Shown here: piece by piece, positions 1 to 20,449 of the stretch
Numbering within the stretch: position 1 is the stretch's first letter
How the letters are laid out: the number at the start of each line of letters is the position of its first letter
Source of the DNA: a virus
Virus genome (UHGV): UHGV-0200630
Length of the DNA stretch: 20,449 nucleotides
Reading direction: 5' to 3' (one strand)
Position numbers and translations under genes: made by a program
The notes under the pieces: model-generated
Told to the model about the DNA's origin: nothing
The model's database searches: none
Seen by the model: the letters and a program-made list of their open reading frames with translations, nothing else

Positions 1-78
1 TGGTTTGGCGATTGATCAGATCGCACAATCCGGGCTGAGTTCCCTTTCAGTGATCTACTATTCCGCGCAGCTATTTAG
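1..78. repeat. Left terminal inverted repeat (78 bp), exact reverse complement of 20371-20448
   Basis: Read directly: reverse complement of 20371-20448 equals 1-78 base for base; identity breaks at position 79. Contains three GATC sites (14-17, 19-22, 52-55) and begins 5'-TG. Confidence 0.95.
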
Positions 79-325
79 CAAGAGTTGAACGAACAGTGGT
101 ATAAAGTTTCTGAACTTGAGCGATTTCTTTAAAAACAGGAGTTCCGTCTTCGTGTTGAATACAATTCAGAATCATTCGGTCGTTACGTTCTTCTGTGTTT
201 TCATTTTTGAAATAGAATTCACCGAATTCAGATACGGTCATAGGACGAGCATAGAATTTAAAGCCGTTGATTTCTACTGGTTCGCGAGAAGGCGAAAGAC
301 TTGCTAACATTTCATCGAAATTCAT
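71..325 (-). CDS. Hypothetical protein (84 aa)
   Basis: ORF with ATG at 325-323 and AAGGGA-like SD 8-10 nt upstream; stop codon TAG lies inside the left ITR. No recognisable family. Confidence 0.5.
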   Translation of the reverse strand: MNFDEMLASLSPSREPVEINGFKFYARPMTVSEFGEFYFKNENTEERNDRMILNCIQHEDGTPVFKEIAQVQKLYTTVRSTLAK

Positions 326-361
326 TTTTGTTTCCCTTTGTTGAGTTTTCTTTTATTTATG

Positions 362-388
362 AAAAAGGGAGCGCGAGGCTCCCTTTTG
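362..388 (-). terminator. Intrinsic terminator (bidirectional-looking) after the 105-aa gene
   Basis: Stem GGGAGC (367-372) / GCTCCC (378-383) with 5-nt loop, flanked by A5 (362-366) and TTTTG (384-388); on the minus strand the hairpin is followed by U5. Same stem sequence as the terminator at 18769-18791. Confidence 0.6.
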
Positions 389-706
389 TTATTTCCATTG
401 AAAGAAATATCCGTACATTCTGAAACCTTTGTGGATATATTCAATCATTCCTAAGTTCTTCGCTTCGGTCTCAAAAAATGGACCTTGCAGTCGAACTGTC
501 TGTCCTAATTTGAAATGACAATTAGGTTTTTTCTTCTGTGTTGAAACAATAAAAACGTTCTTATCGTTGAACAGATATTTTTTAATTCGCTTATCTTTGA
601 TGTGTTCGCAACCGTAAGGAACAGTCATTGACTCGGGATTAATCTCGTTAACGTAGATGTCGGCAAGTTCGTCTAATCTGTAAGTATCAAAATCGTGAAT
701 GTTCAT
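389..706 (-). CDS. Hypothetical protein (105 aa)
   Basis: ATG at 706-704 preceded by AAGGAGA with 5-nt spacer; ends directly at the terminator. No recognisable family. Confidence 0.6.
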   Translation of the reverse strand: MNIHDFDTYRLDELADIYVNEINPESMTVPYGCEHIKDKRIKKYLFNDKNVFIVSTQKKKPNCHFKLGQTVRLQGPFFETEAKNLGMIEYIHKGFRMYGYFFQWK

Positions 707-723
707 TTGTTCTCCTTTTGACT

Positions 724-1266
724 TTATTTAGTACCCGCAACACGCTTAACGGTTTTGAATATATCGTCAGAGATTTGATTCCATGAACCCAGAGTTTTTC
801 TTCTGTGTTGATTTTTCTTGAATACAGCAATTAAACGACGGTCTTGCTTTTTAACGTTAGTTTTAATGAGGATCGTTCGAGTTACGCCATCTTTTTTTTG
901 CTTGACAGCTTCAAGATTATTTCTTGATTTCAAGTTAGGAATGTTACCGAATTTGTTCTTTGAACCTCTTACACCAGTTGGAACAAACTTGTTAATTCCT
1001 TTGTTATCATCAATTAACGGAGCAAGATAATCAGCCTGCTTGTCTTTGATGAATATTCTATTTCGTGACCCGTTCTGATCGTATCTGAAACTGAAACCTA
1101 CTGCGTTCTTAGTGAAATTAACTGGTCCATCGACTCGTCTGTTGATTTTTCTTTGCAACTCAACAGAAGCGAGTTTAGACGCTTTGGTTACTTTCTTACT
1201 GAACACGTCAGATTCTTTGATTCGCCATTTTTCAAGGTCTTTCATAACATCTTTTGCTTTTGCCAT
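724..1266 (-). CDS. Highly basic Lys/Arg-rich protein (180 aa), possible DNA-binding or virion-associated protein
   Basis: ATG at 1266-1264 with AGGAG SD (7-nt spacer); TAATG overlap with upstream gene stop (1266-1268). Very high K/R content throughout. Function not recognised. Confidence 0.6.
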   Translation of the reverse strand: MAKAKDVMKDLEKWRIKESDVFSKKVTKASKLASVELQRKINRRVDGPVNFTKNAVGFSFRYDQNGSRNRIFIKDKQADYLAPLIDDNKGINKFVPTGVRGSKNKFGNIPNLKSRNNLEAVKQKKDGVTRTILIKTNVKKQDRRLIAVFKKNQHRRKTLGSWNQISDDIFKTVKRVAGTK

Positions 1267-1463
1267 TAGTTCACTCCTGACATCAGAAGCGTCCCAAATG
1301 TTTTTATCTGTTCTTCGCTGATAAGAATCATTTTAGGTGCTTTAATATCGAAAGCTTGCAGAACAGGAACAGCAACAGTGTTATAAGTTATAGTAACGAG
1401 AAATAGAACAATAAGATAATCTTTAGCGTGTTTTGCCAATGCTTGGAGATATTTCATTTTCAT
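1266..1463 (-). CDS. Small single-pass membrane protein (65 aa), possible lysis-associated (holin-like) protein
   Basis: ATG at 1463-1461 with AGGTGA SD; one hydrophobic helix (DYLIVLFLVTITYNTVAVPVL); overlaps the 3' end of the endonuclease VII gene by 41 nt. Real coding status uncertain. Confidence 0.4.
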   Translation of the reverse strand: MKMKYLQALAKHAKDYLIVLFLVTITYNTVAVPVLQAFDIKAPKMILISEEQIKTFGTLLMSGVN

Positions 1464-1899
1464 ATTTCACCTTTATTTGGTTTGAGTAGACTTTTTCAAG
1501 CTCCTTTTTCGTTTTAAGGTTTGAACCTGTAATAGCTTTCATCTCAGAAAGATTTTTTCGAGAGAACGCCTTCTTTAAATCAGGAATAAGTTGTGGATGC
1601 GTAGGATTGTCTGAGTAGTCTTTTTCAAGATACTGAACAAGATTCTTCAAAAACTCGATGTAGTCAATTTTCCCATCGAGACCCGAACGTTTAAACTGAT
1701 GTTTTATTCTGCCCTCTAGGACGTTTGCTTGAGCGATTAATAATCCTCTGCATCTGCCTGCGTTAGAGCCTGTTAATATATGGTCATGGTCAAGATGGGC
1801 TTTATTAACTTCATGAATCTTTATGCCAGTTAAAGCACAAAGACCTTTTTGCTTTTGAAAGAGTTCTTGCTTATAAATCGGAATCTCTTTTCTTTTCAT
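1423..1899 (-). CDS. Endonuclease VII-like Holliday junction / branched-DNA resolvase (T4 gp49 family), 158 aa
   Basis: Translation contains HLDHDH, GLL..N..EG, KHQFKRSGL.GK.DY.EFL.NL..YL..DY and FSR...SEM, matching T4 endonuclease VII as I recall it. ATGA overlap with upstream gene; AAGAGGA SD. Confidence 0.85.
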   Translation of the reverse strand: MKRKEIPIYKQELFQKQKGLCALTGIKIHEVNKAHLDHDHILTGSNAGRCRGLLIAQANVLEGRIKHQFKRSGLDGKIDYIEFLKNLVQYLEKDYSDNPTHPQLIPDLKKAFSRKNLSEMKAITGSNLKTKKELEKVYSNQIKVKYENEISPSIGKTR

Positions 1900-2180
1900 T
1901 TTCCTCTTAGAACTGCTAGGTCGATATCTAGCTTTGCTGTTCTTCCTTCTAAATTCTTCAAATCAGATTTGACCTCTCGAAATTCATCCTGTTGTCGTGT
2001 TATATCGCTTATAAGCGAAGCATCTTTTGCGTCATTAACGGCTATGCTTTTTTCGATGTCTGAGAAACGTTTCTCAAGGTCAATTCGTTTTTCATTGTTT
2101 GATTTAATTTCGGCATAAACCCAAGCCAAGAAACCTCCTAGAGCACCCAAGATGGAAATGATCAGTGCTATATCGACCAT
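1896..2180 (-). CDS. Membrane-anchored coiled-coil protein (94 aa), candidate i-spanin-like or other lysis/envelope protein
   Basis: N-terminal TM segment (IALIISILGALGGFLAWVYA) followed by charged, heptad-like region; ATG at 2180 with AAGGAGA SD (6-nt spacer). Confidence 0.6.
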   Translation of the reverse strand: MVDIALIISILGALGGFLAWVYAEIKSNNEKRIDLEKRFSDIEKSIAVNDAKDASLISDITRQQDEFREVKSDLKNLEGRTAKLDIDLAVLRGK

Positions 2181-2225
2181 CTTGAATCTCCTTTTTAAAA
2201 GACCTCCTTGTCTTTATTTAGAACG

Positions 2226-5200
2226 TTATTGTTGTTTACTGATAAAGTAAACTGCTCTTGCTGCGGTCGCATGATTCAAGTCAGCACCGTAACTCAAATC
2301 AACAGCTTGTCCCGCATAGATAATGCCTGTACCACCGTTTGAACCACTCATTGCACTGGTAACTGTTCTTACGATTTCTTGACCGTTCGACATATTAATC
2401 CATGCAGTTCCGTAGCCCCAAGCACCACCGGAATAAGTTCTGCCTGAAATCGAAAGGTTTGGAATAGAAATTACTCTGTTCCAGTTAACAGCAGGAATAT
2501 GAACTGTTGTCCACGGATCTATATGACCCATTTTGATAACGTCACCTTCAATTCTGTCAGCGTATACAGTTCCTGTGAAATAACCTGAACCGCCTCTGAT
2601 TTCACCTGCGAAATAACCAGAATCTGCTTGAATGTTACCTCTGATATTAACGTTTTGGAAAGAAGCCCAACCGTCTTTTCTGATTGTCCAACCTTGAGTA
2701 CCACCGGAAGGGAACCAGTTATCAGAAGATATTTCATAAGCAATCTGTGCTGAACCGATCTGAGCATTACCAATTTTCGCAGTAGTAATCGCACCGTTTT
2801 CAATCTTCGCGTTGTTAATAGCACCGTTTTGAATCTTAGCGTTGTTAATAGAAGCATCTGCAATCTGTGCTGAACCGATAGAAGCATTACGAATCATTGC
2901 AGAATCCATATAAACTCTGTTATCAGCGACCATAAACGGAGCAACAGCACCCGCAGGAGTATTGTTATTCGTTATAGCGATTTTATCAGCGTTAAAAACA
3001 ATACTAGACTGTTTTGAACCGTCAGGATTCTTATTAGCCAGCATACTGATACCAGCAACAACACCGTCGGCATTAGTCTGAACTGCCCATTTGCTATTAA
3101 TCGTTCCTGTTAAGTCGTCAACGCTTGCTTTTGATTCTTGACTAACTGTTGCAATAGCTGTGTTTGTTTCAGCTTTCAATTGATTAATTGAACTTGCGGT
3201 TGCTTGTCTATCATCAGCTTGAGTTTTTTCAACTTTCGTAATAGCCGAGTTAAGTTTTCCATCAAAGTTAGATTCTTGAATACTGATAGCCTGATTGATA
3301 GCGCCATTAGTTTCATTAGTAATCTGAGTATGAAGTTCGGTGTTTTTCGTCGTGATAGTCTGATTTAATTCAGTAGTAACTTTTTGCTCGGATGCTGTAA
3401 CTTTCGTATCAGTGTATTTGTTAGCGAGGTCTAATGCTTCATCGATAGCACCATCAACACGTTTATCCAAATCAAGCAAATCGTTTAACTGTTCTTTCAT
3501 ATCGTCAGTCCACGGAATATCCCATTTCATATCGATAAACTTCGATTCTGACCAAGTAATCTGGTCTTGTCCGAATACGTCATACCAAGCTGAACGAACA
3601 TAGAATTGACCATCTTCTAATGGAAAATTATCTAAGAACGGACTTGAACTTGAATAAACGTGAACAATTTCATTAAAACTCTGGTCTTTCGCAATATGAA
3701 CGATTGTGCCTTTGAAGTCAGGAACTTCAGGCTTATTATCGCGTGGGTCATTCCAAGAGCACATCAGCATTCCAGGACCATTCGAAGCTGTGAAACCTTG
3801 AATAGCAGGAGCTTGATTGTTCTTAACAGTAATAACAGCAGGATCTGACTTCATACCAGCGTGACCGTATGCAGTAACAGAAACTTTCAATTCACGACTC
3901 AGACCATTACCCAAGTTCATATTAAAGTCATATACAAAACCTAAGTCTTTAGTCTTGTAAATTACAGGACGCTGACCTTCAATTTTGATTTCGTAATATT
4001 GAAAAACTTCACCGAATGTCTGTAACGTGTCGTCAACATAGAATTTCTGTGCGCTCTGGTCGTCCCAGGCGAATTCAAATTGAGTCTTGTTAGTGGTGTA
4101 TTGATTTTCAACTGCGTTCACTAGGTGCAGTCCTGTAACGACTGGTAAGTTATACATAACCTCAGGGTTAACGTTATTGACATAAACCCAATCTGAACGA
4201 TACACAACACCAGAAGCACAAACACGAATATCAAATTTCTGATTAGGGTCAAGACTCATAATCAAGAAATAATCGCCTGATGTGAAACCTGCTTGAATCC
4301 AAGAGTTCTTACCAGCAAGACTATACTGAATATAATAACCTGCGCGATTATAATCAGGTTCAGACGTCCATTGAACTTTCAGAGTTCTTCCTAAAGCTGT
4401 TTCAGCAACTGCTTTAACTGTCAGATTCTTAGGAGCAATCAGAACAGATTTATTAGGAATGTTGCTTCCTGTGTTATCAGGGTCTTTCGCGTAGTCAAGA
4501 TTGGTATAAACTTCTTCGATATATTCAGAAGCAGTAATAGTAACGATACCAGCAGCACCTTTATTCATCGAACGATCGATATTAGTAATACGCCATAATG
4601 AATTCACAAGTTCCAGTTCAGAGAAATTAACTCTGATAACATCCCAGACCTGTGCGGTATAAGCATCAGCAGTTGAAAAACTAATAACTTGCTTTAACAG
4701 AGATTTGTTACGTTCGATTGAAGCAATTTTATCCAACTGAGATTTTGATTTCACGAATCTGTAACTGATATCTTTAGCGATAATACGTTTATCTTTCGCG
4801 ATTGTTCCATCATTTGTTACGTCAGACGGATAACGCAGAACTTGGTCAGAATAGTCAATCGACGGATCTTGATATTTCACGTTCAGAGTATTGTAATAAT
4901 TCTCAGAACCGCCATCGTTTAAGCTAACAGTACCAGCGTTAATATTATCTTCGTTGAAGTCATATTGAACAACATCAGGTCCATCGATTCTGCATGTTAC
5001 TTTACCGAAAGTCTCTGTGATAATACCGTTAAATGCACCTGCAAGCTGAGTTAAGTTTTCTTTGAATGAACCGTTCGGGTCAGTTGCACCATCAGAAAAT
5101 AAACTGTTCAGTTTTGCATATCGAGCAGCTTCTTTAAAACTATCAAGGTCGATTTTATCAATCTGAATTCCAAGACCGTATCTATCATTTGTTAGATAAT

Positions 5201-5915
5201 CAACAATCTGACTCGGACCGTTGTTCGAGGAAACGCGTTCTCCTGTGTTCAGATCTGTAATCAAACGTCCTCTAACGTCAACAGATACTTGACTGTTAGG
5301 TTGCAGGATATCAGCTTGGTTTTGAAGGTCTGAGTTACGTTTGCGCATAACAACACAACAAGCAGCGATGTTATTACCAGTAGCAGAATCAGGCCAGCCA
5401 GCATCTGAATTTCCTAGATATTTCTGAGCAAGAGTAAAAACGTGACCGTATGGCTTACCAGTTGAGAATTCAACTTCAACATATTGCTGATATTCAGCAG
5501 CGATTGAACCTTTCGGAAGAACACCGTCTTTATAAACGCCATCAAGTAAGATTTTCTGATTATCCATATAAAGGTTTTTGAAGCTATCAACTTCACCTTC
5601 ACAGATTGCAAAGATCTGAACCAAATATGTCGTATCAACGCCAACAGCTTTCCAAACGTTAATCGTACCTGTACGCTGTTCACCATAGATAATAGGAATA
5701 ACACTTGATGGATCTGACGTTGTTCCTAATGTCGTTGCTGTGTCTGTGCTGTTAAATCGGGGAACGTTCTGCGCCATCTGAGTTGACATCAAAGCAGAAA
5801 CAGCAGCAACAGCGACACCAATACCAATTGCCAAAGCAAGAGCAGCACCCGCAGCGTAAGCAGCAGCAGCCGCGGAAGCACCTGCGATAATTGCACCAAT
5901 AGCTACAATAGCCAT
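2226..5915 (-). CDS. Tail tip / host specificity protein, lambda gpJ-like (1229 aa) with atypical hydrophobic N-terminus
   Basis: Strong SD AGGAGA (6-nt spacer). Middle and C-terminal regions (e.g. FMVADNRVYMDSAMIRN..., GTVYADRIEGDVIK) resemble lambda J as I recall it, including fibronectin-III-like stretches. Residues 1-45 are an Ala/Gly/Ile-rich hydrophobic segment. Confidence 0.85.
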   Translation of the reverse strand: MAIVAIGAIIAGASAAAAAYAAGAALALAIGIGVAVAAVSALMSTQMAQNVPRFNSTDTATTLGTTSDPSSVIPIIYGEQRTGTINVWKAVGVDTTYLVQIFAICEGEVDSFKNLYMDNQKILLDGVYKDGVLPKGSIAAEYQQYVEVEFSTGKPYGHVFTLAQKYLGNSDAGWPDSATGNNIAACCVVMRKRNSDLQNQADILQPNSQVSVDVRGRLITDLNTGERVSSNNGPSQIVDYLTNDRYGLGIQIDKIDLDSFKEAARYAKLNSLFSDGATDPNGSFKENLTQLAGAFNGIITETFGKVTCRIDGPDVVQYDFNEDNINAGTVSLNDGGSENYYNTLNVKYQDPSIDYSDQVLRYPSDVTNDGTIAKDKRIIAKDISYRFVKSKSQLDKIASIERNKSLLKQVISFSTADAYTAQVWDVIRVNFSELELVNSLWRITNIDRSMNKGAAGIVTITASEYIEEVYTNLDYAKDPDNTGSNIPNKSVLIAPKNLTVKAVAETALGRTLKVQWTSEPDYNRAGYYIQYSLAGKNSWIQAGFTSGDYFLIMSLDPNQKFDIRVCASGVVYRSDWVYVNNVNPEVMYNLPVVTGLHLVNAVENQYTTNKTQFEFAWDDQSAQKFYVDDTLQTFGEVFQYYEIKIEGQRPVIYKTKDLGFVYDFNMNLGNGLSRELKVSVTAYGHAGMKSDPAVITVKNNQAPAIQGFTASNGPGMLMCSWNDPRDNKPEVPDFKGTIVHIAKDQSFNEIVHVYSSSSPFLDNFPLEDGQFYVRSAWYDVFGQDQITWSESKFIDMKWDIPWTDDMKEQLNDLLDLDKRVDGAIDEALDLANKYTDTKVTASEQKVTTELNQTITTKNTELHTQITNETNGAINQAISIQESNFDGKLNSAITKVEKTQADDRQATASSINQLKAETNTAIATVSQESKASVDDLTGTINSKWAVQTNADGVVAGISMLANKNPDGSKQSSIVFNADKIAITNNNTPAGAVAPFMVADNRVYMDSAMIRNASIGSAQIADASINNAKIQNGAINNAKIENGAITTAKIGNAQIGSAQIAYEISSDNWFPSGGTQGWTIRKDGWASFQNVNIRGNIQADSGYFAGEIRGGSGYFTGTVYADRIEGDVIKMGHIDPWTTVHIPAVNWNRVISIPNLSISGRTYSGGAWGYGTAWINMSNGQEIVRTVTSAMSGSNGGTGIIYAGQAVDLSYGADLNHATAARAVYFISKQQ

Positions 5916-6331
5916 TATTTTCTCCTGTTAAAAATTAATTCAAAATTAAAATCGTTGACGTTTATCAGTTGATATTTATTTTCATGTTCAACTAATGCTC
6001 TATTATTAAAAACGATAGATGCAACGTAATAGACACGGTTTTTATGTTTTTTCTTAATTAAGATAACCGAGCCTGTTTCTATAGTTTCTGATTTCTCAAG
6101 ATGCGTTTCACACGCTTCGAGAACGTTATTAAAACCAGTTAGCTCTTTGCAAATCTTGAGACCTTCAGGAATACTCGTGTATTTGTCTTTTAATTTGTCT
6201 GTGTATTCAGTAGCACAAACAAGGTCGATATATTCAGCAACAAGGATATTACAGTCGTTTTGACCGAAAACGTGTTGCTGATTGATATAGCGGTTAAGTA
6301 ATTTTGATAAGTCAGCTTGAAATTTAAACAT
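5915..6331 (-). CDS. Putative tail tip assembly protein with lambda gpK-like NlpC/P60 cysteine peptidase domain (138 aa)
   Basis: Immediately upstream of the J-like gene with TAATG coupling; GAGGTG SD. Motif FGQNDCNILVAEY resembles the Cys-containing motif of NlpC/P60 (lambda K C-terminal domain); later HxN/His candidates. Functional call is tentative. Confidence 0.55.
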   Translation of the reverse strand: MFKFQADLSKLLNRYINQQHVFGQNDCNILVAEYIDLVCATEYTDKLKDKYTSIPEGLKICKELTGFNNVLEACETHLEKSETIETGSVILIKKKHKNRVYYVASIVFNNRALVEHENKYQLINVNDFNFELIFNRRK

Positions 6332-6362
6332 GTTTCACCTCTGACTTTATTTAGAGCCAAAA

Positions 6363-6386
6363 AAAGACCCCTTGCGGAGTCTTTTT
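6363..6386. terminator. Bidirectional intrinsic terminator-like hairpin
   Basis: A-tract, imperfect GC stem (GACCCC/GGAGTC with TTGC loop), T5 on plus strand and U7 on minus strand; sits directly 3' of the 158-aa gene. Confidence 0.5.
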
Positions 6387-6388
6387 AA

Positions 6389-6865
6389 TTAATCACTTGA
6401 TGTCAAATCAACAACACCAGAAACAACAGGACCACCATCAACACTCAGTGTCATTGTCAGACCTTGAACTTCTGATTCACCGCCATTATGAACAGCGCTT
6501 GACAAGAAGCCGTTATAAACTTTTGCAACACCCAGTTTTTTAGTAGCATCAATCCAATAAACGATTTTAAACTGACCACGTTTACCATCTTCCGCAAGCT
6601 TAATCAGAACATCATGAACGCTTTCTGGAATATAGTTAACGGTCAAGTCGATATCAGGAACAGAGCCACGACCAACCAGTTTACGGGAGTATTTGTGAGA
6701 GAAGTTAGGAGCTGTAATAACTTCGCGTTCAATACCCGTAGAAGGGAATGCACCAGTTTCAGGAATTTCAACAAACTTTTCTGAATTCAGATCGGTGTTT
6801 GCAATTTCTGAGTTATAGAACACACTGACGTAAGAGCCAGCAAAAATATCAAATTTGTCTGCCAT
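6389..6865 (-). CDS. Putative abundant virion structural protein (158 aa), possibly tail tube/distal tail-like
   Basis: Isolated between two hairpins (6904-6926 and 6363-6386), suggesting separate high expression; AGGAAA SD. Gly/Val/Ser-rich sequence that I read as beta-rich. Family not recognised from sequence alone. Confidence 0.6.
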   Translation of the reverse strand: MADKFDIFAGSYVSVFYNSEIANTDLNSEKFVEIPETGAFPSTGIEREVITAPNFSHKYSRKLVGRGSVPDIDLTVNYIPESVHDVLIKLAEDGKRGQFKIVYWIDATKKLGVAKVYNGFLSSAVHNGGESEVQGLTMTLSVDGGPVVSGVVDLTSSD

Positions 6866-6903
6866 TTTTAATTTCCTATTTGAGTTAATATAGTTTATTT
6901 AGC

Positions 6904-6926
6904 AAAGGGGATTTCTCCCCTTTTTG
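6904..6926 (+). terminator. Hairpin with T-tract on plus strand (antisense to operon) between fiber gene and 158-aa gene
   Basis: GGGGA (6907-6911) / TCCCC (6916-6920), loop TTTC, followed by TTTTTG on plus strand; only UUUGC on minus strand. Confidence 0.4.
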
Positions 6927-9900
6927 TTATTTAGCTTCAAGTTCTTTAACGCGAGCACTTAATTCCTTGATAGCATTAACCAGCAACGCGTTTACAGCAG
7001 CAGAGTTAACACCAAGAATTTCGTCAGGTCCGAAAGAACTAACAGCTTCTGGTAATACTTCTTTCAGTTCTTGAGCAATAATACCTGCTTCACGAACTTC
7101 GAATGAATATTCAGTTTTGACTAAATCAGATTTCTTATCGTATACGTAACCAGTAAGTTTCTCGACTTTATCAACTGCGTTTTCAATTTCTTCAAAGTTC
7201 GATTTCAGACGTTTATCAGAAGTGCTAACCCATTGGATCGCATTTGCTGTTCCATTACCGAGGAATAGATAGTCTGCACCACCAATGTGAAGTGCAGCCT
7301 CGGGAGCAGAACTACCCGGATTATAAATGTCCATCGCAGCACCGTATTCTGTGCCCCAATGAACATGTTTCCAGATATTAATACATTTATCACGAGTCTG
7401 AGCTTCAACAATCATTCCCGCAGGACGATCACGCCACGCTGACCACTGCGGCCAACCGTCAACGACACCTTGAATCATCGCATTGCTTGCCCCGGTTCTA
7501 ACGTTTCCAACATAAACACCGCGAGACTCATTATGGGTGTTAATCGTAATTGACCGATCAATTGTCAAACCAGCTGTGTTAAAGGTTGCGATTTGAATAC
7601 CATTAGTAAAAATGCTTAAGTTTCCGTCCGTAACTTGTCGAATACCTGTATCGTTATCACCAAACGCGATTGAGTTTCCACCTAGTACGTTGTCCGTGTT
7701 AATACCAAAACTTGTTAAACGATTTGTTTCAACAGAAGGAGTATTAATTTTTCCAGGAACAGCAAAACGACCATCGATATCAAATTCATAATTAGCCATT
7801 TTACCGAACGTCGATTCTTCTTTCGTCCCAACACGAAGAATTCCTTTGCCCCATGAATTAGCTGGTCCTCTAATAGTTCCTAATTCAACAACAGTAGAGA
7901 ATCCGTGTCCTACGGAAACAGAGTTCATCGAATATCCGGGATAATAATCACTTTCACCAGCAACTGCTCCGAAGTTAATCTGCATAGGAGCATTTTGTCT
8001 CCATTGATTAGCGTAAGCATGATCATTGGTTGCTGCCCATCTTGCACCATCAATTTGAATTGTATTATGCTGAATATCCATCGCGGTATTAGTACCAGTC
8101 TGAACCGTCACGGATCCGTTAGTTCTAAGAGTAACACCAGATGACGTAGAGAAATCATTTCTCATATTCTGAGACCAGACAATATCGAGATTCTCACTTG
8201 TCTTGCCAAGAATCCAGGTATTATTGCGACCGTCCATATTGCCAGACATATAACTTGCCTGATTCGACGCAGGAATATTCAACTGAATAGCATTAGATTC
8301 GCCGTTGACAGAAACACCACTTGCAAGATTCAATCGACCATTGGTGTTTAATGAACCCATCCAATATTCAGGAGTATCACCATGAAACCAACATATAGAG
8401 TTATCCAGCCTATCGTCAGGATGATTAGCCATTGCCAACTCATGATAAATGGATCCAGCACCAACGGCTCTAACTTTTCTTAAATGATTTGATTGTTGCT
8501 CAGGAGTGTTCCAGTCGGGTAAGCTTTCCGAGTCATACCATCCGTAAGGCTTATTATTATAAATCGTTTTATAGAAACTTGCAGGGCCAGCAACACCAAG
8601 ACCTTCTTTAGTATCAATATAAGTTCTGCCTGAACCTCTCAGATAATGATTATATTTTCCACCATTAACTAATCCGAAATAAGTCGTGGCGTCACCAATG
8701 TTATTACCGTCGGTTGTCGTATCGATATTAATTAATGAATAACCTTCAGGAGCCATCAGATTCGAATCACCATCATCACTTCTGAAACGGAAATGAGTTT
8801 TTCTATTAAAGTAGTTTTCAGATCCTGCAATAGAAGCTGTTACAACGTTATTTGAATAGAAGTTTAACCATCCGTCTTCTCTCCATTTAAAACCAGTGTC
8901 GGAATCACCAATCGCGATAGAGTTTAAACCCAGTGAATTTCCAACGGCAAAGTTGCTTGCAACGGACATTAAAGGAGTTGTTACTGCATCAGTGATTCTA
9001 GCTTGACCTGAAATATCAATTGACATTCCTCTGCCTGTTTTTCCCCAAGTCATGGTCATTAGATCTAATGCGTCGGTTCCTTCGTTAGCATCACGACGAA
9101 ATAACAGTCGATCATCCGTATCCGTTGCGTATGCAATTTGATGAATAGTCTTTGAAGTTCTGCCGTGGTTTTCAATACTCAGAACATCACCGTTATTACC
9201 AGCAGGTGTAACTTTCAAAGTTCCTGCGTATACATTACCAGCAGCATGAACAGAAGGAACAGTTAAGTCGCCAGTCATCGTGTCGCCAGCTTTATTAACT
9301 TTGGTGTCAATCATGTCTTTCAGAGTCTGATTATCAACAGTCAAACGGTCATTAACTGCTTTAATCTTTTCGTCAGCATCAGCTTTATTCGCATCAACTT
9401 TCGTATTAATAGCCGTGTCGTTCTGGTCAACTTTTGAATTCAGATTATCAACGCGAGTGTTAATAGCAGCGTCGTTAGCATCAACTTTCTGTTCGAGTTT
9501 CGTCAGGTCAGCACTTGAACCTGTTTGAACTTTGCTGATTTCAGAATCAACGTAATCTTTACGCGTAGCGCTATCAGGAGCAACAGGAGCAGCAGGCAAA
9601 GATAACTGACCATTACCGTTAAGCACGAAGTCAGAACTCTCTCCTGTAGCTTTTCCTTTCGCTACCGTAACACGAAGTTCACCTTTAGAGTCTGTCTGAG
9701 CAGGAGAACTAATACGTGCTTTTGCTTTGTCGTGTTCATCAGCAAAAACAATATCGCTTTTATCAAGATTTTTTAAAGTCAGATTAGAATCGGATTCAAT
9801 ATCACTTGCTTTAATTTTTCCAGTAAAGGTCTGACCGCCTTCAACAACAGCATCAGCACCATTACCGATGTTAATAACAGCGTCACCGAATTTAGTAAAA

Positions 9901-10010
9901 ATCTTTTTATCGGCTAAGTTAATAGCGATTTCACCATCAAGCATGTTTTTCGCTTCTGGCTTTCTTCCGGCGACGTCTGTTCTATAATGTTTAACTTTAT
10001 TATTTGCCAT
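6927..10010 (-). CDS. Tail fiber protein with C-terminal intramolecular chaperone / Peptidase S74 autoproteolytic domain (1027 aa)
   Basis: C-terminal ~97 aa (SDKRLKSN...GIIAQELKEVLPEAV...LVNAIKELSARVKELE) match the S74 intramolecular chaperone domain of endosialidases and L-shaped tail fibers. Upstream KAGDTMTGDLTV fiber motif and Asn/Asp-rich repeats. Weak SD; start probably coupled to upstream gene. Confidence 0.85.
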   Translation of the reverse strand: MANNKVKHYRTDVAGRKPEAKNMLDGEIAINLADKKIFTKFGDAVINIGNGADAVVEGGQTFTGKIKASDIESDSNLTLKNLDKSDIVFADEHDKAKARISSPAQTDSKGELRVTVAKGKATGESSDFVLNGNGQLSLPAAPVAPDSATRKDYVDSEISKVQTGSSADLTKLEQKVDANDAAINTRVDNLNSKVDQNDTAINTKVDANKADADEKIKAVNDRLTVDNQTLKDMIDTKVNKAGDTMTGDLTVPSVHAAGNVYAGTLKVTPAGNNGDVLSIENHGRTSKTIHQIAYATDTDDRLLFRRDANEGTDALDLMTMTWGKTGRGMSIDISGQARITDAVTTPLMSVASNFAVGNSLGLNSIAIGDSDTGFKWREDGWLNFYSNNVVTASIAGSENYFNRKTHFRFRSDDGDSNLMAPEGYSLINIDTTTDGNNIGDATTYFGLVNGGKYNHYLRGSGRTYIDTKEGLGVAGPASFYKTIYNNKPYGWYDSESLPDWNTPEQQSNHLRKVRAVGAGSIYHELAMANHPDDRLDNSICWFHGDTPEYWMGSLNTNGRLNLASGVSVNGESNAIQLNIPASNQASYMSGNMDGRNNTWILGKTSENLDIVWSQNMRNDFSTSSGVTLRTNGSVTVQTGTNTAMDIQHNTIQIDGARWAATNDHAYANQWRQNAPMQINFGAVAGESDYYPGYSMNSVSVGHGFSTVVELGTIRGPANSWGKGILRVGTKEESTFGKMANYEFDIDGRFAVPGKINTPSVETNRLTSFGINTDNVLGGNSIAFGDNDTGIRQVTDGNLSIFTNGIQIATFNTAGLTIDRSITINTHNESRGVYVGNVRTGASNAMIQGVVDGWPQWSAWRDRPAGMIVEAQTRDKCINIWKHVHWGTEYGAAMDIYNPGSSAPEAALHIGGADYLFLGNGTANAIQWVSTSDKRLKSNFEEIENAVDKVEKLTGYVYDKKSDLVKTEYSFEVREAGIIAQELKEVLPEAVSSFGPDEILGVNSAAVNALLVNAIKELSARVKELEAK

Positions 10011-10022
10011 TTTCTTTATCCG

Positions 10023-11048
10023 TTAAAATACTCCTGCGTCTAAGGTTTCTCCTAACGCTACACAATTAATCTCTAATGGCGTTGGTTTATTACTTGGAGA
10101 ATAGACTTCTTTGCCTTTGACCTTGACAGAAGTTGAGTTAATTTCATTACTATTTAGAGCCAAGATTTCACCTTGTGGCGCAGAAATCTTTTTACGAACG
10201 TTCAGATATTCCTGAATAGTCAAAGATCCTTTGAGTTCTCCACCAGTAATAGGCAAAGCATTAATATCTTCAGGAGTTGGACGTTCAAGTTCTGTATAGA
10301 CTTTGACCCACGGAGATTCAGTAACAGTTTCACCGCTTTGTTGTTTGTTTCTGATTCTGATGCTTGGATTACCGACTGACGAACCAATAAGCTCCCAACC
10401 TTGACCATCAGGATGCTGAATAGCCATAGCAGACGTGCCAGAGTTATAAGGGTTATCGCTGTTTGTTGCATCGACTGTTACACATCTGTTACCAGTTAAT
10501 AATCCTAAGTCTTTAACGCCTGCGATTTCTTCTGTACCAGCACCAATACCATAATCGCCAACGTTTAACGGAACTGAGAATTCAGCAAAACCTGTAAACA
10601 ACTGACCATCAGGAGAAAGATTAAAAGTTGTTGTAACGACTGAGTTAGCCGAACCTGATGTTTCTTTCTTCGTTACATAAGCATTAAAAATATGATAAAG
10701 ACCAGCATCATTATCTTTCTTTGTTTCTCCATCGATAACATAAAGACTTCTGAATCTAAGGAGTTTCTTTTCCATAAGAGCTTCATCAAGCAACTGATAA
10801 ACTGGGTCAGAACTGTCTTCAAATAAGCTTATTGAAGTGTCGTTAATTGTTACGTCACCTGAAAGTTTCGTTGTGAAATCGGTTCTGTAATCTTCTAGTG
10901 TCTGAACTTCTTTTCTAAATCCGATAACAGGGAATGCAGCCAGTTTATCAGTGCTTACATAACCTGGGTCGTTATATCCTGGGATTTCAACGATTAGCGG
11001 ATTAACTGAAACTCTGACGTTATTTCCTACAAAAATATCGTTTGTCAT
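10023..11048 (-). CDS. Virion structural protein (341 aa), possibly major tail or fiber-associated protein
   Basis: Long ORF in the structural block, 7 nt downstream of the preceding stop. N-terminal half has a pattern reminiscent of major tail proteins; C-terminal part (PTPEDINALPITGGELKGSLTI) resembles fiber attachment regions. Family unresolved. Confidence 0.65.
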   Translation of the reverse strand: MTNDIFVGNNVRVSVNPLIVEIPGYNDPGYVSTDKLAAFPVIGFRKEVQTLEDYRTDFTTKLSGDVTINDTSISLFEDSSDPVYQLLDEALMEKKLLRFRSLYVIDGETKKDNDAGLYHIFNAYVTKKETSGSANSVVTTTFNLSPDGQLFTGFAEFSVPLNVGDYGIGAGTEEIAGVKDLGLLTGNRCVTVDATNSDNPYNSGTSAMAIQHPDGQGWELIGSSVGNPSIRIRNKQQSGETVTESPWVKVYTELERPTPEDINALPITGGELKGSLTIQEYLNVRKKISAPQGEILALNSNEINSTSVKVKGKEVYSPSNKPTPLEINCVALGETLDAGVF

Positions 11049-11055
11049 TTTAGTC

Positions 11056-11454
11056 TCACATTAAGTATTCGAAAGTTAAAATTATTTGTGCGCTAACATG
11101 ACCATTTGATGCTTCACTATCATAATCAGTGAAGCTCGAACTTGGATAAATCTTATCGATTTTAAATGGGATAAGTTTTTCATGATTAGCTTTAATAGAA
11201 ATTAAGTCGTAAACGGCTTTGTGAACGCCTGTTTCGCTTTTCTCTGAGAAAATATCAATCGTAATACTAAGAACACTTGCAAGTTTCGATTGCAAACCGA
11301 TTCGCGTATATTCTTCTGTCATTCCTGGAATCATTACTTGAACAGGTTCTTTAACACCAGTTGTGAAAGCGTTTTTGACGTATTTCAGATTAAGTTCTTT
11401 AACGATTATTTCTTCCAGAGCGCGTTTAATTCCTAAACGTGGCAGATTAGTCAT
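11056..11454 (-). CDS. Putative head-tail connector/neck protein (132 aa from ATG at 11454; ORF open to TTG at 11532)
   Basis: ATG at 11454-11452 preceded by AGGAGA (about 9-nt spacer) and overlapping the stop of the upstream gene (ATGACTAA). The longer ORF-track version would start at TTG with no SD. Function inferred from position only. Confidence 0.5.
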   Translation of the reverse strand: MTNLPRLGIKRALEEIIVKELNLKYVKNAFTTGVKEPVQVMIPGMTEEYTRIGLQSKLASVLSITIDIFSEKSETGVHKAVYDLISIKANHEKLIPFKIDKIYPSSSFTDYDSEASNGHVSAQIILTFEYLM

Positions 11455-11743
11455 AGAATGATGTCTCCTGTTCGCCTTTAAATGCCAGATAACAATTAGC
11501 AAGTCCTGAACCATCATTAACAAGATACGCAATGGTATACAGAATCTCGTTTAATAGAACTTCATCTTCTTGCTTAACTTTATTGATATCAGCGGTTATA
11601 TAGATTGTCTCGCTTACTTGTCCGTTATCGTTGTTAATCTCAATTTCAACAATACCGAGTTCATCAGAATCGTTAATTTTGATTTTCTGTCCGAAACGAG
11701 TTAAGAAAGACTGTTTTTGTTTTTCTGAATATGGAAAAATCAT
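11447..11743 (-). CDS. Putative head completion / connector protein (98 aa)
   Basis: ATG at 11743 with AAGGAGA SD (5-nt spacer), immediately downstream of the capsid-gene terminator. Acidic small protein; function inferred from position only. Confidence 0.55.
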   Translation of the reverse strand: MIFPYSEKQKQSFLTRFGQKIKINDSDELGIVEIEINNDNGQVSETIYITADINKVKQEDEVLLNEILYTIAYLVNDGSGLANCYLAFKGEQETSFYD

Positions 11744-11777
11744 GTTGTCTCCTTTTTATTATATTTAGTCCAGAAAC

Positions 11778-11803
11778 GAAAAAAGGACTCCCGAAGGAGT
11801 CCT
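11778..11803 (-). terminator. Strong intrinsic terminator after the capsid gene(s)
   Basis: 8-bp stem AGGACTCC (11784-11791) / GGAGTCCT (11796-11803) with 4-nt loop, followed on the minus strand by U6 (11778-11783). Confidence 0.8.
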
Positions 11804-11823
11804 CTGATTATTCAGCAGTTTCA

Positions 11824-11853
11824 GCTTTCGCTTTCGCTTTTGCTTTTGCTTTT
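11824..11853. repeat. Five tandem hexamers GCTTTY (RAAAGC on the coding strand) in the capsid 3'UTR
   Basis: Read directly: gctttc gctttc gctttt gctttt gctttt, beginning immediately after the stop codon at 11855-11857 and ending before the terminator. Confidence 0.8.
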
Positions 11854-11854
11854 C

Positions 11855-12067
11855 TTAGGCTTGTTTTTCGTGCAGGAACAGACGATCATCAGCACAAACT
11901 TTCCAATCGATATCAGCCCAAACGCGAGGAACGATAGCGCCTTTGTTACGGTAAGTTGTGTCGTCTAGGTCAAGAGCAAGACCTTCCCACTCAGCTACGG
12001 TTACAGCAGAGAAGTCACCAGAGATAACCTGACCTTCTTTAACAAGACCGGAACCGATAAACATCAT
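11855..12067 (-). CDS. Small capsid-associated ORF (70 aa) overlapping the capsid gene 3' end in the +1 frame; separate protein or frameshift extension
   Basis: ATGATG at 12067-12062 lies 29 nt inside the capsid ORF in the +1 frame; only a weak GGGCGGA SD. Shares the terminator at 11778-11803 with the capsid gene. Confidence 0.45.
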   Translation of the reverse strand: MMFIGSGLVKEGQVISGDFSAVTVAEWEGLALDLDDTTYRNKGAIVPRVWADIDWKVCADDRLFLHEKQA

Positions 12068-13760
12068 GTCCGCCCAGTTTGTTCAGGTCGTCGATGATAT
12101 AACCAGCAACACCAGCGTCACGCAGAGTGGTTTTCAAATCACCTTCAAGAGCAGCAGCCATCAAATATTTGAACTTGTCCATTGCTACGCCGTCGCCTTT
12201 AGCTTTAGCAGCTTCAACAACGAATTCTTTGTAGGTCATTCCCATCTGTTTTGCTACTAACTGAGCAACGATAGACTGAGGAGCTTTTGCGTCGGTAATA
12301 GAACCGAACATCAGACCTTCCAGTTTAGCGCGTGAGAAATTCACGATATGGTCAGAAATGAACGCACCCAGATTAGGCAGAGTCAACAGAGCTTGACGAG
12401 AAATCGGGTTACCACCAGTAAATGTCTTAGGCATAAACTGAATGTTTTCGAATTTGCTTTCGCCTTCTGGAGATTCACCGTTTTCATCAACGAAACCGAA
12501 TGCATCAACACTTGATTTTGTCTGCTTAGGAACAGAAATCGGAGTAGTCAGACCAGTCAGGAAGTTAACTCCCAGCTTATCAGCAACAGTGTCTTTCAAC
12601 AGCATTTCAACGAATGAATCATAACGCTGAACAGTTTCTTGTACTGCGGAAACAGTTGATACAGTGTTAATAGCGCGTTTGCCTTGCAGAGCACTAACTG
12701 GCATATAGATACCTTGAGAAACGTTAGCACCGCGCATCAGACGCTTACGGGACATTTCTTGAGTATATTCAGCAGCAGCACCGCGAACAGCTTTACCATT
12801 CATCATAGAGCGAACAGCATCGCCAAGGTCGAATTTATTTTCCAGAGTTTGTTTAGTATCTTTAGTCATGTTGCGAATCACCGTTGCAGATTTATTAGGT
12901 TTAATAGAGCGTTTGAATTGACGTGCGGTCATGCCTTTAGCGATAGCGCTTGCAACGTCTTTCTGTGCTACTTTGTAGCGTTGTGCGATTTCAAGAATTT
13001 CTTCCGCTTCTTCTTCGCGTTCTTCTTCTGTCAGTTCGTCACCAGCAGGAACAGCAGCAGGAGCGTCATCAGTTTTTTCAACAGCAGAATCACCAGCGTT
13101 TTCATTTTCAACGACTACTTCTTCCAGAATTTCTTCACGCTTTGCACGATCTTCATCGGACAGCATTTCAATTTCATCGATAGTCATTTCTGCCAGTTCA
13201 TCTTTAGTCATTTCATCAATACGTTTCATTCGAGTACCTTTGTTAAGTTTGTTTGTTGTATCTGTATTTAGTAGTCTTCCCAAACCGACTTTATCGTCAG
13301 CAGGAACAGTGACGAAAGAAATTTCATATGGTGCCCATTTCGTAACAATAAGATTGTCGCCTTCTAAGTGATATTCATTAATGTCATATCCGAAAGAGAT
13401 TTTACTAATTGTTCCTTCTTGAACTTTTGCACCGATTTCTTTAGCTAATTCACCGTGTTGACTGAATTGGACTTTTGCTCGTCCTATTTTGTCTTCATCG
13501 ATTCGAACAGAATCAGGAATAACGATTCCCAAGTGTTTATCAAAATCATGGTTAAACAGCAAAGCAGCACCGTTATTAATTCGGGTCAAGTCAGCGTTAT
13601 GTGAGCCGTCATGAACGAGAATTTCATTAACAGTAATGTTTTGACCGTATTCATCCTGAATCTGTCTTTCAACAGGAGTTTCAGAACTGAACGCAATTTC
13701 AAAAACACCATCAACAGAATCAATACCCTGAACTGTGTAATCGCGCTTAAGTTTTAGCAT
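12039..13760 (-). CDS. Prohead protease (HK97 gp4 / Peptidase S78-like) fused to scaffold-like acidic linker and putative HK97-fold major capsid domain (573 aa)
   Basis: N-terminal ~170 aa carry protease-like motifs (LLFNHD....GIV, ISFGY). Residues ~180-270 are an acidic, helical Glu-rich linker (delta/scaffold-like). C-terminal ~300 aa are of capsid-domain size, directly after portal and before a strong terminator. AGAGGA SD. Confidence 0.75.
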   Translation of the reverse strand: MLKLKRDYTVQGIDSVDGVFEIAFSSETPVERQIQDEYGQNITVNEILVHDGSHNADLTRINNGAALLFNHDFDKHLGIVIPDSVRIDEDKIGRAKVQFSQHGELAKEIGAKVQEGTISKISFGYDINEYHLEGDNLIVTKWAPYEISFVTVPADDKVGLGRLLNTDTTNKLNKGTRMKRIDEMTKDELAEMTIDEIEMLSDEDRAKREEILEEVVVENENAGDSAVEKTDDAPAAVPAGDELTEEEREEEAEEILEIAQRYKVAQKDVASAIAKGMTARQFKRSIKPNKSATVIRNMTKDTKQTLENKFDLGDAVRSMMNGKAVRGAAAEYTQEMSRKRLMRGANVSQGIYMPVSALQGKRAINTVSTVSAVQETVQRYDSFVEMLLKDTVADKLGVNFLTGLTTPISVPKQTKSSVDAFGFVDENGESPEGESKFENIQFMPKTFTGGNPISRQALLTLPNLGAFISDHIVNFSRAKLEGLMFGSITDAKAPQSIVAQLVAKQMGMTYKEFVVEAAKAKGDGVAMDKFKYLMAAALEGDLKTTLRDAGVAGYIIDDLNKLGGHDVYRFRSC

Positions 13761-13776
13761 TACCAGTCCTCTGTTG

Positions 13777-13806
13777 GAGCGTCTTTCGACGCTCTTTGTT
13801 TTTCTG
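13777..13806 (+). terminator. Hairpin with plus-strand T-tract between portal and capsid genes
   Basis: 7-bp stem GAGCGTC/GACGCTC with TTTC loop (GAAA on the mRNA strand), followed by TTTGTTTTTCTG on the plus strand; no U-tract on the minus strand. May be an antisense terminator or mRNA processing/stability element. Confidence 0.4.
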
Positions 13807-13819
13807 AATGTATTTAGTG

Positions 13820-15370
13820 TTATTCCACCGAGTTATCCGAATTAATTTCAGCAACTTCCACTTGAGCATCAGCCGTTAATGCAGCAGGTGCAGCAGCAAC
13901 TTTAATTTGATTATCGTATTTCGGAACATAACGAGTTCTTTCTTGTTCAACCTGAGCAAATACAATATCCGGGTCTTCACCGCGAGCAATAATAATATCA
14001 GAAGCAGATTTGAATCCGTTTTCAACATCAAAAATATCCTTCTGAGTATCTTTAATTGGGTCGATACTTTGCCATTGAGGATATGTCCAAACAGTCTGAC
14101 GAAGAACTGAAGGAATAGTTGTCATTTTCAAATTAACGGTTTCTCTGATAATTGACCATTGTAACCAACGTTCAAAAATAACATCAAAAACCTGTTCTTT
14201 AATATTACGCTGAACTGATTTAAACATTACGCGTTGTGCAAGATCACCGAAGCGGGCAGCAGAATAGTTAATATTTGCTGTGTCACCTTTCCAACCTTGT
14301 TTGTAAAAACCGTAACCCATAGCAAGCAGGTCTTCCAGACGATTCGTGAAGTTCATAAAGTCGTCACCGCCCTGAGTAGAGCTAAACTGCTTTATATCGT
14401 AACCAGCAGGAAGTTTATGAATTGTCCCTGATTCAAAGTTTTGAATAACATCAGGAGATTCTTCAATGCCTTCGTTATCGCTATCAATTTCGATATTATC
14501 TTGACCGTCTTTGTCTTGAGTGATGAAACCCATAGAGCTTGCTGCGGCGCGTTTCTGAATCAACGTTGCTTTTGTGAAAGCATCATATTGGTTCATAACA
14601 TCAATATTCGCTACACATTCAGGAATGCCTCTGCGTTGATCAGGGAACAATTCTCTGTAATAGTGAATAATATTTTCAGCGTCGATACCTTCAGATTTAC
14701 CAGATGAAGTCTGTGTTGCTTTGCTTATTGTGTTAAACCAGTAACGAACTGGAACATCATCGTTATTATATTCGATACCATCAAGAACATAACCGTTGTC
14801 GGAGGTTTCTCTGTCGCCAAATTTACAGCGTGAAGCTTCGATAATTTCAAGCTTAAATTCAGTATCAGATTCGTGAATACGAATAAAAACCTCGCCGTCA
14901 ACAAATCTTGAACGTTCAACGAGTTCTTGAAATCTGCGCCAGTTCATTCTTTCATTTTTACTGAAACGTTTTGCTGAACTTGACCAATAGCTGAACTGGT
15001 CCATAATCATAGAGTTCAGTTTCTTGCTTGGCTTTCCGTTTGTTCCCAGAATACGCAATTGTGGGTTAATACCTTCACCGATAACGTTATCAACTTGATA
15101 TTGAACAGCACGTTTACCAACTGGTGTATTAATCGAAAGAGTTCGAGACATATTACGAATGCCATCGGCATAAGTTCGAATCTCGTTATTAATCGTTGCA
15201 GTCGTAATCAGGTTCTCTTGAAAGTCGCCATCTAAACGGTCAGTTCGAGGACCAAGAATACGCTGTAACTGTGAGCCATATGCTTGCTCGTTATCAATTA
15301 CCAGTTTCTGTTTCTGTTTACGTGTTTTCGGTTCTGCTTTTTTAAATGTGAAAAAATCTCTAATACTCAT
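13820..15370 (-). CDS. Portal protein, lambda gpB-like (516 aa)
   Basis: Size and position (after terminase and W-like gene, before protease-capsid); ATGA start-stop overlap with upstream gene. Portal identity is by synteny and size plus general sequence character; exact family needs HMM confirmation. Confidence 0.8.
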   Translation of the reverse strand: MSIRDFFTFKKAEPKTRKQKQKLVIDNEQAYGSQLQRILGPRTDRLDGDFQENLITTATINNEIRTYADGIRNMSRTLSINTPVGKRAVQYQVDNVIGEGINPQLRILGTNGKPSKKLNSMIMDQFSYWSSSAKRFSKNERMNWRRFQELVERSRFVDGEVFIRIHESDTEFKLEIIEASRCKFGDRETSDNGYVLDGIEYNNDDVPVRYWFNTISKATQTSSGKSEGIDAENIIHYYRELFPDQRRGIPECVANIDVMNQYDAFTKATLIQKRAAASSMGFITQDKDGQDNIEIDSDNEGIEESPDVIQNFESGTIHKLPAGYDIKQFSSTQGGDDFMNFTNRLEDLLAMGYGFYKQGWKGDTANINYSAARFGDLAQRVMFKSVQRNIKEQVFDVIFERWLQWSIIRETVNLKMTTIPSVLRQTVWTYPQWQSIDPIKDTQKDIFDVENGFKSASDIIIARGEDPDIVFAQVEQERTRYVPKYDNQIKVAAAPAALTADAQVEVAEINSDNSVE

Positions 15371-15861
15371 GATGGATTCGTGAACCTCGCTTTAATAGTA
15401 ACAATCGGAGATTTACCGTTTGCCATTTGTTCTGACTTAATCAGATTTGCTAAGTTAGCTAAAAGTCGTTTTCGAGCCATAAGCAGCGAATCAAGCGTTT
15501 CATAAACGAATGATTTACCGTTAATACTCATTTGTTGAATAGCTTCTTCGTTACTTGTCAGACGATACTGAATAACTGTATCGATATCGTTAATCATTTC
15601 TCTGAGTTGTTCTCTTTTCGTTTTTGAAACGAATGGTGATTTCACTTTGATAATGCTGTTACTGATAAGCGCACCTTCATAGAGAACAACAACAGAAAAA
15701 GTTCCTTCGATAAAATCTGATGTGTCCACCGAGATATTCGCTGGACAATCAGTTTGAGAAAACAATTTAGTTTCAGTTGAGCCTATGGAGACTGTTGCAC
15801 CTTCAGGATTATAAACAGCGAGTTTTTCACCGATGTAAATTTCTGAATTTGATTTTTGCAT
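15367..15861 (-). CDS. Head-tail joining protein with gpW-like C-terminal domain (164 aa)
   Basis: Located between large terminase and portal, as gpW is in lambda. C-terminal ~60 aa (EQLREMINDIDTVIQYRL...GKSFVYETLDSLLMARKRLLANLANL) resemble the gpW fold pattern; extra ~90-aa N-terminal domain. AAGGAGA SD. Confidence 0.6.
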   Translation of the reverse strand: MQKSNSEIYIGEKLAVYNPEGATVSIGSTETKLFSQTDCPANISVDTSDFIEGTFSVVVLYEGALISNSIIKVKSPFVSKTKREQLREMINDIDTVIQYRLTSNEEAIQQMSINGKSFVYETLDSLLMARKRLLANLANLIKSEQMANGKSPIVTIKARFTNPS

Positions 15862-15881
15862 TGAGTTCTCCTTTCTTATAT

Positions 15882-17765
15882 TTATAATCCGAAACCACGA
15901 GGCTTATTAACTGGTCTGTTTCGTTTGATAATGTTTCGACGAGGTTCATGAGTTTGAATAACAGGAGAATTTGTTTCGTTTTGTTCTTCTGGCATTTCAA
16001 TATCAGATTTAGCAGCGAGTTTCCTCCACTCGTGAAATTTGATTTTCTCTAGAACTTGCAGACGCGCGCAATAACCGTAGTTAAAGCAGTCAAGACCTTC
16101 GTTACGAACACCGCCTTGTTTAATAACCCATCTAACAGTATTACCAGAGCGTTTTAATTCTTCGGACATAAGCTGTTCGCAGTAATCATCTGGAACATCA
16201 TCAGAGATTTCGACTCTGACTGGTGTATTTCCAGATTTCACGCTTCTGTTTAGCAGTTCACGAACTAAGTTTTTTCCTTGGTTTACACCAATCATATAAA
16301 GTTCATAACCACCGGTTTTCGTGATTTTCGTTGGAACATAAGGGGCATCAACAGAGCTGGCACCTTTAATTGCTTTCAGGTTTGTCCACTGAGAGCAGAA
16401 ACGATAGATTGTTTTAGTTGCTCGACCGTTTGAGCTATCGACGTTCACCCACGCTAAAGGAACCTTTCTTCCCAAAGCTGTTCTGAACGGTGCTTTAACG
16501 TATGCAAGAAGTTCTTTATAAGCAGGGGAATCGATAACCTCAGCGTTCATTGTCATAAAGCTACGATGTGCAAGAATATAAACGGTTCGTTCGTTGTGAC
16601 CCATCAAGGTTACTTCTAAACGGTCTTGCTGTTGGTCAACCCCAGCGGTTAAAAACAACGTGTCTTCTGGTATATTGCTGATGCCGATATTCGTCTTGAG
16701 TGTTTCTAATTTACTAACCTCAATGTCTTCGTTTAAATCATCAAACGGTAGACCAAGAACAGTGTTATAAAACGTTGACAAGCTGAACGTTTGCCATGCT
16801 TGCTTATAGTCTTCAACAACTGATTTGATAGAACTCATTGGGCTGTATAAACGACTTACGTGGAATCCAGCAATTCGACTTTCAGGTTGATGAATAATCC
16901 ATTCACCTTGTTTAATTGCTCGTGCTCGGTCGCCTTCAGAGAAAGCGTGATGACATTCAGGACATTCAATTCTGGCAGAGTTAGGATCAGGTAATGATTT
17001 ACCATCGATTTTTACCCAGTCGAATTTGATATTCTCCCACGTCAGTTCGTGCTTATGACCACATGTAGGACAGGGAACATGATACTTGCGCTTGTCGGAT
17101 GCTTCATACTGCGTGTGGATAGCACCGTATTTACTTGTAGGCGTCGAGCTAATGAAAACACGAGCGTCTTCACCGAACGTCGTAGCACGTTGTTCCGCGA
17201 TGATAATCGGGTTGCCTTCTTCTGTGTCTGTTTCAACTGCGTCAACTTCATCAAGCAACATCAGCGGAAGAGTTTTACCGCGTAAGTGAGAAGGGCTATT
17301 GAGCGACATGAAATACCAAAAGCCTCCAGCACGTAGCTGAATTTGACTGGTGTTATTCACTGCGTTTCTGTCGTTCTTGTCGGTGACGATTCGTTGCATT
17401 TCTTCCGATTCGTCAATCATTGGGCGAATCTTGCCTGATAGCCATTGAGTCGTCTCTTTACCGGTTGACTGCAAGACACCAGCGTTACCGGGATCAGTAG
17501 CAGACTTATAGAACAGAATTCCGTTCAAGATGGTTGTCTTGCCAATCTGGGCAGAAGTCTCGAAGACGATTTTCTTCTTACGTTCTTTAATGACGTCAAT
17601 CATGCCTTTCTGAAACTCAAACAGTTTCATCGGCTGCCCTGTATAAGGACCATCAGGGAATTTCAGGTACTGTTCGACCCACTCGGACGGAGTGTAGTCA
17701 GGAGGTGGCATTAAAAAGCGCTTTGCATTCTGTAAGATACTTTTCAGTTTATTTGAGTTTTTCAT
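15882..17765 (-). CDS. Terminase large subunit, lambda GpA family (627 aa)
   Basis: Walker A-like FETSAQIGKTT; zinc-ribbon-like CPTCGH...ECPECHH; LTAGVDQQQDRLEV and NEGLDCFNYGY match lambda gpA segments as I recall them. First gene of the leftward operon. Confidence 0.9.
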   Translation of the reverse strand: MKNSNKLKSILQNAKRFLMPPPDYTPSEWVEQYLKFPDGPYTGQPMKLFEFQKGMIDVIKERKKKIVFETSAQIGKTTILNGILFYKSATDPGNAGVLQSTGKETTQWLSGKIRPMIDESEEMQRIVTDKNDRNAVNNTSQIQLRAGGFWYFMSLNSPSHLRGKTLPLMLLDEVDAVETDTEEGNPIIIAEQRATTFGEDARVFISSTPTSKYGAIHTQYEASDKRKYHVPCPTCGHKHELTWENIKFDWVKIDGKSLPDPNSARIECPECHHAFSEGDRARAIKQGEWIIHQPESRIAGFHVSRLYSPMSSIKSVVEDYKQAWQTFSLSTFYNTVLGLPFDDLNEDIEVSKLETLKTNIGISNIPEDTLFLTAGVDQQQDRLEVTLMGHNERTVYILAHRSFMTMNAEVIDSPAYKELLAYVKAPFRTALGRKVPLAWVNVDSSNGRATKTIYRFCSQWTNLKAIKGASSVDAPYVPTKITKTGGYELYMIGVNQGKNLVRELLNRSVKSGNTPVRVEISDDVPDDYCEQLMSEELKRSGNTVRWVIKQGGVRNEGLDCFNYGYCARLQVLEKIKFHEWRKLAAKSDIEMPEEQNETNSPVIQTHEPRRNIIKRNRPVNKPRGFGL

Positions 17766-17910
17766 AATCAGCCCTAAGTGGATGAACCCAAAATGGATTT
17801 CATTTCTCTGTCTGTATTTATGAAAACCTCCATAAAATTATTTCTAAGAGTTCTTGCACCTGGATATCCGCCTGTTAAAGTCTGTTCCAACAAAACACAG
17901 GAGAACGACA
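17766..17910. promoter_or_regulatory. Divergent intergenic control region between terminase operon (leftward) and HTH gene (rightward)
   Basis: 145-bp AT-rich non-coding gap between divergent start codons; contains TAAAAT (17833-17838) and other -10-like hexamers, but no pair I can confidently assign. Confidence 0.4.
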
Positions 17911-18345
17911 ATGAAAACTGAACTGACTGTTGAAAACCGAATTGCTTCTGAATTAAACGCTGGTACTGATATGTCAGAGAGTAAGCTTGCTGAAAAATAC
18001 GATGTTCCTCGTTCTATTGTTCGTCGTGTTAAAGCTAACATCGAGGAATATACAGTTGTTGAAGAAGTTAAAGCTGAAAATACGGTTGAAGTTGTCGATG
18101 CTGTTGAAGCACAACGAATCGTGAATCAGGCTTTCGGATTCGATAACATCGAAAAACTTCTTGCTAGCAAATCGGCTAATAAAAAACCATCTGCGATTAG
18201 CATGATTATTTTTAAACGTACAGAGGGGGATTTTGAGTTATTCAAAAAACAGATGTCAGACAAAACTGCCGCGTATCAGAGGGATCAGTTTCTTCGCTGT
18301 GTGAATAGCACTAAAGGAGAAATGAGTGAAACTGAGAATGCCTAA
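17911..18345 (+). CDS. Helix-turn-helix DNA-binding protein (144 aa), candidate early regulator or terminase small subunit-like protein
   Basis: ATG at 17911 preceded by AGGAGA (6-nt spacer); the ORF-track start at 17854 has no SD. N-terminal region (IASELNAGTDMSESKLAEKYDVPRSIVRRV) is HTH-like. Confidence 0.65.
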   Translation: MKTELTVENRIASELNAGTDMSESKLAEKYDVPRSIVRRVKANIEEYTVVEEVKAENTVEVVDAVEAQRIVNQAFGFDNIEKLLASKSANKKPSAISMIIFKRTEGDFELFKKQMSDKTAAYQRDQFLRCVNSTKGEMSETENA

Positions 18346-18583
18346 CGAATGGAGGCGATTTTTTAAATGTATAATAAATGCAAGTTTGTAGCTAAATTAA
18401 TTACACTAGATTTAAAATTGCAATATTAAATAGGAAGCAAAGTGAGGAAGTTCAGAATTAAGGAACTATTTCATACCTGCTAGTTTAGAGAGCCGACTAT
18501 TCATCGGATACTTATTTGATTGAAAGAAAAATTGAACAAGTGATATCATTCGGTTATTATTTTTTAGCAACAAAGGAGAAAGC

Positions 18584-18763
18584 ATGATTGCTAATGTGGT
18601 TTATAAAAACGGTGATGTTAAGACCGAAGAGTTAACAGTTGACGATGCCGCTGTTCGCTTAAAAACAGACTCAGACGTTCAAGCGATTGAATTTTTCGAA
18701 AGTGGATTAAACACTCTGCTTGAGAAAAAACTTGAACAAGCATTAGTGCTTGGTCTGAAATGA
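18584..18763 (+). CDS. Small hypothetical protein (59 aa)
   Basis: ATG at 18584 preceded by AAAGGAGAAAGC (SD with 5-6-nt spacer); followed 5 nt later by a strong terminator. Below the 60-aa cutoff of the ORF track. Confidence 0.5.
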   Translation: MIANVVYKNGDVKTEELTVDDAAVRLKTDSDVQAIEFFESGLNTLLEKKLEQALVLGLK

Positions 18764-18768
18764 CAAAA

Positions 18769-18791
18769 GGGAGCTTAGTGCTCCCTTTTTT
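18769..18791 (+). terminator. Intrinsic terminator
   Basis: Stem GGGAGC (18769-18774) / GCTCCC (18780-18785), loop TTAGT, followed by T6 (18786-18791). Confidence 0.8.
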
Positions 18792-19164
18792 ATTGAATTT
18801 CAAATGAGTAGATTGTAAACCACAGATACTGGAGGCATCTTTGGGGCGCAAGGAATCAAATAGTTGAGAACTTGATTACTCAGTTCTTTAGAACGATCTG
18901 CAAACAGCAGGGCGTACTTCCTGCGAAGCTGAAAGCGTAGAGTCAAAAGCAATAAGGTCGATAACGAAGCAGGAAGCATCAGGTGAACTTGATAACAGGG
19001 AATTGACTTGGAGTATCATTAGGTCAGTAGAAGCAGGGAGAAGCGAGGAGGGATGATGTAGCAGTCAATCATTACTATCATCAAAGATAGGGCTTGCCCG
19101 TTCGACGTAGCGATAGCGAAGGAGAACTCATTAACGTTATTTCAATTAATTATCGATCGTTATG

Positions 19165-19193
19165 TTTATTGATTGTCAGACGAACAGTATAAT
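19165..19193 (+). promoter_or_regulatory. Candidate sigma70-like promoter (TTTATT-N17-TATAAT)
   Basis: Perfect -10 TATAAT at 19188-19193, weak -35 TTTATT at 19165-19170 with 17-bp spacer. Would direct rightward transcription through the mini-hairpin cluster. Confidence 0.25.
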
Positions 19194-19249
19194 GCAGTTA
19201 TCCAGTAATCATTATTATCCAGATCTGAAAAATAATATTGTGAGCGTAG

Positions 19250-19400
19250 CGAACGCGCGAAGCGCTAATAATCTTTATCTAGAAACATCTAATCAGTAGC
19301 TAGTAATCAAGTTCGATAGTGTTATCTGTCGCGCTTCGCGCTAATGTTTATCAATTAGGGCTTCGCCCGCGCTTCGCGCAATCTGCTCGCTTCGCTATGT
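19250..19400. repeat. Cluster of GCGAAGC / GCTTCGC mini-hairpin motifs
   Basis: Read directly: gcGCGAAGCgc at 19257-19267; gcGCTTCGCgc at 19331-19341; ggGCTTCGCcc and gcGCTTCGCgc at 19358-19379; GCTTCGC at about 19390-19396. Additional GCGAAGC at 18923-18929. Confidence 0.75.
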
Positions 19401-19498
19401 TTTCCAGGTTTTGTACTGCTTCTATATCCTTCCAGTTCATCTTTATCCAATTGTTCTTATAGGGCGATTTTTTCTAGGGTCCATGCACTTCTCCGAGT

Positions 19499-19542
19499 CG
19501 CATCGATGCGTTATCGATGCGTTTTGATGTGCATCAATGCAC
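19499..19542. repeat. Operator-like array: 12-bp palindrome, 2 exact tandem 11-bp repeats, 14-bp inverted repeat
   Basis: CGCATCGATGCG palindrome 19499-19510; ATCGATGCGTT at 19502-19512 and again at 19513-19523; GTGCAT-CA-ATGCAC at 19529-19542. Confidence 0.8.
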
Positions 19543-19728
19543 CTGCTTTTCACTAAATTATTTTTCGGACTTTGTTTACACTTTCGGTGAACTATATAAA
19601 TATTAGTATGAACACAGAGAGTTTCTTCTTCCTCGTTATTTTCTCTCGTTTGTTTACTACTGACTTTATCCGTCATAAAATAAGATATAAGCAATTAGCT
19701 TAGTTCATTTAAAAATTCCTTAAGTTTA

Positions 19729-19754
19729 AAGCACTCTTCGGAGTGCTTATTTTT
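19729..19754 (+). terminator. Intrinsic terminator / attenuator upstream of the right-end genes
   Basis: 8-bp stem AAGCACTC (19729-19736) / GAGTGCTT (19741-19748) with TTCG loop, followed by ATTTTT. Confidence 0.75.
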
Positions 19755-19778
19755 CAATTCAATAAAAAAGGCAACCCC

Positions 19779-19937
19779 ATGAAATTTATACCTAACAAAT
19801 TCGAAATTGAATCTCGCTTAGACTCTGGTGAGACATTTCAGCAAATTGCAGAATCTAAACAAATGAATAAAGCAACGATGTATAATGCTTGCAAAAAACG
19901 TAATATCAGAACTCAACCAATCAATAAAGGCAAATAA
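19779..19937 (+). CDS. Small helix-turn-helix protein (52 aa)
   Basis: ATG at 19779 with weak AAGG SD 8 nt upstream; the ORF-track start at 19743 is a GTG inside the terminator hairpin. SGETFQQIAESKQMNKATMYNACKK is HTH-like. Confidence 0.5.
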   Translation: MKFIPNKFEIESRLDSGETFQQIAESKQMNKATMYNACKKRNIRTQPINKGK

Positions 19938-20391
19938 ATTGAATTTCAAATTTGCAGTCTTCGAAAATCTAGACAGAACAGTTAAAGCAAGCCTGAACAG
20001 AAATATTATCAAAGTTAATAGAATGACCAATAACAAAAACAGCCTGAAAGCTCTTGTTAAAGCTATAGATATTCATCGTAATGTTCGAGCTAAGATGTTA
20101 CAGAAGATTGAAAATGCTGTGACTGTAAAAAATATGCATAGCTTCGAAATCGGTACGACCGAAGTTAATAATCTGCCTGCAATCGTTGCTTATACAACCG
20201 ATAATGCTGTTATCGTTGCTTGTGAAATTAACGGTAAAAAGAACTCGTGGAAAGCTTTCTGTTCAGATCTAAGAATGCAGAAGATCAAAGACACCGAGCA
20301 GTTTGTTCAGATGTATACTGGTGAATTTATTGAAATCATCGAAAGTATTGAATTTCCGACTGAGCAGAGACTAAATAGCTGCGCGGAATAG
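19885..20391 (+). CDS. Hypothetical protein (up to 168 aa; start ambiguous: ATG 19885, TTG 19939 or ATG 20023)
   Basis: Long ORF in the +1 frame relative to the 52-aa HTH ORF, overlapping it. None of the candidate starts has a strong SD. Stop codon TAG at 20389-20391 lies inside the right ITR. Family not recognised. Confidence 0.45.
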   Translation: MLAKNVISELNQSIKANKLNFKFAVFENLDRTVKASLNRNIIKVNRMTNNKNSLKALVKAIDIHRNVRAKMLQKIENAVTVKNMHSFEIGTTEVNNLPAIVAYTTDNAVIVACEINGKKNSWKAFCSDLRMQKIKDTEQFVQMYTGEFIEIIESIEFPTEQRLNSCAE

Positions 20392-20448
20392 TAGATCACT
20401 GAAAGGGAACTCAGCCCGGATTGTGCGATCTGATCAATCGCCAAACCA
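20371..20448. repeat. Right terminal inverted repeat (78 bp), reverse complement of 1-78
   Basis: Read directly; one extra base (a, 20449) beyond the repeat at the right end. Confidence 0.95.
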
Positions 20449-20449
20449 A

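What the first reader, a model, noticed from the sequence alone, without database searches (positions are those of the whole stretch)
1..20449. Perfect 78-bp terminal inverted repeats bound a virion-gene element
Positions 1-78 are the exact reverse complement of 20371-20448. The termini start 5'-TG and end CA-3' (plus one extra A). Inverted-repeat ends are unusual for a genome with a lambda GpA-type terminase, which is classically associated with cos ends. Possible explanations are a linear replicon with covalently closed hairpin telomeres (the joined ends would form a 156-bp perfect palindrome), protein-primed linear DNA, transposon-like terminal repeats, or an inverted-chimera assembly artifact.
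Basis: partly seen in the sequence, partly recalled or inferred. Interest (0 to 1): 0.8.

Follow-up and report, generated by a model that had tools for sequence, protein, structure and literature searches.

The report
Contig cut inside two IS copies
The "terminal inverted repeats" are the first ~78 bases of two oppositely oriented copies of a common E. coli insertion sequence (ISEc33) that landed in a chromosomal prophage. The contig stops there because the assembler cannot cross a repeated element, so this is ordinary and not a genome end.

Summary
Positions 1-78 are the exact reverse complement of 20371-20448, and base 20449 extends the match to the insertion sequence (IS).

The interpretation as replicon ends does not hold.
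- Both arms are 100% identical to the transposase-proximal (IRL) end of ISEc33, an IS630-family element. The IS terminus faces inward and the IS body runs off the contig.
- The 78-mer occurs in 1143 of 5426 complete E. coli genomes.
- The interior (76-20376) is ~100% identical to the chromosomes of E. coli MS 115-1 and 2021CK-01361. There the sequence continues past both junctions as part of a ~34-kb siphovirus-like prophage between ybiT and ldtB.
- Both empty sites read CTAG, the classic IS630 target with TA duplication.
- The insertions truncate a tail assembly chaperone gene (84 vs 102 aa) and a 246-aa gene (168 aa left).
- One metagenome contig reads from the left junction through the complete 1.15-kb IS and its DDE transposase.
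- The same junctions in other assemblies carry arms of 28-29 or 50-55 nt. Arm length therefore varies between assemblies and is not a fixed biological end.
- No protelomerase, protein-primed polymerase or transposase is encoded in the window.

Verdict: known IS, truncated prophage contig, low interest. It is a caution for calling viral genomes "complete" from inverted terminal repeats.

The parts
1..78 (-). Left arm. Positions 1-75 are the first 75 nt of ISEc33, counted from its IRL terminus at position 75 and reading leftwards out of the contig. Positions 76-77 are the TA target duplication and 78 is the G of the CTAG target.
   Evidence: 78/78 identity to the annotated ISEc33 in L014. L021 continues from this junction through the whole IS. 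The empty site in MS 115-1 reads ...caactcttgCTAGtgctg.
20371..20449 (+). Right arm. Positions 20371-20373 are CTA of the CTAG target (TA duplicated). Positions 20374-20449 are the first 76 nt of a second ISEc33 copy, IRL end, reading rightwards out of the contig.
   Evidence: 79/79 identity to the ISEc33 IRL end. The empty site in MS 115-1 reads ...gagcagagaCTAGatgttg. The same junction occurs in 9 contigs.
79..20370 (.). A 20.3-kb segment of a chromosomal siphovirus-like prophage: head, tail and a few early genes. It is not a self-contained element.
   Evidence: Two megablast pieces at 99.97-99.99% identity to the E. coli MS 115-1 chromosome, and 99.98-100% to 2021CK-01361.
71..325 (-). Tail assembly chaperone gene truncated by the left IS: 84 aa, against 102 aa when intact (WP_001008297.1). 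Its stop codon lies in the IS end.
   Evidence: The intact protein hits phrog_344 'tail assembly chaperone' at 1.2e-6, and weakly PF16459 (below cut-off).
19885..20391 (+). Hypothetical gene truncated by the right IS: 168 aa, against 246 aa when intact (WP_001324719.1).
   Evidence: P0013 (168 aa) differs from P0011 (246 aa) only after residue ~163.
15882..17765 (-). Terminase large subunit, lambda GpA type. It is intact here. In MS 115-1 it is interrupted by an IS3-family element. In 2021CK-01361 an ISEc68 copy sits beside its truncated remnant.
   Evidence: PF05876 at 1.5e-60 and PF20454 at 1.3e-45.
13820..15370 (-). Portal protein, lambda family.
   Evidence: PF05136 at 2.1e-60.
11855..13760 (-). 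Prohead protease (S78) fused to the major capsid protein. A 1-bp A insertion near 12059-12061 splits it here into 573 aa plus 70 aa. In MS 115-1 it is one 634-aa ORF.
   Evidence: PF04586. RefSeq annotation as a 634-aa HK97-family prohead protease. The indel is shown.
6927..10010 (-). Tail fibre with a C-terminal S74 intramolecular chaperone domain.
   Evidence: PF13884 at 2.1e-14.
6389..6865 (-). Major tail protein.
   Evidence: phrog_158 at 5.3e-16.
2226..5915 (-). Tail tip / host-specificity (gpJ-like) protein.
   Evidence: PF09327 at 2.2e-23.
1423..1899 (-). Endonuclease VII family protein.
   Evidence: PF02945 at 1.1e-10.

Best explanation
The window is a short-read contig covering 20.3 kb of a defective, chromosomally integrated siphovirus-like prophage of E. 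coli. In IS-free relatives this prophage lies between ybiT and ldtB. Two copies of the IS630-family element ISEc33 (~1.15 kb) inserted independently, in opposite orientation, at two CTAG sites with TA duplication. One sits in the tail assembly chaperone gene and one in a 246-aa hypothetical gene. Both have their transposase-proximal (IRL) end facing the enclosed segment. ISEc33 is multi-copy in the host genome, so the de Bruijn assembler could enter each copy only for about one k-mer length before the graph branched. The contig therefore ends 78-79 nt into each copy, and because the copies are inverted those ends look like a perfect terminal inverted repeat. Shown directly: arm identity to ISEc33, CTAG empty sites, gene truncation, continuation of the left arm into a full IS, and arm length that differs between assemblies. 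Inferred: a full IS body beyond the right arm, and the specific k value and assembler.
For: (1) Both arms match the IRL end of an annotated ISEc33 at 78/78 and 79/79. IRL and IRR of this IS share only the terminal ~11-14 nt, so both arms are IRL ends of two separate copies. The IS terminus sits at the inner edge of each arm.
(2) The 78-mer occurs in 1143 of 5426 complete E. coli genomes, up to 10 places per genome, on chromosomes and plasmids. It also occurs in 12 IMG/VR contigs, always preceded by CTA and, in four of the five complete copies, followed by TAG. At least six of those contigs end inside the IS.
(3) The interior is ~100% identical to two complete E. coli chromosomes in which the sequence runs on past both junctions. 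Both empty sites read CTAG.
(4) L021 reads from the chaperone ORF through IRL, a 343-aa HTH/DDE_3 transposase and IRR, a complete 1159-nt IS with flanking target bases.
(5) The same two junctions occur in 11 and 9 contigs from several samples. Their arms are 28-29 nt (Logan), 50-55 nt (ENA scaffolds) and 78-79 nt (window).
(6) The tape measure, distal tail, lysozyme and serine recombinase genes of the same prophage lie outside the window.
(7) No protelomerase, PolB, terminal protein or transposase was found in the window.
Against: No contig in hand crosses the right-hand IS, so its body is inferred from 79 nt of IRL-specific sequence. The only contig that crosses the left IS (L021) exits into a glycosyltransferase gene between gnd and ugd, about 1.36 Mb away in strain 2021CK-01361, and not into the rest of the chaperone gene. 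The present-day outer context is therefore unresolved. It could be a chimeric path through the repeat, an IS-mediated inversion or a relocation. Arm lengths are close to, but not exactly, standard k values (78/79 rather than 77 or 79).
Confidence: 0.92

Rival explanations
1. The two inverted ISEc33 copies and the enclosed 20.3 kb form a functional composite transposon (~22.6 kb). It has moved as a unit, carrying a phage virion module to a new site such as the glycosyltransferase gene between gnd and ugd.
For: L021 joins the outer (IRR) end of the left IS to a CTAG site in that glycosyltransferase gene and not to the remainder of the chaperone gene. ISEc33 can form such units: in L014 two inverted copies enclosing a 408-bp gene fragment sit in one CTAG site of an amino-acid permease gene, with TA on both sides.
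Against: Both inner junctions are simple insertions at CTAG sites within the native, collinear prophage sequence. That is what two independent insertions predict. L021 is a 1.5-kb low-coverage metagenome scaffold through a multi-copy repeat. A chimeric path or an IS-IS recombination explains it equally well. No second outer junction was found (all returned nothing). Even if this rival were true, the 78-nt arms would still be assembly truncations of IS copies.
Confidence: 0.06
2. An inverted-chimera or fold-back assembly artefact. Only one real IS junction exists, and the assembler reused the same repeat edge at the other end.
For: Perfect terminal inverted repeats of about k-mer length are a known signature of graph artefacts (general knowledge).
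Against: Each junction is found separately in short contigs that hold only that junction (L020 and L021 for the left, L023 and L024 for the right). These come from different samples and assemblers. Each junction lies at its own CTAG site and has an IS-free allele in complete genomes.
Confidence: 0.01
3. A genuine linear replicon whose 78-bp ITRs are physical ends, either protein-primed like phi29 or PRD1, or hairpin telomeres like N15.
For: Only the existence of the perfect ITR.
Against: The arms are IS ends with inward-facing termini. They continue into the IS body. Arm length differs by assembly. The interior is an integrated chromosomal prophage. No PolB, terminal protein or protelomerase is present. 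Essential tail genes such as the tape measure gene lie outside the window.
Confidence: 0.005

Closest known systems
ISEc33 (IS630 family; Tc1/mariner-like DDE transposon of Enterobacteriaceae)
   Same: The arms are 100% identical to its IRL end. The insertions are at CTAG with TA duplication. The continuing sequence encodes the 343-aa HTH/DDE_3 transposase and the element is ~1.15 kb long. RefSeq names the element, and it is reported on resistance plasmids (PMC4785139).
   Different: Nothing differs in the element itself. Only 75-76 nt of each copy lie inside the window.
ITR-flagged 'complete' viral contigs in metagenome catalogues (the CheckV-type rule of a terminal inverted repeat of at least 20 bp)
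   Same: The contig satisfies the ITR rule. Its truncated 168-aa ORF (P0013) is in NCBI nr as DAM16424.1, 'MAG TPA: hypothetical protein [Caudoviricetes sp.]'. The CheckV paper reports that only 33.2% of ITR contigs with a completeness estimate reached high quality, and notes that ITRs are a hallmark of transposons (PMC8116208).
   Different: Here the cause is identified exactly: two flanking copies of a named IS, with tail, lysis and integration genes missing from the contig.
Defective lambdoid-style siphovirus prophage of E. coli MS 115-1 (ybiT-ldtB island)
   Same: The window interior is the same element at ~100% identity: GpA terminase, lambda-family portal, S78 protease-capsid fusion, major tail protein, gpJ-like tip and S74 tail fibre.
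   Different: Different IS elements hit different genes in each genome. MS 115-1 has an IS3-family element in terL, 2021CK-01361 has two ISEc68 copies, and the window lineage has two ISEc33 copies plus a capsid-gene frameshift.
phi29 / PRD1 (protein-primed) and N15 (hairpin telomere) linear phage genomes
   Same: Only the formal presence of inverted repeats at the ends of the sequence.
   Different: There are no physical ends, no PolB or terminal protein, and no protelomerase. The element is chromosomally integrated.

Membership tests
ISEc33 / IS630 family | Nucleotide identity of the arms to a reference copy of the element | tested here: met
   78/78 and 79/79 to the IRL end of the RefSeq-annotated ISEc33 in NZ_AP027470.1.
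ISEc33 / IS630 family | TA target-site duplication, typically within CTAG | tested here: met
   Both empty sites in MS 115-1 read CTAG. A third site, in the glycosyltransferase gene, is also CTAG. All 12 IMG/VR copies are preceded by CTA, and four of the five complete copies are followed by TAG.
ISEc33 / IS630 family | Single DDE (DDE_3) transposase with N-terminal HTH domains, in an element of ~1.1-1.2 kb with short terminal IRs | tested here: met
   In L021 the left arm continues into a 343-aa product with PF13358 DDE_3 and HTH_23/29/32. The IS plus flanking target bases is 1159 nt. IRL and IRR share the terminal 11-14 nt. This lies outside the window. The body of the right-hand copy is inferred.
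Protein-primed ITR phages (phi29-like, PRD1-like) | The ITRs are the physical termini of the genome | tested here: not met
   Sequence continues beyond the arm into the IS. Arms are 28-29, 50-55 or 78-79 nt depending on the assembly.
Protein-primed ITR phages (phi29-like, PRD1-like) | Family B DNA polymerase and terminal protein encoded | tested here: not met
   There are no such Pfam or PHROG hits among the window's main predicted genes, about 20 of 63 listed ORFs. Those that were identified are virion, endonuclease VII or regulator-like.
Hairpin-telomere phages (N15, PY54, phiKO2) | Protelomerase and a telomere-resolution palindrome at the joined ends | tested here: not met
   No protelomerase hit. 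The ends are IS interiors, not termini. The element is integrated in the chromosome.
Composite transposon | Two copies of one IS flanking a passenger segment | tested here: met
   IRL ends of two inverted ISEc33 copies flank 20.3 kb. The left copy is shown complete. The right copy is inferred.
Composite transposon | Movement as a unit: one target-site duplication at the outer ends, and the passenger found outside its native context | tested here: inconclusive
   The inner junctions are in native prophage context, which argues for independent insertions. One outer flank (L021) is non-native, but it comes from a short metagenome scaffold through a repeat. Searches for the other outer junctions returned nothing.
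Lambda-like cos-packaging phage (GpA terminase) | GpA ATPase and GpA nuclease domains in the large terminase | tested here: met
   PF05876 at 1.5e-60 and PF20454 at 1.3e-45.
Lambda-like cos-packaging phage (GpA terminase) | A cos site with cohesive ends | not tested
   No cos site was sought. It cannot be established without virion DNA.

The most novel reading that the evidence does not exclude
The pair of inverted ISEc33 copies has turned the head-and-tail gene block of a decaying prophage into a ~22.6-kb composite transposon that has actually relocated. L021 suggests a landing site in a glycosyltransferase gene between gnd and ugd, that is, IS-mediated transposition of a phage virion module within the chromosome.
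Probability: 0.05. Interest if true: 0.35.

Novelty: already known. Interest (0 to 1): 0.06.

Why it matters
This has no bearing on phage replication biology. There is no new telomere, no new replicon type and no conflict with cos-type packaging. The practical value is as a worked example of a false "complete genome with ITRs". Two inverted copies of a common IS flanking part of a prophage produce a contig that passes the terminal-inverted-repeat rule used by viral catalogues. Protein evidence shows that this same IS-truncated gene is already in NCBI nr as a 'Caudoviricetes sp.' MAG protein. Screening terminal repeats against IS libraries, and checking that the repeat terminus faces outward, would remove such cases.

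Tried and rejected
- The phage collection gave no close relative of the window, only a 76.6% match over the capsid gene in the Escherichia phage DCP80 record, plus short terminator matches.
- The window's left junction is not present in IMG/VR.
- I looked for the complementary outer junctions. These were IRR joined to the 3' remainder of the chaperone gene, IRR joined to the 3' remainder of the 246-aa gene, and the glycosyltransferase upstream half joined to an IS end. IMG/VR and JGI metagenome contigs returned nothing. The window's own right junction was also absent from JGI metagenome contigs. Whether the rest of the prophage still adjoins the two IS copies therefore could not be settled.
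- I searched homologues and cluster members of the 246-aa protein, hoping for a C-terminal fragment ORF that would lead to contigs on the far side of the right IS. Only N-terminal or full-length forms exist.
- I considered that the arms might be the IRL and IRR of a single element, which would make the window a transposon. This is rejected. IRL and IRR diverge after 11-14 nt, both arms are IRL, and the termini face inward.
- I considered an invertible-segment reading (crossover sites of a Hin/Gin-type system). This is rejected because the repeats are IS ends at 100% identity to ISEc33.
- I ran no further search on the tape measure protein to find outer-context contigs, because the main verdict does not depend on it.
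Full report
**Observation.** The window begins with 78 nt that are the exact reverse complement of positions 20371-20448. Base 20449 is one extra A. A perfect 78-nt inverted repeat cannot arise by chance in 20 kb. By my arithmetic the expectation is about 1e-39. The arms are 48.7% GC and the interior is 39.0%.

**What the arms are.** The 78-mer occurs in 1143 of 5426 complete E. coli genomes, with up to 10 places per genome, on chromosomes and plasmids. It also occurs exactly in 12 IMG/VR contigs.
- In NZ_AP027470.1 it is the outermost sequence of a RefSeq-annotated 'IS630-like element ISEc33', immediately upstream of the transposase gene.
- Read in the IS's own orientation, the element starts (CTA)AATAGCTGCGCGGAATAG... 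and ends ...CCTAATACC-complement GCGCAGCTATT(TAG).
- The two ends of the IS share only the terminal 11-14 nt and then diverge.
- Both window arms match the left, transposase-proximal (IRL) end over their full 78 and 79 nt.
- They are therefore the same end of two separate IS copies in opposite orientation.
- The IS terminus lies at the inner edge of each arm (positions 75/76 and 20373/20374), and the IS body points out of the contig. A transposon's own terminal repeats would have the opposite polarity.

**What lies between the arms.** Positions 76-20376 match the chromosomes of E. coli MS 115-1 (NZ_CP146665.1) and 2021CK-01361 (NZ_CP107720.1) at 99.97-100% identity. The only differences are other IS elements in those genomes, two 1-bp indels and one mismatch.
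- In both genomes the sequence continues past both junctions.
- The uninterrupted sites read ...caactcttgCTAGtgctg... on the left and ...gagcagagaCTAGatgttg... on the right.
- In the window each site reads ...CTA followed by AATAGCTGCG.... This is the IS630-family signature: insertion into CTAG with duplication of TA.
- All 12 IMG/VR copies are preceded by CTA, and four of the five complete copies are followed by TAG.
- The left insertion truncates a 102-aa protein to 84 aa. The intact protein matches tail assembly chaperones (phrog_344, 1.2e-6).
- The right insertion truncates a 246-aa hypothetical protein to 168 aa.

**Direct evidence that the arms continue into an IS.** The exact 84-aa truncated product is encoded on 11 contigs, and the 168-aa product on 9, from several ENA and Logan samples.
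- One contig, L021 (1496 bp), runs from the chaperone ORF across the junction, through a 343-aa HTH/DDE_3 transposase gene, and out of the IRR end.
- Its IS differs from the reference copy at one position in 1159.
- In the other contigs the IS-derived end is 28-29 nt (Logan assemblies) or 50-55 nt (ENA metagenome scaffolds), against 78-79 nt in the window.
- A 20487-bp version also exists.
- A physical genome end would have one fixed length. An end whose length differs from one assembly to the next is the mark of a de Bruijn graph breaking where a unique path enters a repeat.
- From memory, Logan uses k=31 and metaSPAdes ends at k=55. The window's arms fit k of about 77-79. I infer this correspondence. 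It was not tested.

**The real element.** In MS 115-1 the region is a ~34-kb, ~39% GC island between ybiT and ldtB.
- Its genes, in order, are a large serine recombinase, a DUF2163 tail protein, a lysozyme-like glycoside hydrolase, a TIR-domain gene, a retron Ec67-family RT, the 246-aa gene, GpA terminase, lambda-family portal, S78 protease-capsid fusion, a tail fibre with an S74 chaperone domain, major tail protein, gpJ-like tip, endonuclease VII, tail assembly chaperone and a 799-aa tape measure protein.
- The window therefore lacks the tape measure, distal tail, lysis and integration genes. It is a fragment and not a bounded 'virion-gene element'.
- No protelomerase, family B polymerase, terminal protein or transposase is encoded in it.
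- Every copy examined is decaying. MS 115-1 has an IS3-family element in terL. 2021CK-01361 has two ISEc68 copies and a deletion. The window lineage has two ISEc33 copies plus a 1-bp insertion that splits the 634-aa protease-capsid ORF into 573 and 70 aa.

**Rivals.**
- Hairpin telomeres and protein-primed ends are excluded by the points above.
- A fold-back chimera is excluded because each junction is seen on its own in short contigs from different samples, and each has its own CTAG empty site.
- The one reading I cannot exclude is that the IS pair plus passenger has moved as a composite transposon.
- In its favour, L021 leaves the IRR end into a CTAG site of a glycosyltransferase gene between gnd and ugd and not into the rest of the chaperone gene.
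- Also in its favour, ISEc33 demonstrably forms such units. In L014 two inverted copies around a 408-bp gene fragment occupy one CTAG site of a permease gene.
- Against it, a 1.5-kb scaffold through a multi-copy repeat is weak evidence, and a chimeric path or IS-IS recombination predicts the same junction.
- Also against it, the inner junctions are in native context, as independent insertions predict.
- My searches for the other outer junctions found nothing.
- I put this rival at about 5-6%. Even if true, the 78-nt 'ITRs' would still be truncated IS copies.

**Comparison with what is known.** ISEc33 is a named IS630-family element that turns up regularly in Enterobacteriaceae and on resistance plasmids (PMC4785139; one search lists 81 papers). 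All the family features I could test are met. [quoted passage not shown] It also reports that only 33.2% of ITR contigs with a completeness estimate reached high quality (PMC8116208). The truncated 168-aa protein of this window is in NCBI nr as a 'MAG TPA ... Caudoviricetes sp.' protein (DAM16424.1). This IS-bounded fragment therefore appears already to have entered a viral catalogue.

**Verdict.** The telomere and replicon-end interpretations are refuted. The feature is a known insertion sequence combined with an assembly break. Novelty: already known. Interest: about 0.06. Its use is as a caution about ITR-based completeness calls.

Noticed in passing
window 12055-12065 (within 11855-13760, minus strand): A 1-bp A insertion (GATAAACATC against GATAACATC in MS 115-1 and 2021CK-01361) splits the 634-aa prohead protease-major capsid fusion ORF into 573 and 70 aa. 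An ENA scaffold of the same lineage shows the same split (573 + 69 aa), so it is probably a real inactivating mutation and not a read error.
   Followed up: partly
L014 1501-4224 (NZ_AP027470.1, E. coli 15.03CC): Two inverted ISEc33 copies enclose a 408-bp fragment of an SDR oxidoreductase gene. The unit sits in a single CTAG site of an amino-acid permease gene with TA on both sides, so it is a small composite transposon built from this IS, with IRL ends facing outward.
   Followed up: partly
L021 1447-1496; L026 2990-3050: The only contig that crosses the left IS exits into a CTAG site of a beta-1,6-N-acetylglucosaminyltransferase gene between gnd and ugd, about 1.36 Mb from the prophage in 2021CK-01361. 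This is a third ISEc33 copy with a chimeric assembly path, an IS-IS inversion or a relocation. It is unresolved.
   Followed up: partly
L013 30219-34522 (MS 115-1, just right of the window's end): The same prophage island carries a retron Ec67-family RT/endonuclease gene and a TIR-domain gene between the early region and the lysozyme and DUF2163 tail genes. This looks like an anti-phage defence cargo block inside the prophage.
   Followed up: no
window 11774-11820 (minus strand): A stem-loop followed by a T run, AGAGGACTCCTTCGGGAGTCCTTTTTT, lies just after the capsid gene. It has the form of an intrinsic terminator with a TTCG loop. It is ~92% identical over 47 nt to sequences next to the soc / capsid genes of T4-like phages (YUEEL01, TOPO13, 215Ecol030PP).
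   Followed up: partly
window 359-395 and 18757-18793: A 37-nt, 86% inverted-repeat pair. Each arm is itself a GC-rich hairpin with a T run (AAAAGGGAGC...GCTCCCTTTT), so these look like two similar intrinsic terminators on opposite strands. L021 begins inside the first one.
   Followed up: no
L027 (Escherichia phage DCP80, PQ671644.1, record 1.3-14 kb): A 141-kb record classified as Straboviridae / Gaprivervirus carries, at its start, a terminase - small ORF - portal - protease/capsid module in the same order as the window. It is 76.6% identical in nucleotides over the capsid gene. This is odd for a T4-like phage and may reflect a mosaic or mis-joined record.
   Followed up: no
L016 305-3399 against window 6927-10010: In the ENA scaffold of the same lineage the 1027-aa tail fibre gene is called as two ORFs (698 + 352 aa). 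That scaffold has 11 more bases than the window somewhere between the two terminal genes, so there is further variation or decay within the lineage.
   Followed up: no
window 1423-1899 (minus strand): An endonuclease VII family gene, with a weak hit to the T4 endonuclease VII dimerisation domain, sits among the late and tail genes downstream of the tail tip gene.
   Followed up: no

What the first reader, a model, noticed from the sequence alone, without database searches (positions are those of the whole stretch)
1..78. GATC (Dam site) enrichment and TGATCAG motif in the terminal repeat
Three GATC sites occur within the first 55 bp of the repeat (14-17, 19-22, 52-55), including TGATCAG, whereas the expectation for this length is well under one. 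Dam-methylation-sensitive clusters of this kind are known at phage pac sites, transposon ends and origins, so the termini may be methylation-regulated cleavage or recognition sites.
Basis: partly seen in the sequence, partly recalled or inferred. Interest (0 to 1): 0.45.

Follow-up and report, generated by a model that had tools for sequence, protein, structure and literature searches.

The report
Insertion-sequence ends, not phage termini
The GATC-rich "terminal repeat" is the left end of a known E. coli insertion sequence (ISEc33) left as a stub at both ends of an assembly contig that covers only part of a prophage, so it is ordinary and not a phage genome end.

Summary
GATC sits at 14-17, 19-22 and 52-55, TGATCAG at 13-19, and all are mirrored in a perfect 78-nt inverted repeat at the other end. 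No 55- or 78-nt stretch of the interior has more than two GATC. The interior is GATC-poor (34 observed, 71-90 expected).

Bases 1-75 and 20374-20449 match the left end of ISEc33, a 1153-bp IS630-family insertion sequence, without mismatch. Each stub is followed by TA and sits in a CTAG target. Near-identical E. coli prophages have both sites empty and continue past them. The window is therefore an internal 20.3-kb piece of a ~34-kb prophage lying between two inverted ISEc33 copies.

Other assemblies with the same two junctions keep only 25-26 or 47-52 IS bases. The repeat length is set by the assembler, not by biology.

The GATC cluster belongs to the IS. Four of its five GATC lie in the first 110 nt, and they are kept in 89-99% of 72 related left ends, inside a block that is conserved throughout. 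Dam control of the IS, as in IS10 or IS50, is possible but untested. No paper in the searched library links IS630 to Dam.

The parts
1..75 (-). Stub of the ISEc33 (IS630 family) left end. The IS outer tip is at 75 and IS nucleotide 75 is at position 1. The transposase ATG would lie 27 nt beyond position 1.
   Evidence: 0 mismatches over 75 nt to ISEc33 in E. coli 0H26 (L002). RefSeq annotates the adjacent gene there as 'IS630-like element ISEc33 family transposase'.
76..78 (.). TA target-site duplication (76-77) plus the G of the CTAG target (78). Because the target is palindromic, these 3 bases extend the apparent inverted repeat from 75 to 78 nt.
   Evidence: The empty site in L015 reads aacagcaCTAGcaagag.
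14..22 (.). Double Dam site GATCAGATC (IS nt 54-62), inside the 17-nt near-palindrome GCGAT-N7-ATCGC at window 8-24.
   Evidence: Retained in 99% and 94% of 72 unique related left ends.
52..55 (.). Single GATC at IS nt 21-24, just inside the terminal inverted repeat of the IS.
   Evidence: Retained in 96% of 72 related left ends.
71..325 (-). Chimeric ORF of 84 aa: a prophage gene (102 aa in MS 115-1) truncated by the IS, with its last codons and stop coming from the TA and the IS.
   Evidence: The same exact protein is found on 11 contigs of other assemblies.
79..20370 (-). Internal 20.3-kb structural module of an E. coli prophage. It encodes a lambda-type gpA terminase, a lambda-family portal, a prohead protease-capsid fusion, tail fibre and tail tip proteins, and an endonuclease VII.
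   Evidence: 99.99% identical to the ybiT/ldtB prophage of E. coli MS 115-1. Pfam matches.
19885..20391 (+). Chimeric ORF of 168 aa: the N-terminal 164 aa of a 246-aa prophage gene next to a retron Ec67-type RT gene, truncated by the second IS copy.
   Evidence: The same exact protein is found on 9 contigs of other assemblies.
20371..20373 (.). C of the CTAG target (20371) plus the TA target-site duplication (20372-20373) of the second insertion.
   Evidence: The empty site in L011 and L004 reads cagagaCTAGatgttg.
20374..20449 (+). Stub of a second ISEc33 left end, 76 nt, with the outer tip at 20374, in inverted orientation relative to the first. Its GATC sites are at 20394, 20427 and 20432.
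   Evidence: 0 mismatches over 76 nt to ISEc33.

Best explanation
Two copies of the insertion sequence ISEc33 (IS630 family, 1153 bp) sit in inverted orientation, left ends facing inward. They occupy two different CTAG sites 20.3 kb apart inside a ~34-kb E. coli prophage. ISEc33 is multi-copy, so short-read assembly could not pass through it. The contig stops a k-mer's length into each copy, leaving 75 and 76 nt of the same IS end in opposite orientation. Together with the palindromic CTA/TAG target, these stubs look like a perfect 78-nt terminal inverted repeat.

The three GATC sites belong to the IS left end. That end comprises the terminal inverted repeat, a strongly conserved subterminal block and the 5' untranslated region of the transposase gene. 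In the Dam-positive hosts where this IS subfamily lives the sites will be methylated.

Shown: the identity of the repeat, the target sites, the empty sites, the dependence of repeat length on the assembly, and the conservation of the GATC sites. Inferred: that both copies lie on one molecule, and the assembler k value. Only hypothesised: that methylation state tunes transposase binding or expression after replication, as in IS10 and IS50.
For: - Window 1-82 is 100% identical to the region just upstream of the ISEc33 transposase gene in many E. coli chromosomes and plasmids. 1305 of 5426 complete genomes carry a match, with a median of 2 and up to 10 places per genome.
- Both window ends match the IS left end with 0 mismatches over 75 and 76 nt.
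- The two ends of native ISEc33 are alike only over 11 of 11 terminal bases plus a few more. The 78-nt repeat therefore needs two left ends, which means two copies.
- Both junctions are TA inside CTAG. Near-identical prophages have the sites empty and continue beyond them.
- In the complete genome of E. coli MS 115-1 the same prophage, 99.99% identical over window 76-20376, spans about 34 kb between ybiT and ldtB.
- The two chimeric junction ORFs occur in independent metagenome assemblies. There the contigs are 20350 and 20410 nt long and end after 25-26 or 47-52 IS bases, against 75-76 here.
- One contig (L037) reads through the left junction into a complete ISEc33 whose 343-aa transposase has a DDE_3 domain.
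- The terminase is of the lambda gpA type. Neither the Pfam scan of 10 of the window's proteins nor the RefSeq annotation of the twin prophage shows a protein-primed polymerase or terminal protein.
Against: - No contig or complete genome that I could reach shows both IS copies in full on one molecule.
- The exact junctions were absent from IMG/VR, the JGI metagenome collection, the GTDB representative genomes and 5426 complete E. coli genomes.
- The one read-through contig (L037) leaves the IS into a glycosyltransferase gene that lies 1.36 Mb from the prophage in a related strain. Either the lineage is rearranged or that scaffold is chimeric.
- The assembler and its k value for this window are unknown to me. 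The fit to k of about 79 is an inference.
Confidence: 0.93

Rival explanations
1. One reading: the 78-nt repeat is a true terminal inverted repeat of a linear 20.4-kb phage genome. The GATC cluster is a Dam-sensitive cleavage, packaging or replication site.
For: There is a perfect inverted repeat at the very ends of the window. The local GATC excess is real. The host has Dam.
Against: - The repeat is identical to an IS end.
- Relatives continue past both 'ends'.
- The repeat length differs between assemblies of the same DNA.
- The window lacks the integrase, lysis and early genes present in the 34-kb prophage.
- The terminase is lambda gpA-type. No protein-primed replication gene appears in the Pfam scan of 10 of the window's proteins or in the RefSeq annotation of the twin prophage.
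- Only one TGATC(A/G) hexamer is present, not a P1-pac-like array.
Confidence: 0.01
2. The two inverted ISEc33 copies and the 20.3 kb between them form a working composite transposon that can move the prophage structural module. On this view the inward-facing GATC-rich left ends are 'inside ends' whose use is suppressed by methylation, as in Tn5 and Tn10.
For: The inverted arrangement of two identical IS ends is the arrangement found in Tn5 and Tn10. Composite IS630 transposons have been built experimentally (Tenzen and Ohtsubo 1991, cited from my own knowledge). L037 links the left junction through a full IS to a distant chromosomal gene.
Against: - Both junctions sit at the original prophage positions with matching empty sites in relatives. 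The segment itself has therefore not moved.
- The two insertions are simply explained as independent hits on 2 of about 21 CTAG sites in this stretch.
- The L037 linkage can be a scaffolding error across a 1.15-kb repeat.
Confidence: 0.05
3. The GATC sites in the IS left end have nothing to do with Dam. They are conserved only because they lie in a transposase-binding or promoter block in which every base is constrained.
For: - The whole 75-nt left end is 83-96% conserved among apparently intact relatives whose transposases are only 64-90% identical.
- Retention of the GATC 4-mers (89-99%) ranks only in the top 5-39% of all 4-mers of the left end, so it is not exceptional.
- Total GATC in the IS equals expectation.
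- No consensus promoter overlaps the sites.
- No paper in the searched library links IS630 to Dam.
Against: - Four of the five GATC cluster in 110 nt (p about 0.014).
- The GATCnGATC pair matches the arrangement in the Dam-sensitive IS50 inside end (sequence seen; its Dam sensitivity is from Yin et al. 1988).
- Every host of this subfamily that I found is Dam-positive.
- Methylated adenines in a protein-binding site usually change binding.
Confidence: 0.6

Closest known systems
ISEc33 / IS630 (IS630-Tc1-mariner superfamily insertion sequences of Enterobacterales)
   Same: 75 and 76 nt are identical to the ISEc33 left end. Insertion is at TA within CTAG. The terminal sequence is AATAGCTGCGC. 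The full element is 1153 bp with a 343-aa DDE_3 transposase, seen in L002 and L037.
   Different: Nothing differs in the sequence. The window holds only the stubs and not the transposase gene. Two copies happen to face each other across a prophage module.
Contig-end repeats produced when de Bruijn graph assemblers stop at multi-copy repeats, a known source of false 'ITR, complete genome' calls for viral contigs
   Same: The repeat lies exactly at the contig ends. Its length differs between assemblies of the same DNA (25-26, 47-52 and 75-76 IS bases). The contig is an incomplete piece of a larger prophage.
   Different: The junctions themselves are real biology: two genuine IS insertions. Only their reading as genome termini is artefactual.
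Dam-regulated IS ends: IS10 (Tn10), IS50 (Tn5), IS903
   Same: GATC sites lie in the transposase-proximal end of an IS in a Dam-positive host. The GATCnGATC pair within TTGATCAGATC is also present in the IS50 inside end CTGTCTCTTGATCAGATCT.
   Different: These belong to a different IS family (IS4/IS5 type versus IS630/Tc1). In ISEc33 the pair lies 54-62 nt from the tip, not in the terminal 19 bp. No promoter overlap was found and there is no experimental evidence for a Dam effect.
Phage P1 pac site
   Same: Contains the hexamer TGATCA/G. The host has Dam.
   Different: P1 pac has seven such hexamers in two clusters inside pacA and is cut by PacA/PacB (from my own knowledge). Here there is one hexamer, it lies in an IS, and the phage has a lambda gpA-type terminase.

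Membership tests
ISEc33 / IS630 family insertion sequence (end fragment) | Nucleotide identity to the catalogued element | tested here: met
   75/75 and 76/76 nt are identical to the element annotated by RefSeq as ISEc33.
ISEc33 / IS630 family insertion sequence (end fragment) | TA target duplication, with a preference for CTAG | tested here: met
   The empty sites read cagagaCTAGatgttg and aacagcaCTAGcaagag. The filled sites read CTA-IS and IS-TAG.
ISEc33 / IS630 family insertion sequence (end fragment) | DDE_3 (Tc1/IS630-type) transposase with N-terminal HTH domains next to the end | tested here: met
   The transposase is not in the window. In L037 the same junction continues into a 343-aa protein with HTH_23, HTH_29, HTH_32 and DDE_3 domains. 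RefSeq annotation appears.
ISEc33 / IS630 family insertion sequence (end fragment) | Short terminal inverted repeats at the two IS ends | tested here: met
   In the complete copy of L002 the first 11 nt (AATAGCTGCGC) are identical at both ends, plus 4 further matches.
Terminal inverted repeat of a linear phage genome (protein-primed phages such as phi29, PRD1, Cp-1) | The repeat lies at the physical ends of the genome | tested here: not met
   Near-identical prophages continue beyond both positions. The repeat length varies with the assembly.
Terminal inverted repeat of a linear phage genome (protein-primed phages such as phi29, PRD1, Cp-1) | Family B protein-primed DNA polymerase and a terminal protein are encoded | tested here: not met
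   Neither appears in the Pfam scan of 10 of the window's proteins (not every ORF scanned) or in the RefSeq annotation of the 99.99% identical prophage.
Dam-regulated IS end (IS10 / IS50 / IS903 type) | GATC overlapping the -10 or -35 element of the transposase promoter | tested here: inconclusive
   The consensus scan found no sigma-70-like promoter pointing toward the transposase gene. IS promoters are often weak, so absence from a consensus scan does not settle the question.
Dam-regulated IS end (IS10 / IS50 / IS903 type) | GATC inside the transposase-binding end sequence | tested here: inconclusive
   The GATC sites lie at IS nt 21-24, 54-57 and 59-62 in a block conserved at 90% or more. 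The transposase footprint for ISEc33 is unknown to me.
Dam-regulated IS end (IS10 / IS50 / IS903 type) | Transposition or transposase expression changes in dam-minus hosts | not testable with these tools
   This needs an experiment. No report was found in the searched library.
P1-type pac site | Array of about seven TGATC(A/G) hexamers flanking the cut site, inside the small terminase gene | tested here: not met
   One TGATCAG is present (13-19). The other two GATC sit in AGATCG and TGATCT. The sequence is IS DNA and the terminase is gpA-type.

The most novel reading that the evidence does not exclude
The conserved GATC set in the left end of the enterobacterial IS630 subfamily is a Dam sensor. 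The set comprises one site next to the terminal repeat, a GATCnGATC pair in a 17-nt near-palindrome that resembles the Dam-sensitive IS50 inside end, and a fourth site in codons 2-3 of the transposase gene. On this reading it limits transposase binding or expression to the hemimethylated state just after replication. That would extend replication-coupled control to a bacterial member of the Tc1/mariner superfamily, where it has not been reported.
Probability: 0.2. Interest if true: 0.35.

Novelty: already known. Interest (0 to 1): 0.1.

Why it matters
As biology it matters little. It is a catalogued insertion sequence inserted twice in a common E. coli prophage.

Its practical value is as a caution. 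A contig bounded by two inverted copies of a multi-copy IS shows a perfect terminal inverted repeat, and repeat-based completeness rules could score it as a complete linear viral genome. Here it is only 60% of a probably defective prophage.

The one open scientific thread is whether the conserved GATC sites in IS630-family left ends make transposition responsive to Dam methylation. That can be tested with standard genetics.

Tried and rejected
- **Single insertion in a circular phage genome, with the IS's own terminal repeats collapsed by the assembler.** Rejected. Native ISEc33 ends share only about 11-17 nt, and the two junctions have two different empty sites.
- **Restoring a circle by joining the two flanks at one CTAG.** Rejected for the same reason. 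Relatives continue into other prophage DNA on both sides.
- **Exact junction searches** in IMG/VR, the JGI metagenome contigs, the GTDB representative genomes and complete E. coli genomes found nothing. The junctions were found only through exact look-up of the chimeric junction ORFs.
- **Contrast between Dam-plus and Dam-minus hosts for the GATC sites.** Not possible. All close relatives (64% or more amino-acid identity) are in Enterobacterales or Aeromonas. The hits listed from other phyla are mostly IS-sized lone contigs, which I take to be contamination, and the next plasmid relative is at 26% identity.
- **Promoter scan of the IS left end** found no consensus promoter toward the transposase gene.
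- **RNA fold of the left end.** The minimum-energy and consensus folds pair IS nt 37-46 with 90-99, covering the ribosome-binding site. The fold is no more stable than shuffled sequence (z = -0.45), and the pairs are too conserved to show covariation.
- **Literature searches** for IS630 or ISEc33 with Dam, GATC or methylation found nothing relevant.

Full report
**Observation.** The first 78 bases of the window are the perfect reverse complement of 20371-20448. GATC occurs at 14-17, 19-22 and 52-55, and at the mirror positions 20394, 20427 and 20432. TGATCAG is at 13-19.

The whole window has 40 GATC, against 84 +/- 8.5 in dinucleotide-preserving shuffles. The interior (79-20370) has 34, against 71 by base composition or 90 by a second-order Markov estimate, a ratio of 0.38. 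No interior stretch of 55 or 78 nt holds more than two sites. The probability of three or more in 55 nt at the interior rate is about 1e-4. The rest of the window actually avoids GATC.

**What the repeat is.** A megablast of the window against phage records matched only the repeat itself, on Salmonella chromosomes. Against complete E. coli genomes, bases 1-82 match at up to 100%. 1305 of 5426 genomes carry a match, with a median of 2 and up to 10 places per genome, on chromosomes and plasmids.

In every case inspected the match lies just upstream of a gene annotated 'IS630-like element ISEc33 family transposase'. In E. coli 0H26 the element is 1153 bp. Window position 1 lies 27 nt upstream of the transposase ATG, and window position 75 is the outer tip of the IS. 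Both window ends match this left end with no mismatch, over 75 nt on the left and 76 nt on the right.

The two ends of native ISEc33 share only AATAGCTGCGC plus a few more bases. A 78-nt inverted repeat therefore cannot come from one copy. It needs two copies in inverted orientation, each with its left end facing the interior of the window.

**The junctions are genuine insertions into a larger prophage.** IMG/VR holds contigs that are 98.9-99.98% identical to the interior.
- At the right junction they read cagagaCTAGatgttg and continue into other DNA.
- At the left junction they read aacagcaCTAGcaagag and continue likewise.
- In the window the same sites read CTA-[IS] and [IS]-TAG. This is a TA duplication inside CTAG, the target known for IS630 (Tenzen et al. 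1990, cited from my own knowledge).
- The palindromic target adds three bases to each arm, which explains why the apparent repeat is 78 nt rather than 75.

In the complete genome of E. coli MS 115-1 the same prophage is 99.99% identical over window 76-20376. There it occupies about 34 kb between ybiT and ldtB and also carries a serine recombinase, a lysis-type glycoside hydrolase, a TIR-domain gene and a retron Ec67-type reverse transcriptase.

The window is therefore the structural module only. It encodes a lambda gpA-type terminase, a lambda-family portal, a prohead protease-capsid fusion, a tail fibre, a tail tip protein and an endonuclease VII. No protein-primed polymerase or terminal protein appears in that scan of 10 of the window's proteins or in the RefSeq annotation of the twin prophage.

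**The repeat length is set by assembly.** The IS insertions create two chimeric ORFs, at 71-325 and 19885-20391. Exact look-up of these proteins found them on 11 and 9 contigs of other public assemblies of human gut metagenomes.

| Assembly | Contig length | IS bases kept per end |
|---|---|---|
| Logan | 20350 nt (plus shorter contigs) | 25-26 |
| ENA scaffolds | 20410 nt (plus shorter contigs) | 47-52 |
| This window | 20449 nt | 75 and 76 |

Those contigs stop inside the IS, as the window does, with the IS part always a perfect match. Adding the three target bases gives about 29, 50-55 and 78-79. These values fit overlaps of k or k-1 for k = 31, 55 and 79. The k values are my inference.

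One short scaffold (L037) reads through the left junction into a complete ISEc33 with a 343-aa HTH/DDE_3 transposase. This shows that a whole element lies beyond the stub. It leaves the IS into a glycosyltransferase gene that lies 1.36 Mb from the prophage in a related complete genome. That is either an IS-mediated rearrangement in that sample or a scaffolding error across the repeat. I could not decide between them.

**The GATC cluster.** It is a property of the IS left end.
- The complete element has five GATC (4.4 expected), at IS nt 21, 54, 59, 107 and 875. Four of the five lie in the first 110 nt (permutation p about 0.014).
- In an alignment of 15 left ends from Escherichia, Shigella, Salmonella, Klebsiella, Pantoea, Yersinia and Aeromonas, sites 1 and 2 are present in every apparently intact copy. 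Sites 3 and 4 are lost only in the Aeromonas-type element and in two unannotated, probably decayed copies.
- In 72 unique left ends from species-representative genomes and plasmids the four sites are retained in 96, 99, 94 and 89%.
- The whole block is conserved too. The first 75 nt are 83-96% identical among apparently intact relatives whose transposases are only 64-90% identical. The GATC 4-mers rank only in the top 5-39% of all 4-mers of the left end. Conservation therefore shows that the left end is an important cis-acting region. It does not single out GATC.
- The pair at IS nt 54-62 lies in a 17-nt near-palindrome, GCGAT-CTGATCA-ATCGC. It shares TTGATCAGATC with the IS50 inside end (sequence seen in a Tn5 primer), whose use is inhibited by Dam methylation (Yin et al. 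1988, cited in PMC3347997).
- I found no consensus promoter toward the transposase gene.
- I found no paper in the searched library linking IS630 or ISEc33 to Dam.
- I found no relatives in Dam-less hosts that would allow a contrast.

**Mechanism.** With high confidence, two real ISEc33 insertions plus assembly breakage at a multi-copy repeat produce a false terminal inverted repeat. The GATC sites are methylatable positions in the IS left end. With low confidence (about 0.2), their methylation state modulates transposase binding or expression, by analogy with IS10 and IS50. The alternative, that they are simply part of a fully constrained binding or promoter block, is more likely on present evidence.

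**Verdict.** The reading as phage termini is refuted. The element is already catalogued, so interest is low. The case is a useful warning for completeness calls based on terminal repeats.

Noticed in passing
window 79-20370: The prophage interior avoids GATC (34 observed versus 90 Markov-expected, ratio 0.38) and GGCC (3 versus 8.6, ratio 0.35). CTAG, the IS630 target, occurs 19 times in the window, and the two insertion sites were two further CTAGs.
   Followed up: partly
window ~12060 (ORFs 12039-13760 and 11855-12067, minus strand): One extra T (TTT versus TT in E. coli MS 115-1) splits the prohead protease-capsid fusion gene, 634 aa in MS 115-1, into 573 + 70 aa. This is either a real frameshift that makes the prophage defective or a sequencing error.
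   Followed up: partly
window ~16796-16800; L016 16291-17411: In E. coli MS 115-1 the terminase gene of the same prophage is interrupted by an IS3-family element. The window has the terminase intact. The IMG/VR draft contigs of that genome (L011, L012) break exactly there, which is another contig break at an IS.
   Followed up: partly
L037 (ENA KOST15-1 scaffold_6097) 294-1496: The left junction continues through a complete ISEc33 into a beta-1,6-N-acetylglucosaminyltransferase gene. In E. coli 2021CK-01361 that gene lies 1.36 Mb from the prophage. This is either an IS-mediated rearrangement or a chimeric scaffold.
   Followed up: partly
L002 3977-4039 (ISEc33 nt 37-99); only IS nt 37-46 = window 30-39 lies in the window: The predicted RNA fold pairs CUCAG..CCGG (IS nt 37-46) with CCGG..CUGAG (IS nt 90-99), which covers the ribosome-binding site of the transposase gene. 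This resembles the fold-back inhibition of read-through transcripts in IS10 and IS50. The fold is no more stable than shuffled sequence (z = -0.45), and the pairs are too conserved to show covariation.
   Followed up: partly
L016 7929-11945 (E. coli MS 115-1, outside the window, next to the right junction): The complete prophage carries a TIR-domain gene and a retron Ec67-family reverse transcriptase/endonuclease. The right-hand ISEc33 copy truncates the 246-aa gene immediately upstream of the retron region.
   Followed up: no
window 359-395 and 18757-18793: Two 86%-complementary copies of a G+C-rich hairpin flanked by A and T runs (GGGAGC...GCTCCC). They look like bidirectional intrinsic terminators at gene-cluster boundaries.
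   Followed up: no
window 11774-11820: A 47-nt stretch is 92% identical to a segment of T4-like coliphage genomes annotated as small outer capsid or capsid-and-scaffold protein. In addition, window 11855-13337 (capsid gene) is 77% identical to the 141-kb Escherichia phage DCP80.
   Followed up: no

What the first reader, a model, noticed from the sequence alone, without database searches (positions are those of the whole stretch)
1423..1899. Endonuclease VII homolog appears to retain the catalytic motif but lack zinc-ligand cysteines
The HLDHDH and N...E catalytic positions align with T4 endonuclease VII as I remember it, but the CxxC...CxxC zinc-binding cysteines seem replaced (CALT... and LIAQAN where T4 has CNLCN). 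This suggests a zinc-independent variant. The gene sits at the distal end of the late operon, consistent with resolving branched DNA before packaging.
Basis: partly seen in the sequence, partly recalled or inferred. Interest (0 to 1): 0.4.

Follow-up and report, generated by a model that had tools for sequence, protein, structure and literature searches.

The report
T4-type endonuclease VII without zinc site
An E. coli prophage gene encodes a full-length relative of phage T4's DNA-junction-cutting enzyme that keeps every catalytic residue but has lost three of the four zinc-holding cysteines; the loss is real and conserved, and similar losses occur elsewhere in the family, so it is a modest finding.

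Summary
ORF 1423..1899 (-) encodes a 158-aa protein that aligns along its whole length with T4 endonuclease VII (gp49): 39% identity, phmmer E=2e-27, hhalign 99.9%. All catalytic residues are kept (T4 D40/H41/H43/R54/N62/E65 = D37/H38/H40/R51/N59/E62). Of the zinc ligands, only C23 survives (as C21). C26 is T24, C58 is I55 and C61 is A58.

This is not an error or a decaying gene:
- 23 homologues (52-98% identity) in E. coli, Enterobacter, Klebsiella and Pantoea prophages show the same pattern.
- They sit at the same position in the tail-gene cluster.
- dN/dS is 0.02-0.2.

With the zinc columns masked, the clade nests inside the zinc-containing T4-type lineage (40/40 bootstraps), so it lost the site independently. 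About half of the 150 nearest 50%-identity representatives also lack the site. These include the "endonuclease VII" of jumbo phages BF and A4, with convergent C26->T/L and C61->A/V changes.

The most likely function is a late-expressed, dimeric beta-beta-alpha-Me branched-DNA resolvase whose zinc knuckle was replaced by hydrophobic packing. Zinc independence and activity are inferred, not shown. The gene is not at the very end of the late operon. I rate it a new variant of a known kind, of modest interest.

The parts
1423..1899 (-). CDS of the 158-aa endonuclease VII homologue (stop codon included)
   Evidence: ORF list. PF02945 41.6 bits. T4 Endo VII in PDB at E=2e-27. hhalign 99.9% over 150 columns, T4 residues 1-154. 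RefSeq WP_000823057.1 'endonuclease domain-containing protein' in the identical E. coli MS 115-1 locus.
1828..1839 (-). Former zinc knuckle, first half: C21-A-L-T24 (T4 C23-L-I-C26). First ligand kept, second replaced by Thr.
   Evidence: Codons TGT GCT TTA ACT read. Alignments. In 23 clade members position 21 is C in all 23 and position 24 is T in 19 and S in 4.
1780..1797 (-). H35-L-D37-H38-D39-H40. This is the beta-strand 1 catalytic cluster: the metal ligand Asp, the general-base His and the second catalytic His (T4 D40, H41, H43).
   Evidence: Codons read. Invariant in the clade. Roles taken from T4 mutagenesis and structures as summarised in PMC6083498 and PMC2699513.
1747..1752 (-). C50-R51 (T4 V53-R54). 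R51 is the conserved active-site arginine. C50 is the only other cysteine in the catalytic domain.
   Evidence: R is invariant. C is found at this position in 20/23 clade members and also in 17/73 zinc-containing relatives, including the sister P0027.
1714..1737 (-). Start of the catalytic helix: I55-A-Q-A58-N59-V-L-E62 (T4 C58-N-L-C61-N62-A-A-E65). Both cysteine ligands are replaced. The metal-ligand Asn and the Glu are kept.
   Evidence: Codons ATC GCT CAA GCA AAC read. Alignments. Position 58 is A in 21 and V in 2 of 23. N59 is invariant.
1423..1605 (-). C-terminal helical part (residues ~99-158) that aligns along its length with the T4 Endo VII dimerisation domain
   Evidence: PF09124 scores 18.1 bits, below the cut-off of 22. 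hhalign of the clade profile runs to T4 residue 154. Several clade members carry precomputed PF09124 hits. AF2 predicts helices 104-113, 117-124 and 131-147.
1896..2180 (-). Upstream 94-aa ORF (N-terminal hydrophobic helix plus coiled coil). Its TGA overlaps the Endo VII ATG as ATGA, which suggests translational coupling.
   Evidence: phrog_1009, unknown function. A gene of 89-105 aa occupies the same position in relatives.
1266..1463 (-). Downstream 65-aa ORF (one predicted transmembrane helix) that overlaps the last 41 nt of the Endo VII gene. It is context, not part of the enzyme.
   Evidence: Homologous ORFs are annotated or open in L008, L009, L007 and L005.

Best explanation
The gene encodes a functional T4-type endonuclease VII. 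This is a homodimeric beta-beta-alpha-Me (His-Me finger) nuclease that cuts branched DNA such as Holliday junctions and Y-structures.

By homology with T4 gp49, the proposed roles are:
- H38 acts as the general base.
- D37 and N59 hold the catalytic Mg2+.
- H40, R51 and E62 complete the active site.
- The C-terminal helices form the domain-swapped dimer.

The gene is co-transcribed, and probably translationally coupled, with the late tail genes of a temperate enterobacterial prophage. It would therefore debranch replicated or recombined phage DNA at the time of packaging.

It differs from T4 gp49 in the structural Zn(Cys)4 knuckle that ties the N-terminal hairpin to the catalytic helix. That knuckle has been dismantled (C26T, C58I/L, C61A). 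It was most likely replaced by hydrophobic packing, because hydrophobic residues are newly fixed at T4 positions 28 (I/L/V), 58 (I/L) and 63 (V).

Shown: homology, retention of the catalytic residues, loss of the ligands, purifying selection, conserved synteny, and descent from zinc-containing T4-type ancestors.
Inferred: nuclease activity, junction specificity, zinc independence, the hydrophobic-replacement mechanism, and the role in packaging.
For: - Homology along the whole length. The AF2 model (best pLDDT 88) matches only T4 Endo VII chains with probability 1.0 in Foldseek.
- Catalytic residues are invariant across 23 homologues and 150 representatives.
- The ligand loss is fixed in the whole clade.
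- dN/dS is 0.024 for the window versus a 90%-identical prophage, and 0.10-0.20 versus homologues of roughly 60-75% protein identity.
- Gene order is the same in E. coli, Enterobacter hormaechei and Pantoea stewartii prophages: DUF6950, tail-tip J-like, small ORF, Endo VII, small ORF, ~180 aa, and so on.
- There is an ATGA overlap with the upstream gene. No minus-strand promoter- or terminator-like site flanks the gene.
- With zinc columns masked, the clade is monophyletic and its sister group is entirely zinc-containing in 40/40 NJ bootstraps. In 39/40 the split that also holds T4 contains no other zinc-less sequence.
- Hydrophobic residues are fixed in the clade next to the old site.
- Lytic jumbo phages BF and A4 carry a single cysteine-free 'endonuclease VII' beside their gp46/47-like recombination nuclease gene. 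This implies that zinc-less family members can serve as the phage's resolvase.
Against: - No biochemical data exist for any zinc-less member that I could find.
- In T4, C23S and C61S each destroy DNA binding and activity (Giraud-Panis 1995, as summarised in PMC6083498). An Ala at the C61 position would be expected to be harmful unless compensated.
- C21 is invariant and C50 nearly so. A residual metal or redox feature is therefore not excluded.
- Only one of five AF2 models was confident (pLDDT 88 against 61-67). No coordinates were available to inspect the former zinc site.
- A position inside a tail-gene cluster is unusual for a resolvase. In lambdoid phages, resolvases normally lie in the early nin region (my own knowledge).
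Confidence: 0.65

Rival explanations
1. The enzyme still binds a structural metal, or forms a disulfide, through a non-canonical site built from the retained C21 plus C50 and/or a histidine. It would then have a re-wired zinc site and not be zinc-free.
For: - C21 is invariant in 23/23 and C50 is present in 20/23 clade members.
- The two members that lack C50 (P0004, P0006) have a Cys at the C58-equivalent position instead.
- 53/72 other zinc-less representatives also keep the first Cys.
Against: - Two ligands cannot make a tetrahedral site.
- No Cys, His or Asp is conserved in the clade that is not also present in zinc-containing T4-type relatives.
- C at T4 position 53 is ancestral. It is present in sister P0027 and in 17/73 zinc-containing relatives.
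- P0005 has neither C50 nor a Cys at position 55.
- Position 53 lies five residues up a beta-strand from C58, so it is probably too far from C21. This is an inference from topology and was not measured.
Confidence: 0.13
2. It is not a junction resolvase. It would be a different kind of His-Me nuclease that uses the Endo VII scaffold. Options are a terminase-assisting HNH (as in HK97 gp74), a free-standing homing or selfish endonuclease (as in F-CphI), or a sequence-specific or anti-competitor nuclease.
For: - The Endo VII catalytic domain is known to have been reused by the homing endonuclease F-CphI and the restriction enzyme Hpy99I (PMC6083498, PMC2699513).
- The position among tail genes is atypical for a recombination gene.
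Against: - It aligns along its whole length with T4 gp49, including the C-terminal dimerisation domain. F-CphI and Hpy99I share only the catalytic domain.
- Its position is stable and syntenic across four genera, with protein identity down to 52%. That is not the sporadic distribution of homing genes.
- It lies about 14 kb from the terminase gene (15882..17765), not adjacent to it.
- There is no meaningful defence-system match. The only hit is PtuB at 14.8 bits, E=0.005.
Confidence: 0.13
3. It is an inactive relic, or a DNA-binding protein without nuclease activity, that lost its fold-stabilising zinc and is tolerated in defective prophages.
For: - In T4, loss of C61 alone kills DNA binding.
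- Some host prophages look damaged. In MS 115-1 an IS3 element interrupts the terminase gene.
Against: - dN/dS is 0.02-0.2.
- Every catalytic residue is invariant over homologues that differ at up to 48% of positions.
- The reading frames are intact in all loci examined.
- The terminase ORF in this window is intact, 627 aa.
Confidence: 0.05

Closest known systems
Bacteriophage T4 endonuclease VII (gp49; PDB 1EN7, 1E7D, 2QNC)
   Same: - 39% identity along the whole length (T4 residues 1-154).
- Same length (158 vs 157 aa).
- Same catalytic residues D/H/H/R/N/E.
- Same C-terminal dimerisation region.
- Both are phage-encoded, and late expression is expected for both.
   Different: - Three of the four Zn(Cys)4 ligands are replaced (C26T, C58I, C61A).
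- Hydrophobic residues are gained at T4 positions 28, 58 and 63.
- It is encoded in a temperate ~35-kb enterobacterial prophage, inside the tail-gene cluster, not in a large lytic T-even genome.
Uncultured T4-type Endo VII of ~150-kb human-associated phage contigs (P0027; IMG/VR loci L022-L030)
   Same: - It is the nearest sister in the NJ tree.
- 47% identity.
- It shares the 'AGRCRGLL' strand, including the Cys at T4 position 53.
   Different: - It keeps the full CxxC...CxxC zinc site.
- Its genes contain in-frame TAG codons that are read as Gln.
'Endonuclease VII' of jumbo phages Serratia phage BF (YP_009599742) and Escherichia phage A4 (USL83667), and ~70 other zinc-less PF02945-like representatives
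   Same: - They also keep D-H-x-H, R, N and E but lack the zinc cysteines.
- The replacements are convergent: position 26 becomes T/L and position 61 becomes A/V.
   Different: - Only 22-26% identical to T4 gp49 in a MAFFT alignment; other zinc-less representatives outside the clade share roughly 30-41% with the window protein.
- They form separate lineages in the tree.
- Many replace the first Cys by Asp.
- Position 38 is V or C, not H.
F-CphI (cyanophage S-PM2) and Hpy99I, the other characterised users of the Endo VII catalytic motif ('DHHRN' family)
   Same: They share the catalytic motif D-H-x-H...R...N (PMC6083498, PMC2699513).
   Different: - They keep the CX2-4C / CX2C zinc ligands.
- They have other domain architectures and sequence-specific targets.
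- They share only the catalytic domain with T4 gp49, whereas the window protein aligns with gp49 over its full length.

Membership tests
Endonuclease VII family (Pfam PF02945 Endonuclease_7) | Significant match to the family profile above the curated threshold | tested here: met
   41.6 bits against a gathering score of 23.6, E=1.1e-10. PHROG 423 'endonuclease VII' at E=4e-36.
Endonuclease VII family (Pfam PF02945 Endonuclease_7) | Catalytic beta-beta-alpha-Me residues: metal-ligand Asp, general-base His, second His, active-site Arg, metal-ligand Asn (T4 D40, H41, H43, R54, N62), plus E65 | tested here: met
   D37, H38, H40, R51, N59 and E62 align exactly. The first five are invariant and E62 is nearly invariant (22/23; Asp in P0001) in the clade.
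Endonuclease VII family (Pfam PF02945 Endonuclease_7) | Structural zinc site CX2-4C ... CX2C flanking the DHDH cluster. PMC6083498 describes this as a highly conserved family pattern. | tested here: not met
   Only C21 (T4 C23) remains. T24, I55 and A58 replace C26, C58 and C61. Note that about half of the 150 nearest representatives also fail this feature. It is therefore typical of the family but not universal, and it does not override homology.
T4-type junction resolvase (gp49 orthologue group) | C-terminal helical dimerisation domain (Pfam PF09124) that aligns along its length with gp49 | tested here: inconclusive
   PF09124 scores 18.1 bits, below the cut-off of 22. However, hhalign of the clade profile aligns through T4 residue 154 at 99.9%, and several clade members have PF09124 hits on record. 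The dimeric state itself was not testable.
T4-type junction resolvase (gp49 orthologue group) | Phylogenetic placement with gp49 and its T-even orthologues | tested here: met
   NJ tree with zinc columns masked. The clade groups with T4 and other zinc-containing T4-type sequences, and no other zinc-less sequence joins that split in 39/40 bootstraps. The best phage hits are Straboviridae gp49 at <=47% identity.
T4-type junction resolvase (gp49 orthologue group) | Mg2+-dependent, structure-selective cleavage of four-way junctions and other branched DNA; needed for packaging | not testable with these tools
   This needs purified protein and synthetic junctions, or a prophage knockout.
Terminase-associated HNH endonucleases (HK97 gp74 type) | Gene adjacent to the terminase/portal genes at the cos end | tested here: not met
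   The gene lies between the J-like tail-tip gene and the minor-tail / chaperone-like genes. It is about 14 kb from the terminase ORF at 15882..17765.

The most novel reading that the evidence does not exclude
The clade is a naturally zinc-free yet fully active Holliday-junction resolvase. It arose recently from a zinc-containing T4-type Endo VII through a small, defined set of substitutions: C26T, C58I/L and C61A, plus hydrophobic gains at T4 positions 28 and 63. Jumbo-phage Endo VIIs took the same route convergently.

It would be a ready-made natural experiment on how a treble-clef zinc knuckle can be replaced by a hydrophobic plug. The change might be an adaptation of temperate gut phages to zinc-starved or oxidising hosts. 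The retained C21/C50 pair could act as a redox-sensitive element.
Probability: 0.4. Interest if true: 0.45.

Novelty: new variant of a known kind. Interest (0 to 1): 0.3.

Why it matters
T4 endonuclease VII is the founding junction-resolving enzyme. Its Zn(Cys)4 site is treated as a hallmark of the family, and single C23S or C61S mutants are dead.

A close, full-length relative has dispensed with three ligands under purifying selection. Independent lineages have done the same with the same replacement residues. Together these show that the zinc knuckle is dispensable given a few compensating changes, and they point to which residues to test.

On the practical side, a zinc-free Endo VII could be a more oxidation- and chelator-tolerant mismatch/junction-cleaving reagent.

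It also records a T-even-type gene resident in a lambdoid-style prophage next to T4-like tail-fibre genes, which may indicate exchange between these phage groups; the transfer itself is my inference.

None of this changes our understanding of how such enzymes work, and loss of zinc knuckles is already known across the wider His-Me finger superfamily (PMC5714182).

Tried and rejected
- **Near-identical cultured phage.** Megablast of window 1-6000 against 50,697 phage records found only trivial 45-75-nt matches. tblastn found no phage protein above 60% identity. The lineage is known only from prophages and IMG/VR contigs.
- **C50 as a newly evolved replacement ligand.** Rejected. It is ancestral (sister P0027 and 17/73 zinc-containing relatives have it) and it is absent in three clade members.
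- **Chimera of a zinc-less N-domain with a T4-type C-domain.** Both halves are individually closest to zinc-containing T4-type sequences. The N-domain margin is small, 0.57 against 0.53 identity.
- **Misalignment hiding cysteines at shifted positions (CX4C spacing).** I counted Cys in windows around both motifs. The clade has one Cys in the first window and none in the second, except for P0004 and P0006.
- **Defence-system or NCBIfam membership.** There is no NCBIfam hit. The only PADLOC hit is 14.8 bits to PtuB.
- **Own promoter or terminator (moron-like unit).** None on the minus strand near the gene.
- **Literature.** Four full-text searches found no description of a zinc-less Endo VII. The Aravind 2000 survey (PMC110722) and the Raaijmakers 1999 structure paper (PMC1171234) are not held. 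Their content is cited only through others' summaries or from my memory.
- **Inspecting the former zinc site in the model.** The structure tool returns no coordinates, so the C21-C50 distance could not be measured.

Full report
**What is there**

Window 1423..1899 on the minus strand is an ATG-started ORF of 158 codons. A Shine-Dalgarno-like AAGAGGA precedes it. Its ATG overlaps the TGA of the upstream 94-codon ORF (1896..2180) as ATGA (sequence).

The protein matches several libraries:
- Pfam PF02945 (Endonuclease_7) at 41.6 bits, cut-off 23.6. It also gives a sub-threshold 18.1 bits to the T4 Endo VII dimerisation domain PF09124.
- PHROG 423 'endonuclease VII' at E=4e-36.
- Among all PDB chains, only T4 endonuclease VII matches: 1e7d, 1en7, 1e7l and 2qnc at E=2e-27, aligned over residues 10-122 of the query and 12-126 of T4.

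A profile of 23 homologues aligns with T4 gp49 over 150 columns, T4 residues 1-154 of 157, with hhalign probability 99.9%. An AlphaFold2 model built on that alignment has best mean pLDDT 88. The other four models were poor, at 61-67. The model finds only the T4 Endo VII chains at Foldseek probability 1.0. The low TM-score (~0.45) is expected, because the crystal protomer is an extended, domain-swapped chain.

The residue-by-residue alignments give the following.

| T4 residue | Window residue | Role |
|---|---|---|
| D40 | D37 | catalytic |
| H41 | H38 | catalytic |
| H43 | H40 | catalytic |
| R54 | R51 | catalytic |
| N62 | N59 | catalytic |
| E65 | E62 | catalytic |
| C23 | C21 | zinc ligand, kept |
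| C26 | T24 | zinc ligand, lost |
| C58 | I55 | zinc ligand, lost |
| C61 | A58 | zinc ligand, lost |

The codons can be read directly:
- TGT GCT TTA ACT at 1828..1839.
- ATC GCT CAA GCA AAC at 1723..1737.
- CAT CTT GAC CAT GAC CAT at 1780..1797.

In T4, C23S and C61S each abolish DNA binding and activity. C26S and C58S are tolerated singly but not together (Giraud-Panis et al. 1995, as summarised in PMC6083498). A survey of 313 homologues in that paper describes the CX2-4C...DHDH...CX2C pattern as highly conserved.

**It is a fixed, selected state and not an accident**

A search of 5.8 billion clustered proteins returned 24 relatives (two are fragments) at 52-98% identity. They come from E. 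coli, Enterobacter hormaechei, Klebsiella aerogenes and Pantoea.

- All full-length relatives keep the catalytic residues, apart from a conservative Glu-to-Asp change at the E62 position in P0001, and C21.
- T4 position 26 is T in 19 and S in 4.
- T4 position 61 is A in 21 and V in 2.
- T4 position 58 is L, I, V, T or H. The exceptions are two Klebsiella proteins that keep a Cys there.
- Twelve IMG/VR viral contigs of about 15-35 kb show the same pattern.

Nei-Gojobori dN/dS is 0.024 against a prophage whose 8-kb region is 90% identical at the DNA level. It is 0.10-0.20 against homologues of roughly 60-75% protein identity.

Gene order is conserved in the prophages of three genera examined (E. 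coli, Enterobacter and Pantoea): DUF6950, J-like tail-tip protein, small ORF, Endo VII, small overlapping ORF, ~180-aa protein, ~105 aa, tail-assembly-chaperone-like, then a 773-799-aa protein at the prophage end. No promoter- or terminator-like site on the coding strand separates the gene from its neighbours.

The window is 100% identical over window 76-8000 (the part of the window compared) to a prophage next to ldtB in E. coli MS 115-1. Only 7 of 5,426 complete E. coli genomes carry most of this region.

**Where the variant came from**

HMMER against 1.84 billion 50%-identity representatives found 267 relatives at E<=0.001. I aligned the best 150 together with T4 and the clade, and scored the ligand positions. 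I also counted Cys in windows around each motif, to allow for shifted spacing.

- 72 of the 150 representatives have the full CCCC or CCHC site (73 zinc-containing sequences counted once T4 itself is included).
- 72 lack one or more ligands, and most of these lack three or four.
- The rest are fragments.

The ten highest-scoring full-length relatives outside the clade (P0025-P0033 and P0035; the intervening P0034 is a fragment that keeps its C-terminal CxxC) all have the zinc site.

I built a neighbour-joining tree with the four ligand columns masked. In it the clade is monophyletic and its sister is zinc-containing in 40/40 bootstraps. In 39/40 bootstraps, the smallest split that holds the clade plus T4 contains no other zinc-less sequence.

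Both halves of the protein are individually closest to zinc-containing T4-type sequences, so there is no sign of a chimera. The N-domain margin is small. The best hits among cultured phages are gp49 of T4-like Aeromonas and Klebsiella phages, at <=47% identity.

The clade therefore lost the zinc site on its own, from a T4-type ancestor.

Other lineages did the same. The single 'endonuclease VII' genes of jumbo phages Serratia BF and Escherichia A4 lie next to gp46/47-like recombination nuclease genes and have no ligand cysteine at all. The replacements are convergent:
- Position 26 is L or T in 59/72.
- Position 61 is A or V in 48/72.
- Position 23 stays C in 53/72 or becomes D in 17/72.

**How it most likely works**

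By homology, this is a dimeric His-Me finger nuclease with H38 as the general base and D37/N59 holding Mg2+. Those roles were established for T4 and Hpy99I (PMC2699513, PMC6083498).

The zinc knuckle normally compensates for the tiny hydrophobic core of this fold, and many His-Me fingers manage without it (PMC5714182). In this clade the residues that differ systematically from zinc-containing T4-type relatives cluster at the old site:
- T24.
- G25.
- I/L/V at T4 position 28.
- I/L at T4 position 58.
- A at T4 position 61.
- V at T4 position 63.

I infer that a hydrophobic plug replaced the metal. No clade-specific Cys, His or Asp appears that could rebuild a site.

Late co-expression with tail genes fits a gp49-like debranching role at packaging. 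That role is an inference from T4 biology (PMC10956419) and is not demonstrated for this phage.

**Rivals**

1. **A residual or re-wired metal or disulfide feature using C21 and C50.** The invariance of C21 supports it, and so does an apparent swap in two Klebsiella members (C50I together with a Cys at position 55). However, C at that position is ancestral, and one member has neither Cys.
2. **A different nuclease role, such as terminase helper, homing or defence.** This is disfavoured by the full-length alignment with gp49, the stable synteny, the 14-kb distance from the terminase gene, and the absence of defence-family matches.
3. **An inactive relic.** This is disfavoured by the dN/dS values and the invariant catalytic residues.

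**Comparison with what is known, and novelty**

By homology the protein belongs to the Endo VII family and to its T4-type branch. It fails the zinc-site feature that the literature treats as a family hallmark. My survey shows that this feature is absent from about half of the family's neighbourhood in sequence space.

RefSeq already names these proteins 'endonuclease VII' or 'endonuclease domain-containing protein'. I found no paper that describes or tests a zinc-less Endo VII.

I therefore rate it a new variant of a known kind. It is of modest interest (0.3) to people who work on junction resolvases or on the evolution of metal sites.

The gene is not at the distal end of the late operon. It sits in the middle of the tail-gene cluster, with several more late genes downstream.

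Noticed in passing
window 1266..1463 (-): A 65-aa ORF with one predicted transmembrane helix overlaps the last 41 nt of the Endo VII gene and ends 1 nt into the next gene. It is not annotated in the identical MS 115-1 record. It is annotated, called or open in relatives (L008 1687..1878, L009 1684..1896, L007 8455..8628, L005 8446..8664), with a conserved YN..VP...I..P motif. It is probably a real, missed small gene.
   Followed up: partly
window 1896..2180 (-): A 94-aa protein with an N-terminal hydrophobic helix and a long coiled coil (phrog_1009, unknown function). It is apparently coupled to the Endo VII gene by an ATGA overlap. A counterpart of 89-105 aa is present in all related prophages examined. 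The architecture resembles a spanin or holin, but I did not test this.
   Followed up: no
window 1..11048 and L001 17152..20250; L005 1..12620: The order of the tail module is unusual. Major-tail-like genes, a T4 gp36/gp37-like long fibre (plus gp38-like adhesin in Enterobacter) and the J-like tip protein come first. The tail-assembly-chaperone-like genes and a 773-799-aa protein (a possible tape measure) come last, directly at the prophage end next to ldtB.
   Followed up: partly
L022-L030 (IMG/VR contigs of up to ~151 kb, several from human-associated samples), match at 3001-3354: The closest zinc-containing sister of the clade (P0027 type) is encoded with in-frame TAG codons at positions where the database protein has Gln: three in L024 and L025, two in L022. 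This indicates phages that recode TAG as Gln.
   Followed up: partly
L003 280..762 (Serratia phage BF) and L004 292..783 (Escherichia phage A4): The annotated 'endonuclease VII' of these ~355-kb jumbo phages has none of the four zinc cysteines (D-P-I-I ... D/Q-x-x-V) but an intact D-H-x-H/R/N/E set. It sits next to a gp46/47-like recombination endonuclease subunit gene.
   Followed up: partly
L001 36753..37873 and 42219..46235 (E. coli MS 115-1); window 15882..17765: In MS 115-1 the prophage terminase gene is split by an IS3 element, whereas the window carries an intact 627-aa terminase ORF. The same region of MS 115-1 also holds a retron Ec67-type reverse transcriptase/endonuclease and a TIR-domain protein.
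   Followed up: no
window 1..85: The first ~85 bases match more than 1,000 E. coli genomes at 97-100% identity. The match is on chromosomes and plasmids, and in one case lies under an IS30-family transposase annotation. It also matches two Salmonella records in the phage collection. It looks like a dispersed repeat or IS end at the window edge.
   Followed up: no

What the first reader, a model, noticed from the sequence alone, without database searches (positions are those of the whole stretch)
5780..5915. J-like tail tip protein starts with a 45-residue Ala/Gly-rich hydrophobic segment
The first ~45 residues (MAIVAIGAIIAGASAAAAAYAAGAALALAIGIGVAVAAVSALM) look like one or two transmembrane helices or a fusion-peptide-like segment, which is atypical for lambda J-type proteins. 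No tape-measure protein is encoded, so this segment could be a membrane-inserting element for genome delivery, or a remnant of a fused upstream tail gene.
Basis: partly seen in the sequence, partly recalled or inferred. Interest (0 to 1): 0.6.

Follow-up and report, generated by a model that had tools for sequence, protein, structure and literature searches.

The report
Built-in membrane-insertion plug of tail tip
The greasy first 43 residues of this prophage tail-tip protein are real and conserved, but they are the usual channel-closing, membrane-inserting module of such proteins (a separate protein, gpI, in phage lambda), so the finding is ordinary.

Summary
The 1229-aa gene (2226-5915, minus strand) starts at the ATG at 5915 and opens with 43 uncharged Ala/Gly/Ile/Val residues. 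This segment is conserved and under purifying selection.

It is not atypical. Profile searches align residues ~6-96 with the C-terminal half of lambda gpI: hydrophobic helices H1/H2, the plug, and the "LPVLYGE.RVG" strand. Residues 72-125 align with T5 hub protein pb3 directly after its plug. Of 145 full-length representatives of this J-like superfamily, 112 begin with the same kind of hydrophobic segment. [quoted passage not shown]

The statement that no tape measure is encoded is a window artefact. The window is a contig cut at two ISEc33 copies. In E. coli MS 115-1 an 799-aa tape measure gene lies about 0.4 kb beyond its left end, and the distal tail and hub genes lie at the far end of the ~34-kb island.

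Most likely mechanism (inferred, not shown): three copies line and close the tail-tip lumen, are released on receptor binding, and insert into the outer membrane.

Verdict: a new member of a known kind, of low interest.

The parts
2226..5915 (-). Gene for the 1229-aa tail-tip / central-fibre protein. It is a fusion of a gpI-C-like module with a J-like protein.
   Evidence: ORF and translation. phrog_31 'central tail fiber J' E 5.7e-61. Pfam Phage_Tail_Tip E 2.2e-23. Foldseek on the model of residues 1-470 returns T5 pb3, lambda gpJ and RcGTA g15.
5922..5926 (-). Shine-Dalgarno AGGAG, 6 nt upstream of the ATG.
   Evidence: Read from the sequence.
5856..5915 (-). Residues 1-20, first hydrophobic stretch (counterpart of gpI H1).
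   Evidence: Hydropathy, and a simple insertion-energy sum of about +0.6 kcal/mol for window 1-19. The boundary with the second stretch is approximate.
5787..5852 (-). Residues 22-43, second and more hydrophobic stretch (counterpart of gpI H2). This is the part kept in all family members, including those with a single helix.
   Evidence: KD19 maximum of 2.42 centred on residue 34. Insertion-energy sum of about -0.8 kcal/mol for windows starting at residues 24-25. Alignment A5.
5703..5786 (-). Residues 44-71, polar linker (MSTQMAQNVPRFNSTDTATTLGTTSDPSS). It aligns with the gpI plug region and the loop that follows it.
   Evidence: hhalign of A2 against the gpI family: probability 95.8%, E 7e-9, query 49-95 = gpI 159-212. 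BLASTP E 6e-5.
5643..5702 (-). Residues 72-91, strand motif VIPIIYGEQRTGTINVWKAV. It matches gpI 'VLPVLYGEMRVGSRVV' and T5 pb3 'FIPVVYGVQKIPGIPIF'.
   Evidence: hmmsearch of profiles A2 and A5 against PDB sequences. G78 is invariant and Y77 nearly invariant in 37 diverse members.
5541..5642 (-). Residues 92-125, start of the hub-domain body (..LVQIFAICEGEVDSFKNLYMDN..). It runs on continuously from the strand, as in T5 pb3 283-316.
   Evidence: T5 pb3 263-316 aligned to profile positions 72-125, E 1.7e-5 and 1.2e-8.
2853..3140 (-). Residues 926-1021, Phage_Tail_Tip (PF09327) domain of the central fibre.
   Evidence: Pfam E 2.2e-23.
5915..6331 (-). Upstream gene, 138 aa, DUF6950. Its stop overlaps the start of the tail-tip gene. 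It occupies the position of lambda K and RcGTA g14.
   Evidence: Pfam DUF6950 E 1.6e-10. phrog_2134. Any relation to NlpC/P60 is not shown: a PDB sequence search found nothing.
6389..6865 (-). Major tail (tube) protein, 158 aa. It shows that the tail is a long non-contractile one.
   Evidence: phrog_158 'major tail protein' E 5.3e-16.

Best explanation
Residues 1-~95 are the cis-fused counterpart of the C-terminal half of lambda gpI. They comprise two marginally hydrophobic helices, a short polar plug/linker, and a strand that joins the hub-domain sheets of the J-like body. This equals the 'iris/penetration domain' at the N-terminus of the RcGTA and R4C megatron proteins, and it sits where T5 pb3 has its plug.

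Proposed mechanism:
1. In the assembled tail, three copies lie inside the conical tip.
2. There they close the channel and hold the C-terminal end of the tape measure protein.
3. Receptor binding by the distal fibre opens the hub domains and frees the segment.
4. The six helices drop onto the outer membrane and insert into it. This anchors the open tube and helps form the first pore, through which the tape measure protein and DNA follow.

What is shown here: the segment exists, it is translated and conserved, the adjacent region is homologous to gpI-C and pb3, and this architecture is the rule in the superfamily. What is inferred from published structures of relatives: its location in the lumen, its gating role and its membrane insertion.
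For: Homology:
- A profile of the N-terminal 150 residues hits lambda gpI 119-212 (E 6e-5 to 2e-4) and T5 pb3 263-316 (E 1.7e-5) among 177,635 PDB sequences.
- A broader 37-sequence profile hits pb3 at 1.2e-8, a second 'tail assembly protein' (25vf_9) at 1.5e-3, and gpI at 2e-3.
- hhalign against a gpI family alignment gives probability 95.8%, E 7e-9.
- gpI has two hydrophobic stretches in the same relative place.

Gene order: a protein in the K position (DUF6950) followed by the fused I-J gene.

Generality: 112 of 145 full-length representatives start with a hydrophobic segment followed by a polar linker and the 'IPVxYG' strand.

Constraint: 15 synonymous against 5 conservative changes in codons 1-45.

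Tail type: a tape measure protein, a weak tail-assembly-chaperone match, distal tail protein, hub and tube protein are all present in the island.

Published structures:
- gpI H1/H2 are predicted transmembrane, the plug (159-175) closes the lumen, and both are released towards the membrane after LamB binding (PMC11101478; also PMC10721106, PMC12617516).
- RcGTA g15 residues 1-46 and R4C megatron residues 1-45 form an iris that blocks the channel and are predicted to insert into the outer membrane (PMC7296036, PMC10276861).
- The T5 pb3 plug refolds and anchors in the membrane (10.1101/2022.09.20.507954).
Against: - The hydrophobic stretch itself is of low complexity. It contributes little to the alignments, and the significant matches rest on residues ~49-125.
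- The match to RcGTA g15 by sequence is not significant (E 0.12).
- The AlphaFold2 model is poor (mean pLDDT 52; residues 1-71 about 22, with no secondary structure), so nothing structural is shown for the segment.
- Membrane insertion by gpI or megatron N-termini is itself a proposal in the cited papers, not a demonstrated fact.
- This copy sits in a decaying prophage. The window has a frameshift in the capsid gene and IS insertions at its ends, and MS 115-1 has an IS3 in the terminase gene. Function in this strain is therefore doubtful.
Confidence: 0.72

Rival explanations
1. Mis-called start. Translation really begins at Met43 or Met47, and the Ala/Gly-rich stretch is untranslated leader that happens to be open.
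For: In-frame ATGs exist at codons 43 and 47.
Against: The only Shine-Dalgarno sequence precedes the ATG at 5915, which also overlaps the upstream stop codon. The segment is conserved as protein in homologues down to 32% identity and in distant superfamily members. Changes in codons 1-45 are mostly synonymous (15 against 5).
Confidence: 0.02
2. Sec signal peptide or N-terminal inner-membrane anchor. The protein is exported, or is assembled on the producer cell's inner membrane.
For: It is an N-terminal hydrophobic stretch, and the insertion-energy sum for residues 24-43 is slightly negative.
Against: There is no positively charged n-region: the first K/R is at residue 53. The hydrophobic run is 43 residues, far longer than a signal-peptide core. 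Homologous segments lie in the lumen of cytoplasmically assembled tails in lambda, RcGTA and R4C (PMC10721106, PMC7296036, PMC10276861). No dedicated predictor (SignalP, DeepTMHMM) was available here.
Confidence: 0.05
3. The segment is only a structural gate or assembly element. It plugs the channel and docks the C-terminus of the tape measure protein but never enters a membrane. The tape measure protein alone forms the channel.
For: The plug and tape-measure-docking roles of gpI are seen directly in structures, whereas membrane insertion is only proposed (PMC10721106, PMC12617516). The island's tape measure protein has its own Gly/Ala-rich hydrophobic stretches.
Against: Strong conservation of hydrophobicity, rather than of sequence, across 112 diverse members fits a lipid-facing role better than a specific protein contact. 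In the lambda open state H1/H2 leave the lumen towards the membrane (PMC11101478).
Confidence: 0.18
4. Compositionally biased, functionless low-complexity linker left over from a gene fusion.
For: Iyer et al. [quoted passage not shown] AlphaFold2 gives it no structure.
Against: Here it is at the very N-terminus, so it links nothing. It is retained in most of the superfamily and is under purifying selection.
Confidence: 0.03

Closest known systems
Megatron proteins of the Rhodobacter capsulatus gene transfer agent (g15, PDB 6TBA/6TEH) and roseophage R4C (gp16): N-terminal 'iris/penetration domain'
   Same: - A hydrophobic segment of about 45 residues sits at the very N-terminus of the J-like hub/fibre protein.
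- The hub attachment-domain protein is separate (PF09931 here).
- A small gene lies immediately upstream, in the position of the g14 peptidase.
- Foldseek links the body of the protein to 6tba_8A (E 2.6e-5).
- The described role is to gate the channel and then insert into the outer membrane (PMC7296036, PMC10276861).
   Different: - Sequence similarity of the N-terminal region is not significant (E 0.12).
- The hub protein here is short (215 aa) with a single Cys, so it lacks the Fe-S domain.
- The distal part is a lambda/T1-like central fibre (PF09327) rather than a fibre-binding domain.
- The host is an enterobacterium.
Lambda gpI (tail tip assembly / 'insertion' protein; PDB 8IYK, 8K35, 8XCG, 9E7M), C-terminal half
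   Same: The order of elements is the same: two hydrophobic helices, a plug/linker, then the 'LPVLYGE.RVG' strand. The sequence match is significant. The gene position is also the same, between the K-position gene and J.
   Different: gpI is a separate 223-aa protein with an N-terminal ubiquitin-like domain (PF06805, residues 14-97). That domain is absent here. The JAB domain of lambda K, proposed to process it (PMC1779556), was also not detected in the upstream gene.
T5 baseplate hub protein pb3 (PDB 7ZHJ, 7ZQP)
   Same: It is the best sequence and fold match for residues 72-470. The strand 'FIPVVYG' follows the plug directly in one chain, as here, and FNIII domains follow the hub domains.
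   Different: pb3 also contains hub domain I in the same chain, whereas here it is a separate protein. Its plug is an internal insertion that refolds into a beta-hairpin with a short LFGL tip, not a 43-residue N-terminal hydrophobic stretch. In T5 the long hydrophobic segment proposed to form the channel is in the tape measure protein pb2 (10.1101/2022.09.20.507954).
TAPI-TAPJ fusions noted by Iyer, Burroughs and Aravind 2006
   Same: Fusion of the gene I product to the gene J product in prophages had already been recorded (PMC1779556).
   Different: As described, those fusions include the ubiquitin-like domain. This protein has only the part downstream of it.

Membership tests
Lambda gpI / TAPI family | N-terminal ubiquitin-like beta-grasp domain (Pfam PF06805) | tested here: not met
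   No PF06805 hit at E <= 10 on residues 1-160 or on any of the 19 island proteins scanned against Pfam. The protein starts directly with the hydrophobic segment.
Lambda gpI / TAPI family | C-terminal module: hydrophobic helices H1/H2, plug, and the strand 'LPVLYGE.RVG' | tested here: met
   hmmsearch gives gpI 119-212 at E 6e-5 to 2e-4. hhalign gives probability 95.8%, E 7e-9. Hydropathy shows two stretches in both proteins.
Lambda gpI / TAPI family | Separate polypeptide encoded between K and J | tested here: not met
   There is one continuous ORF of 1229 aa. The same holds in all close homologues.
Megatron-type iris/penetration domain (RcGTA g15, R4C gp16) | Hydrophobic segment of about 45 residues at the extreme N-terminus of the J-like hub/fibre protein | tested here: met
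   Residues 1-43, with the first charge at residue 53. Domain limits of 1-46 and 1-45 are given in PMC7296036 and PMC10276861.
Megatron-type iris/penetration domain (RcGTA g15, R4C gp16) | Detectable sequence homology of the N-terminal region to g15 | tested here: inconclusive
   6tba_8A residues 5-141 align to profile positions 5-124 but at E 0.12. The fold match of the body is E 2.6e-5, on a low-confidence model.
Megatron-type iris/penetration domain (RcGTA g15, R4C gp16) | Three N-terminal helices form an iris that closes the tail channel | not testable with these tools
   This needs a trimer model in the context of hub and tape measure protein, or cryo-EM. The monomer AlphaFold2 model gives pLDDT of about 22 for residues 1-71.
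J / pb3-type baseplate hub and central fibre proteins | Hub domains II-IV followed by FNIII domains and a tail-tip fibre domain | tested here: met
   phrog_31 E 5.7e-61. PF09327 E 2.2e-23 and a sub-threshold PF13550 hit. Foldseek top hits are T5 pb3, DT57C, Chi, JBD30, lambda gpJ, T1 and RcGTA. Homologues carry PF00041.
J / pb3-type baseplate hub and central fibre proteins | Partner tail genes of a long non-contractile tail (tube, tape measure, distal tail protein, hub domain I) | tested here: met
   Tube: phrog_158. Tape measure: phrog_13674, E 3.8e-70. Distal tail protein: phrog_1302. Hub: phrog_2048 and PF09931. The last three lie outside the window in E. coli MS 115-1.
Sec signal peptide | Basic n-region, 7-15-residue hydrophobic core, and a cleavage site | tested here: not met
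   There is no K/R before residue 53, and the hydrophobic run is 43 residues. No dedicated predictor was available.

The most novel reading that the evidence does not exclude
In this enterobacterial lineage the membrane-insertion module works with no ubiquitin-like domain and no JAB peptidase, and with a free N-terminus. If so, the Ubl/JAB step of lambda tail assembly is dispensable. The six N-terminal helices of the trimer could then be an autonomous, fusion-peptide-like outer-membrane pore former, testable with a 45-residue peptide. A more remote reading is that the segment tethers tail-tip assembly to the producer cell's inner membrane.
Probability: 0.1. Interest if true: 0.45.

Novelty: new member of a known kind. 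Interest (0 to 1): 0.2.

Why it matters
The practical value is for annotation. No Pfam model covers this module, because PF06805 stops at gpI residue 97. N-terminal hydrophobic stretches on J-like proteins therefore look odd, or look like start-codon errors.

The survey here shows they are the normal state of the superfamily. Lambda gpI, the T5 pb3 plug and the megatron iris/penetration domain are the same functional position, packaged in three different ways.

It also shows that "no tape measure in the window" cannot be read as "no tape measure in the phage". How siphophage tips breach the outer membrane is still only modelled, and this protein adds one more example, not a new route to an answer.

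Tried and rejected
- **Pfam on the N-terminus.** A scan of residues 1-160 at E <= 10 gave only noise, because no model covers gpI-C.
- **AlphaFold2 on residues 1-470.** A 13-sequence alignment gave a poor model (pLDDT 52). It was used only for a coarse Foldseek check and says nothing about the segment itself. Hits from the exhaustive search could not be added to deepen the alignment.
- **Short-tailed phage without a tape measure.** I first considered this. It was rejected once the island context was read.
- **A T4-like phage with a swapped virion module.** I considered this because the best phage hit, DCP80, is filed under Tevenvirinae. The record has duplicated primase genes, a 165-aa terminase fragment next to a tail sheath gene, and T4 gp23 as well. 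It looks like a mosaic or mis-joined assembly, so nothing was built on it.
- **The retron-Ec67 element.** From memory I suspected the island was the classical 34-kb retron-Ec67 element. The literature places Ec67 in a 186-related prophage (PMC6868368), so I dropped this.
- **DUF6950 as an NlpC/P60 relative.** It gave no PDB sequence hit. Its equivalence to lambda K or RcGTA g14 rests on gene position only.
- **Lambda gpJ N-terminus.** It was not recovered by either N-terminal profile. Continuity from the strand into the hub body therefore rests on T5 pb3.

Full report
**1. The observation**

The feature lies at the 5' end of a minus-strand gene, 2226-5915, that encodes 1229 residues.
- There is no charged residue before R53.
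- Ala+Gly make up 58% of the segment, against 16% in the rest of the protein.
- It is the only region whose 19-residue Kyte-Doolittle mean exceeds 1.6.
- The 43-residue mean hydropathy of 2.10 at position 1 was reached in 1 of 20,000 shuffles. The 52-residue uncharged run was reached in 11 of 5,000 shuffles.
- A simple insertion-energy sum shows two shallow minima, about +0.6 kcal/mol for residues 1-19 and about -0.8 for residues 24-43. That is the profile of two marginal membrane helices.

The start codon is sound. An AGGAG lies at 5922-5926, 6 nt before the ATG, and the ATG overlaps the stop of the upstream gene (TAATG).

The segment is conserved in the closest phage homologue (Escherichia phage DCP80, 44.6% identity) and in chromosomal homologues from E. 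coli, Salmonella, Klebsiella, Citrobacter and Enterobacter, down to 32-34% identity. Against an 85%-identical copy of the island, codons 1-45 carry 15 synonymous-only changes and 5 conservative replacements.

**2. Where the window comes from, and the missing tape measure**

Window positions 76-20376 are essentially identical (99.97-99.99%) to a segment of the E. coli MS 115-1 chromosome. The first and last ~78 bases are inverted copies of the ends of the IS630-family element ISEc33. The window is therefore a contig that breaks at two IS copies.

In MS 115-1 the segment is part of an island of about 34 kb between ldtB and ybiT, with a serine recombinase at one end. The island holds the other tail genes.
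- About 0.4 kb beyond the window's left end lie a 104-aa gene and an 799-aa tape measure gene (phrog_13674, E 3.8e-70).
- They are preceded by a 102-aa protein with a weak, sub-threshold match to a tail assembly chaperone (PF16459, E 0.0011).
- At the far end of the island lie a distal tail protein (phrog_1302, E 2.5e-22) and a hub attachment-domain protein (phrog_2048; PF09931, E 6.6e-7).
- Inside the window, the 158-aa protein at 6389-6865 is a major tail protein (phrog_158).

The element thus encodes a complete long non-contractile tail. "No tape-measure protein is encoded" is an artefact of the window.

**3. What the segment is**

Pfam finds nothing in the N-terminus. Its lambda gpI model, PF06805, covers only the ubiquitin-like domain, residues 14-97.

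Lambda gpI residues ~100-212 have the same order of elements as the query: two hydrophobic Gly/Ala-rich stretches, a polar stretch, then "VLPVLYGEMRVGS". The evidence for homology is as follows.
- BLASTP aligns query 50-84 with gpI 160-200 (E 6e-5).
- A 7-sequence profile of the first 150 residues, searched against all PDB sequences, finds gpI 119-212 (E 6e-5 to 2e-4) and T5 pb3 263-316 (E 1.7e-5).
- A 37-sequence profile of diverse members finds pb3 (1.2e-8), another phage "tail assembly protein" (1.5e-3), gpI (2e-3) and, below significance, RcGTA g15 residues 5-141 (0.12).
- Profile-profile comparison with a gpI family alignment gives 95.8% probability, E 7e-9, for query 49-95 against gpI 159-212. 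That stretch is the gpI plug and the strands that follow it.
- In T5 pb3 the matching strand "FIPVVYG" runs straight on into the hub-domain body, as it does here.
- The model of residues 1-470 is of low confidence. Even so, it retrieves only tail-tip hub proteins: T5, DT57C, Chi, JBD30, lambda, Sf11, RcGTA and T1.

The protein is therefore the C-terminal half of a gpI-like protein joined to a J-like protein. It has no ubiquitin-like domain. Its upstream neighbour (DUF6950) sits in the K position, and no JAB domain was detected in it.

**4. How common this is**

An exhaustive HMMER search with the first ~480 residues found 6,790 representatives at E <= 0.001. Among the best 150, 145 are full-length, and 112 of those begin with a hydrophobic window within the first ~40 residues. 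This is normally followed by 20-35 polar residues and the "IPVxYG" strand. In 95 of the 112 it is the only such stretch apart from anything else within the first 150 residues.

Some members have one helix and others two. The shared one aligns with query residues ~24-43. A minority start directly at the strand, as a protein with a separate gpI would. The fused form is therefore the common form, and lambda is the exception.

**5. Mechanism, from published structures of relatives**

- **Lambda.** A gpI trimer sits in the tip lumen and supports the C-terminal coiled coil of the tape measure protein. It threads its strands into the gpJ hub domains by beta-sheet augmentation (PMC10721106). After LamB binding the plug (159-175) disengages. 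The predicted transmembrane helices H1 and H2 leave the lumen towards the outer membrane, where they are proposed to insert (PMC11101478; also PMC12617516).
- **RcGTA and roseophage R4C.** The N-terminal 45-46 residues of the megatron protein are named the iris/penetration domain. They close the channel and are predicted to form a pore-lining helix in the outer membrane (PMC7296036, PMC10276861).
- **T5.** The pb3 plug occupies the same place and refolds into membrane-anchoring hairpins, while the hydrophobic part of the tape measure protein is proposed to form the channel (10.1101/2022.09.20.507954).

By homology and position, the segment here most likely does the same: it closes the channel, docks the tape measure protein, is released on receptor binding, and inserts into the outer membrane. 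These steps are inferred, not shown. Insertion is a proposal even for the model systems.

**6. Comparison and novelty**

The nearest described arrangement is that of RcGTA and R4C: a separate hub protein, a small gene upstream, and a megatron-like protein with an N-terminal penetration domain. There are three differences here. The hub protein is short and has one Cys, so it has no Fe-S domain. The distal part is a lambda/T1-type tip fibre (PF09327). The host is enterobacterial.

Fusion of the I and J products in prophages was recorded in 2006 (PMC1779556). The finding is a new member of a known kind. It has modest annotation value, because no Pfam model covers the module.

**7. Caveats**

- The hydrophobic stretch itself is compositionally biased and adds little to the alignment scores.
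- No dedicated transmembrane or signal-peptide predictor was available.
- No trimer model could be made.
- This copy lies in a decaying prophage. The window has a 1-nt insertion at 12059 that frameshifts the protease-capsid gene, and it is flanked by ISEc33 copies. MS 115-1 has an IS3 in the terminase gene.

Noticed in passing
window 1-78 and 20372-20449: The two ends of the window are reverse complements of each other and match the termini of the IS630-family element ISEc33. The window is therefore a draft contig that breaks at two IS copies inserted into the prophage island.
   Followed up: yes
L003:6152-9250 (left of the window) and L004:32548-33758 (far end of the island): The tail module is split and in an unusual order. 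The weak chaperone match, the 104-aa gene and the tape measure gene follow the J-like gene. The distal tail protein and hub genes sit about 25 kb away, next to the serine recombinase, on the opposite strand.
   Followed up: partly
window 12059; L003:25753-26873: A 1-nt insertion relative to E. coli MS 115-1 splits the 634-aa protease-major capsid fusion into ORFs of 573 and 70 aa. MS 115-1 instead has an IS3 inside the large terminase gene. Both copies look defective.
   Followed up: yes
window 11782-11805 (minus strand): There is an intrinsic terminator with a UUCG loop (GGACTCC-TTCG-GGAGTCC followed by a T run) between the capsid gene and the next gene. About 45 nt here are 92-93% identical to the soc/capsid region of T4-like phages.
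   Followed up: partly
L001 and L007 (Escherichia phage DCP80, PQ671644.1): This is the closest phage record. It is filed as a T4-like Gaprivervirus and carries the homologous virion module next to motA and ndd. It also carries T4 gp23, a tail sheath gene, a 165-aa terminase fragment and two DNA primase genes, so it looks like a mosaic or mis-joined assembly. Its DUF6950 homologue upstream of the J-like gene is not annotated.
   Followed up: partly
window 10023-11048 and 6389-6865: There are two paralogous major-tail-protein-like genes. The 341-aa one has a tube-like N-terminal half and a fibre-like C-terminal half. A 1027-aa fibre gene with a Peptidase_S74 chaperone domain lies between them.
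   Followed up: no
homologues P0010-P0069 (E. coli, 1258 aa): Many E. coli homologues, about 52% identical in the N-terminal part, carry the lambda gpJ C-terminal receptor-binding domain (PF12421). The window protein and the Salmonella versions do not. This suggests that the receptor-binding end is swapped on a conserved hub.
   Followed up: no
L003:31219-35522: In MS 115-1 the island carries a retron Ec67-family reverse transcriptase/endonuclease and a TIR-domain protein, placed between the packaging genes and the lysozyme gene. The 85%-identical island in strain L3Cip3 has different cargo at the retron position.
   Followed up: no
L004:32548-33195: The hub (gpL/g13-like) protein is only 215 aa and has a single cysteine. 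It therefore lacks the four-Cys iron-sulfur domain reported as conserved across gpL homologues.
   Followed up: partly
window 1423-2180: Directly downstream of the tail-tip gene lie two genes. One encodes a 94-aa protein with an N-terminal hydrophobic helix and a coiled coil (phrog_1009, function unknown). The other encodes a T4 gp49-like endonuclease VII that includes a weak match to the T4 dimerisation domain.
   Followed up: no

What the first reader, a model, noticed from the sequence alone, without database searches (positions are those of the whole stretch)
6927..7220. Tail fiber carries a C-terminal self-cleaving intramolecular chaperone domain; predicted cleavage near Ser931
The last ~97 residues have the hallmark SDKRLK...GIIAQE...LPEAV...AIKEL pattern of the chaperone domain that is autoproteolytically released from endosialidases and L-shaped tail fibers after trimerisation. 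The mature fiber would then end around residue 930-931.
Basis: partly seen in the sequence, partly recalled or inferred. Interest (0 to 1): 0.45.

Follow-up and report, generated by a model that had tools for sequence, protein, structure and literature searches.

The report
Self-cleaving chaperone domain on prophage tail fibre

Summary
Confirmed and ordinary. Window 6927-7220 (minus strand) encodes residues 931-1027 plus the stop codon of a 1027-aa tail-fibre ORF (6927-10010).

- **Family match:** Pfam Peptidase_S74 (PF13884) matches residues 931-990 at E=2.1e-14, 54 bits against a cutoff of 22.
- **Catalytic signature:** Ser931 and Lys936 are invariant in 41 aligned homologues. S-D-x3-K is present in all but one fragment of 146 distant relatives, a median 98 residues from the C-terminus.
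- **Cleavage site:** By homology with T5 (Thr1263|Ser1264) and S16 gp37 (S|SDRRIK), the predicted cut is Thr930|Ser931. That leaves a 100.3-kDa mature fibre (1-930) and a 10.7-kDa released fragment. Cleavage itself is inferred.
- **Context:** The gene is RefSeq WP_001325354.1, "tail fiber domain-containing protein". It sits in a roughly 33-kb prophage between ldtB and ybiT that also carries a retron Ec67-family gene.
- **How common:** About 30,000 cluster representatives carry this domain.

Novelty is nil and interest is low.

The parts
6927..10010 (-). Complete tail-fibre ORF, 1027 aa plus stop (111.1 kDa precursor). RefSeq WP_001325354.1, 'tail fiber domain-containing protein'.
   Evidence: ORF list and translation. 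PHROG long tail fiber distal subunit families at E 1e-114 and 9e-66. tblastn to T-even gp37 homologues. RefSeq annotation. Mass.
7221..10010 (-). Predicted mature fibre, residues 1-930 (100.3 kDa), ending ...AIQWVST930. It has a conserved N-terminal attachment region, a variable shaft and tip, and two GDxDTG fibre-repeat motifs at residues 368 and 784.
   Evidence: Cleavage site inferred from T5 and S16. Per-region conservation. Motifs. Mass.
6930..7220 (-). Intramolecular chaperone (Peptidase S74) domain, residues 931-1027, 97 aa, 10.7 kDa. Predicted to be released after trimerisation.
7203..7220 (-). Catalytic motif S931-D-K-R-L-K936. Ser931 (codon 7218-7220) is the nucleophile and first residue of the released domain. 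Lys936 (codon 7203-7205) is the general base. The scissile bond is Thr930|Ser931.
   Evidence: Coordinates. Ser, Asp and Lys invariant and Arg934 in at least 90% of aligned homologues. S-D-x3-K in all but one N-terminally truncated fragment of 146 distant relatives. Mechanism from PMC4690869, PMC3742443 and PMC7917993.
7041..7220 (-). Stretch matched by the 58-position Pfam PF13884 model (residues 931-990). It includes the predicted beta-hairpin 954-977 and the GIIAQE and LPEAV motifs.
6933..7004 (-). C-terminal long alpha-helix (residues 1003-1026, ...AVNALLVNAIKELSARVKELEA). It corresponds to the central trimeric coiled-coil of solved chaperone domains and lies beyond the Pfam model.

Best explanation
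Residues 931-1027 are a canonical C-terminal intramolecular chaperone (Peptidase S74) domain of a prophage side or long tail fibre.

The inferred mechanism is as follows. Three nascent chains are brought into register by the C-terminal domain through its coiled-coil helix (1003-1026) and the beta-hairpin (954-977) that packs against the fibre tip. This nucleates folding of the intertwined trimeric tip. Once the tip is correctly folded, Ser931, activated by Lys936, attacks the Thr930-Ser931 peptide bond. The 10.7-kDa chaperone trimer dissociates, leaving a 930-residue mature fibre whose distal tip is unmasked for receptor binding.

Shown here: domain identity, the intact dyad, its position and the predicted fold. 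Inferred by homology: trimerisation, the cleavage event, the exact bond and tip unmasking.
For: - **Profile match:** Pfam PF13884 at E=2.1e-14, 54 bits against a cutoff of 22, with Ser931 at profile position 1.
- **Solved relatives by sequence:** A profile of 16 homologous C-termini hits S16 gp37 (6f45, E 2e-29), MYRF ICA (7dc3, 2e-10), fibre 8jov (5e-10) and the GA-1 chaperone (3gud). The 3gud chain begins exactly at the aligned SDERHK.
- **Dyad conservation:** Ser931, Asp932 and Lys936 are invariant in 18-, 16- and 41-sequence alignments; Arg934 is present in at least 90%. The motif lies 87-116 residues from the C-terminus in the 68 of 75 homologues that carry it C-terminally.
- **Distant relatives:** S-D-x3-K is present in 145 of 146, the exception being a fragment that starts inside the domain. 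The motif lies a median 98 residues from the end. Thr is the commonest residue at -1, in 56 of the 137 proteins that match the stricter motif pattern.
- **Cleavage chemistry in relatives:** T5 cuts at Thr1263|Ser1264 with Lys1269, S1264A blocks cleavage, and only the cleaved protein competes for the receptor. S16 cuts at DLNVS|SDRRIKK. The Ser/Lys dyad is described for the endosialidase and MYRF.
- **Selection:** The chaperone region is the most conserved part of the protein across 21 full-length homologues, at 83% mean identity against 44-62% for shaft and tip. This is consistent with purifying selection on a functional module.
- **No separate chaperone:** No Tfa- or gp38-like family was matched by the ORFs scanned, including both flanking genes. 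The nearest 'tail assembly chaperone' match is a weak one (E 1.6e-5) about 6.6 kb downstream.
Against: - There is no experimental evidence for cleavage of this protein.
- The oxyanion-stabilising 'sensor' arginine lies about 14 residues upstream of the Ser in T5 (Arg1250). It has no obvious counterpart here: no Arg lies between residues 874 and 930, and the nearest are R873 and the conserved WRDRPAG at 859-865. That part of the mechanism could not be checked with a monomer model.
- The prophage may be defective. This window has a 1-nt insertion that splits the protease-capsid gene. Other strains carry IS insertions in the terminase and tail-tip genes. The fibre may therefore not be assembled in this genome.
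- The structural evidence rests on a predicted monomer, not a trimer.
Confidence: 0.88

Rival explanations
1. The S74 domain is genuine but is retained in the mature fibre. It would act only as a permanent trimerisation or structural cap, or cleavage would be very inefficient because this subfamily lacks the upstream sensor arginine.
For: No Arg lies within 56 residues upstream of Ser931, unlike T5 Arg1250. Cleavage has not been observed for this protein.
Against: The Ser/Lys dyad and the Asp and Arg of the SDxRxK motif are fully intact and invariant or nearly so. The -1 residue is Thr, as in T5, where cleavage is proven. In T5, retaining the chaperone blocks receptor competition, so retention would be costly.
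Confidence: 0.07
2. The domain is a relic in a decaying, non-inducible prophage. The gene is intact, but in this genome the fibre is never assembled into particles, so the chaperone has no current role. This does not exclude the main explanation of what the domain is.
For: A 1-nt insertion near window 12059 splits the 634-aa protease-capsid gene into 573- and 70-aa ORFs, relative to the Logan contig and RefSeq. IS3 and IS5 insertions interrupt the terminase and the tail-tip gene in the two closest RefSeq genomes.
Against: The fibre ORF is full length and is annotated as the same WP_001325354.1 protein in two independent strains. It differs by 2 aa from the Logan copy, with neither change in the chaperone. 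The insertion may be a sequencing or assembly error. Close homologues at 61-77% identity are widespread in Citrobacter and E. coli, with the chaperone 94-99% conserved.
Confidence: 0.3
3. The resemblance is a chance or low-complexity (coiled-coil) match and the C-terminus is not an S74 domain.
For: The last roughly 25 residues form a generic amphipathic helix. Weak spurious coiled-coil Pfam hits (CCDC138, bpMoxR) appear at E above 0.2.
Confidence: 0.01

Closest known systems
[quoted passage not shown]
   Different: The T5 chaperone is 133 residues with long beta-hairpin 'tentacles'; this one is 97 residues. Sequence identity is only 11%, and T5 was not found by sequence search. The T5 sensor Arg1250 has no evident counterpart here. 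The mature tips are unrelated.
Salmonella phage S16 / T2-type gp37 distal long-tail-fibre subunit chaperone (PDB 6F45)
   Same: It is the closest solved relative by sequence (profile E 2e-29, aligned over the whole domain). The fibre body also shares T-even gp37 repeats (GDxDTG) and 35-40% identity over parts of the shaft. The S16 cut at S|SDRRIKK aligns with T|SDKRLKS.
   Different: In S16 and T2, release of the 113-residue chaperone exposes a docking face for a separate gp38 adhesin. No gp38-like gene was detected here; both flanking genes encode tail-tube-like proteins. The pre-cleavage strand (IQWVST) differs from the S16 type (RDLNVS). Some homologues of this fibre (P0010, P0022, P0023, P0028) do carry the S16-type C-terminus.
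Coliphage K1F endosialidase (endoNF) C-terminal intramolecular chaperone domain (PDB 3GW6), the founding member of MEROPS/Pfam S74
   Different: The endosialidase is a tailspike enzyme with a triple beta-helix stalk; this protein is a fibre with no detected enzymatic domain. Sequence identity is 13%.
Bacillus phage GA-1 / phi29 neck appendage protein chaperone (PDB 3GUD, 3SUC)
   Different: It sits on a podovirus appendage with a pectin-lyase-like body. It is a shorter, more beta-rich variant.
Eukaryotic MYRF ICA domain (PDB 7DC3)
   Different: In MYRF the domain releases a transcription factor from the ER membrane. It is a eukaryotic co-option with no relation to fibre biology.

Membership tests
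Peptidase S74 / intramolecular chaperone (Pfam PF13884) | Significant match to the family profile, above the curated gathering threshold | tested here: met
   54 bits against a cutoff of 22, E=2.1e-14, residues 931-990 aligned to profile positions 1-57 of 58. The precomputed Pfam assignment for the near-identical database protein P0001 (2 aa different) is also PF13884.
Peptidase S74 / intramolecular chaperone (Pfam PF13884) | Catalytic Ser-Lys dyad in an S-D-x3-K motif at the N-terminal boundary of the domain | tested here: met
   S931-D-K-R-L-K936. Ser, Asp and Lys are invariant in all three alignments. The motif aligns to the S16 SDRRIK, MYRF (S-to-A)DLRAK and GA-1 SDERHK motifs.
Peptidase S74 / intramolecular chaperone (Pfam PF13884) | Located at the extreme C-terminus of a phage fibre or spike protein | tested here: met
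   The domain ends at the stop codon. The host protein matches long-tail-fibre PHROGs and T-even gp37. The motif lies a median 98 residues from the C-terminus in distant relatives.
Peptidase S74 / intramolecular chaperone (Pfam PF13884) | Characteristic fold: an alpha/beta body with a beta-hairpin plus a long C-terminal helix that forms the trimeric coiled-coil | tested here: met
Peptidase S74 / intramolecular chaperone (Pfam PF13884) | Upstream arginine from a neighbouring subunit that forms the oxyanion hole and acts as a folding sensor (T5 Arg1250; the endosialidase equivalent) | tested here: inconclusive
   No Arg lies between residues 874 and 930. Candidates are R873 and the conserved WRDRPAG at 859-865. 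Testing this needs a trimer model or a structure.
Peptidase S74 / intramolecular chaperone (Pfam PF13884) | Trimerisation-dependent autoproteolytic release of the domain, abolished by Ser-to-Ala substitution | not testable with these tools
   This needs an experiment. It has been shown for T5 pb1 S1264A and reported for S16 gp37.
T2/S16-type gp37-gp38 adhesin system | A separate gp38-like adhesin gene that docks on the tip exposed by chaperone release | tested here: not met
   The gene immediately downstream (6389-6865) matches a major-tail-protein PHROG, not gp38. No gp38- or Tfa-like family was hit among the ORFs scanned. The fibre is therefore not filed under this system.

The most novel reading that the evidence does not exclude
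This 'T|SDKRLK' subfamily lacks an arginine near the scissile bond. It may therefore stabilise the oxyanion and sense folding with a different residue, for example the conserved His908 or Asp913 of the LH(I/V)GGA(D/N) motif, or the invariant Arg934 inside the chaperone. The near-identical chaperone (94-99% identity) flanking highly divergent tips may also serve, together with the conserved N-terminus, as a recombination handle for swapping receptor-binding cassettes among retron-carrying enterobacterial prophages.
Probability: 0.1. Interest if true: 0.3.

Novelty: already known. Interest (0 to 1): 0.1.

Why it matters
It matters little beyond correct annotation. Knowing that the mature fibre ends at Thr930 is practically useful for anyone expressing this receptor-binding protein: constructs must include residues 931-1027 to fold, and the purified product will lack them. 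It also helps in interpreting virion proteomics. The domain is one of the commonest modules on phage receptor-binding proteins, with about 30,000 cluster representatives, and it is already detected automatically in this exact protein. No open question is advanced.

Tried and rejected
- **Nucleotide search:** megablast of the gene against the phage collection found nothing. Only protein-level similarity to T-even gp37 proteins exists.
- **NCBIfam:** no model matched the fibre or its three neighbours.
- **Sequence search of the PDB:** neither the single sequence nor the profile recovered T5 pb1 or the K1F endosialidase. They appeared only by fold comparison.
- **Longer model:** Foldseek on the 267-residue model gave only weak 3gw6 hits (E about 0.4), because the poorly modelled tip diluted the signal. 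The shorter 127-residue model resolved this.
- **Fibre without a tape measure:** I considered that the fibre might belong to a phage lacking one. The full prophage has a 799-aa ORF beyond the window, downstream of a weak tail-assembly-chaperone-like ORF. It may be the tape measure but was not tested.
- **gp38/Tfa partner:** I looked for one, which would make this an S16/T2-type system, and found none.
- **Retron Ec67 prophage literature:** the search returned nothing relevant.

Full report
**Observation**

The interval 6927-7220 lies on the minus strand, inside a 1027-codon ORF (6927..10010). Bases 6927-6929 are the stop codon, 6930-7220 encode residues 931-1027, and 7218-7220 is the Ser931 codon. 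On the plus strand the interval is full of stops. The window's protein differs from the public protein P0001 by two residues (A52T, V114I), neither in the C-terminal domain.

**Is it more than chance?**

Yes.
- Pfam PF13884 (Peptidase_S74, "Chaperone of endosialidase") matches residues 931-990 at E=2.1e-14, 54 bits against a gathering cutoff of 22. Ser931 aligns to profile position 1.
- The whole protein matches long-tail-fibre distal-subunit PHROGs (E 1e-114 and 9e-66). A dozen further fibre PHROGs match only the last roughly 100 residues.
- tblastn finds T-even gp37 proteins, including T2 gp37, aligned through to residue 1027.

**Conservation of the catalytic signature**

- In alignments of 18, 16 and 41 homologues, Ser931, Asp932 and Lys936 are invariant. 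So are Gly976, Ile978, Ala979, Gln980, Val985 and Pro987. Arg934 is present in at least 90%.
- In 68 of the 75 homologues from the first search, the SDx[RK]xK motif sits 87-116 residues from the C-terminus.
- An exhaustive phmmer search with residues 921-1027 against 1.84 billion cluster representatives found 29,982 proteins at E≤0.001.
- Of the 146 new representatives listed, 137 carry [ST]Dx[RKH]xK, a median 98 residues from the end. Eight of the other nine still have S-D-x3-K, and the ninth is a fragment that begins inside the domain. Thr is the commonest residue at -1, in 56 of the 137, as it is here.

**Fold**

- A ColabFold model of residues 901-1027 has mean pLDDT 85.5, and above 90 across most of the domain. 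It shows a short helix, a beta-hairpin (954-977), small helices and strands, and a long terminal helix at 1003-1026.
- Foldseek on a longer model (residues 761-1027, pLDDT 73.9) also ranks 7dc3 and S16 gp37 (6f45) first.
- By sequence, a profile of 16 C-termini hits 6f45 (E 2e-29), 7dc3, 8jov and 3gud. The crystallised, released GA-1 domain begins exactly at the residue aligned with Ser931.

**Where is the cut?**

- For T5 pb1, the paper PMC4690869 states that the Thr1263-Ser1264 bond is cleaved and that Ser1264 leaves with the chaperone. Lys1269 activates the Ser, and S1264A blocks processing. Only the processed protein competes for the receptor.
- For S16 gp37, the cut is reported as DLNVS^SDRRIKK.
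- The Ser/Lys dyad and a stabilising arginine are described for the endosialidase and MYRF.
- Transposed here, the scissile bond is Thr930|Ser931 with Lys936 as the base. That gives a 930-residue, 100.3-kDa mature fibre and a 97-residue, 10.7-kDa released fragment.
- This is inference by homology.

**One mechanistic element could not be verified**

T5 uses Arg1250, 14 residues upstream of the Ser and contributed by a neighbouring chain, as a folding sensor. Here no Arg lies between residues 874 and 930. The nearest are R873 and a conserved WRDRPAG at 859-865. Many relatives have Arg at -1 or an RD pair at about -6, but this subfamily has IQWVST. Only a trimer model or an experiment can say what substitutes for it.

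**Context**

- Window 76-20376 is 100% identical to a prophage in the E. coli MS 115-1 chromosome, and in strain 2021CK-01361. In 2021CK-01361 the prophage lies between ldtB and ybiT.
- PGAP names the protein WP_001325354.1, "tail fiber domain-containing protein".
- The element is about 33 kb (a Logan contig of 32.8 kb). It encodes a GpA-type terminase, a portal, an S78 protease-capsid fusion, tube-like proteins, this fibre, a DUF6950 protein, a 1229-aa tail-tip (J-like) protein and endonuclease VII. Outside the window it encodes a retron Ec67-family reverse transcriptase, a TIR protein and a serine recombinase.
- No gp38- or Tfa-like partner gene was detected. The fibre therefore looks self-sufficient for folding, like T5 pb1, rather than an S16/T2-type adhesin dock.

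**Modularity**

Across 21 full-length homologues (Citrobacter, E. coli), the chaperone is the best-conserved segment at 83% mean identity, and 94-99% in the closest relatives. The N-terminal attachment region follows at 75%, while shaft and tip are at 44-62%. Three homologues keep the N-terminus but carry a different tip plus a different chaperone; two of them (P0010, P0022) carry the S16-like type. This is the familiar mosaic pattern of receptor-binding proteins.

**Caveat on function in this genome**

The window has a 1-nt insertion near 12059, relative to the Logan contig and RefSeq. It splits the 634-aa protease-capsid gene into 573- and 70-aa ORFs. The two closest RefSeq copies have IS3 or IS5 insertions in the terminase, and one also in the tail-tip gene. 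The prophage may be decaying. That does not change what the domain is, but it may mean the fibre is not assembled in this host.

**Verdict**

Both the observation and the interpretation are correct, and the cleavage site is refined to Thr930|Ser931. This is a textbook Peptidase S74 intramolecular chaperone. It is already flagged by Pfam for this exact protein in public databases and reflected in the RefSeq name. It is not novel and is of low interest.

Noticed in passing
window 76-20376 (whole window); L003, L004: The window is a prophage in the E. coli chromosome, lying between ldtB and ybiT in strain 2021CK-01361. It is 100% identical to strains MS 115-1 and 2021CK-01361. Just outside the window the same element carries a retron Ec67-family reverse transcriptase/endonuclease, a TIR-domain protein and a serine recombinase. 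From memory, this may correspond to the roughly 34-kb retron-Ec67 element described in 1990; I did not verify that.
   Followed up: partly
window ~12059 (ORFs 12039-13760 and 11855-12067, minus strand): A single extra A, relative to the Logan contig L001 and RefSeq WP_000916040.1, splits the 634-aa S78 prohead-protease/major-capsid fusion gene into 573-aa and 70-aa ORFs. It is either a real inactivating frameshift or a sequencing error.
   Followed up: partly
L003 17001-17981 and 29893-30873; L004 17753-18873: In the closest RefSeq genomes the same prophage is interrupted by IS elements. ISEc68 (IS5-like) sits in the tail-tip gene and the terminase in strain 2021CK-01361. An IS3-family element sits in the terminase in MS 115-1. 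This suggests a decaying element.
   Followed up: no
window 6904-6923: A perfect 8-bp hairpin (AAAGGGGA-GAAA-TCCCCTTT on the coding strand) begins 3 nt after the fibre stop codon. The scan scores it as terminator-like only on the opposite strand, and the T-tail on the coding strand is weak. It may be an attenuator or an mRNA-stabilising element between the fibre gene and the next tail gene.
   Followed up: partly
window 10023-11048 and 6389-6865 (minus strand): Two paralogous tail-tube-like proteins (341 aa and 158 aa, both hitting phrog_158 'major tail protein') flank the fibre gene. The 341-aa protein has a C-terminal extension with weak tail-fibre similarity. No tape-measure gene lies between the tube genes and the J-like gene. 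The only candidate is a 799-aa ORF beyond the window end, giving an unusual tail-module order.
   Followed up: partly
L002 (Escherichia phage DCP80, PQ671644.1, 4802-36026): The best phage-database relative of the 1229-aa tail-tip protein (45% identity, followed by endonuclease VII in the same order) lies in a 141-kb record classified as Straboviridae/Gaprivervirus. That record also carries motA and ndd. It is either a mosaic phage or a chimeric assembly.
   Followed up: no
window 1-75 and 20377-20449: The extreme ends of the window do not align with the prophage in the RefSeq genomes or the Logan contig. Short matches to the window (1% coverage, position within the query not determined) fall next to IS630, IS5 and IS1 transposases in other genomes, which may indicate IS-related or junction sequence at the ends.
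   Followed up: no
window 1423-1899 (minus strand): A T4-type recombination endonuclease VII gene (Pfam PF02945, phrog_423 at E 4e-36) is embedded among the tail genes, directly downstream of the J-like gene.
   Followed up: no

What the first reader, a model, noticed from the sequence alone, without database searches (positions are those of the whole stretch)
12039..13760. Single polypeptide combining prohead protease, scaffold-like acidic linker and putative capsid domain
The N-terminal ~170 aa carry HK97 gp4-type protease motifs (LLFNHD, ISFGY); the next ~100 aa are strongly acidic and helical (TEEEREEEAEEILE); the remainder is capsid-sized. No separate scaffold or capsid gene is evident elsewhere. 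A three-in-one capsid assembly polyprotein would be a compact solution consistent with the small genome.
Basis: partly seen in the sequence, partly recalled or inferred. Interest (0 to 1): 0.5.

Follow-up and report, generated by a model that had tools for sequence, protein, structure and literature searches.

The report
Frameshifted protease–scaffold–capsid fusion gene
This is an E. coli prophage gene that encodes the head-maturation protease, a scaffold-like spacer and the capsid shell protein as one chain, an arrangement already described in other phages, and this copy is broken by one extra base that cuts off the last 67 residues of the capsid domain.

Summary
It is not a complete gene. 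An extra T (TTT instead of TT, window 12059-12061) shifts the frame. The last 67 residues of the capsid domain lie in the next small ORF (11855-12067). Two complete E. coli genomes, two IMG/VR contigs and all 31 aligned homologues have one uninterrupted ORF, 634 aa in the near-identical copies. The broken allele is real: its exact 573-aa product sits on at least 15 independently assembled contigs.

The three-in-one reading holds for the intact protein:
- Residues about 178-371 are acidic, then basic and helical, and variable.
- Residues about 372-634 have the HK97 capsid fold.

Roseophage R4C gp6 is a full-length homologue. Its solved capsid chain is exactly its C-terminal 268 residues.

The architecture is common and published, so this is already known. 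The "small genome" argument fails, because the window is part of a prophage.

One possibly new point: an in-frame ATG with a Shine-Dalgarno motif just after the protease domain is conserved across distant lineages. This suggests a nested scaffold-capsid product.

The parts
11855..13760 (-). Whole fused gene as it stands in the window: 1906 nt, one base too many. With the extra base removed it is a 634-aa protease-scaffold-capsid protein identical to WP_000916040.1.
   Evidence: 1905-nt ORF in CP146665; first difference at GATGTT[T]ATCGG; the same protein in CP107720; all 31 homologues read straight through this site.
12039..13760 (-).
12059..12061 (.). Frameshift site. The run is AAA on the plus strand (TTT in the gene), where intact relatives have two bases.
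   Evidence: One search shows the TTT allele in L084-L090 and the TT allele in L002, L004, L005 and L013.
11855..12067 (-). 70-codon ORF in the +1 frame. From Ile568 onward it carries the true C-terminal 67 residues of the capsid domain. The true stop codon is TAA at 11855-11857.
   Evidence: Pfam Phage_capsid profile 220-272 of 280, E 0.0027; phrog_617 profile 553-612 of 626, E 2.6e-7.
13266..13760 (-). Prohead protease domain, residues 1-165. The candidate catalytic residues are His71 (13548-13550) and Ser122 (13395-13397).
12648..13229 (-). Scaffold-like middle region, residues 178-371. Residues 178-249 are acidic, variable in length and partly disordered (pI 4.05). Residues 250-371 are conserved, basic and helical (EEILEIAQRYKV..., FDLGDAVRSMM..., AEYTQEM).
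   Evidence: charge and pI; helices 186-342, low-pLDDT linkers; length variation and conserved blocks. A scaffold function is inferred, not shown.
13227..13241 (-). Candidate internal translation start (site A): AAAGG at 13237-13241, a 7-nt spacer, then the in-frame ATG of Met178 at 13227-13229. It would give a 457-aa scaffold-capsid product without the protease.
   Evidence: Searches show that an ATG with an SD motif at this alignment position is conserved across distant lineages. In the window itself the SD is weak (duplex energy -3.9 kcal/mol).
12867..12869 (-). Second conserved in-frame ATG (Met298, site B). In many relatives an AAGG(A) motif precedes it. In the window it has no clear SD.
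11858..12647 (-). Predicted mature capsid protein, residues about 372-634 (263 aa, 28.5 kDa), with the HK97 fold. It is interrupted by the extra base. A conserved Arg362|Ala363 a few residues upstream is a possible cleavage site.
   Evidence: 8gta_A, E 5e-17, query residues 379-619. (Foldseek: 8gta_A E 1e-17, TM 0.74; HK97 gp5 TM 0.70-0.75). (the R4C chain equals gp6 residues 362-629, and residue 362 maps to Ala372 here). (Pfam Phage_capsid, residues 380-623). (the R-A dipeptide in most homologues).
13767..13772 (-). Shine-Dalgarno sequence (AGAGGA) of the annotated start codon at 13758-13760.
   Evidence: (duplex energy -5.8 kcal/mol).

Best explanation
The locus is the head-shell gene of an E. 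coli prophage.

Shown:
- In its intact form (634 aa) it encodes, in order, an S78 (HK97 gp4-type) serine protease, a roughly 200-aa scaffold-like spacer and an HK97-fold major capsid protein.
- The copy in this window carries a genuine one-base insertion (TT to TTT) that removes the last 67 residues of the capsid fold.

Inferred mechanism:
- The C-terminal domains assemble into the procapsid shell with the N-terminal parts facing inward.
- The spacer acts as an internal scaffold, as the HK97 delta domain does.
- The tethered protease needs no separate targeting. It cuts the precursor near residue 362-372 and degrades the internal parts. This leaves a capsid protein of about 28.5 kDa.
- The window copy is most likely an inactivated allele in a decaying prophage.
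- An internal in-frame start just after the protease domain probably also produces a protease-free scaffold-capsid protein. Protease would then be made in lower amounts than shell subunits.
For: Domain identity:
- Pfam S78 and Phage_capsid both pass their cut-offs on the intact protein.
- His71 and Ser122 are invariant in 31 homologues.
- The capsid-domain model matches the R4C, HK97, GTA and other capsid proteins.

Processing in a homologue:
- R4C gp6 (629 aa) aligns end to end with this protein (28% identity, E 5e-45).
- The deposited capsid chain 8GTA is exactly its last 268 residues.
- In Nocturne116 the same three-domain ORF18 is cleaved at Arg242|Ser243, as seen by cryo-EM (PMC13595954).

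Frameshift:
- The window has TTT where two complete genomes and two IMG/VR contigs have TT.
- The exact truncated product is found on at least 15 contigs. The seven shown come from seven different assemblies or runs, and all are 99.99-100% identical to the window.
- Other copies of this prophage carry IS insertions in the terminase and tail-tip genes.

Nested start:
- An ATG with an SD motif occurs at alignment position 172-189 in 16 of 22 non-redundant lineages, and in 8 of 12 more distant ones, including R4C (-9.5 kcal/mol, stronger than its annotated start).
- Only 10 of 223 other in-frame ATGs have such a motif.
Against: - No experiment here shows proteolysis, assembly or internal initiation for this protein.
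- The scaffold role of residues 178-371 rests on position, composition and analogy.
- The full-length AF2 model is mediocre (mean pLDDT 67.6).
- The R4C chain start coincides with the start of the Pfam domain, so it may reflect modelling limits rather than the true mature N-terminus.
- The proposed Arg362|Ala363 site is absent from two homologues (P0079 and P0108).
- In the window itself the SD at site A is weak (-3.9 kcal/mol) and site B has none.
- Pseudogene status is inferred. Low-level ribosomal slippage cannot be excluded.
Confidence: 0.85

Rival explanations
1. The extra T is a sequencing or assembly error. The source genome has the intact 634-aa gene.
For: Two of the three differences between the window and CP146665 are one-base expansions of homopolymer runs (12061 and 18791). 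This is the usual signature of read errors.
Against: The exact 573-aa product is called on at least 15 contigs. The seven shown come from two NCBI assemblies, one ENA assembly and four SRA runs assembled by Logan. All seven have GATGTTTATCGG and are 99.99-100% identical to the window.
Confidence: 0.04
2. The interruption is functional. Either a programmed +1 ribosomal frameshift at GUU-U-AUC restores the full capsid protein, or the 573-aa and 70-aa products complement each other.
For: The downstream frame stays open and intact for all 67 residues. The rest of the structural module in TTT-bearing contigs has no other lesion. A rare CGG codon follows the site in the zero frame.
Against: - All 31 aligned homologues and the intact allele have a single continuous frame at this site, so there is no conserved recoding signal.
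- GUU-U is not a known +1 slippery site. After a shift, tRNA-Val would mispair at the first codon position (established frameshifting rules, from my own knowledge).
- No SD precedes the 70-aa ORF.
- A capsid protein needed in about 415 copies per head (R4C) cannot be supplied by inefficient slippage.
- The TT and TTT alleles differ by 1-3 bases over 20 kb, so the change is very recent.
Confidence: 0.03
3. The gene makes only the full-length polyprotein, with no internal start. Every shell subunit brings its own protease and scaffold, which are removed in cis or trans after assembly.
For: - This is the simplest reading of a single ORF.
- It is how the three-domain ORF18 of Nocturne116 is described.
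- The SD at Met178 is weak in the window (-3.9 kcal/mol) and absent at Met298.
- Six of 22 lineages lack an SD-ATG at site A.
Against: - SD plus ATG at one alignment position, inside an otherwise unconserved linker, recurs in lineages that share only 25-30% identity. These include sequences from Alpha- and Gammaproteobacteria (R4C, Sphingopyxis, Ferrimonas) and from Methylotenera.
- At site B the lysine codon inside the motif is AAG in most lineages that have the motif, although AAA makes up 81% of lysine codons in these genes.
- My rough estimate, from remembered HK97 prohead dimensions: 415 copies of a 41-kDa internal part would fill well over half of a T=7 procapsid.
Confidence: 0.35
4. The fusion protein is not the shell protein. 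Another ORF, for example the 341-aa one at 10023-11048, is the major capsid protein.
For: None found beyond its size.
Against: - The N-terminal 148 residues of the 341-aa protein are a paralogue of the 158-aa ORF at 6389-6865 (BLASTP E 1e-10).
- Both hit PHROG 158 'major tail protein', and the 341-aa C-terminus hits tail-fibre families.
- Neither has a Pfam or NCBIfam capsid hit.
- The C-terminus of the fusion is homologous to a solved capsid protein.
Confidence: 0.01

Closest known systems
Dinoroseobacter siphophage vB_DshS-R4C gp6 (vBDshSR4C_006; capsid structure PDB 8GTA)
   Same: - It is a full-length homologue: 629 aa against 634 aa, 28% identity over 626 residues, E 5e-45.
- It has the same order of protease region, spacer and HK97-fold domain.
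- The gene order around it is similar: large terminase, a head-to-tail joining/adaptor protein, lambda-type portal, then the fusion gene.
- The deposited capsid chain is exactly its C-terminal 268 residues, in a T=7 shell of 415 copies.
   Different: - R4C is a free-living siphophage of an alphaproteobacterium with an intact gene.
- Pfam does not report S78 on its N-terminus at E <= 0.01.
- The R4C paper never uses the words protease, cleavage or scaffold for this gene.
- Its spacer is Pro/Ala-rich rather than Glu-rich.
Lactococcus phage Nocturne116 ORF18
   Same: It is described as an N-terminal prohead protease, a putative central scaffolding domain and a C-terminal HK97-fold capsid protein. 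The mature N-terminus was observed by cryo-EM after an Arg|Ser cleavage at the scaffold-capsid junction. The window protein has a conserved Arg362|Ala363 in the equivalent place.
   Different: - Its precursor is much shorter: the mature protein starts at residue 243, against about 363-372 here.
- It has a prolate head with a separate vertex protein.
- It infects a Gram-positive host.
- No sequence relationship to the window protein was tested here.
HK97 gp4 (protease) and gp5 (delta domain plus capsid protein)
   Same: The protease family is the same (Pfam S78; TIGR01543 'HK97 family' at 47.8 bits). The capsid fold is the same (TM 0.70-0.75). In both, an N-terminal internal scaffold fused to the capsid protein is removed by the protease. 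The function of the HK97 delta domain is taken from established literature.
   Different: - In HK97 the protease is a separate gene and reaches the procapsid through its C-terminal tail. Here it is covalently attached.
- TIGR01543 is below its cut-off of 59 bits.
- The spacer here is about twice as long as the 102-aa delta domain and has a highly acidic, variable segment.
- HK97's cross-linking residues were not examined.
Nested protease-scaffold genes: lambda C/Nu3, herpesvirus UL26/UL26.5, Haloferax virus HFTV1 gp17
   Same: In these genes an in-frame internal start inside a protease-containing gene yields the abundant assembly protein without the protease. For HFTV1 this was shown by ribosome profiling. 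The conserved SD-ATG right after the protease domain here would work the same way.
   Different: - In those systems the nested product is a scaffold only and the capsid protein is a separate gene. Here the nested product would be scaffold plus capsid protein.
- Internal initiation is inferred from sequence conservation only.
- No description of it for three-domain fusions turned up in the two literature searches aimed at this question.
Annotated protease-capsid fusions in other phages
   Same: The one-gene architecture is the same. It has been noted for Arthrobacter clusters AM, AU and AN and for Rhodococcus phage RRH1, and for the Rhodobacter RcC cluster. Full-length tblastn homologues occur in VP882, phiHAP-1, ECOO78, Arya and PPpW-3, the last annotated as 'major capsid protein and peptidase U35'. 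NCBIfam NF045541 and PHROG 4523 carry the fusion in their names.
   Different: - The window protein scores 114 bits against NF045541, whose cut-off is 525, and only over residues 14-333. It belongs to a different lineage of fusions.
[quoted passage not shown]

Membership tests
Peptidase family S78 (HK97 gp4-type caudovirus prohead serine protease; Pfam PF04586) | Significant match to the family profile | tested here: met
   PF04586 scores 42.2 bits (E 1.2e-10, cut-off 21) on residues 63-156. The stricter equivalog TIGR01543 scores 47.8 bits, below its cut-off of 59.
Peptidase family S78 (HK97 gp4-type caudovirus prohead serine protease; Pfam PF04586) | Conserved catalytic His and Ser about 50 residues apart | tested here: met
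   His71 (LLFNH) and Ser122 (KIS[FV]GY) are invariant in 31 homologues that reach down to about 42% identity. The spacing is 51 residues. The HK97 values (His65, Ser114) are from my memory and were not checked here.
Peptidase family S78 (HK97 gp4-type caudovirus prohead serine protease; Pfam PF04586) | Herpesvirus-assemblin / T4 gp21-like fold | tested here: met
Peptidase family S78 (HK97 gp4-type caudovirus prohead serine protease; Pfam PF04586) | Proteolytic activity on capsid precursors | not testable with these tools
   Indirect only. The solved capsid chain of the homologue R4C lacks the N-terminal 361 residues.
HK97-fold major capsid proteins (Pfam PF05065 Phage_capsid) | Significant match to the family profile | tested here: met
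   The intact 634-aa protein scores 28.1 bits (cut-off 24.2) on residues 380-623, profile 10-271 of 280. The window's truncated 573-aa ORF gives no hit. Its 70-aa remnant scores 17.6 bits, below the cut-off.
HK97-fold major capsid proteins (Pfam PF05065 Phage_capsid) | HK97 fold | tested here: met
   Foldseek against the PDB: R4C 8gta_A (E 1.2e-17, target TM 0.74), HK97 gp5 Prohead II (TM 0.71-0.75), RcGTA, D3 and Bxb1. In all, 361 hits have E <= 0.001. Block-mean pLDDT of the capsid domain is mostly 80-90 for residues 481-590 and lower towards its N-terminal part.
HK97-fold major capsid proteins (Pfam PF05065 Phage_capsid) | Forms the icosahedral shell of a virion | not testable with these tools
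   By homology only. R4C gp6 forms a T=7 shell of 415 copies.
HK97-fold major capsid proteins (Pfam PF05065 Phage_capsid) | Complete fold encoded in one reading frame (needed for a functional member) | tested here: not met
   In this window the one-base insertion at 12059-12061 puts residues 568-634, including predicted strands 577-582, 586-599, 608-621 and 627-632, out of frame. The feature is met in the TT allele of CP146665 and CP107720.
NCBIfam NF045541 'prohead protease/major capsid protein fusion protein' | Score above the model's cut-off | tested here: not met
   114.3 bits against a cut-off of 525, with the match limited to residues 14-333. The architecture is the same but the lineage differs.
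Nested (internally initiated) protease-scaffold genes of the lambda C/Nu3 and UL26/UL26.5 type | In-frame internal translation start downstream of the protease domain | tested here: inconclusive
   A conserved SD-motif ATG lies at alignment position 172-189 in 16 of 22 lineages plus 8 of 12 distant ones. Only 10 of 223 background ATGs have the motif (Fisher p about 1e-10; lineages are not independent). In the window the SD is weak. There are no expression data.

The most novel reading that the evidence does not exclude
The three-domain gene is a nested gene. A conserved ribosome-binding site and ATG just after the protease domain (Met178 here) produce a protease-free scaffold-capsid protein. 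In enterobacterial lineages a second site near Met298-306 may do the same. The full-length protease-bearing form would then be a minority species. This would extend the lambda C/Nu3 and herpesvirus UL26/UL26.5 principle to a gene that also contains the capsid protein. It would also explain how a fused protease avoids being present at one copy per shell subunit.
Probability: 0.5. Interest if true: 0.45.

Novelty: already known. Interest (0 to 1): 0.22.

Why it matters
As given, the finding adds little. Protease-scaffold-capsid fusions are annotated in RefSeq, have a curated NCBIfam model and a PHROG family, and have been described in several phage groups. Cryo-EM of Nocturne116 has shown the mature N-terminus of one such fusion.

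Two points have practical value:
- This copy is a real frameshift allele. Automatic annotation calls it only 'HK97 family phage prohead protease' or splits it in two. The same prophage shows a different lesion in different strains, which is a neat example of prophage decay.
- The conserved internal start signal, if functional, would show how fused head genes set the ratio of protease to shell subunits. That is directly testable by ribosome profiling or tagged expression.

Tried and rejected
- I first recalled that the short-tailed Shiga-toxin phages (933W type) carry this head module. The tblastn search of 50,697 phage records found only 70 matching records, and none of the 40 rows displayed was a Stx phage. 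I dropped that idea.
- Searching the literature for the string '8GTA' returned only DNA-sequence noise.
- The CBASS-escape preprint that mentions a 'prohead protease fusion' concerns protease-scaffold proteins of T1-like phages, with a separate capsid gene. It is analogous but not the same architecture.
- The R4C structure paper says nothing about processing of gp6. The link between the 268-residue chain and the 629-aa gene had to be computed.
- Foldseek with the full-length model returned only capsid hits in the 50 rows listed. The protease domain was therefore modelled and searched separately.
- I treated the frameshift as a sequencing error until one search showed the same product on many independent contigs.
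- Two literature searches for internal starts in protease-capsid fusions found nothing relevant.
- Not used: the representative-library HMMER search, the metagenome scan, the RNA tools and the third fold search.
Full report
**What is in the sequence.** An ATG-started ORF of 573 codons runs from 13760 down to 12039 on the minus strand. An AGAGGA Shine-Dalgarno sequence precedes it. The gene sits in a typical head module, all on the minus strand:
- lambda-type large terminase (15882-17765);
- a 164-aa head-tail joining protein;
- lambda-type portal (13820-15370);
- this ORF, followed by small ORFs and tail genes.

**The ORF is truncated by a one-base insertion.**
- PHROG 617 ('major head protein') aligns to residues 3-562 but only to profile positions 8-542 of 626. 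The overlapping 70-codon ORF at 11855-12067, in the +1 frame, matches positions 553-612 of the same profile and the end of Pfam Phage_capsid.
- The window is 99.99% identical to a prophage island in the complete chromosome of E. coli MS 115-1 (CP146665) and also matches strain 2021CK-01361 (CP107720). In both, the gene is one 1905-nt ORF for the 634-aa protein WP_000916040.1.
- The only difference inside the gene is GATGTTTATCGG in the window against GATGTTATCGG. The 573-aa product is therefore 567 authentic residues plus YRFRSC. Residues 568-634 (IGSGLVKEGQVISGDF...) are encoded out of frame.
- All 31 aligned homologues, and both 100%-identical IMG/VR contigs, read straight through.
- The insertion is not a one-off read error. 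The exact 573-aa product is called on at least 15 contigs. The seven shown come from two NCBI assemblies, one ENA assembly and four SRA runs assembled by Logan. Each is 99.99-100% identical to the window and each has TTT.
- The intact state is ancestral, because every outgroup has it.
- The simplest reading is a recent inactivating mutation carried by one clonal lineage, in a prophage that is decaying in several ways. The two complete genomes with the intact capsid gene have IS3 or IS5 elements in the terminase and tail-tip genes.
- A programmed +1 shift is unlikely. There is no conserved signal and no known slippery site, and the capsid protein is needed in hundreds of copies.

**Protease domain.**
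- Pfam Peptidase_S78 matches residues 63-156 at twice its cut-off.
- His71 and Ser122 are invariant in the alignment.

**Capsid domain.**
- The intact protein passes the Pfam Phage_capsid cut-off on residues 380-623.
- phmmer against PDB sequences finds the capsid protein of roseophage R4C (8gta_A, E 5e-17, residues 379-619).
- The AF2 model matches that chain (Foldseek E 1e-17, TM 0.74) and HK97 gp5 (TM 0.70-0.75), together with several hundred other HK97-fold capsid chains.
- R4C is more than a fold match. Its gene 6 encodes 629 aa that align with the window protein from residue 19 to 618 (28% identity, E 5e-45). The deposited capsid chain of 268 residues is exactly gp6 residues 362-629.
- Mapped onto the window protein, the mature capsid protein begins at or shortly before Ala372. 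That gives about 263 aa and 28.5 kDa.
- A conserved Arg-Ala dipeptide (Arg362|Ala363) nine residues upstream is a plausible cleavage site. It resembles the Arg|Ser site seen in Nocturne116, but it is missing in two homologues.

**Middle region.**
- Residues 178-249 are very acidic (27 Asp+Glu of 72, pI 4.05), variable in length between homologues, and partly disordered in the model.
- Residues 250-371 are basic, helical and well conserved.
- This region lies between protease and shell domain, and it is absent from the solved R4C shell. Both fit an internal scaffold like the HK97 delta domain. That function is inferred, not shown.

**How common and how well known.**
- The protein search returned 2293 relatives. 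All of the best 120 are 626-681 aa and carry both Pfam domains.
- Full-length tblastn homologues occur in isolated phages, including VP882, phiHAP-1, ECOO78, Arya, PPpW-3, RcCronus and S-CBS1.
- They also occur in genomes from Gamma- and Alphaproteobacteria, Methylotenera and Verrucomicrobiota.
- NCBIfam has a model named 'prohead protease/major capsid protein fusion protein', and PHROG 4523 is 'major head and protease protein'.
- Fused protease-capsid genes have been pointed out in Arthrobacter and Rhodococcus phages (PMC5513430) and in Rhodobacter phages (PMC8601537).
- The cryo-EM study of Nocturne116 describes the same three-domain precursor and its cleavage (PMC13595954).

**The 'small genome' argument and the alternative capsid candidate.**
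- The window is not a genome. Its first 75 and last 76 bases are perfect inverted copies of each other and match regions next to or within IS630-family (ISEc33) elements elsewhere in E. coli. Both junctions fall at a TA or TAG shared with the chromosomal sequence. I infer that the window is a whole draft contig bounded by two IS copies.
- In the complete genomes the phage-like island continues on both sides.
- The N-terminal 148 residues of the 341-aa ORF are a paralogue of the 158-aa ORF at 6389-6865 (E 1e-10). Both fall in PHROG 158 'major tail protein', and the 341-aa C-terminus resembles tail fibres. It is not a capsid protein.

**A possible nested start.**
- Met178, the first residue after the protease domain and its short linker, is preceded by AAAGG with a 7-nt spacer.
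- The two relatives first checked have stronger motifs (GAAGGA, TAAGGA) in different codon phases and with different amino acids.
- I examined 22 IMG/VR lineages that are less than 85% identical to each other (median pairwise identity 31%).
  - Sixteen have an in-frame ATG with a Shine-Dalgarno motif at alignment position 160-185.
  - Fifteen have one at position 290-310.
  - Only 10 of 223 other in-frame ATGs have such a motif, and 6.8% of all codon positions do.
- At the second site the lysine codon inside the motif is AAG in most lineages that have the motif, although AAA makes up 81% of lysine codons in these genes.
- The first site recurs in 8 of 12 more distant genes, from Ferrimonas, Sphingopyxis, Methylotenera and R4C. 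In R4C the GGAGG motif (-9.5 kcal/mol) is stronger than the one at the annotated start.
- The lineages are related, so the p-values overstate independence. Even so, the signal lies in a linker with no amino-acid conservation.
- I read this as a probable internal initiation site that yields a protease-free scaffold-capsid protein. Known parallels are lambda C/Nu3, herpesvirus UL26/UL26.5 and, by ribosome profiling, HFTV1 gp17.
- It would also ease a packing problem. By my rough estimate from remembered HK97 prohead dimensions, 415 copies of a 41-kDa internal part would fill well over half of a T=7 procapsid.
- In the window itself the signals are weak, and nothing here measures expression, so this remains a hypothesis at about 50%.

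**Verdict.** The ORF and motifs are right, but the frameshift was missed and the capsid domain boundary is off by about 70 residues. The feature is already known. Interest is low, with a modest upside if the nested start proves real.

Noticed in passing
window 1-75 and 20374-20449: The two ends of the window are perfect inverted copies of each other. They match regions next to or within IS630-family (ISEc33) elements elsewhere in E. coli. Both junctions fall at a TA or TAG shared with the chromosomal sequence. In the complete genomes the phage sequence simply continues at these points. The window therefore looks like a whole draft contig bounded by two IS copies.
   Followed up: partly
L002 28219-29973 (CP146665), about 0.7 kb beyond the right end of the window; also L087 and L088: A retron Ec67-family reverse transcriptase/endonuclease gene lies next to this structural module, followed by a TIR-domain gene. 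From memory, retron Ec67 was originally mapped to a roughly 34-kb prophage-like element. This island may be that element.
   Followed up: no
window 16796-16800; L002 22725-23944; L004 5853-7049 and the gap flanked by 18744 and 19942: The same prophage carries a different lesion in different strains. MS 115-1 has IS3 in the large terminase gene. Strain 2021CK-01361 has IS5 (ISEc68) copies in the tail-tip and terminase genes. The window's lineage has the capsid frameshift but intact terminase and tail-tip genes.
   Followed up: partly
window 18786-18791: This is the second one-base difference from CP146665: a run of six T here against five there, in the region between the divergently oriented gene blocks. 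Its effect is unknown.
   Followed up: no
window 2226-11048: The tail region has no recognisable tape-measure gene. It holds two paralogous tube-like proteins (a 158-aa ORF and the N-terminus of the 341-aa ORF), a 1027-aa fibre with a Peptidase_S74 chaperone domain, a DUF6950 protein, and a 1229-aa Phage_Tail_Tip protein with an Ala-rich hydrophobic N-terminus. The tail type is unclear.
   Followed up: partly
window 13777-13794 (minus strand): A perfect 7-bp hairpin with a GAAA loop (gagcgtc-gaaa-gacgctc) lies in the 59-nt gap between the portal stop codon and the fusion gene's start. No T-run follows it. It might be an RNA stability or processing element.
   Followed up: no
window 11774-11820: A short AAAGC/AAAGCG-type repeat lies directly after the true stop codon of the capsid gene. 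It gives 90-92% BLAST matches to the soc / 'capsid and scaffold' region of T4-like phages. This is probably low-complexity coincidence.
   Followed up: no
L001 (PQ671644.1, Escherichia phage DCP80, record positions 1-16000): A 141-kb record classified as a T4-like Straboviridae phage begins with a lambda-type terminase, a portal and a 666-aa homologue of this fusion gene (64% identity), all annotated as hypothetical. This looks like a chimeric assembly, or a prophage fragment joined to a T4-like genome.
   Followed up: no
L054 (IMGVR_UViG_2877285697_000006): In another relative of the fusion gene the longest open frame is only 393 codons, although tblastn matches residues 1-627. This may be a second independent disruption of this gene family.
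   Followed up: no
window 1423-1899 (minus strand): A 158-aa ORF is annotated in RefSeq as an endonuclease-domain protein. It has Cys and His-rich motifs that resemble the endonuclease VII/HNH type. It sits downstream of the tail genes.
   Followed up: no

What the first reader, a model, noticed from the sequence alone, without database searches (positions are those of the whole stretch)
18792..19728. About 940-bp ORF-free region bounded by two intrinsic terminators
In an otherwise tightly packed genome with overlapping genes, nearly 1 kb carries no plausible ORF. It is delimited by terminators at 18769-18791 and 19729-19754 and has distinct composition: a purine/GC-rich 5' part, a polypurine run around 19030-19055 and a polypyrimidine tract at 19611-19670. 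This is the best candidate for an origin of replication, a partition/centromere-like site, or a long structured non-coding RNA.
Basis: seen in the sequence. Interest (0 to 1): 0.8.

Follow-up and report, generated by a model that had tools for sequence, protein, structure and literature searches.

The report
Conserved non-coding control/origin-like region of prophage
The 1-kb gene-free stretch is real and under selection: it is the non-coding hub between the packaging genes and the early genes of a rare E. coli prophage, and its hairpin-studded symmetric core is a good but unproven candidate for the replication origin.

Summary
Window 18764-19778 is a 1015-nt gap between genes (next largest 238 nt), bounded by two strong terminators. 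It has no ORF conserved in relatives and no codon-like substitution pattern.

The window is a ~33-kb prophage-like element next to ybiT, found in 6 of 5,426 complete E. coli genomes. The region is conserved in three diverged lineages. The 19251-19550 core is 81-87% identical to L004/L006, above four-fold-site identity in terL (51-69%).

It is a mosaic, not one RNA:
- conserved sigma-70-like promoters (19165-19193, 19653-19681, weaker 19575-19602) that run into the right terminator before the first early gene;
- three 11-bp-phased CGATGCG repeats;
- an invariant purine block;
- a dyad-symmetric core in which GCGAAGC mini-hairpin modules (83-fold enriched, compensatory stem changes) lie on opposite strands around an AT-rich spacer.

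Distant relatives have unalignable long non-coding regions at the same position, with the same hairpin grammar.

Best reading (about 0.4): an early-control region containing the replication origin, resembling RSF1010 ssiA/ssiB and the transcription-dependent origins of lactococcal c2-type phages. A purely RNA-regulatory role is nearly as likely. A partition site or a single long structured RNA is not supported.

The parts
18765..18795 (+). Left intrinsic terminator (10-bp stem AAAAGGGAGC/GCTCCCTTTT, 5-nt loop, T-run). It ends the 144-aa/59-aa rightward operon. An A-run on the 5' side makes it look bidirectional.
   Evidence: I12; z -6.1; equivalent terminator in L004
18796..18949 (.). Lineage-specific spacer, about 46% identical to relatives. 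In L004/L006/L093 (and probably L096, where a 201-codon ORF sits at the same place) a leftward GIY-YIG/NUMOD3 homing-endonuclease plus lipoprotein cassette sits here instead.
19033..19053 (+). Purine block GCAGGGAGAAGCGAGGAGGGA. It is invariant in window/L004/L006 and is replaced by a different all-purine tract in L096. Function unknown.
19086..19140 (+). Conserved block upstream of Pmid. It contains the hairpin GGGCTTGCCC (19090-19099; GCTTGCCCGT is invariant in 4 lineages), TAGCGATAGCGAAGG and the TAACGTTA palindrome.
19165..19193 (+). Pmid: TTTATT-17 bp-TATAAT. The hexamers and spacing are conserved in all four lineages (TTTATC in the others) while the spacer sequence varies. The predicted start is near 19200, reading rightward.
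   Evidence: (TATAATGC invariant)
19237..19275 (+). Left mini-hairpin module: ATT-GTGAGCGTAGCGAAC-GCGC(GAA)GCGC-TAATAATC, with the GAA loop on the + strand. GCGCGAAGCGCTAATAA is invariant in 4 lineages.
19266..19330 (.). AT-rich spacer of variable length (a ~22-26-nt indel in relatives, depending on the alignment). Its left part is among the least stable 40-mers in all four window-type sequences. Candidate unwinding element and centre of the dyad.
19331..19397 (-). Right mini-hairpin cluster, with GAA loops on the - strand: GCGC(GAA)GCGC at 19331-41, GGGC(GAA)GCCC at 19358-68, GCGC(GAA)GCGC at 19369-79 and GCGAAGC at 19389-95. Read on the - strand it is an inverted, diverged copy of the left module: ATT-GCGCGAAGCGCG-GGCGAAGCCC-TAATTGAT.
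   Evidence: (I4, I8, I9)
19450..19466 (.). 17-nt invariant ATTGTTCTTATAGGGCG. On the - strand it reads TGGACC-16 bp-TATAAG (19483 to 19456), but it lacks the key T at -7. A similar CTAnTAAGAACAAT motif recurs in the DCP80 and L008 non-coding regions. Unexplained.
19499..19542 (.). Three phased repeats or palindromes: CGCATCGATGCG (19499-19510), the tandem 11-mer ATCGATGCGTT x2 (19502-19523) and GTGCATCAATGCAC (19529-19542). L096 keeps the tandem 11-mer as TGCGATGCGTT/TGCGATGCACTT. Candidate iterons or operators.
   Evidence: D12, I20; z -3.5
19575..19602 (+). P1: TTTACA-16 bp-TAAATA. It is promoter-like in all lineages, but the spacing is less constant.
19622..19652 (+). Pyrimidine/T-rich tract directly upstream of P2. 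Inferred to be UP-element-like.
19653..19681 (+). P2: TTTACT-17 bp-TAAAAT. The hexamers and 17-bp spacing are conserved in 4 lineages with unrelated spacers, and TTTGTTTAC is invariant. The predicted start is near 19688.
19708..19728 (+). Strongly conserved leader segment just 5' of the terminator. AAAATTCCTT is invariant in 4 lineages and the conservation continues through AAGTTT. Function unknown.
19729..19754 (+). Right intrinsic terminator: 8-bp stem, UUCG loop (GCAA in relatives) and T-run. It lies 25 nt before the first early gene, so every rightward transcript from the region meets it.
19779..19937 (+). Context: the first early gene, a 52-aa protein that looks like a small helix-turn-helix by inspection (no Pfam or PHROG hit). 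Its type changes together with the repeat type across lineages.

Best explanation
The region is the non-coding hub that separates the late (terL, head and tail, leftward) block from the early (rightward) block of a ~33-kb E. coli prophage-like element. It does two jobs.

(1) Early transcription control. This part is shown in silico only.
- Conserved sigma-70-type promoters Pmid, P1 and P2 fire rightward.
- Every transcript must pass the strong terminator at 19729-19754 before reaching the 52-aa gene.
- The result would be nested non-coding leader RNAs of roughly 555, 145 and 67 nt, with early-gene expression gated by terminator read-through.
- The three 11-bp-phased CGATGCG repeats are binding sites for a lineage-specific early protein.

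(2) Origin of replication. This part is inferred.
- The 19237-19397 core is an imperfect dyad.
- Two ~40-nt modules, each a conserved ATT-GTGAG-type leader followed by GC-clamped C(GAA)G mini-hairpins and TAAT, lie on opposite strands around a 65-nt AT-rich, easily melted spacer.
- Transcription from Pmid through the core, possibly with binding at the repeats, opens the spacer.
- The very stable GCGAAGC-type DNA mini-hairpins then extrude on each strand, resist re-annealing and SSB coating, and mark sites where a primase or primosome (host DnaG or PriA, since no phage primase is recognisable) starts the two diverging leading strands.
- This resembles ssiA/ssiB of RSF1010 and the hairpins of the G4 complementary-strand origin.
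For: Conservation beyond neutral:
- The core 19251-19550 is 81-87% identical to L004/L006. Four-fold degenerate sites of terL are 69%, 56% and 51% identical to L004, L006 and L096.
- Invariant runs across four lineages coincide with the promoter hexamers, hairpin i and the 17-mer.

Promoters:
- Conserved hexamers and spacing with variable spacers.

Mini-hairpins:
- GCGAAGC occurs 6 times in 937 nt against once in the other 19.5 kb (83-fold).
- GC-rich stems of at least 4 bp closed on C(GNA)G occur only in this region of the window, and only in the equivalent regions of L004/L006, L008/L009 and DCP80. The same kind of hairpin was read by eye in the L013 region.
- Four of the seven CGAAG/CTTCG sites in the region extend to 4-bp stems. 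This was judged by inspection; chance is roughly 2e-6.
- Compensatory changes: GGGC..GCCC (window), TGGC..GCCA (L006), GCGC..GCGC (L096); and TCCGCCC..GGGCGGA (L008) versus TACGCCC..GGGCGTA (L009).
- The stems vary while the loop is constant, which argues for a folded hairpin rather than a duplex protein site.
- The genuine RNA hairpins of these elements (the terminators) use UUCG, GCAA or GAAA tetraloops. The core hairpins use GNA triloops, which are the exceptionally stable DNA form (PMC13037366).

Strand polarity and symmetry:
- All GAAGC lie on the + strand left of 19260 and all GCTTC right of 19333.
- The GTGA(A/G)+hairpin module is found in inverted, facing pairs in the window type and in L008; L013 shows the same left +/right - polarity by inspection.
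- L096 keeps a 119-nt dyad scoring 56 against a shuffle maximum of 44.
- The AT-rich spacer is a conserved stability minimum.

Context:
- No replication protein is recognisable in the element.
- Relatives keep an unalignable 1.3-1.8 kb non-coding region at the same position, each with its own repeat family.

Precedents:
- Mini-hairpins occur at the G4/St-1/alpha3 origins and in RSF1010 ssiA (PMC13037366).
- c2-type phage origins are non-coding, lie between the early and late blocks, are flanked by early promoters, depend on a non-coding transcript, work without phage proteins and diverge into types (PMC7150918).
Against: - No experiment or read-depth data were available. Every function is inferred from sequence.
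- No DnaA box is conserved.
- There is no similarity to any plasmid or phage DNA.
- No cognate initiator or primase was identified. The 246-aa early protein could not be modelled (pLDDT 51).
- Nearest-neighbour folding of the hairpin cluster is not better than shuffles (z between -0.4 and +0.5), so the hairpin case rests on motif statistics and covariation from only four lineages.
- Hairpin iii is broken in L096.
- Hairpin strands are mixed in DCP80.
- In the window, DCP80 and L013, a perfect -10 promoter lies 45-80 nt upstream of a GTGA+hairpin module on the same strand. That layout fits an RNA cis-element equally well.
- The repeats sit 55-105 bp upstream of the promoters, which is not decisive for either operators or iterons.
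Confidence: 0.4

Rival explanations
1. A purely transcriptional or RNA regulatory module with no origin function. Pmid, P1 and P2 make leader RNAs. The GTGA-box plus GC hairpin 45-65 nt downstream of Pmid acts in the RNA as a nut/put-like antitermination element, a pause site or a processing and stability element. It would decide whether polymerase reads through the 19729-19754 terminator into the early genes. The repeats would be operators of the small early protein or of the 144-aa GntR-like protein, making this the lysis-lysogeny switch.
For: - The promoter-leader-terminator-gene layout is conserved in all lineages, including L008 and L013.
- The promoter followed 45-80 nt later by a GTGA box and hairpin on the same strand recurs in the window, DCP80 and L013.
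- The repeat type changes together with the type of the first early protein.
- Leader sequence next to the terminator is strongly conserved, with AAAATTCCTT invariant.
- No CI-like repressor gene was found, so an unconventional immunity mechanism is plausible.
Against: - GNA triloops are not notably stable in RNA, whereas the clear RNA hairpins here use tetraloops.
- Half of the hairpins are on the other strand, where no convincing sigma-70 promoter exists (the candidate lacks the T at -7).
- No N- or Q-like protein was recognised.
- There is no Rfam match.
- The alifold covariation term is unfavourable (+1.75).
- This reading does not explain the dyad symmetry or the AT-rich centre.
Confidence: 0.3
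2. A terminase recognition and cleavage region (cos or pac with TerS binding sites) for the lambda-GpA-type terminase encoded next door.
For: - terL (GpA_ATPase/GpA_nuclease) starts 1 kb away.
- In L008 and L013 the non-coding region abuts an HNH endonuclease followed by terL.
- Repeated motifs such as TAAGAACAAT are shared between lineages.
Against: - terS (phrog_57) lies 4-5 kb away, on the far side of the oppositely oriented early module. In lambda-like systems cos adjoins the small-subunit gene.
- The repeats differ completely between lineages whose TerL proteins are 75-88% identical.
- Hairpin triloops are not a known cos feature.
- The shared-motif counts are small.
Confidence: 0.08
3. 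One long structured non-coding RNA spanning the region between the two terminators.
For: - Whole-region folds are more stable than shuffles (z -3.2 on the + strand and -2.6 on the - strand, from 20 shuffles).
- A terminator lies at the 3' end.
Against: - There is no Rfam hit, even with permissive thresholds.
- No conserved promoter lies at the left end, and the first 150 nt are replaced by a reverse-oriented gene cassette in relatives.
- Purine bias flips at about 19260-19300.
- The fold stability comes from left-right complementarity that is not conserved in L004.
- Covariation is confined to local hairpins.
Confidence: 0.07
4. Decayed coding sequence or a neutral spacer left by gene loss in a degenerating prophage. 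A variant of this rival is a plasmid-like partition site.
For: - The prophage copies carry IS insertions and frameshifts.
- The outer parts (18950-19031, 19054-19085) are only 41-55% identical to relatives.
Against: - The core is conserved well above four-fold-site identity.
- There are invariant 17-nt runs across four lineages.
- Motif enrichment and compensatory changes are present.
- There is no reading-frame signal.
- No ParA/ParB genes were seen among the element's called genes, and the element integrates by a serine recombinase.
Confidence: 0.05

Closest known systems
ssiA/ssiB single-strand initiation signals of the RSF1010 (IncQ) oriV
   Same: Two ~40-nt modules lie on opposite strands in inverted orientation next to repeats and an AT-rich segment. 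Each module folds around a C(GAA)G mini-hairpin (CCGAAGG in ssiA, per PMC13037366).
   Different: There is no sequence similarity. No RepB'-type primase, RepA helicase or RepC initiator is recognisable in the element. Several hairpins occur per side. The element is a prophage, not a plasmid. Priming has not been tested.
Replication origins of lactococcal c2-type (Ceduovirus) phages
   Same: A non-coding region lies between the late and early gene blocks, carries early promoters and is predicted to make a non-coding transcript ending at a terminator. Its sequence diverges into unalignable types among otherwise related phages. c2 origins work without phage proteins, and no dedicated replication protein is recognisable here (PMC7150918).
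   Different: The host and phage lineage are different and there is no sequence similarity. c2 origins are not described as mini-hairpin dyads. In the window type, two rightward genes sit between terL and the region. Function is untested here.
Complementary-strand origins of G4, St-1 and alpha3 (DnaG-primed hairpins)
   Same: GCG(N)NAGC-type, exceptionally stable DNA mini-hairpins occur at a place where priming would be needed (PMC13037366).
   Different: Those are origins of single-stranded phages with three defined stem-loops on one strand. Here the genome is double-stranded, the hairpins are on both strands, and the loops are triloops.
N4 virion RNA polymerase hairpin promoters
   Same: Short GC stems (4 bp in the window, 5-7 bp in relatives) carry a 3-nt GAA/GNA loop next to a conserved flanking sequence.
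   Different: No N4-type RNA polymerase gene exists in the element; the largest proteins are tail proteins. Window stems are 4 bp, shorter than the 5-bp stem described for N4 promoters.
Lambda nut (boxA-boxB) and HK022 put antitermination sites
   Same: A conserved box plus a small GC hairpin with a purine loop lies about 50 nt downstream of an early promoter, with a terminator further downstream.
   Different: The loop is a GAA triloop, not the GAAAA pentaloop. No N-like protein or put-like double hairpin is present. Copies also occur on the untranscribed strand.

Membership tests
Any Rfam RNA family (including ColE1 RNAI, phage sRNAs, riboswitches) | A covariance-model match at or above the gathering score | tested here: not met
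   There were no hits at gathering threshold in the window or in six relatives. The best permissive hit was TarB at 29.9 bits against a gathering score of 80, and it covers only the terminator.
Intrinsic (rho-independent) terminator | GC-rich stem-loop followed by a T-run, with the stem maintained in relatives | tested here: met
   Both 18765-18795 and 19729-19754 qualify. The right one shows a compensatory A-T to G-C change and a UUCG to GCAA loop swap.
Sigma-70 promoter | -35 and -10 hexamers with 16-18 bp spacing, conserved while the spacer varies | tested here: met
   Met for Pmid (19165-19193) and P2 (19653-19681) in four lineages. P1 is weaker. The - strand candidate (19483 to 19456) lacks the T at -7. 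Activity was not tested.
DnaA-dependent theta origin (oriC-like or iteron plasmid) | Conserved DnaA boxes (TTATNCACA) | tested here: not met
   Only one 1-mismatch box was found in the window (19215). None was found in L004, L006, L096, L008, L013 or DCP80.
Iteron-type origin | Phased direct repeats next to an AT-rich unwinding element, plus a cognate initiator gene | tested here: inconclusive
   Three phased repeats (19499-19542) and a conserved low-stability spacer are present. No initiator was identified. The 246-aa early protein has no family hit and gave a poor model.
ssi-type priming signals (RSF1010 ssiA/ssiB, G4-type) | Roughly 40-nt hairpin modules with GNA/GNNA mini-hairpins on opposite strands | tested here: met
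   See, with the definition from PMC13037366.
ssi-type priming signals (RSF1010 ssiA/ssiB, G4-type) | Primase- or PriA-dependent priming on the single strand, and presence of a cognate primase | not testable with these tools
   No primase gene is recognisable in the element. Activity needs an M13 rescue or an in vitro assay.
c2-type transcription-dependent phage origin | Non-coding region between the early and late blocks, flanked by early promoters, giving a non-coding transcript | tested here: met
   Position and promoters are shown. The transcript is only predicted. Features are as described in PMC7150918.
c2-type transcription-dependent phage origin | Supports plasmid replication without phage proteins | not testable with these tools
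   This needs a cloning experiment. No plasmid in PLSDB carries similar DNA.
N4-type hairpin promoter | A cognate single-subunit virion RNA polymerase encoded by the phage | tested here: not met
   No such gene appears among the called genes of the ~33-kb element.
Lambda-type cos site | Lies immediately upstream of the small terminase gene | tested here: not met
   terS (phrog_57) is at L014 6132-6680. That is 4-5 kb away, beyond the early module.
Partition (parS/centromere) site | Adjacent ParA/ParB-type genes on an extrachromosomal replicon | tested here: not met
   No Par genes were seen in the annotated or called genes. The element is integrated next to ybiT and carries a serine recombinase.
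Protein-coding gene (missed, or in an alternative frame) | A conserved ORF, 3-base periodicity of substitutions and indels in multiples of three | tested here: not met
   PGAP annotates nothing here in 6 genomes.

The most novel reading that the evidence does not exclude
A double-stranded temperate phage that encodes no recognisable replication protein may replicate from an origin built as a dyad of GCGAAGC-type DNA mini-hairpin modules on opposite strands. These modules would extrude from an AT-rich, transcription-opened spacer and recruit the host priming machinery. That would be an ssiA/ssiB-like, leading-strand-only start site in a prophage. The same hairpin grammar is kept across relatives whose origin sequences are otherwise unalignable.
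Probability: 0.3. Interest if true: 0.7.

Novelty: new variant of a known kind. Interest (0 to 1): 0.55.

Why it matters
If the core is an origin, it would show that the exceptionally stable DNA mini-hairpin is a reusable building block of dsDNA phage origins. Until now this motif has been linked to a handful of ssDNA-phage, IncQ and N4 initiation sites. It would also give a compact, host-only E. coli replicon to test.

If the core is instead an RNA control element, it would be an unusual way of gating early genes, possibly tied to prophage immunity given that no classical repressor gene was found.

Either way, the region defines a recognisable signature: a long gene-free hub with GNA-triloop hairpins, lineage-specific repeats and a promoter-terminator leader. 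That signature marks a poorly studied group of enterobacterial phage-like elements that carry defence cargo (a retron-type RT and a TIR effector).

Tried and rejected
- **Rfam and tRNA scans.** Rfam at gathering and permissive thresholds and ARAGORN found nothing, in the window and in relatives.
- **DNA similarity.** Searches against phages (near and distant) and plasmids found only a 38-nt terminator look-alike in KVP40-type vibriophages.
- **Species-representative genomes.** A terL-protein scan and a DNA-pattern scan of the genome-contig collection both returned nothing.
- **Cross-type homology.** An nhmmer profile of the window-type region against the L008, L013 and DCP80 regions found no homology.
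- **Link to the retron.** The RT (retron Ec67 family) lies more than 1 kb beyond the region, is absent from the L004-type prophage that keeps the region (L093), and is absent from the window itself. My recollection that this was the historic Ec67 prophage was wrong: that one is 186-related (PMC6868368).
- **Hidden gene.** Rejected.
- **DnaA boxes.** The TTATCC motifs seen by eye are not conserved.
- **Leftward promoter.** TGGACC-16-TATAAG is conserved but lacks the T at -7, so I do not count it.
- **T4 middle-promoter grammar.** It is present in the relatives' regions but not conserved in the window type.
- **Long-range pairing of the purine block with downstream pyrimidine tracts.** Not conserved in L004.
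- **The 16-nt inverted repeat bracketing the region (18784-18799 / 19756-19771).** The right arm is not conserved in relatives. It is left unexplained.
- **Thermodynamic test of the hairpin cluster.** Not significant.
- **Structure prediction of the 246-aa early protein.** pLDDT was 51, so no fold search was run. Sequence searches gave only coiled-coil noise.
- **A 16-mer scan for the relatives' candidate RNA.** Mostly chance hits.
Full report
**What the window is.** The - strand carries a phage structural block:
- a lambda-GpA-type large terminase (15882-17765);
- a portal gene;
- a fused S78 protease-capsid gene;
- a T4 gp37-like fibre with an S74 chaperone domain;
- a tail-tip protein.

An identical terL is found inside E. 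coli chromosomes. In E. coli 2021CK-01361 the element lies next to ybiT and ends with a 501-aa serine recombinase. It also carries a lysozyme, a TIR effector and a 'retron Ec67 family' RT. Only 6 of 5,426 complete E. coli genomes hold the region in question: two have identical copies and four have copies about 74% identical. G+C is about 38-39%. The copies carry IS elements. The last 73 nt of the window are an IS end that truncates the 246-aa early gene, and the window's capsid gene has a 1-nt indel.

**Checking the observation.**
- The gap between the 59-aa gene and the 52-aa gene is 1015 nt. The next largest gap is 238 nt.
- Nothing inside behaves as coding. The largest ORF (83 codons, TTG start, - strand) is absent from relatives, mismatches are spread evenly over the three phases, and indels are mostly 1, 2, 7, 8, 11 or 26 nt.
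- Both terminators are strong (z about -6). The right one keeps its stem through a compensatory change.
- The purine-to-pyrimidine switch is real: 0.58 versus 0.40 purine on the + strand.

Only 18796-18949 is lineage-specific. In L004, L006 and L093 that position holds a leftward GIY-YIG/NUMOD3 homing endonuclease and a lipoprotein gene, and L096 has a 201-codon ORF at the same place.

**Conservation.** Four lineages could be aligned: window, L004, L006/L097 and L096.
- terL four-fold degenerate sites are 69%, 56% and 51% identical to L004, L006 and L096.
- The region as a whole is 73-75% identical to L004/L006, and the 19251-19550 core is 81-87% identical.
- Against L096, sub-blocks range from about 41% to 79%.
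- Runs that are invariant in all four lineages are: GCTTGCCCGT, TATAATGC, GCGCGAAGCGCTAATAA, TGTCGCGCTT, ATTGTTCTTATAGGGCG, TTTGTTTAC, AAAATTCCTT and the terminator tail.

The region is therefore under selection, and the selected pieces are short and discrete.

**Transcription signals.**
- Pmid (TTTATT/TTTATC, 17 bp, TATAAT; 19165-19193) and P2 (TTTACT, 17 bp, TAAAAT; 19653-19681) keep their hexamers and spacing in every lineage while the spacers differ. That is the expected signature of real promoters.
- P1 (19575-19602) is weaker.
- All three point rightward, and all transcripts meet the 19729-19754 terminator 25 nt before the first early gene.
- L008 and L013 have the same promoter, short leader, terminator and small-gene layout.
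- A conserved leftward candidate (TGGACC, 16 bp, TATAAG) lacks the T at -7, so I do not count it.

Transcription itself could not be tested.

**Repeats.** CGCATCGATGCG, the tandem 11-mer ATCGATGCGTT x2 and GTGCATCAATGCAC cluster at 19499-19542, and no other site with at most one mismatch exists in the window. L096 keeps the tandem 11-mers in altered form. L013 has seven GCAACGTTGC(AC) copies and L008 about four GAAATTGCATTTC copies at the equivalent place, counted by eye. The repeat family changes together with the family of the first early protein. This suggests, by inference only, that an early protein binds the repeats.

**The hairpin core.**
- GCGAAGC occurs six times in the 937 nt and once in the other 19.5 kb.
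- GC stems of at least 4 bp closed on C(GNA)G occur only here in the window. They also occur only in the corresponding regions of L004/L006, L008/L009 and DCP80, which has nine in 1.2 kb. The L013 region shows the same kind of hairpin by inspection.
- Stems differ between copies and lineages while the loop stays fixed, and there are compensatory double changes. This points to a folded hairpin rather than a duplex binding site.
- The GAA loops are on the + strand to the left of about 19260 and on the - strand to the right of 19333.
- Each side is a ~40-nt module: ATT-GTGAG..., then hairpin(s), then TAAT. L006 carries two nearly identical copies facing each other. L008 has the same arrangement with its own sequences, and L013 shows the same polarity by inspection.
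- L096 keeps a 119-nt dyad scoring above all shuffles.
- The spacer between the modules is AT-rich, variable in length and a conserved stability minimum.
- Nearest-neighbour folding does not single out the cluster. The argument therefore rests on statistics and covariation.

**Comparison with known systems.**
- A 2026 review of mini-hairpin DNA states that GCGAAGC/GCGNNAGC motifs are rarer than expected in genomes. It records them at the primase site of the G4, St-1 and alpha3 origins, in RSF1010 ssiA (CCGAAGG) and in N4 virion-polymerase promoters (PMC13037366).
- The genuine RNA hairpins of these elements (the terminators) carry UUCG, GCAA or GAAA tetraloops. The different loop type in the core is a modest argument for a DNA-level role.
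- Lactococcal c2-type phages place their origin in a non-coding region between the early and late blocks. It is flanked by early promoters, depends on a non-coding transcript, works without phage proteins and diverges into types (PMC7150918). The present region matches that description in position, promoters and type divergence.
- The element has no recognisable replication gene.
- Against an origin: no DnaA box is conserved, no initiator or primase was found, and no plasmid carries similar DNA.

**Rivals.**
- The main rival is an RNA-level control element. A perfect -10 promoter is followed 45-80 nt later by the GTGA box and hairpin on the same strand in the window, DCP80 and L013, with a terminator downstream. 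That layout resembles a nut- or put-type antitermination site. I rate it only slightly below the origin reading, and the two are not mutually exclusive.
- A cos/pac site is less likely because terS lies beyond the early module.
- One long structured RNA is not supported.
- Neutral decay is contradicted by the conservation.
- A partition site has no supporting genes.

**Verdict.** The finding is real and the region is functional, conserved and unannotated. It is best described as the early-control hub of a rare E. coli prophage, with a mini-hairpin dyad at its centre that is the best candidate for the origin. The mechanism is inferred, not shown. I rate it a new variant of a known kind, with interest 0.55.

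Noticed in passing
L008 4015-3991 (-) and 5192-5216 (+); L013 3675-3651 and 5138-5114; L029 (DCP80) 827-803 and 975-951: Six promoters in the relatives' non-coding regions fit the phage T4 middle-promoter grammar exactly: a MotA box wwwTGCT(T/A)(T/C)A, 12 bp, a perfect TATAAT, and in four of the six a TGn. They occur nowhere else in those loci. They are not conserved in the window type. They might mean that these elements respond to T-even infection, or they might just be extended -10 promoters with a conserved upstream site.
   Followed up: partly
L029 = GenBank PQ671644.1 (Escherichia phage DCP80), 1 to about 26 kb versus the rest: The deposited 141-kb 'Straboviridae' record looks chimeric. 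Its first ~26 kb encode a relative of this element (terL 52% identical, with a 1.26-kb non-coding region upstream). The rest is T4-like (motA, rIIA, ndd).
   Followed up: partly
L008 about 4250-4460 (- strand), L013 about 4240-4440, also L087 and L098: A ~200-nt block (AACTCAAGGGTT...AGCCCTTTATG...GGTAGTTCTCCTGTTG...GACCCGGCTTCGGCCGGGC) is far better conserved than its surroundings and shows three compensatory pairs. It is a candidate small RNA with no Rfam match and no counterpart in the window type.
   Followed up: partly
window 20377-20449: The end of a repeated IS-like element, matched in 1,148 of 5,426 complete E. coli genomes. It truncates the 246-aa early gene to 168 codons, and the window diverges from L003/L010 at 20376.
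   Followed up: partly
window 11855-13760 (- strand): The protease-capsid fusion gene carries a 1-nt indel relative to L019 (573 + 70 codons instead of 634). It is either a pseudogene or a sequencing error.
   Followed up: partly
L014 6132-6680 (terS) versus L014 12247-14130 (terL): The small and large terminase genes are separated by about 5.5 kb that holds the oppositely oriented early module and the non-coding region. In L008 and L013 an AP2-HNH endonuclease gene sits directly upstream of terL.
   Followed up: partly
L004 4388-5246; L093 13243-13857: A free-standing GIY-YIG/NUMOD3 homing endonuclease plus a small lipoprotein gene is inserted at the left edge of the non-coding region in three lineages. 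It is absent from the window.
   Followed up: partly
L003 941-2710; L028 14557-16326 and 17692-18588: Defence cargo lies beside the early genes: a retron Ec67-family RT with a C-terminal extension and a CAP12/Pycsar-type TIR protein. In L093 the RT is replaced by three unrelated genes.
   Followed up: no
window 18784-18799 and 19756-19771: A 16-nt perfect inverted repeat (CCTTTTTTATTGAATT / AATTCAATAAAAAAGG) brackets the whole region in the window. The right arm is not conserved in relatives. It may be a trace of the loss of the endonuclease cassette, or chance.
   Followed up: partly
window 18520-18549: The best sigma-70 match in the neighbourhood (TTGAAA, 18 bp, TG-TATCAT; 10 of 12 matches) lies in the 238-nt gap upstream of the 59-aa gene.
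   Followed up: no
window 18756-18793: The left terminator and its flank match a 38-nt intergenic stretch of KVP40-type (T4-like) vibriophages at 94.7% identity. This was the only hit of the region in the phage collection.
   Followed up: no

What the first reader, a model, noticed from the sequence alone, without database searches (positions are those of the whole stretch)
19067..19263. Two degenerate repeat units spaced about 140 bp apart in the non-coding region
aatcattactatca (19067-19080) and aatcattattatcc (19207-19220) are each followed about 25 nt later by cgtagcga-NN-gcgaag (19106-19122 and 19245-19263). A third gcgaag...gcgtag pair occurs at 18923-18940. Spaced iterated units of this kind resemble iteron or centromere-like arrays.
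Basis: seen in the sequence. Interest (0 to 1): 0.5.

Follow-up and report, generated by a model that had tools for sequence, protein, structure and literature searches.

The report
Mirrored GCGAAGC hairpin arrays in prophage
The two "repeat units" are really two members of a larger, conserved set of short GC-rich hairpin motifs (GCGAAGC) that face each other across an AT-rich spacer in a 0.9-kb non-coding control region of an E. coli prophage; it most likely acts as a cis-acting DNA site such as a replication origin, but its function is not proven.

Summary
The sequences are at the stated coordinates, but the "140-bp unit" does not hold up. Only the AT-rich 13-mer and the CGTAGCGA..GCGAAG core match. 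The 25 nt between them do not align, and the AT-rich part is not conserved in relatives.

What is real is larger. Six of the window's seven GCGAAGC heptamers lie in 18923-19395, on the + strand to the left and the - strand to the right of an AT-rich spacer (19266-19330). All seven perfect all-GC mini-hairpins of the 20-kb window lie in 19090-19379.

The window is an E. coli MS 115-1-type, roughly 35-kb prophage (the retron-Ec67 element family, between ldtB and ybiT). The non-coding region is conserved in at least 11 enterobacterial lineages. Motif polarity is kept in all of them, copy number varies, and several hairpin stems carry compensatory changes.

The same region holds three tandem + strand promoters, an operator-like palindrome, 11-bp-phased CGATGCG repeats, an invariant 15-mer and two terminators.

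Best guess (about 0.35): a replication-origin-type cis element. Rivals are a transcription/RNA switch and a terminase (cos/pac) site. A parS-type centromere is not supported. No Rfam, phage or plasmid match was found.

The parts
18769..18791 (+). Intrinsic terminator after the 59-aa gene (GGGAGC-ttagt-GCTCCC plus a T run, with an A run upstream). It marks the left edge of the non-coding region.
   Evidence: Read from the sequence. Relatives carry a NUMOD3 homing-endonuclease gene just to its right.
18923..18940 (+). Outermost left-array copy: GCGAAGC (18923-18929) followed by GCGTAG.
   Evidence: Relatives have GCGAGC..GGCGAAGCGAC here.
18960..19065 (+). Purine-rich left domain with GAAGC repeats, including the conserved block GAGCAGGGAGAAGCGAGGAGGGA (19029-19053).
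   Evidence: GC skew +0.2 to +0.4 and AT skew +0.3 to +0.4. GAAGC occurs 6 times on the + strand. The block is conserved in several lineages.
19067..19080 (+). Not conserved in relatives.
19090..19099 (+). Hairpin H1: GGGC-tt-GCCC (in RNA terms, a G(CUUG)C tetraloop).
   Evidence: It is replaced by GCGC-gaa-GCGC (L031), GGGC-gcta-GCCC (L035) and GGGC-gcca-GCCC (L039) at the same place.
19100..19129 (+). It is a left-array copy with GCGAAGG here and GCGAAGC in most relatives.
19146..19163 (.). Operator-like palindrome (family consensus TTAACGATCGTTAA, centred on GATC) abutting the -35 of P0.
19165..19193 (+). Promoter-like site P0: TTTATT, 17 nt, TATAAT. TATAATGC matches exactly in 9 of the 10 lineages examined.
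   Evidence: and the alignments. The simple scan did not list it because the -35 is weak.
19207..19220 (+). Only loosely conserved.
19242..19269 (+). It contains GCGTAGC and the hairpin GCGC-gaa-GCGC (19255-19265). This is the innermost left-array copy and is nearly invariant.
19266..19330 (.). AT-rich spacer where motif polarity flips. Its length and sequence vary between lineages by +26 to about +60 nt.
19331..19395 (-). Right array. GCGAAGC occurs on the - strand 4 times (19333, 19360, 19371, 19389), with hairpins R1 GCGC-ttc-GCGC (19331-19341), R2 GGGC-ttc-GCCC (19358-19368) and R3 GCGC-ttc-GCGC (19369-19379).
   Evidence: Compensatory variants: TGGC..GCCA (L005), GCGC..GCGC and GGGC-aa-GCCC (L024), GGGC-tac-GCCC (L031). 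L033 has a tandem 38-nt duplication.
19412..19495 (+). Pyrimidine-rich, highly conserved block. It contains the 15-mer ATTGTTCTTATAGGG (19450-19464), which is invariant across the 8 aligned lineages.
   Evidence: The ATTGTTCTT core recurs in distant relatives: DCP80 (several copies, both orientations) and L007.
19499..19542 (+). Iteron-like direct repeats ATCGATGCG at 19502 and 19513 (11-nt phase) plus a third degenerate palindromic copy, GTGCATCAATGCAC. In most lineages these can also fold as a terminator-like hairpin followed by TTTT.
   Evidence: The repeat is kept in L024, where the hairpin is lost. The distance to the 15-mer is a fixed 48 nt in the five lineages compared.
19575..19604 (+). 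Promoter-like site P1 (TTTACA -35 preceded by TTTG).
   Evidence: (D7).
19653..19681 (+). Promoter-like site P2 (TTTACT, 17 nt, TAAAAT). It is conserved.
19729..19755 (+). Intrinsic terminator with a c(UUCG)g loop plus a T run, just upstream of the 52-aa gene.
   Evidence: Compensatory stem changes (GCACTC/GAGTGC against GCGCTC/GAGCGC) and a GCAA loop in relatives.

Best explanation
The finding lies in the main conserved non-coding control region (about 18.9-19.75 kb) of a roughly 35-kb enterobacterial prophage of the retron-Ec67-element type.

This motif forms two opposed arrays. Copies read GCGAAGC on the + strand to the left and on the - strand to the right of a variable AT-rich spacer. Several copies are extended into perfect GC hairpins.

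I propose that this is the element's origin-of-replication-type cis site.
1. A protein bound to phased repeats or palindromes nearby, and/or transcription entering from promoter P0, opens the AT-rich spacer.
2. The two displaced strands then each expose GCGNAGC-type mini-hairpins, a DNA motif known to be unusually stable and poorly bound by SSB.
3. These hairpins serve as outward-facing single-strand initiation (priming or loading) signals, in the manner of ssiA/ssiB of RSF1010 or the G4-type complementary-strand origin.

Shown: the motif family, its polarity, its conservation, the hairpin covariation and the neighbouring promoter, operator and repeat elements. Inferred: every functional step, namely opening, hairpin extrusion, priming, and which protein acts.
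For: - **Clustering and polarity in the window.** 6 of 7 GCGAAGC copies lie in 18923-19395, + strand on the left and - strand on the right. All 7 perfect all-GC mini-hairpins of the window lie in 19090-19379. They are enriched against local dinucleotide shuffles.
- **Polarity in relatives.** The rule holds without exception in every alignable lineage, while copy number varies. L033 has 5 left and 6 right copies; L024, L031, L037, L038 and L039 also conform.
- **Hairpin covariation.** Compensatory stem changes are seen at H1, R2 and R3.
- **Distant relatives.** Lineages whose DNA no longer aligns still carry G-C-rich triloop hairpins in the same position. GNA-type loops lie toward TerL and TNC-type loops lie distal in L007, L022 and L026.
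- **Strand composition.** Purine/pyrimidine skew flips at the spacer.
- **Origin-like accessories.** An AT-rich variable spacer, CGATGCG direct repeats phased at 11 nt, an operator-like palindrome and an invariant TATAAT promoter firing into the arrays.
- **Literature.** d(GCGNAGC) mini-hairpins are extraordinarily stable and bind SSB poorly. They occur at the G4/St-1/alpha3 priming sites and in RSF1010 ssiA, which is one of two ssi signals at the RSF1010 origin; that ssiA and ssiB lie on opposite strands is from my own knowledge. They also occur in N4 hairpin promoters (PMC13037366). N4 P1 contains GCGAAGC (PMC12633501).
- **Genomic setting.** This is the largest conserved non-coding stretch in the parts of the element examined, and no other origin candidate or replication gene is annotated. 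Homing-endonuclease genes flank or invade it, as expected next to an indispensable conserved sequence.
Against: - No initiator, helicase, loader or primase gene was recognised in the element. The adjacent 246-331-aa protein family gave only a low-confidence model (pLDDT 50).
- There is no DnaA-box enrichment and no GATC excess.
- Minimum free energies of the hairpin segments are no better than shuffles under standard RNA or DNA parameters (z about 0). Structural support therefore rests on the excess of perfect palindromes and a handful of compensatory changes.
- Four-base-pair stems are too short for cruciform extrusion from duplex DNA (my own knowledge, not tested here).
- It is not known whether this element replicates autonomously.
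- Several copies are not hairpins beyond the 7-mer, which equally fits a sequence-specific duplex-binding protein.
Confidence: 0.35

Rival explanations
1. It is a transcriptional or RNA-level control region. P0, P1 and P2 transcribe rightward through the hairpin arrays and two terminators toward the 52-aa HTH and 246-aa genes. The GC hairpins would act in RNA as processing, stability, antitermination (nut/put-like) or antisense-pairing elements. Left-type (GCGAAGC) and right-type (GCUUCGC) copies on the same strand are mutually complementary, as in the seqA/seqB/seqC logic of P4 immunity.
For: - P0 is almost invariant and carries an operator-like palindrome.
- P1 and P2 share a TTTGTTTAC -35 element.
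- The terminator at 19729-19755 has RNA-typical UUCG or GCAA loops and compensatory stem changes.
- H1 reads as a G(CUUG)C tetraloop on the + strand in several lineages.
- RNAalifold keeps the pairing of 19257-19269 with 19354-19366 in four lineages.
- The 336-nt + strand fold has z = -3.4.
Against: - The left array and H1 lie upstream of P0, and no convincing promoter was found for them or for a leftward RNA.
- The mirrored polarity and purine/pyrimidine flip are not explained by transcripts that all run rightward.
- Long-range pairs show no covariation, only invariance.
- The partner hairpin changes position or is lost between lineages.
- There is no Rfam match.
- Short-segment folds are no better than shuffles.
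Confidence: 0.25
2. It is the terminase recognition and cleavage region (cos or pac). The GCGAAGC copies and/or ATTGTTCTT motifs would be binding sites for the Nu1-like small terminase on both sides of a cut site in or near the GC-rich cluster or spacer.
For: - TerL is gpA-type (GpA_ATPase and GpA_nuclease). TerS is phrog_57 with an excisionase-like HTH.
- In every lineage the region lies between TerS and TerL.
- In DCP80 the element-like segment starts with the 1.29-kb non-coding region and ends right after TerS. That segment has no regulator or replication genes.
- DCP80 still has GCTTCGC and ATTGTTCTT repeats in both orientations.
- GC-rich islands in AT-rich DNA and flanking repeat clusters resemble lambda cosN/cosB and P1 pac (my own knowledge).
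Against: - TerS is about 5 kb away, and the region is not immediately upstream of it.
- The candidate cut-site hairpins R1 and R3 are lost, duplicated or replaced between phages whose TerL is 75-88% identical. That is unusual for a cosN.
- The conserved region (about 650 nt plus promoters) is far larger than known cos sites.
- The DCP80 record is a chimeric assembly, so its start is not proven to be a physical end.
- No termini data are available.
Confidence: 0.2
3. It is a centromere-like partition site (parS/parC).
For: Iterated short motifs lie in two clusters around a promoter-like site, which superficially resembles R1 parC or P1 parS (my own knowledge).
Against: - The element is chromosomally integrated by a large serine recombinase.
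- No ParA/ParB/ParM/ParR-type gene was detected in or around it.
- There is no similarity to any plasmid.
Confidence: 0.03
4. It is a chance resemblance of short motifs in AT-rich spacer DNA.
For: Two-copy 13-mers are often chance. The third site is no better than shuffles.
Against: The motif clustering, polarity, conservation over at least 11 lineages and compensatory changes argue against chance.
Confidence: 0.02

Closest known systems
RSF1010 oriV (iterons, AT-rich segment, and ssiA/ssiB single-strand initiation signals on opposite strands)
   Same: Hairpins of the C(GAA)G mini-hairpin type on opposite strands in mirrored orientation, next to an AT-rich segment and phased direct repeats, all in a non-coding region.
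   Different: There is no RepA/RepB'/RepC homologue and no sequence similarity. The arrays have several short copies per side instead of one 40-nt ssi each. Stems are only 2-4 bp. The host element is an integrated siphovirus-like prophage.
G4/St-1/alpha3 complementary-strand origins (primase-dependent priming at GCG(N)NAGC mini-hairpins)
   Same: The same extraordinarily stable mini-hairpin class (GCGAAGC, GCGTAGC) at a phage non-coding site.
   Different: Those are ssDNA phages with a single strand-specific site. Here the phage is dsDNA, with arrays on both strands, and priming is untested.
Coliphage N4 early promoters (DNA hairpin, 5-7-bp stem, GNA triloop; P1 contains GCGAAGC)
   Same: An identical heptamer core and triloop type. 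The geometry would give outward synthesis from each array.
   Different: No virion RNA polymerase or other single-subunit RNAP gene is present in the element. Stems are shorter.
Lambda cos (cosQ-cosN-cosB with R sites and an IHF site) and P1 pac (hexamer clusters flanking the cut)
   Same: A gpA/Nu1-type terminase, a GC-rich island with flanking short repeats, and a location between the terminase genes.
   Different: It is not adjacent to TerS, it is much larger, the candidate cut-site sequences are not conserved, and promoters and terminators are embedded.
P4/phiR73 RNA immunity (seqA/seqB/seqC complementary repeats in a leader transcript)
   Same: Complementary short repeats on one strand in a non-coding leader downstream of a promoter in a retron-carrying prophage.
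   Different: The element type is unrelated (not P4-like). Part of the array lies upstream of the promoter. No processed RNA is known.

Membership tests
Iteron-type replication origin | Three or more direct repeats of about 17-22 bp in one orientation with helical phasing | tested here: not met
   The GCGAAGC units have a 7-11-bp core, irregular spacing and two orientations. Only CGATGCG (2-3 copies, 11-nt phase) approaches this.
Iteron-type replication origin | Adjacent AT-rich unwinding segment | tested here: inconclusive
   AT-rich stretches at 19130-19245 and 19266-19330 have GC 0.31-0.35. The whole region is AT-rich and no unwinding test is possible.
Iteron-type replication origin | Cognate initiator (Rep) gene next to the repeats | tested here: inconclusive
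   The flanking genes are a GntR-like wHTH (144 aa), a 52-aa protein and a 246-331-aa coiled-coil/Zn-ribbon family with no Rep-family hit. The structural model is unusable.
Iteron-type replication origin | DnaA boxes | tested here: not met
   TTWTNCACA with up to 1 mismatch gives 46 matches in the window against 62.6 expected, with 3 in the region.
Single-strand initiation signals (ssiA/ssiB, G4-type) | Stable hairpin containing a GNA-loop mini-hairpin | tested here: met
   GCGC-gaa-GCGC, GCGTAGC and four - strand GCGAAGC copies. Properties are taken from PMC13037366.
Single-strand initiation signals (ssiA/ssiB, G4-type) | Signals on opposite strands of an origin | tested here: met
   Strict + (left) and - (right) polarity in all alignable lineages.
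Single-strand initiation signals (ssiA/ssiB, G4-type) | Primase-dependent priming on the single strand | not testable with these tools
   This needs an in vitro priming assay or an M13 ssi-rescue assay.
Lambda-type cos site | gpA-type TerL with a Nu1-like TerS | tested here: met
   GpA_ATPase and GpA_nuclease. TerS is phrog_57.
Lambda-type cos site | Site immediately upstream of the small terminase gene | tested here: not met
   TerS lies about 5 kb away, separated by other genes.
Lambda-type cos site | Defined cohesive ends at a conserved cosN | not testable with these tools
   No virion-end data are available. The candidate GC hairpins vary between close relatives.
parS/parC centromere | Adjacent partition NTPase and centromere-binding protein genes | tested here: not met
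   None appear among the annotated or scanned ORFs of the element.
N4-type hairpin promoter | Cognate virion or single-subunit RNA polymerase | tested here: not met
   No such gene is in the element. The large ORFs are tail or tail-fibre proteins.
Known RNA families (Rfam 15) | Match at or near the gathering score | tested here: not met
   Only sub-threshold hits, driven by the terminators (TarB 29.9 against 80 bits).

The most novel reading that the evidence does not exclude
A temperate dsDNA prophage without recognisable replication genes uses mirrored arrays of the extraordinarily stable d(GCGNAGC) mini-hairpin as strand-specific single-stranded-DNA initiation signals. These would be host-primase entry sites or hairpin promoters, exposed when an AT-rich spacer is opened. 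This would be a compact, host-dependent bidirectional origin of a type not described for tailed phages.
Probability: 0.15. Interest if true: 0.75.

Novelty: new variant of a known kind. Interest (0 to 1): 0.45.

Why it matters
If the arrays are origin or priming signals, they would define how a widespread but uncharacterised family of enterobacterial prophages replicates without obvious replication genes. These prophages carry retron Ec67, TIR and other defence cargo.

It would also extend the biology of DNA mini-hairpins from ssDNA phages, RSF1010 and N4 to temperate tailed phages. If the region turns out to be cos or a switch, it still marks the key cis-acting hub of the element. That hub would be useful for engineering or for predicting mobilisation of the defence cargo.

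As it stands, this is a well-supported conserved motif architecture with an unproven function.

Tried and rejected
- **Similarity searches.** megablast and blastn of the region against the phage and plasmid collections found no match. Rfam gave nothing meaningful.
- **Protein coding.** Rejected. Indels and frame changes occur between relatives in 19540-19700. The - strand 83-aa ORF and the + strand 31-aa ORF are not conserved.
- **Retron msr/msd.** Rejected. The Ec67-type RT lies beyond the window, its ncRNA would sit next to the RT, and relatives without a retron keep the region.
- **One large degenerate palindrome or fold-back.** Rejected. Left arm against the reverse complement of the right arm aligns only at the GCGAAGCGCTAAT core. 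The inverted pairs are not colinear.
- **DnaA boxes and GATC clustering.** Neither is enriched.
- **Structure prediction of the adjacent 246-331-aa protein.** pLDDT 50, so no fold search was run.
- **Genome-contig scans.** The TerL profile found nothing. The 17-mer found only unrelated taxa.
- **A leftward promoter (TGGACC, 16 nt, TATAAG) at the invariant 15-mer.** Considered but left unresolved, because a conserved SD plus mini-ORF overlaps it.
- **A lambda-like cosN at R2/R3.** Considered and disfavoured because of the variability between lineages.

Full report
**Context**

The window is a prophage-like element. On the - strand it encodes a gpA-type large terminase (15882-17765), a portal protein, a protease-capsid fusion and tail genes.

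It is 99.9% identical to a chromosomal segment of E. coli MS 115-1. There, and in E. coli L3Cip3, the element spans about 35 kb between ldtB and ybiT. It ends with a large serine recombinase.

Intact copies carry a retron Ec67-family RT-Toprim gene just beyond the window end. From position 20376 the window runs into a multi-copy insertion sequence.

The finding lies in a 0.95-kb stretch without conserved ORFs. This stretch sits between the terminator of a two-gene + strand operon (a 144-aa GntR-like wHTH protein and a 59-aa protein) and a second + strand operon (a 52-aa protein and a 246-aa protein). The small terminase gene is about 5 kb further right on the - strand, so the region lies between TerS and TerL.

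**Checking the observation**

However, a local alignment of the two proposed units aligns only the AT-rich 17-18 nt. That match is better than 300 shuffles, but it does not bridge to the GC-rich part.

In homologous elements the AT-rich 13-mers are not conserved, whereas the (T/G)AGCGA..GCGAAG parts are. The third site is no more similar to the other two than shuffled sequence. So the unit spaced 140 bp apart is not a repeat unit. The GC-rich motif is real.

**What is actually there**

- **Motif clustering.** The heptamer GCGAAGC occurs 7 times in 20.4 kb (1.76 expected). Six copies fall between 18923 and 19395.
- **Strand polarity.** The two left copies (18923, 19257) are on the + strand and the four right copies (19333, 19360, 19371, 19389) are on the - strand. 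The GCGAAGG variant at 19116 is also on the + strand.
- **Hairpins.** Several copies are extended to perfect hairpins: GCGC-gaa-GCGC at 19255, GCGC-ttc-GCGC at 19331 and 19369, GGGC-ttc-GCCC at 19358, plus GGGC-tt-GCCC at 19090. These are the only perfect all-GC mini-hairpins in the whole window. They are enriched against dinucleotide shuffles of the region itself: 7 observed against about 0.3 expected.
- **Composition.** The left domain is purine-rich and the right domain pyrimidine-rich on the + strand. The flip occurs at an AT-rich spacer, 19266-19330.

**Comparative evidence**

Relatives were collected in three ways: through TerL, through the 246-aa protein family and through the 144-aa family. 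They come from E. coli, Kluyvera, Enterobacter hormaechei, Citrobacter and metagenomes.

In all alignable lineages (L003/L019, L005/L006/L025, L024, L031/L032, L033, L034, L035, L037, L038, L039) the region occupies the same position. It aligns at 67-80% identity with near-invariant blocks.

The polarity rule has no exception: GCGAAGC occurs only on the left and GCTTCGC only on the right. Copy number varies from 2-5 on the left and 2-6 on the right. L033 has a 38-nt tandem duplication of the R1-R2 unit.

Hairpins are kept through compensatory changes:
- H1 is GGGC-tt-GCCC, GCGC-gaa-GCGC, GGGC-gcta-GCCC or GGGC-gcca-GCCC.
- R2 is GGGC-ttc-GCCC, TGGC-ttc-GCCA, GCGC-ttc-GCGC or GGGC-tac-GCCC.
- R3 is GCGC-ttc-GCGC or GGGC-aa-GCCC.

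More distant relatives no longer align (L007/L027, L022, L026, and the first 1.29 kb of the chimeric GenBank record DCP80). They still have a large non-coding region in the same place with G-C triloop hairpins. In three of the four distinct lineages the GNA loops lie toward TerL and the TNC loops lie distal.

Standard nearest-neighbour folding does not rate the short segments better than shuffles. The case for structure therefore rests on the palindrome excess and the covariation, not on energy.

**Other elements in the same region**

- **P0.** A promoter-like site at 19165-19193, with TATAATGC matching exactly in 9 of 10 lineages. It is preceded by an operator-like palindrome (consensus TTAACGATCGTTAA) and fires rightward into the arrays.
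- **The 15-mer.** The pyrimidine-rich block 19412-19495 contains ATTGTTCTTATAGGG, invariant across the 8 aligned lineages. Its ATTGTTCTT core recurs in DCP80 in several copies and both orientations, within a 149-nt tandem unit that also holds GCTTCGC. It also recurs in L007.
- **CGATGCG repeats.** Exactly 48 nt to the right of the 15-mer in the five lineages compared lie direct repeats of CGATGCG, 11 nt apart, plus a third palindromic copie. The repeat survives in L024, where the alternative hairpin is lost. This points to protein binding rather than a terminator. These are the best iteron-like repeats in the region.
- **Separable modules.** In L034 and L035 a homing-endonuclease-type gene is inserted between this module and the downstream module. 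So 18.92-19.55 kb is a separable unit.
- **Downstream module.** It holds two tandem promoters with a shared TTTGTTTAC -35 element (19575-19604 and 19653-19681). It also holds a c(UUCG)g terminator (19729-19755) with compensatory changes.

**Interpretation**

The mirrored arrangement, the strand-composition flip and the presence of half of the array upstream of the only well-supported promoter all argue for a DNA-level element. An RNA made from one strand would not explain them.

GCGNAGC is the known, extraordinarily stable DNA mini-hairpin. According to a 2026 review it binds SSB poorly. It is found at primase start sites of G4, St-1 and alpha3, in ssiA of RSF1010 (one of two ssi signals at that origin; their position on opposite strands is my own knowledge), and in N4 hairpin promoters (PMC13037366). 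N4 P1 contains GCGAAGC itself (PMC12633501).

With the hairpin on the + strand at the left and on the - strand at the right, any template-directed synthesis started at them would run outward from the spacer.

Taken together, these features favour a replication-origin-type site: the AT-rich variable spacer, phased direct repeats, an operator-like palindrome, a promoter reading into the site, and adjacency to an uncharacterised HTH plus coiled-coil/Zn-ribbon gene pair. I give this about 0.35. All mechanistic steps are inferred.

**Weaknesses**

No initiator, helicase or primase was recognised anywhere in the element. There is no DnaA-box or GATC enrichment. Stems are short, and it is unknown whether the element replicates on its own.

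**Rivals**

- **Transcription/RNA switch (0.25).** It is supported by the promoters, the terminators, the CUUG-type loop of H1 and a conserved but non-covarying long-range pairing. It leaves the left array and the polarity unexplained.
- **Terminase site, cos or pac (0.2).** It is supported by the lambda-like terminase, the constant position between TerS and TerL, and the fact that the DCP80 segment has this region plus terminase genes but no regulators. It is weakened by the distance from TerS, by the size of the region and by turnover of the candidate cut-site hairpins among close relatives.
- **Centromere (0.03).** Not supported: the element is integrated, there are no partition genes, and there is no plasmid similarity.

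**Novelty and score**

Nothing similar is annotated in 50,697 phage or 72,556 plasmid records, and no Rfam family matches. The architecture resembles known origin and ssi logic but differs in motif size, multiplicity and host element, so I rate it a new variant of a known kind.

The motif pattern is solid and unusual, but the function is unproven, so interest is moderate (0.45).

Noticed in passing
window 20376-20449: The last roughly 75 nt diverge from the otherwise identical L002/L009/L013 copies and match more than 1000 E. coli records in multiple copies. This is an insertion-sequence end that truncates the 246-aa gene (ORF 19885-20391 in the window).
   Followed up: partly
L002 941-2710 (-); L013 12371-14125: Intact copies of the element carry a retron Ec67-family RT-Toprim (type I-C) gene just beyond the window end, followed by a TIR-domain gene. 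The element sits between ldtB and ybiT. Cargo between the 246-aa gene and TerS differs between lineages.
   Followed up: partly
L013 6905-8025: In the complete MS 115-1 genome the TerL gene is split by an IS3-family element, whereas the window has an intact TerL. The window therefore comes from a different copy, assembly or strain.
   Followed up: no
L019 19181-19795; L031 485-1090; L034 3931-4599; L035 4168-4614; L007 5377-5883; L026 5382-5870: Homing-endonuclease-type genes (NUMOD3, GIY-YIG, HNH) flank or invade the non-coding region in most relatives. They lie left of it, between 19542 and about 19560-19600, or directly upstream of TerL. The window has none.
   Followed up: partly
window 19451-19492 (-): A 13-codon mini-ORF (MDPRKNRPIRTIG) lies on the - strand, overlapping the invariant 15-mer. 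It is present in 9 of 10 lineages, 7 of them with the GGAG Shine-Dalgarno (weakened in L003, absent in L033), and the ORF is absent in L024. Synonymous sites are invariant, so the constraint looks nucleic-acid-level.
   Followed up: partly
window 18793-18805 and 19939-19951: The exact 13-mer TTGAATTTCAAAT (near-palindromic) occurs twice: right after the first terminator and at the 52-aa/246-aa gene junction. There is also a 21-nt, 90% inverted repeat (18784-18804 with 19751-19771) bracketing the whole non-coding region.
   Followed up: no
L001/L021 (GenBank PQ671644.1, phage DCP80): The 141-kb record is chimeric. Its first roughly 26 kb is a relative of this element (non-coding region, TerL, structural genes, endolysin, TerS), joined near an HNH gene to T4-like DNA with duplicated rIIA.
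   Followed up: partly
L044, L045, L104, L107, L108 and others (genome contigs): The 17-mer GCGCGAAGCGCTAATAA is multi-copy in several rumen Bacteroidales MAGs. It occurs four times at about 140-150-nt spacing in Halioxenophilus aromaticivorans. These are probably unrelated repeat families that share the hairpin.
   Followed up: no
L013 14632-15153; L019 23850-24389; L026 377-898: The small terminase gene is separated from TerL by a 3-6-kb module in the opposite orientation (regulator-like genes, the non-coding region and defence cargo). This is an unusual split of the packaging genes.
   Followed up: partly
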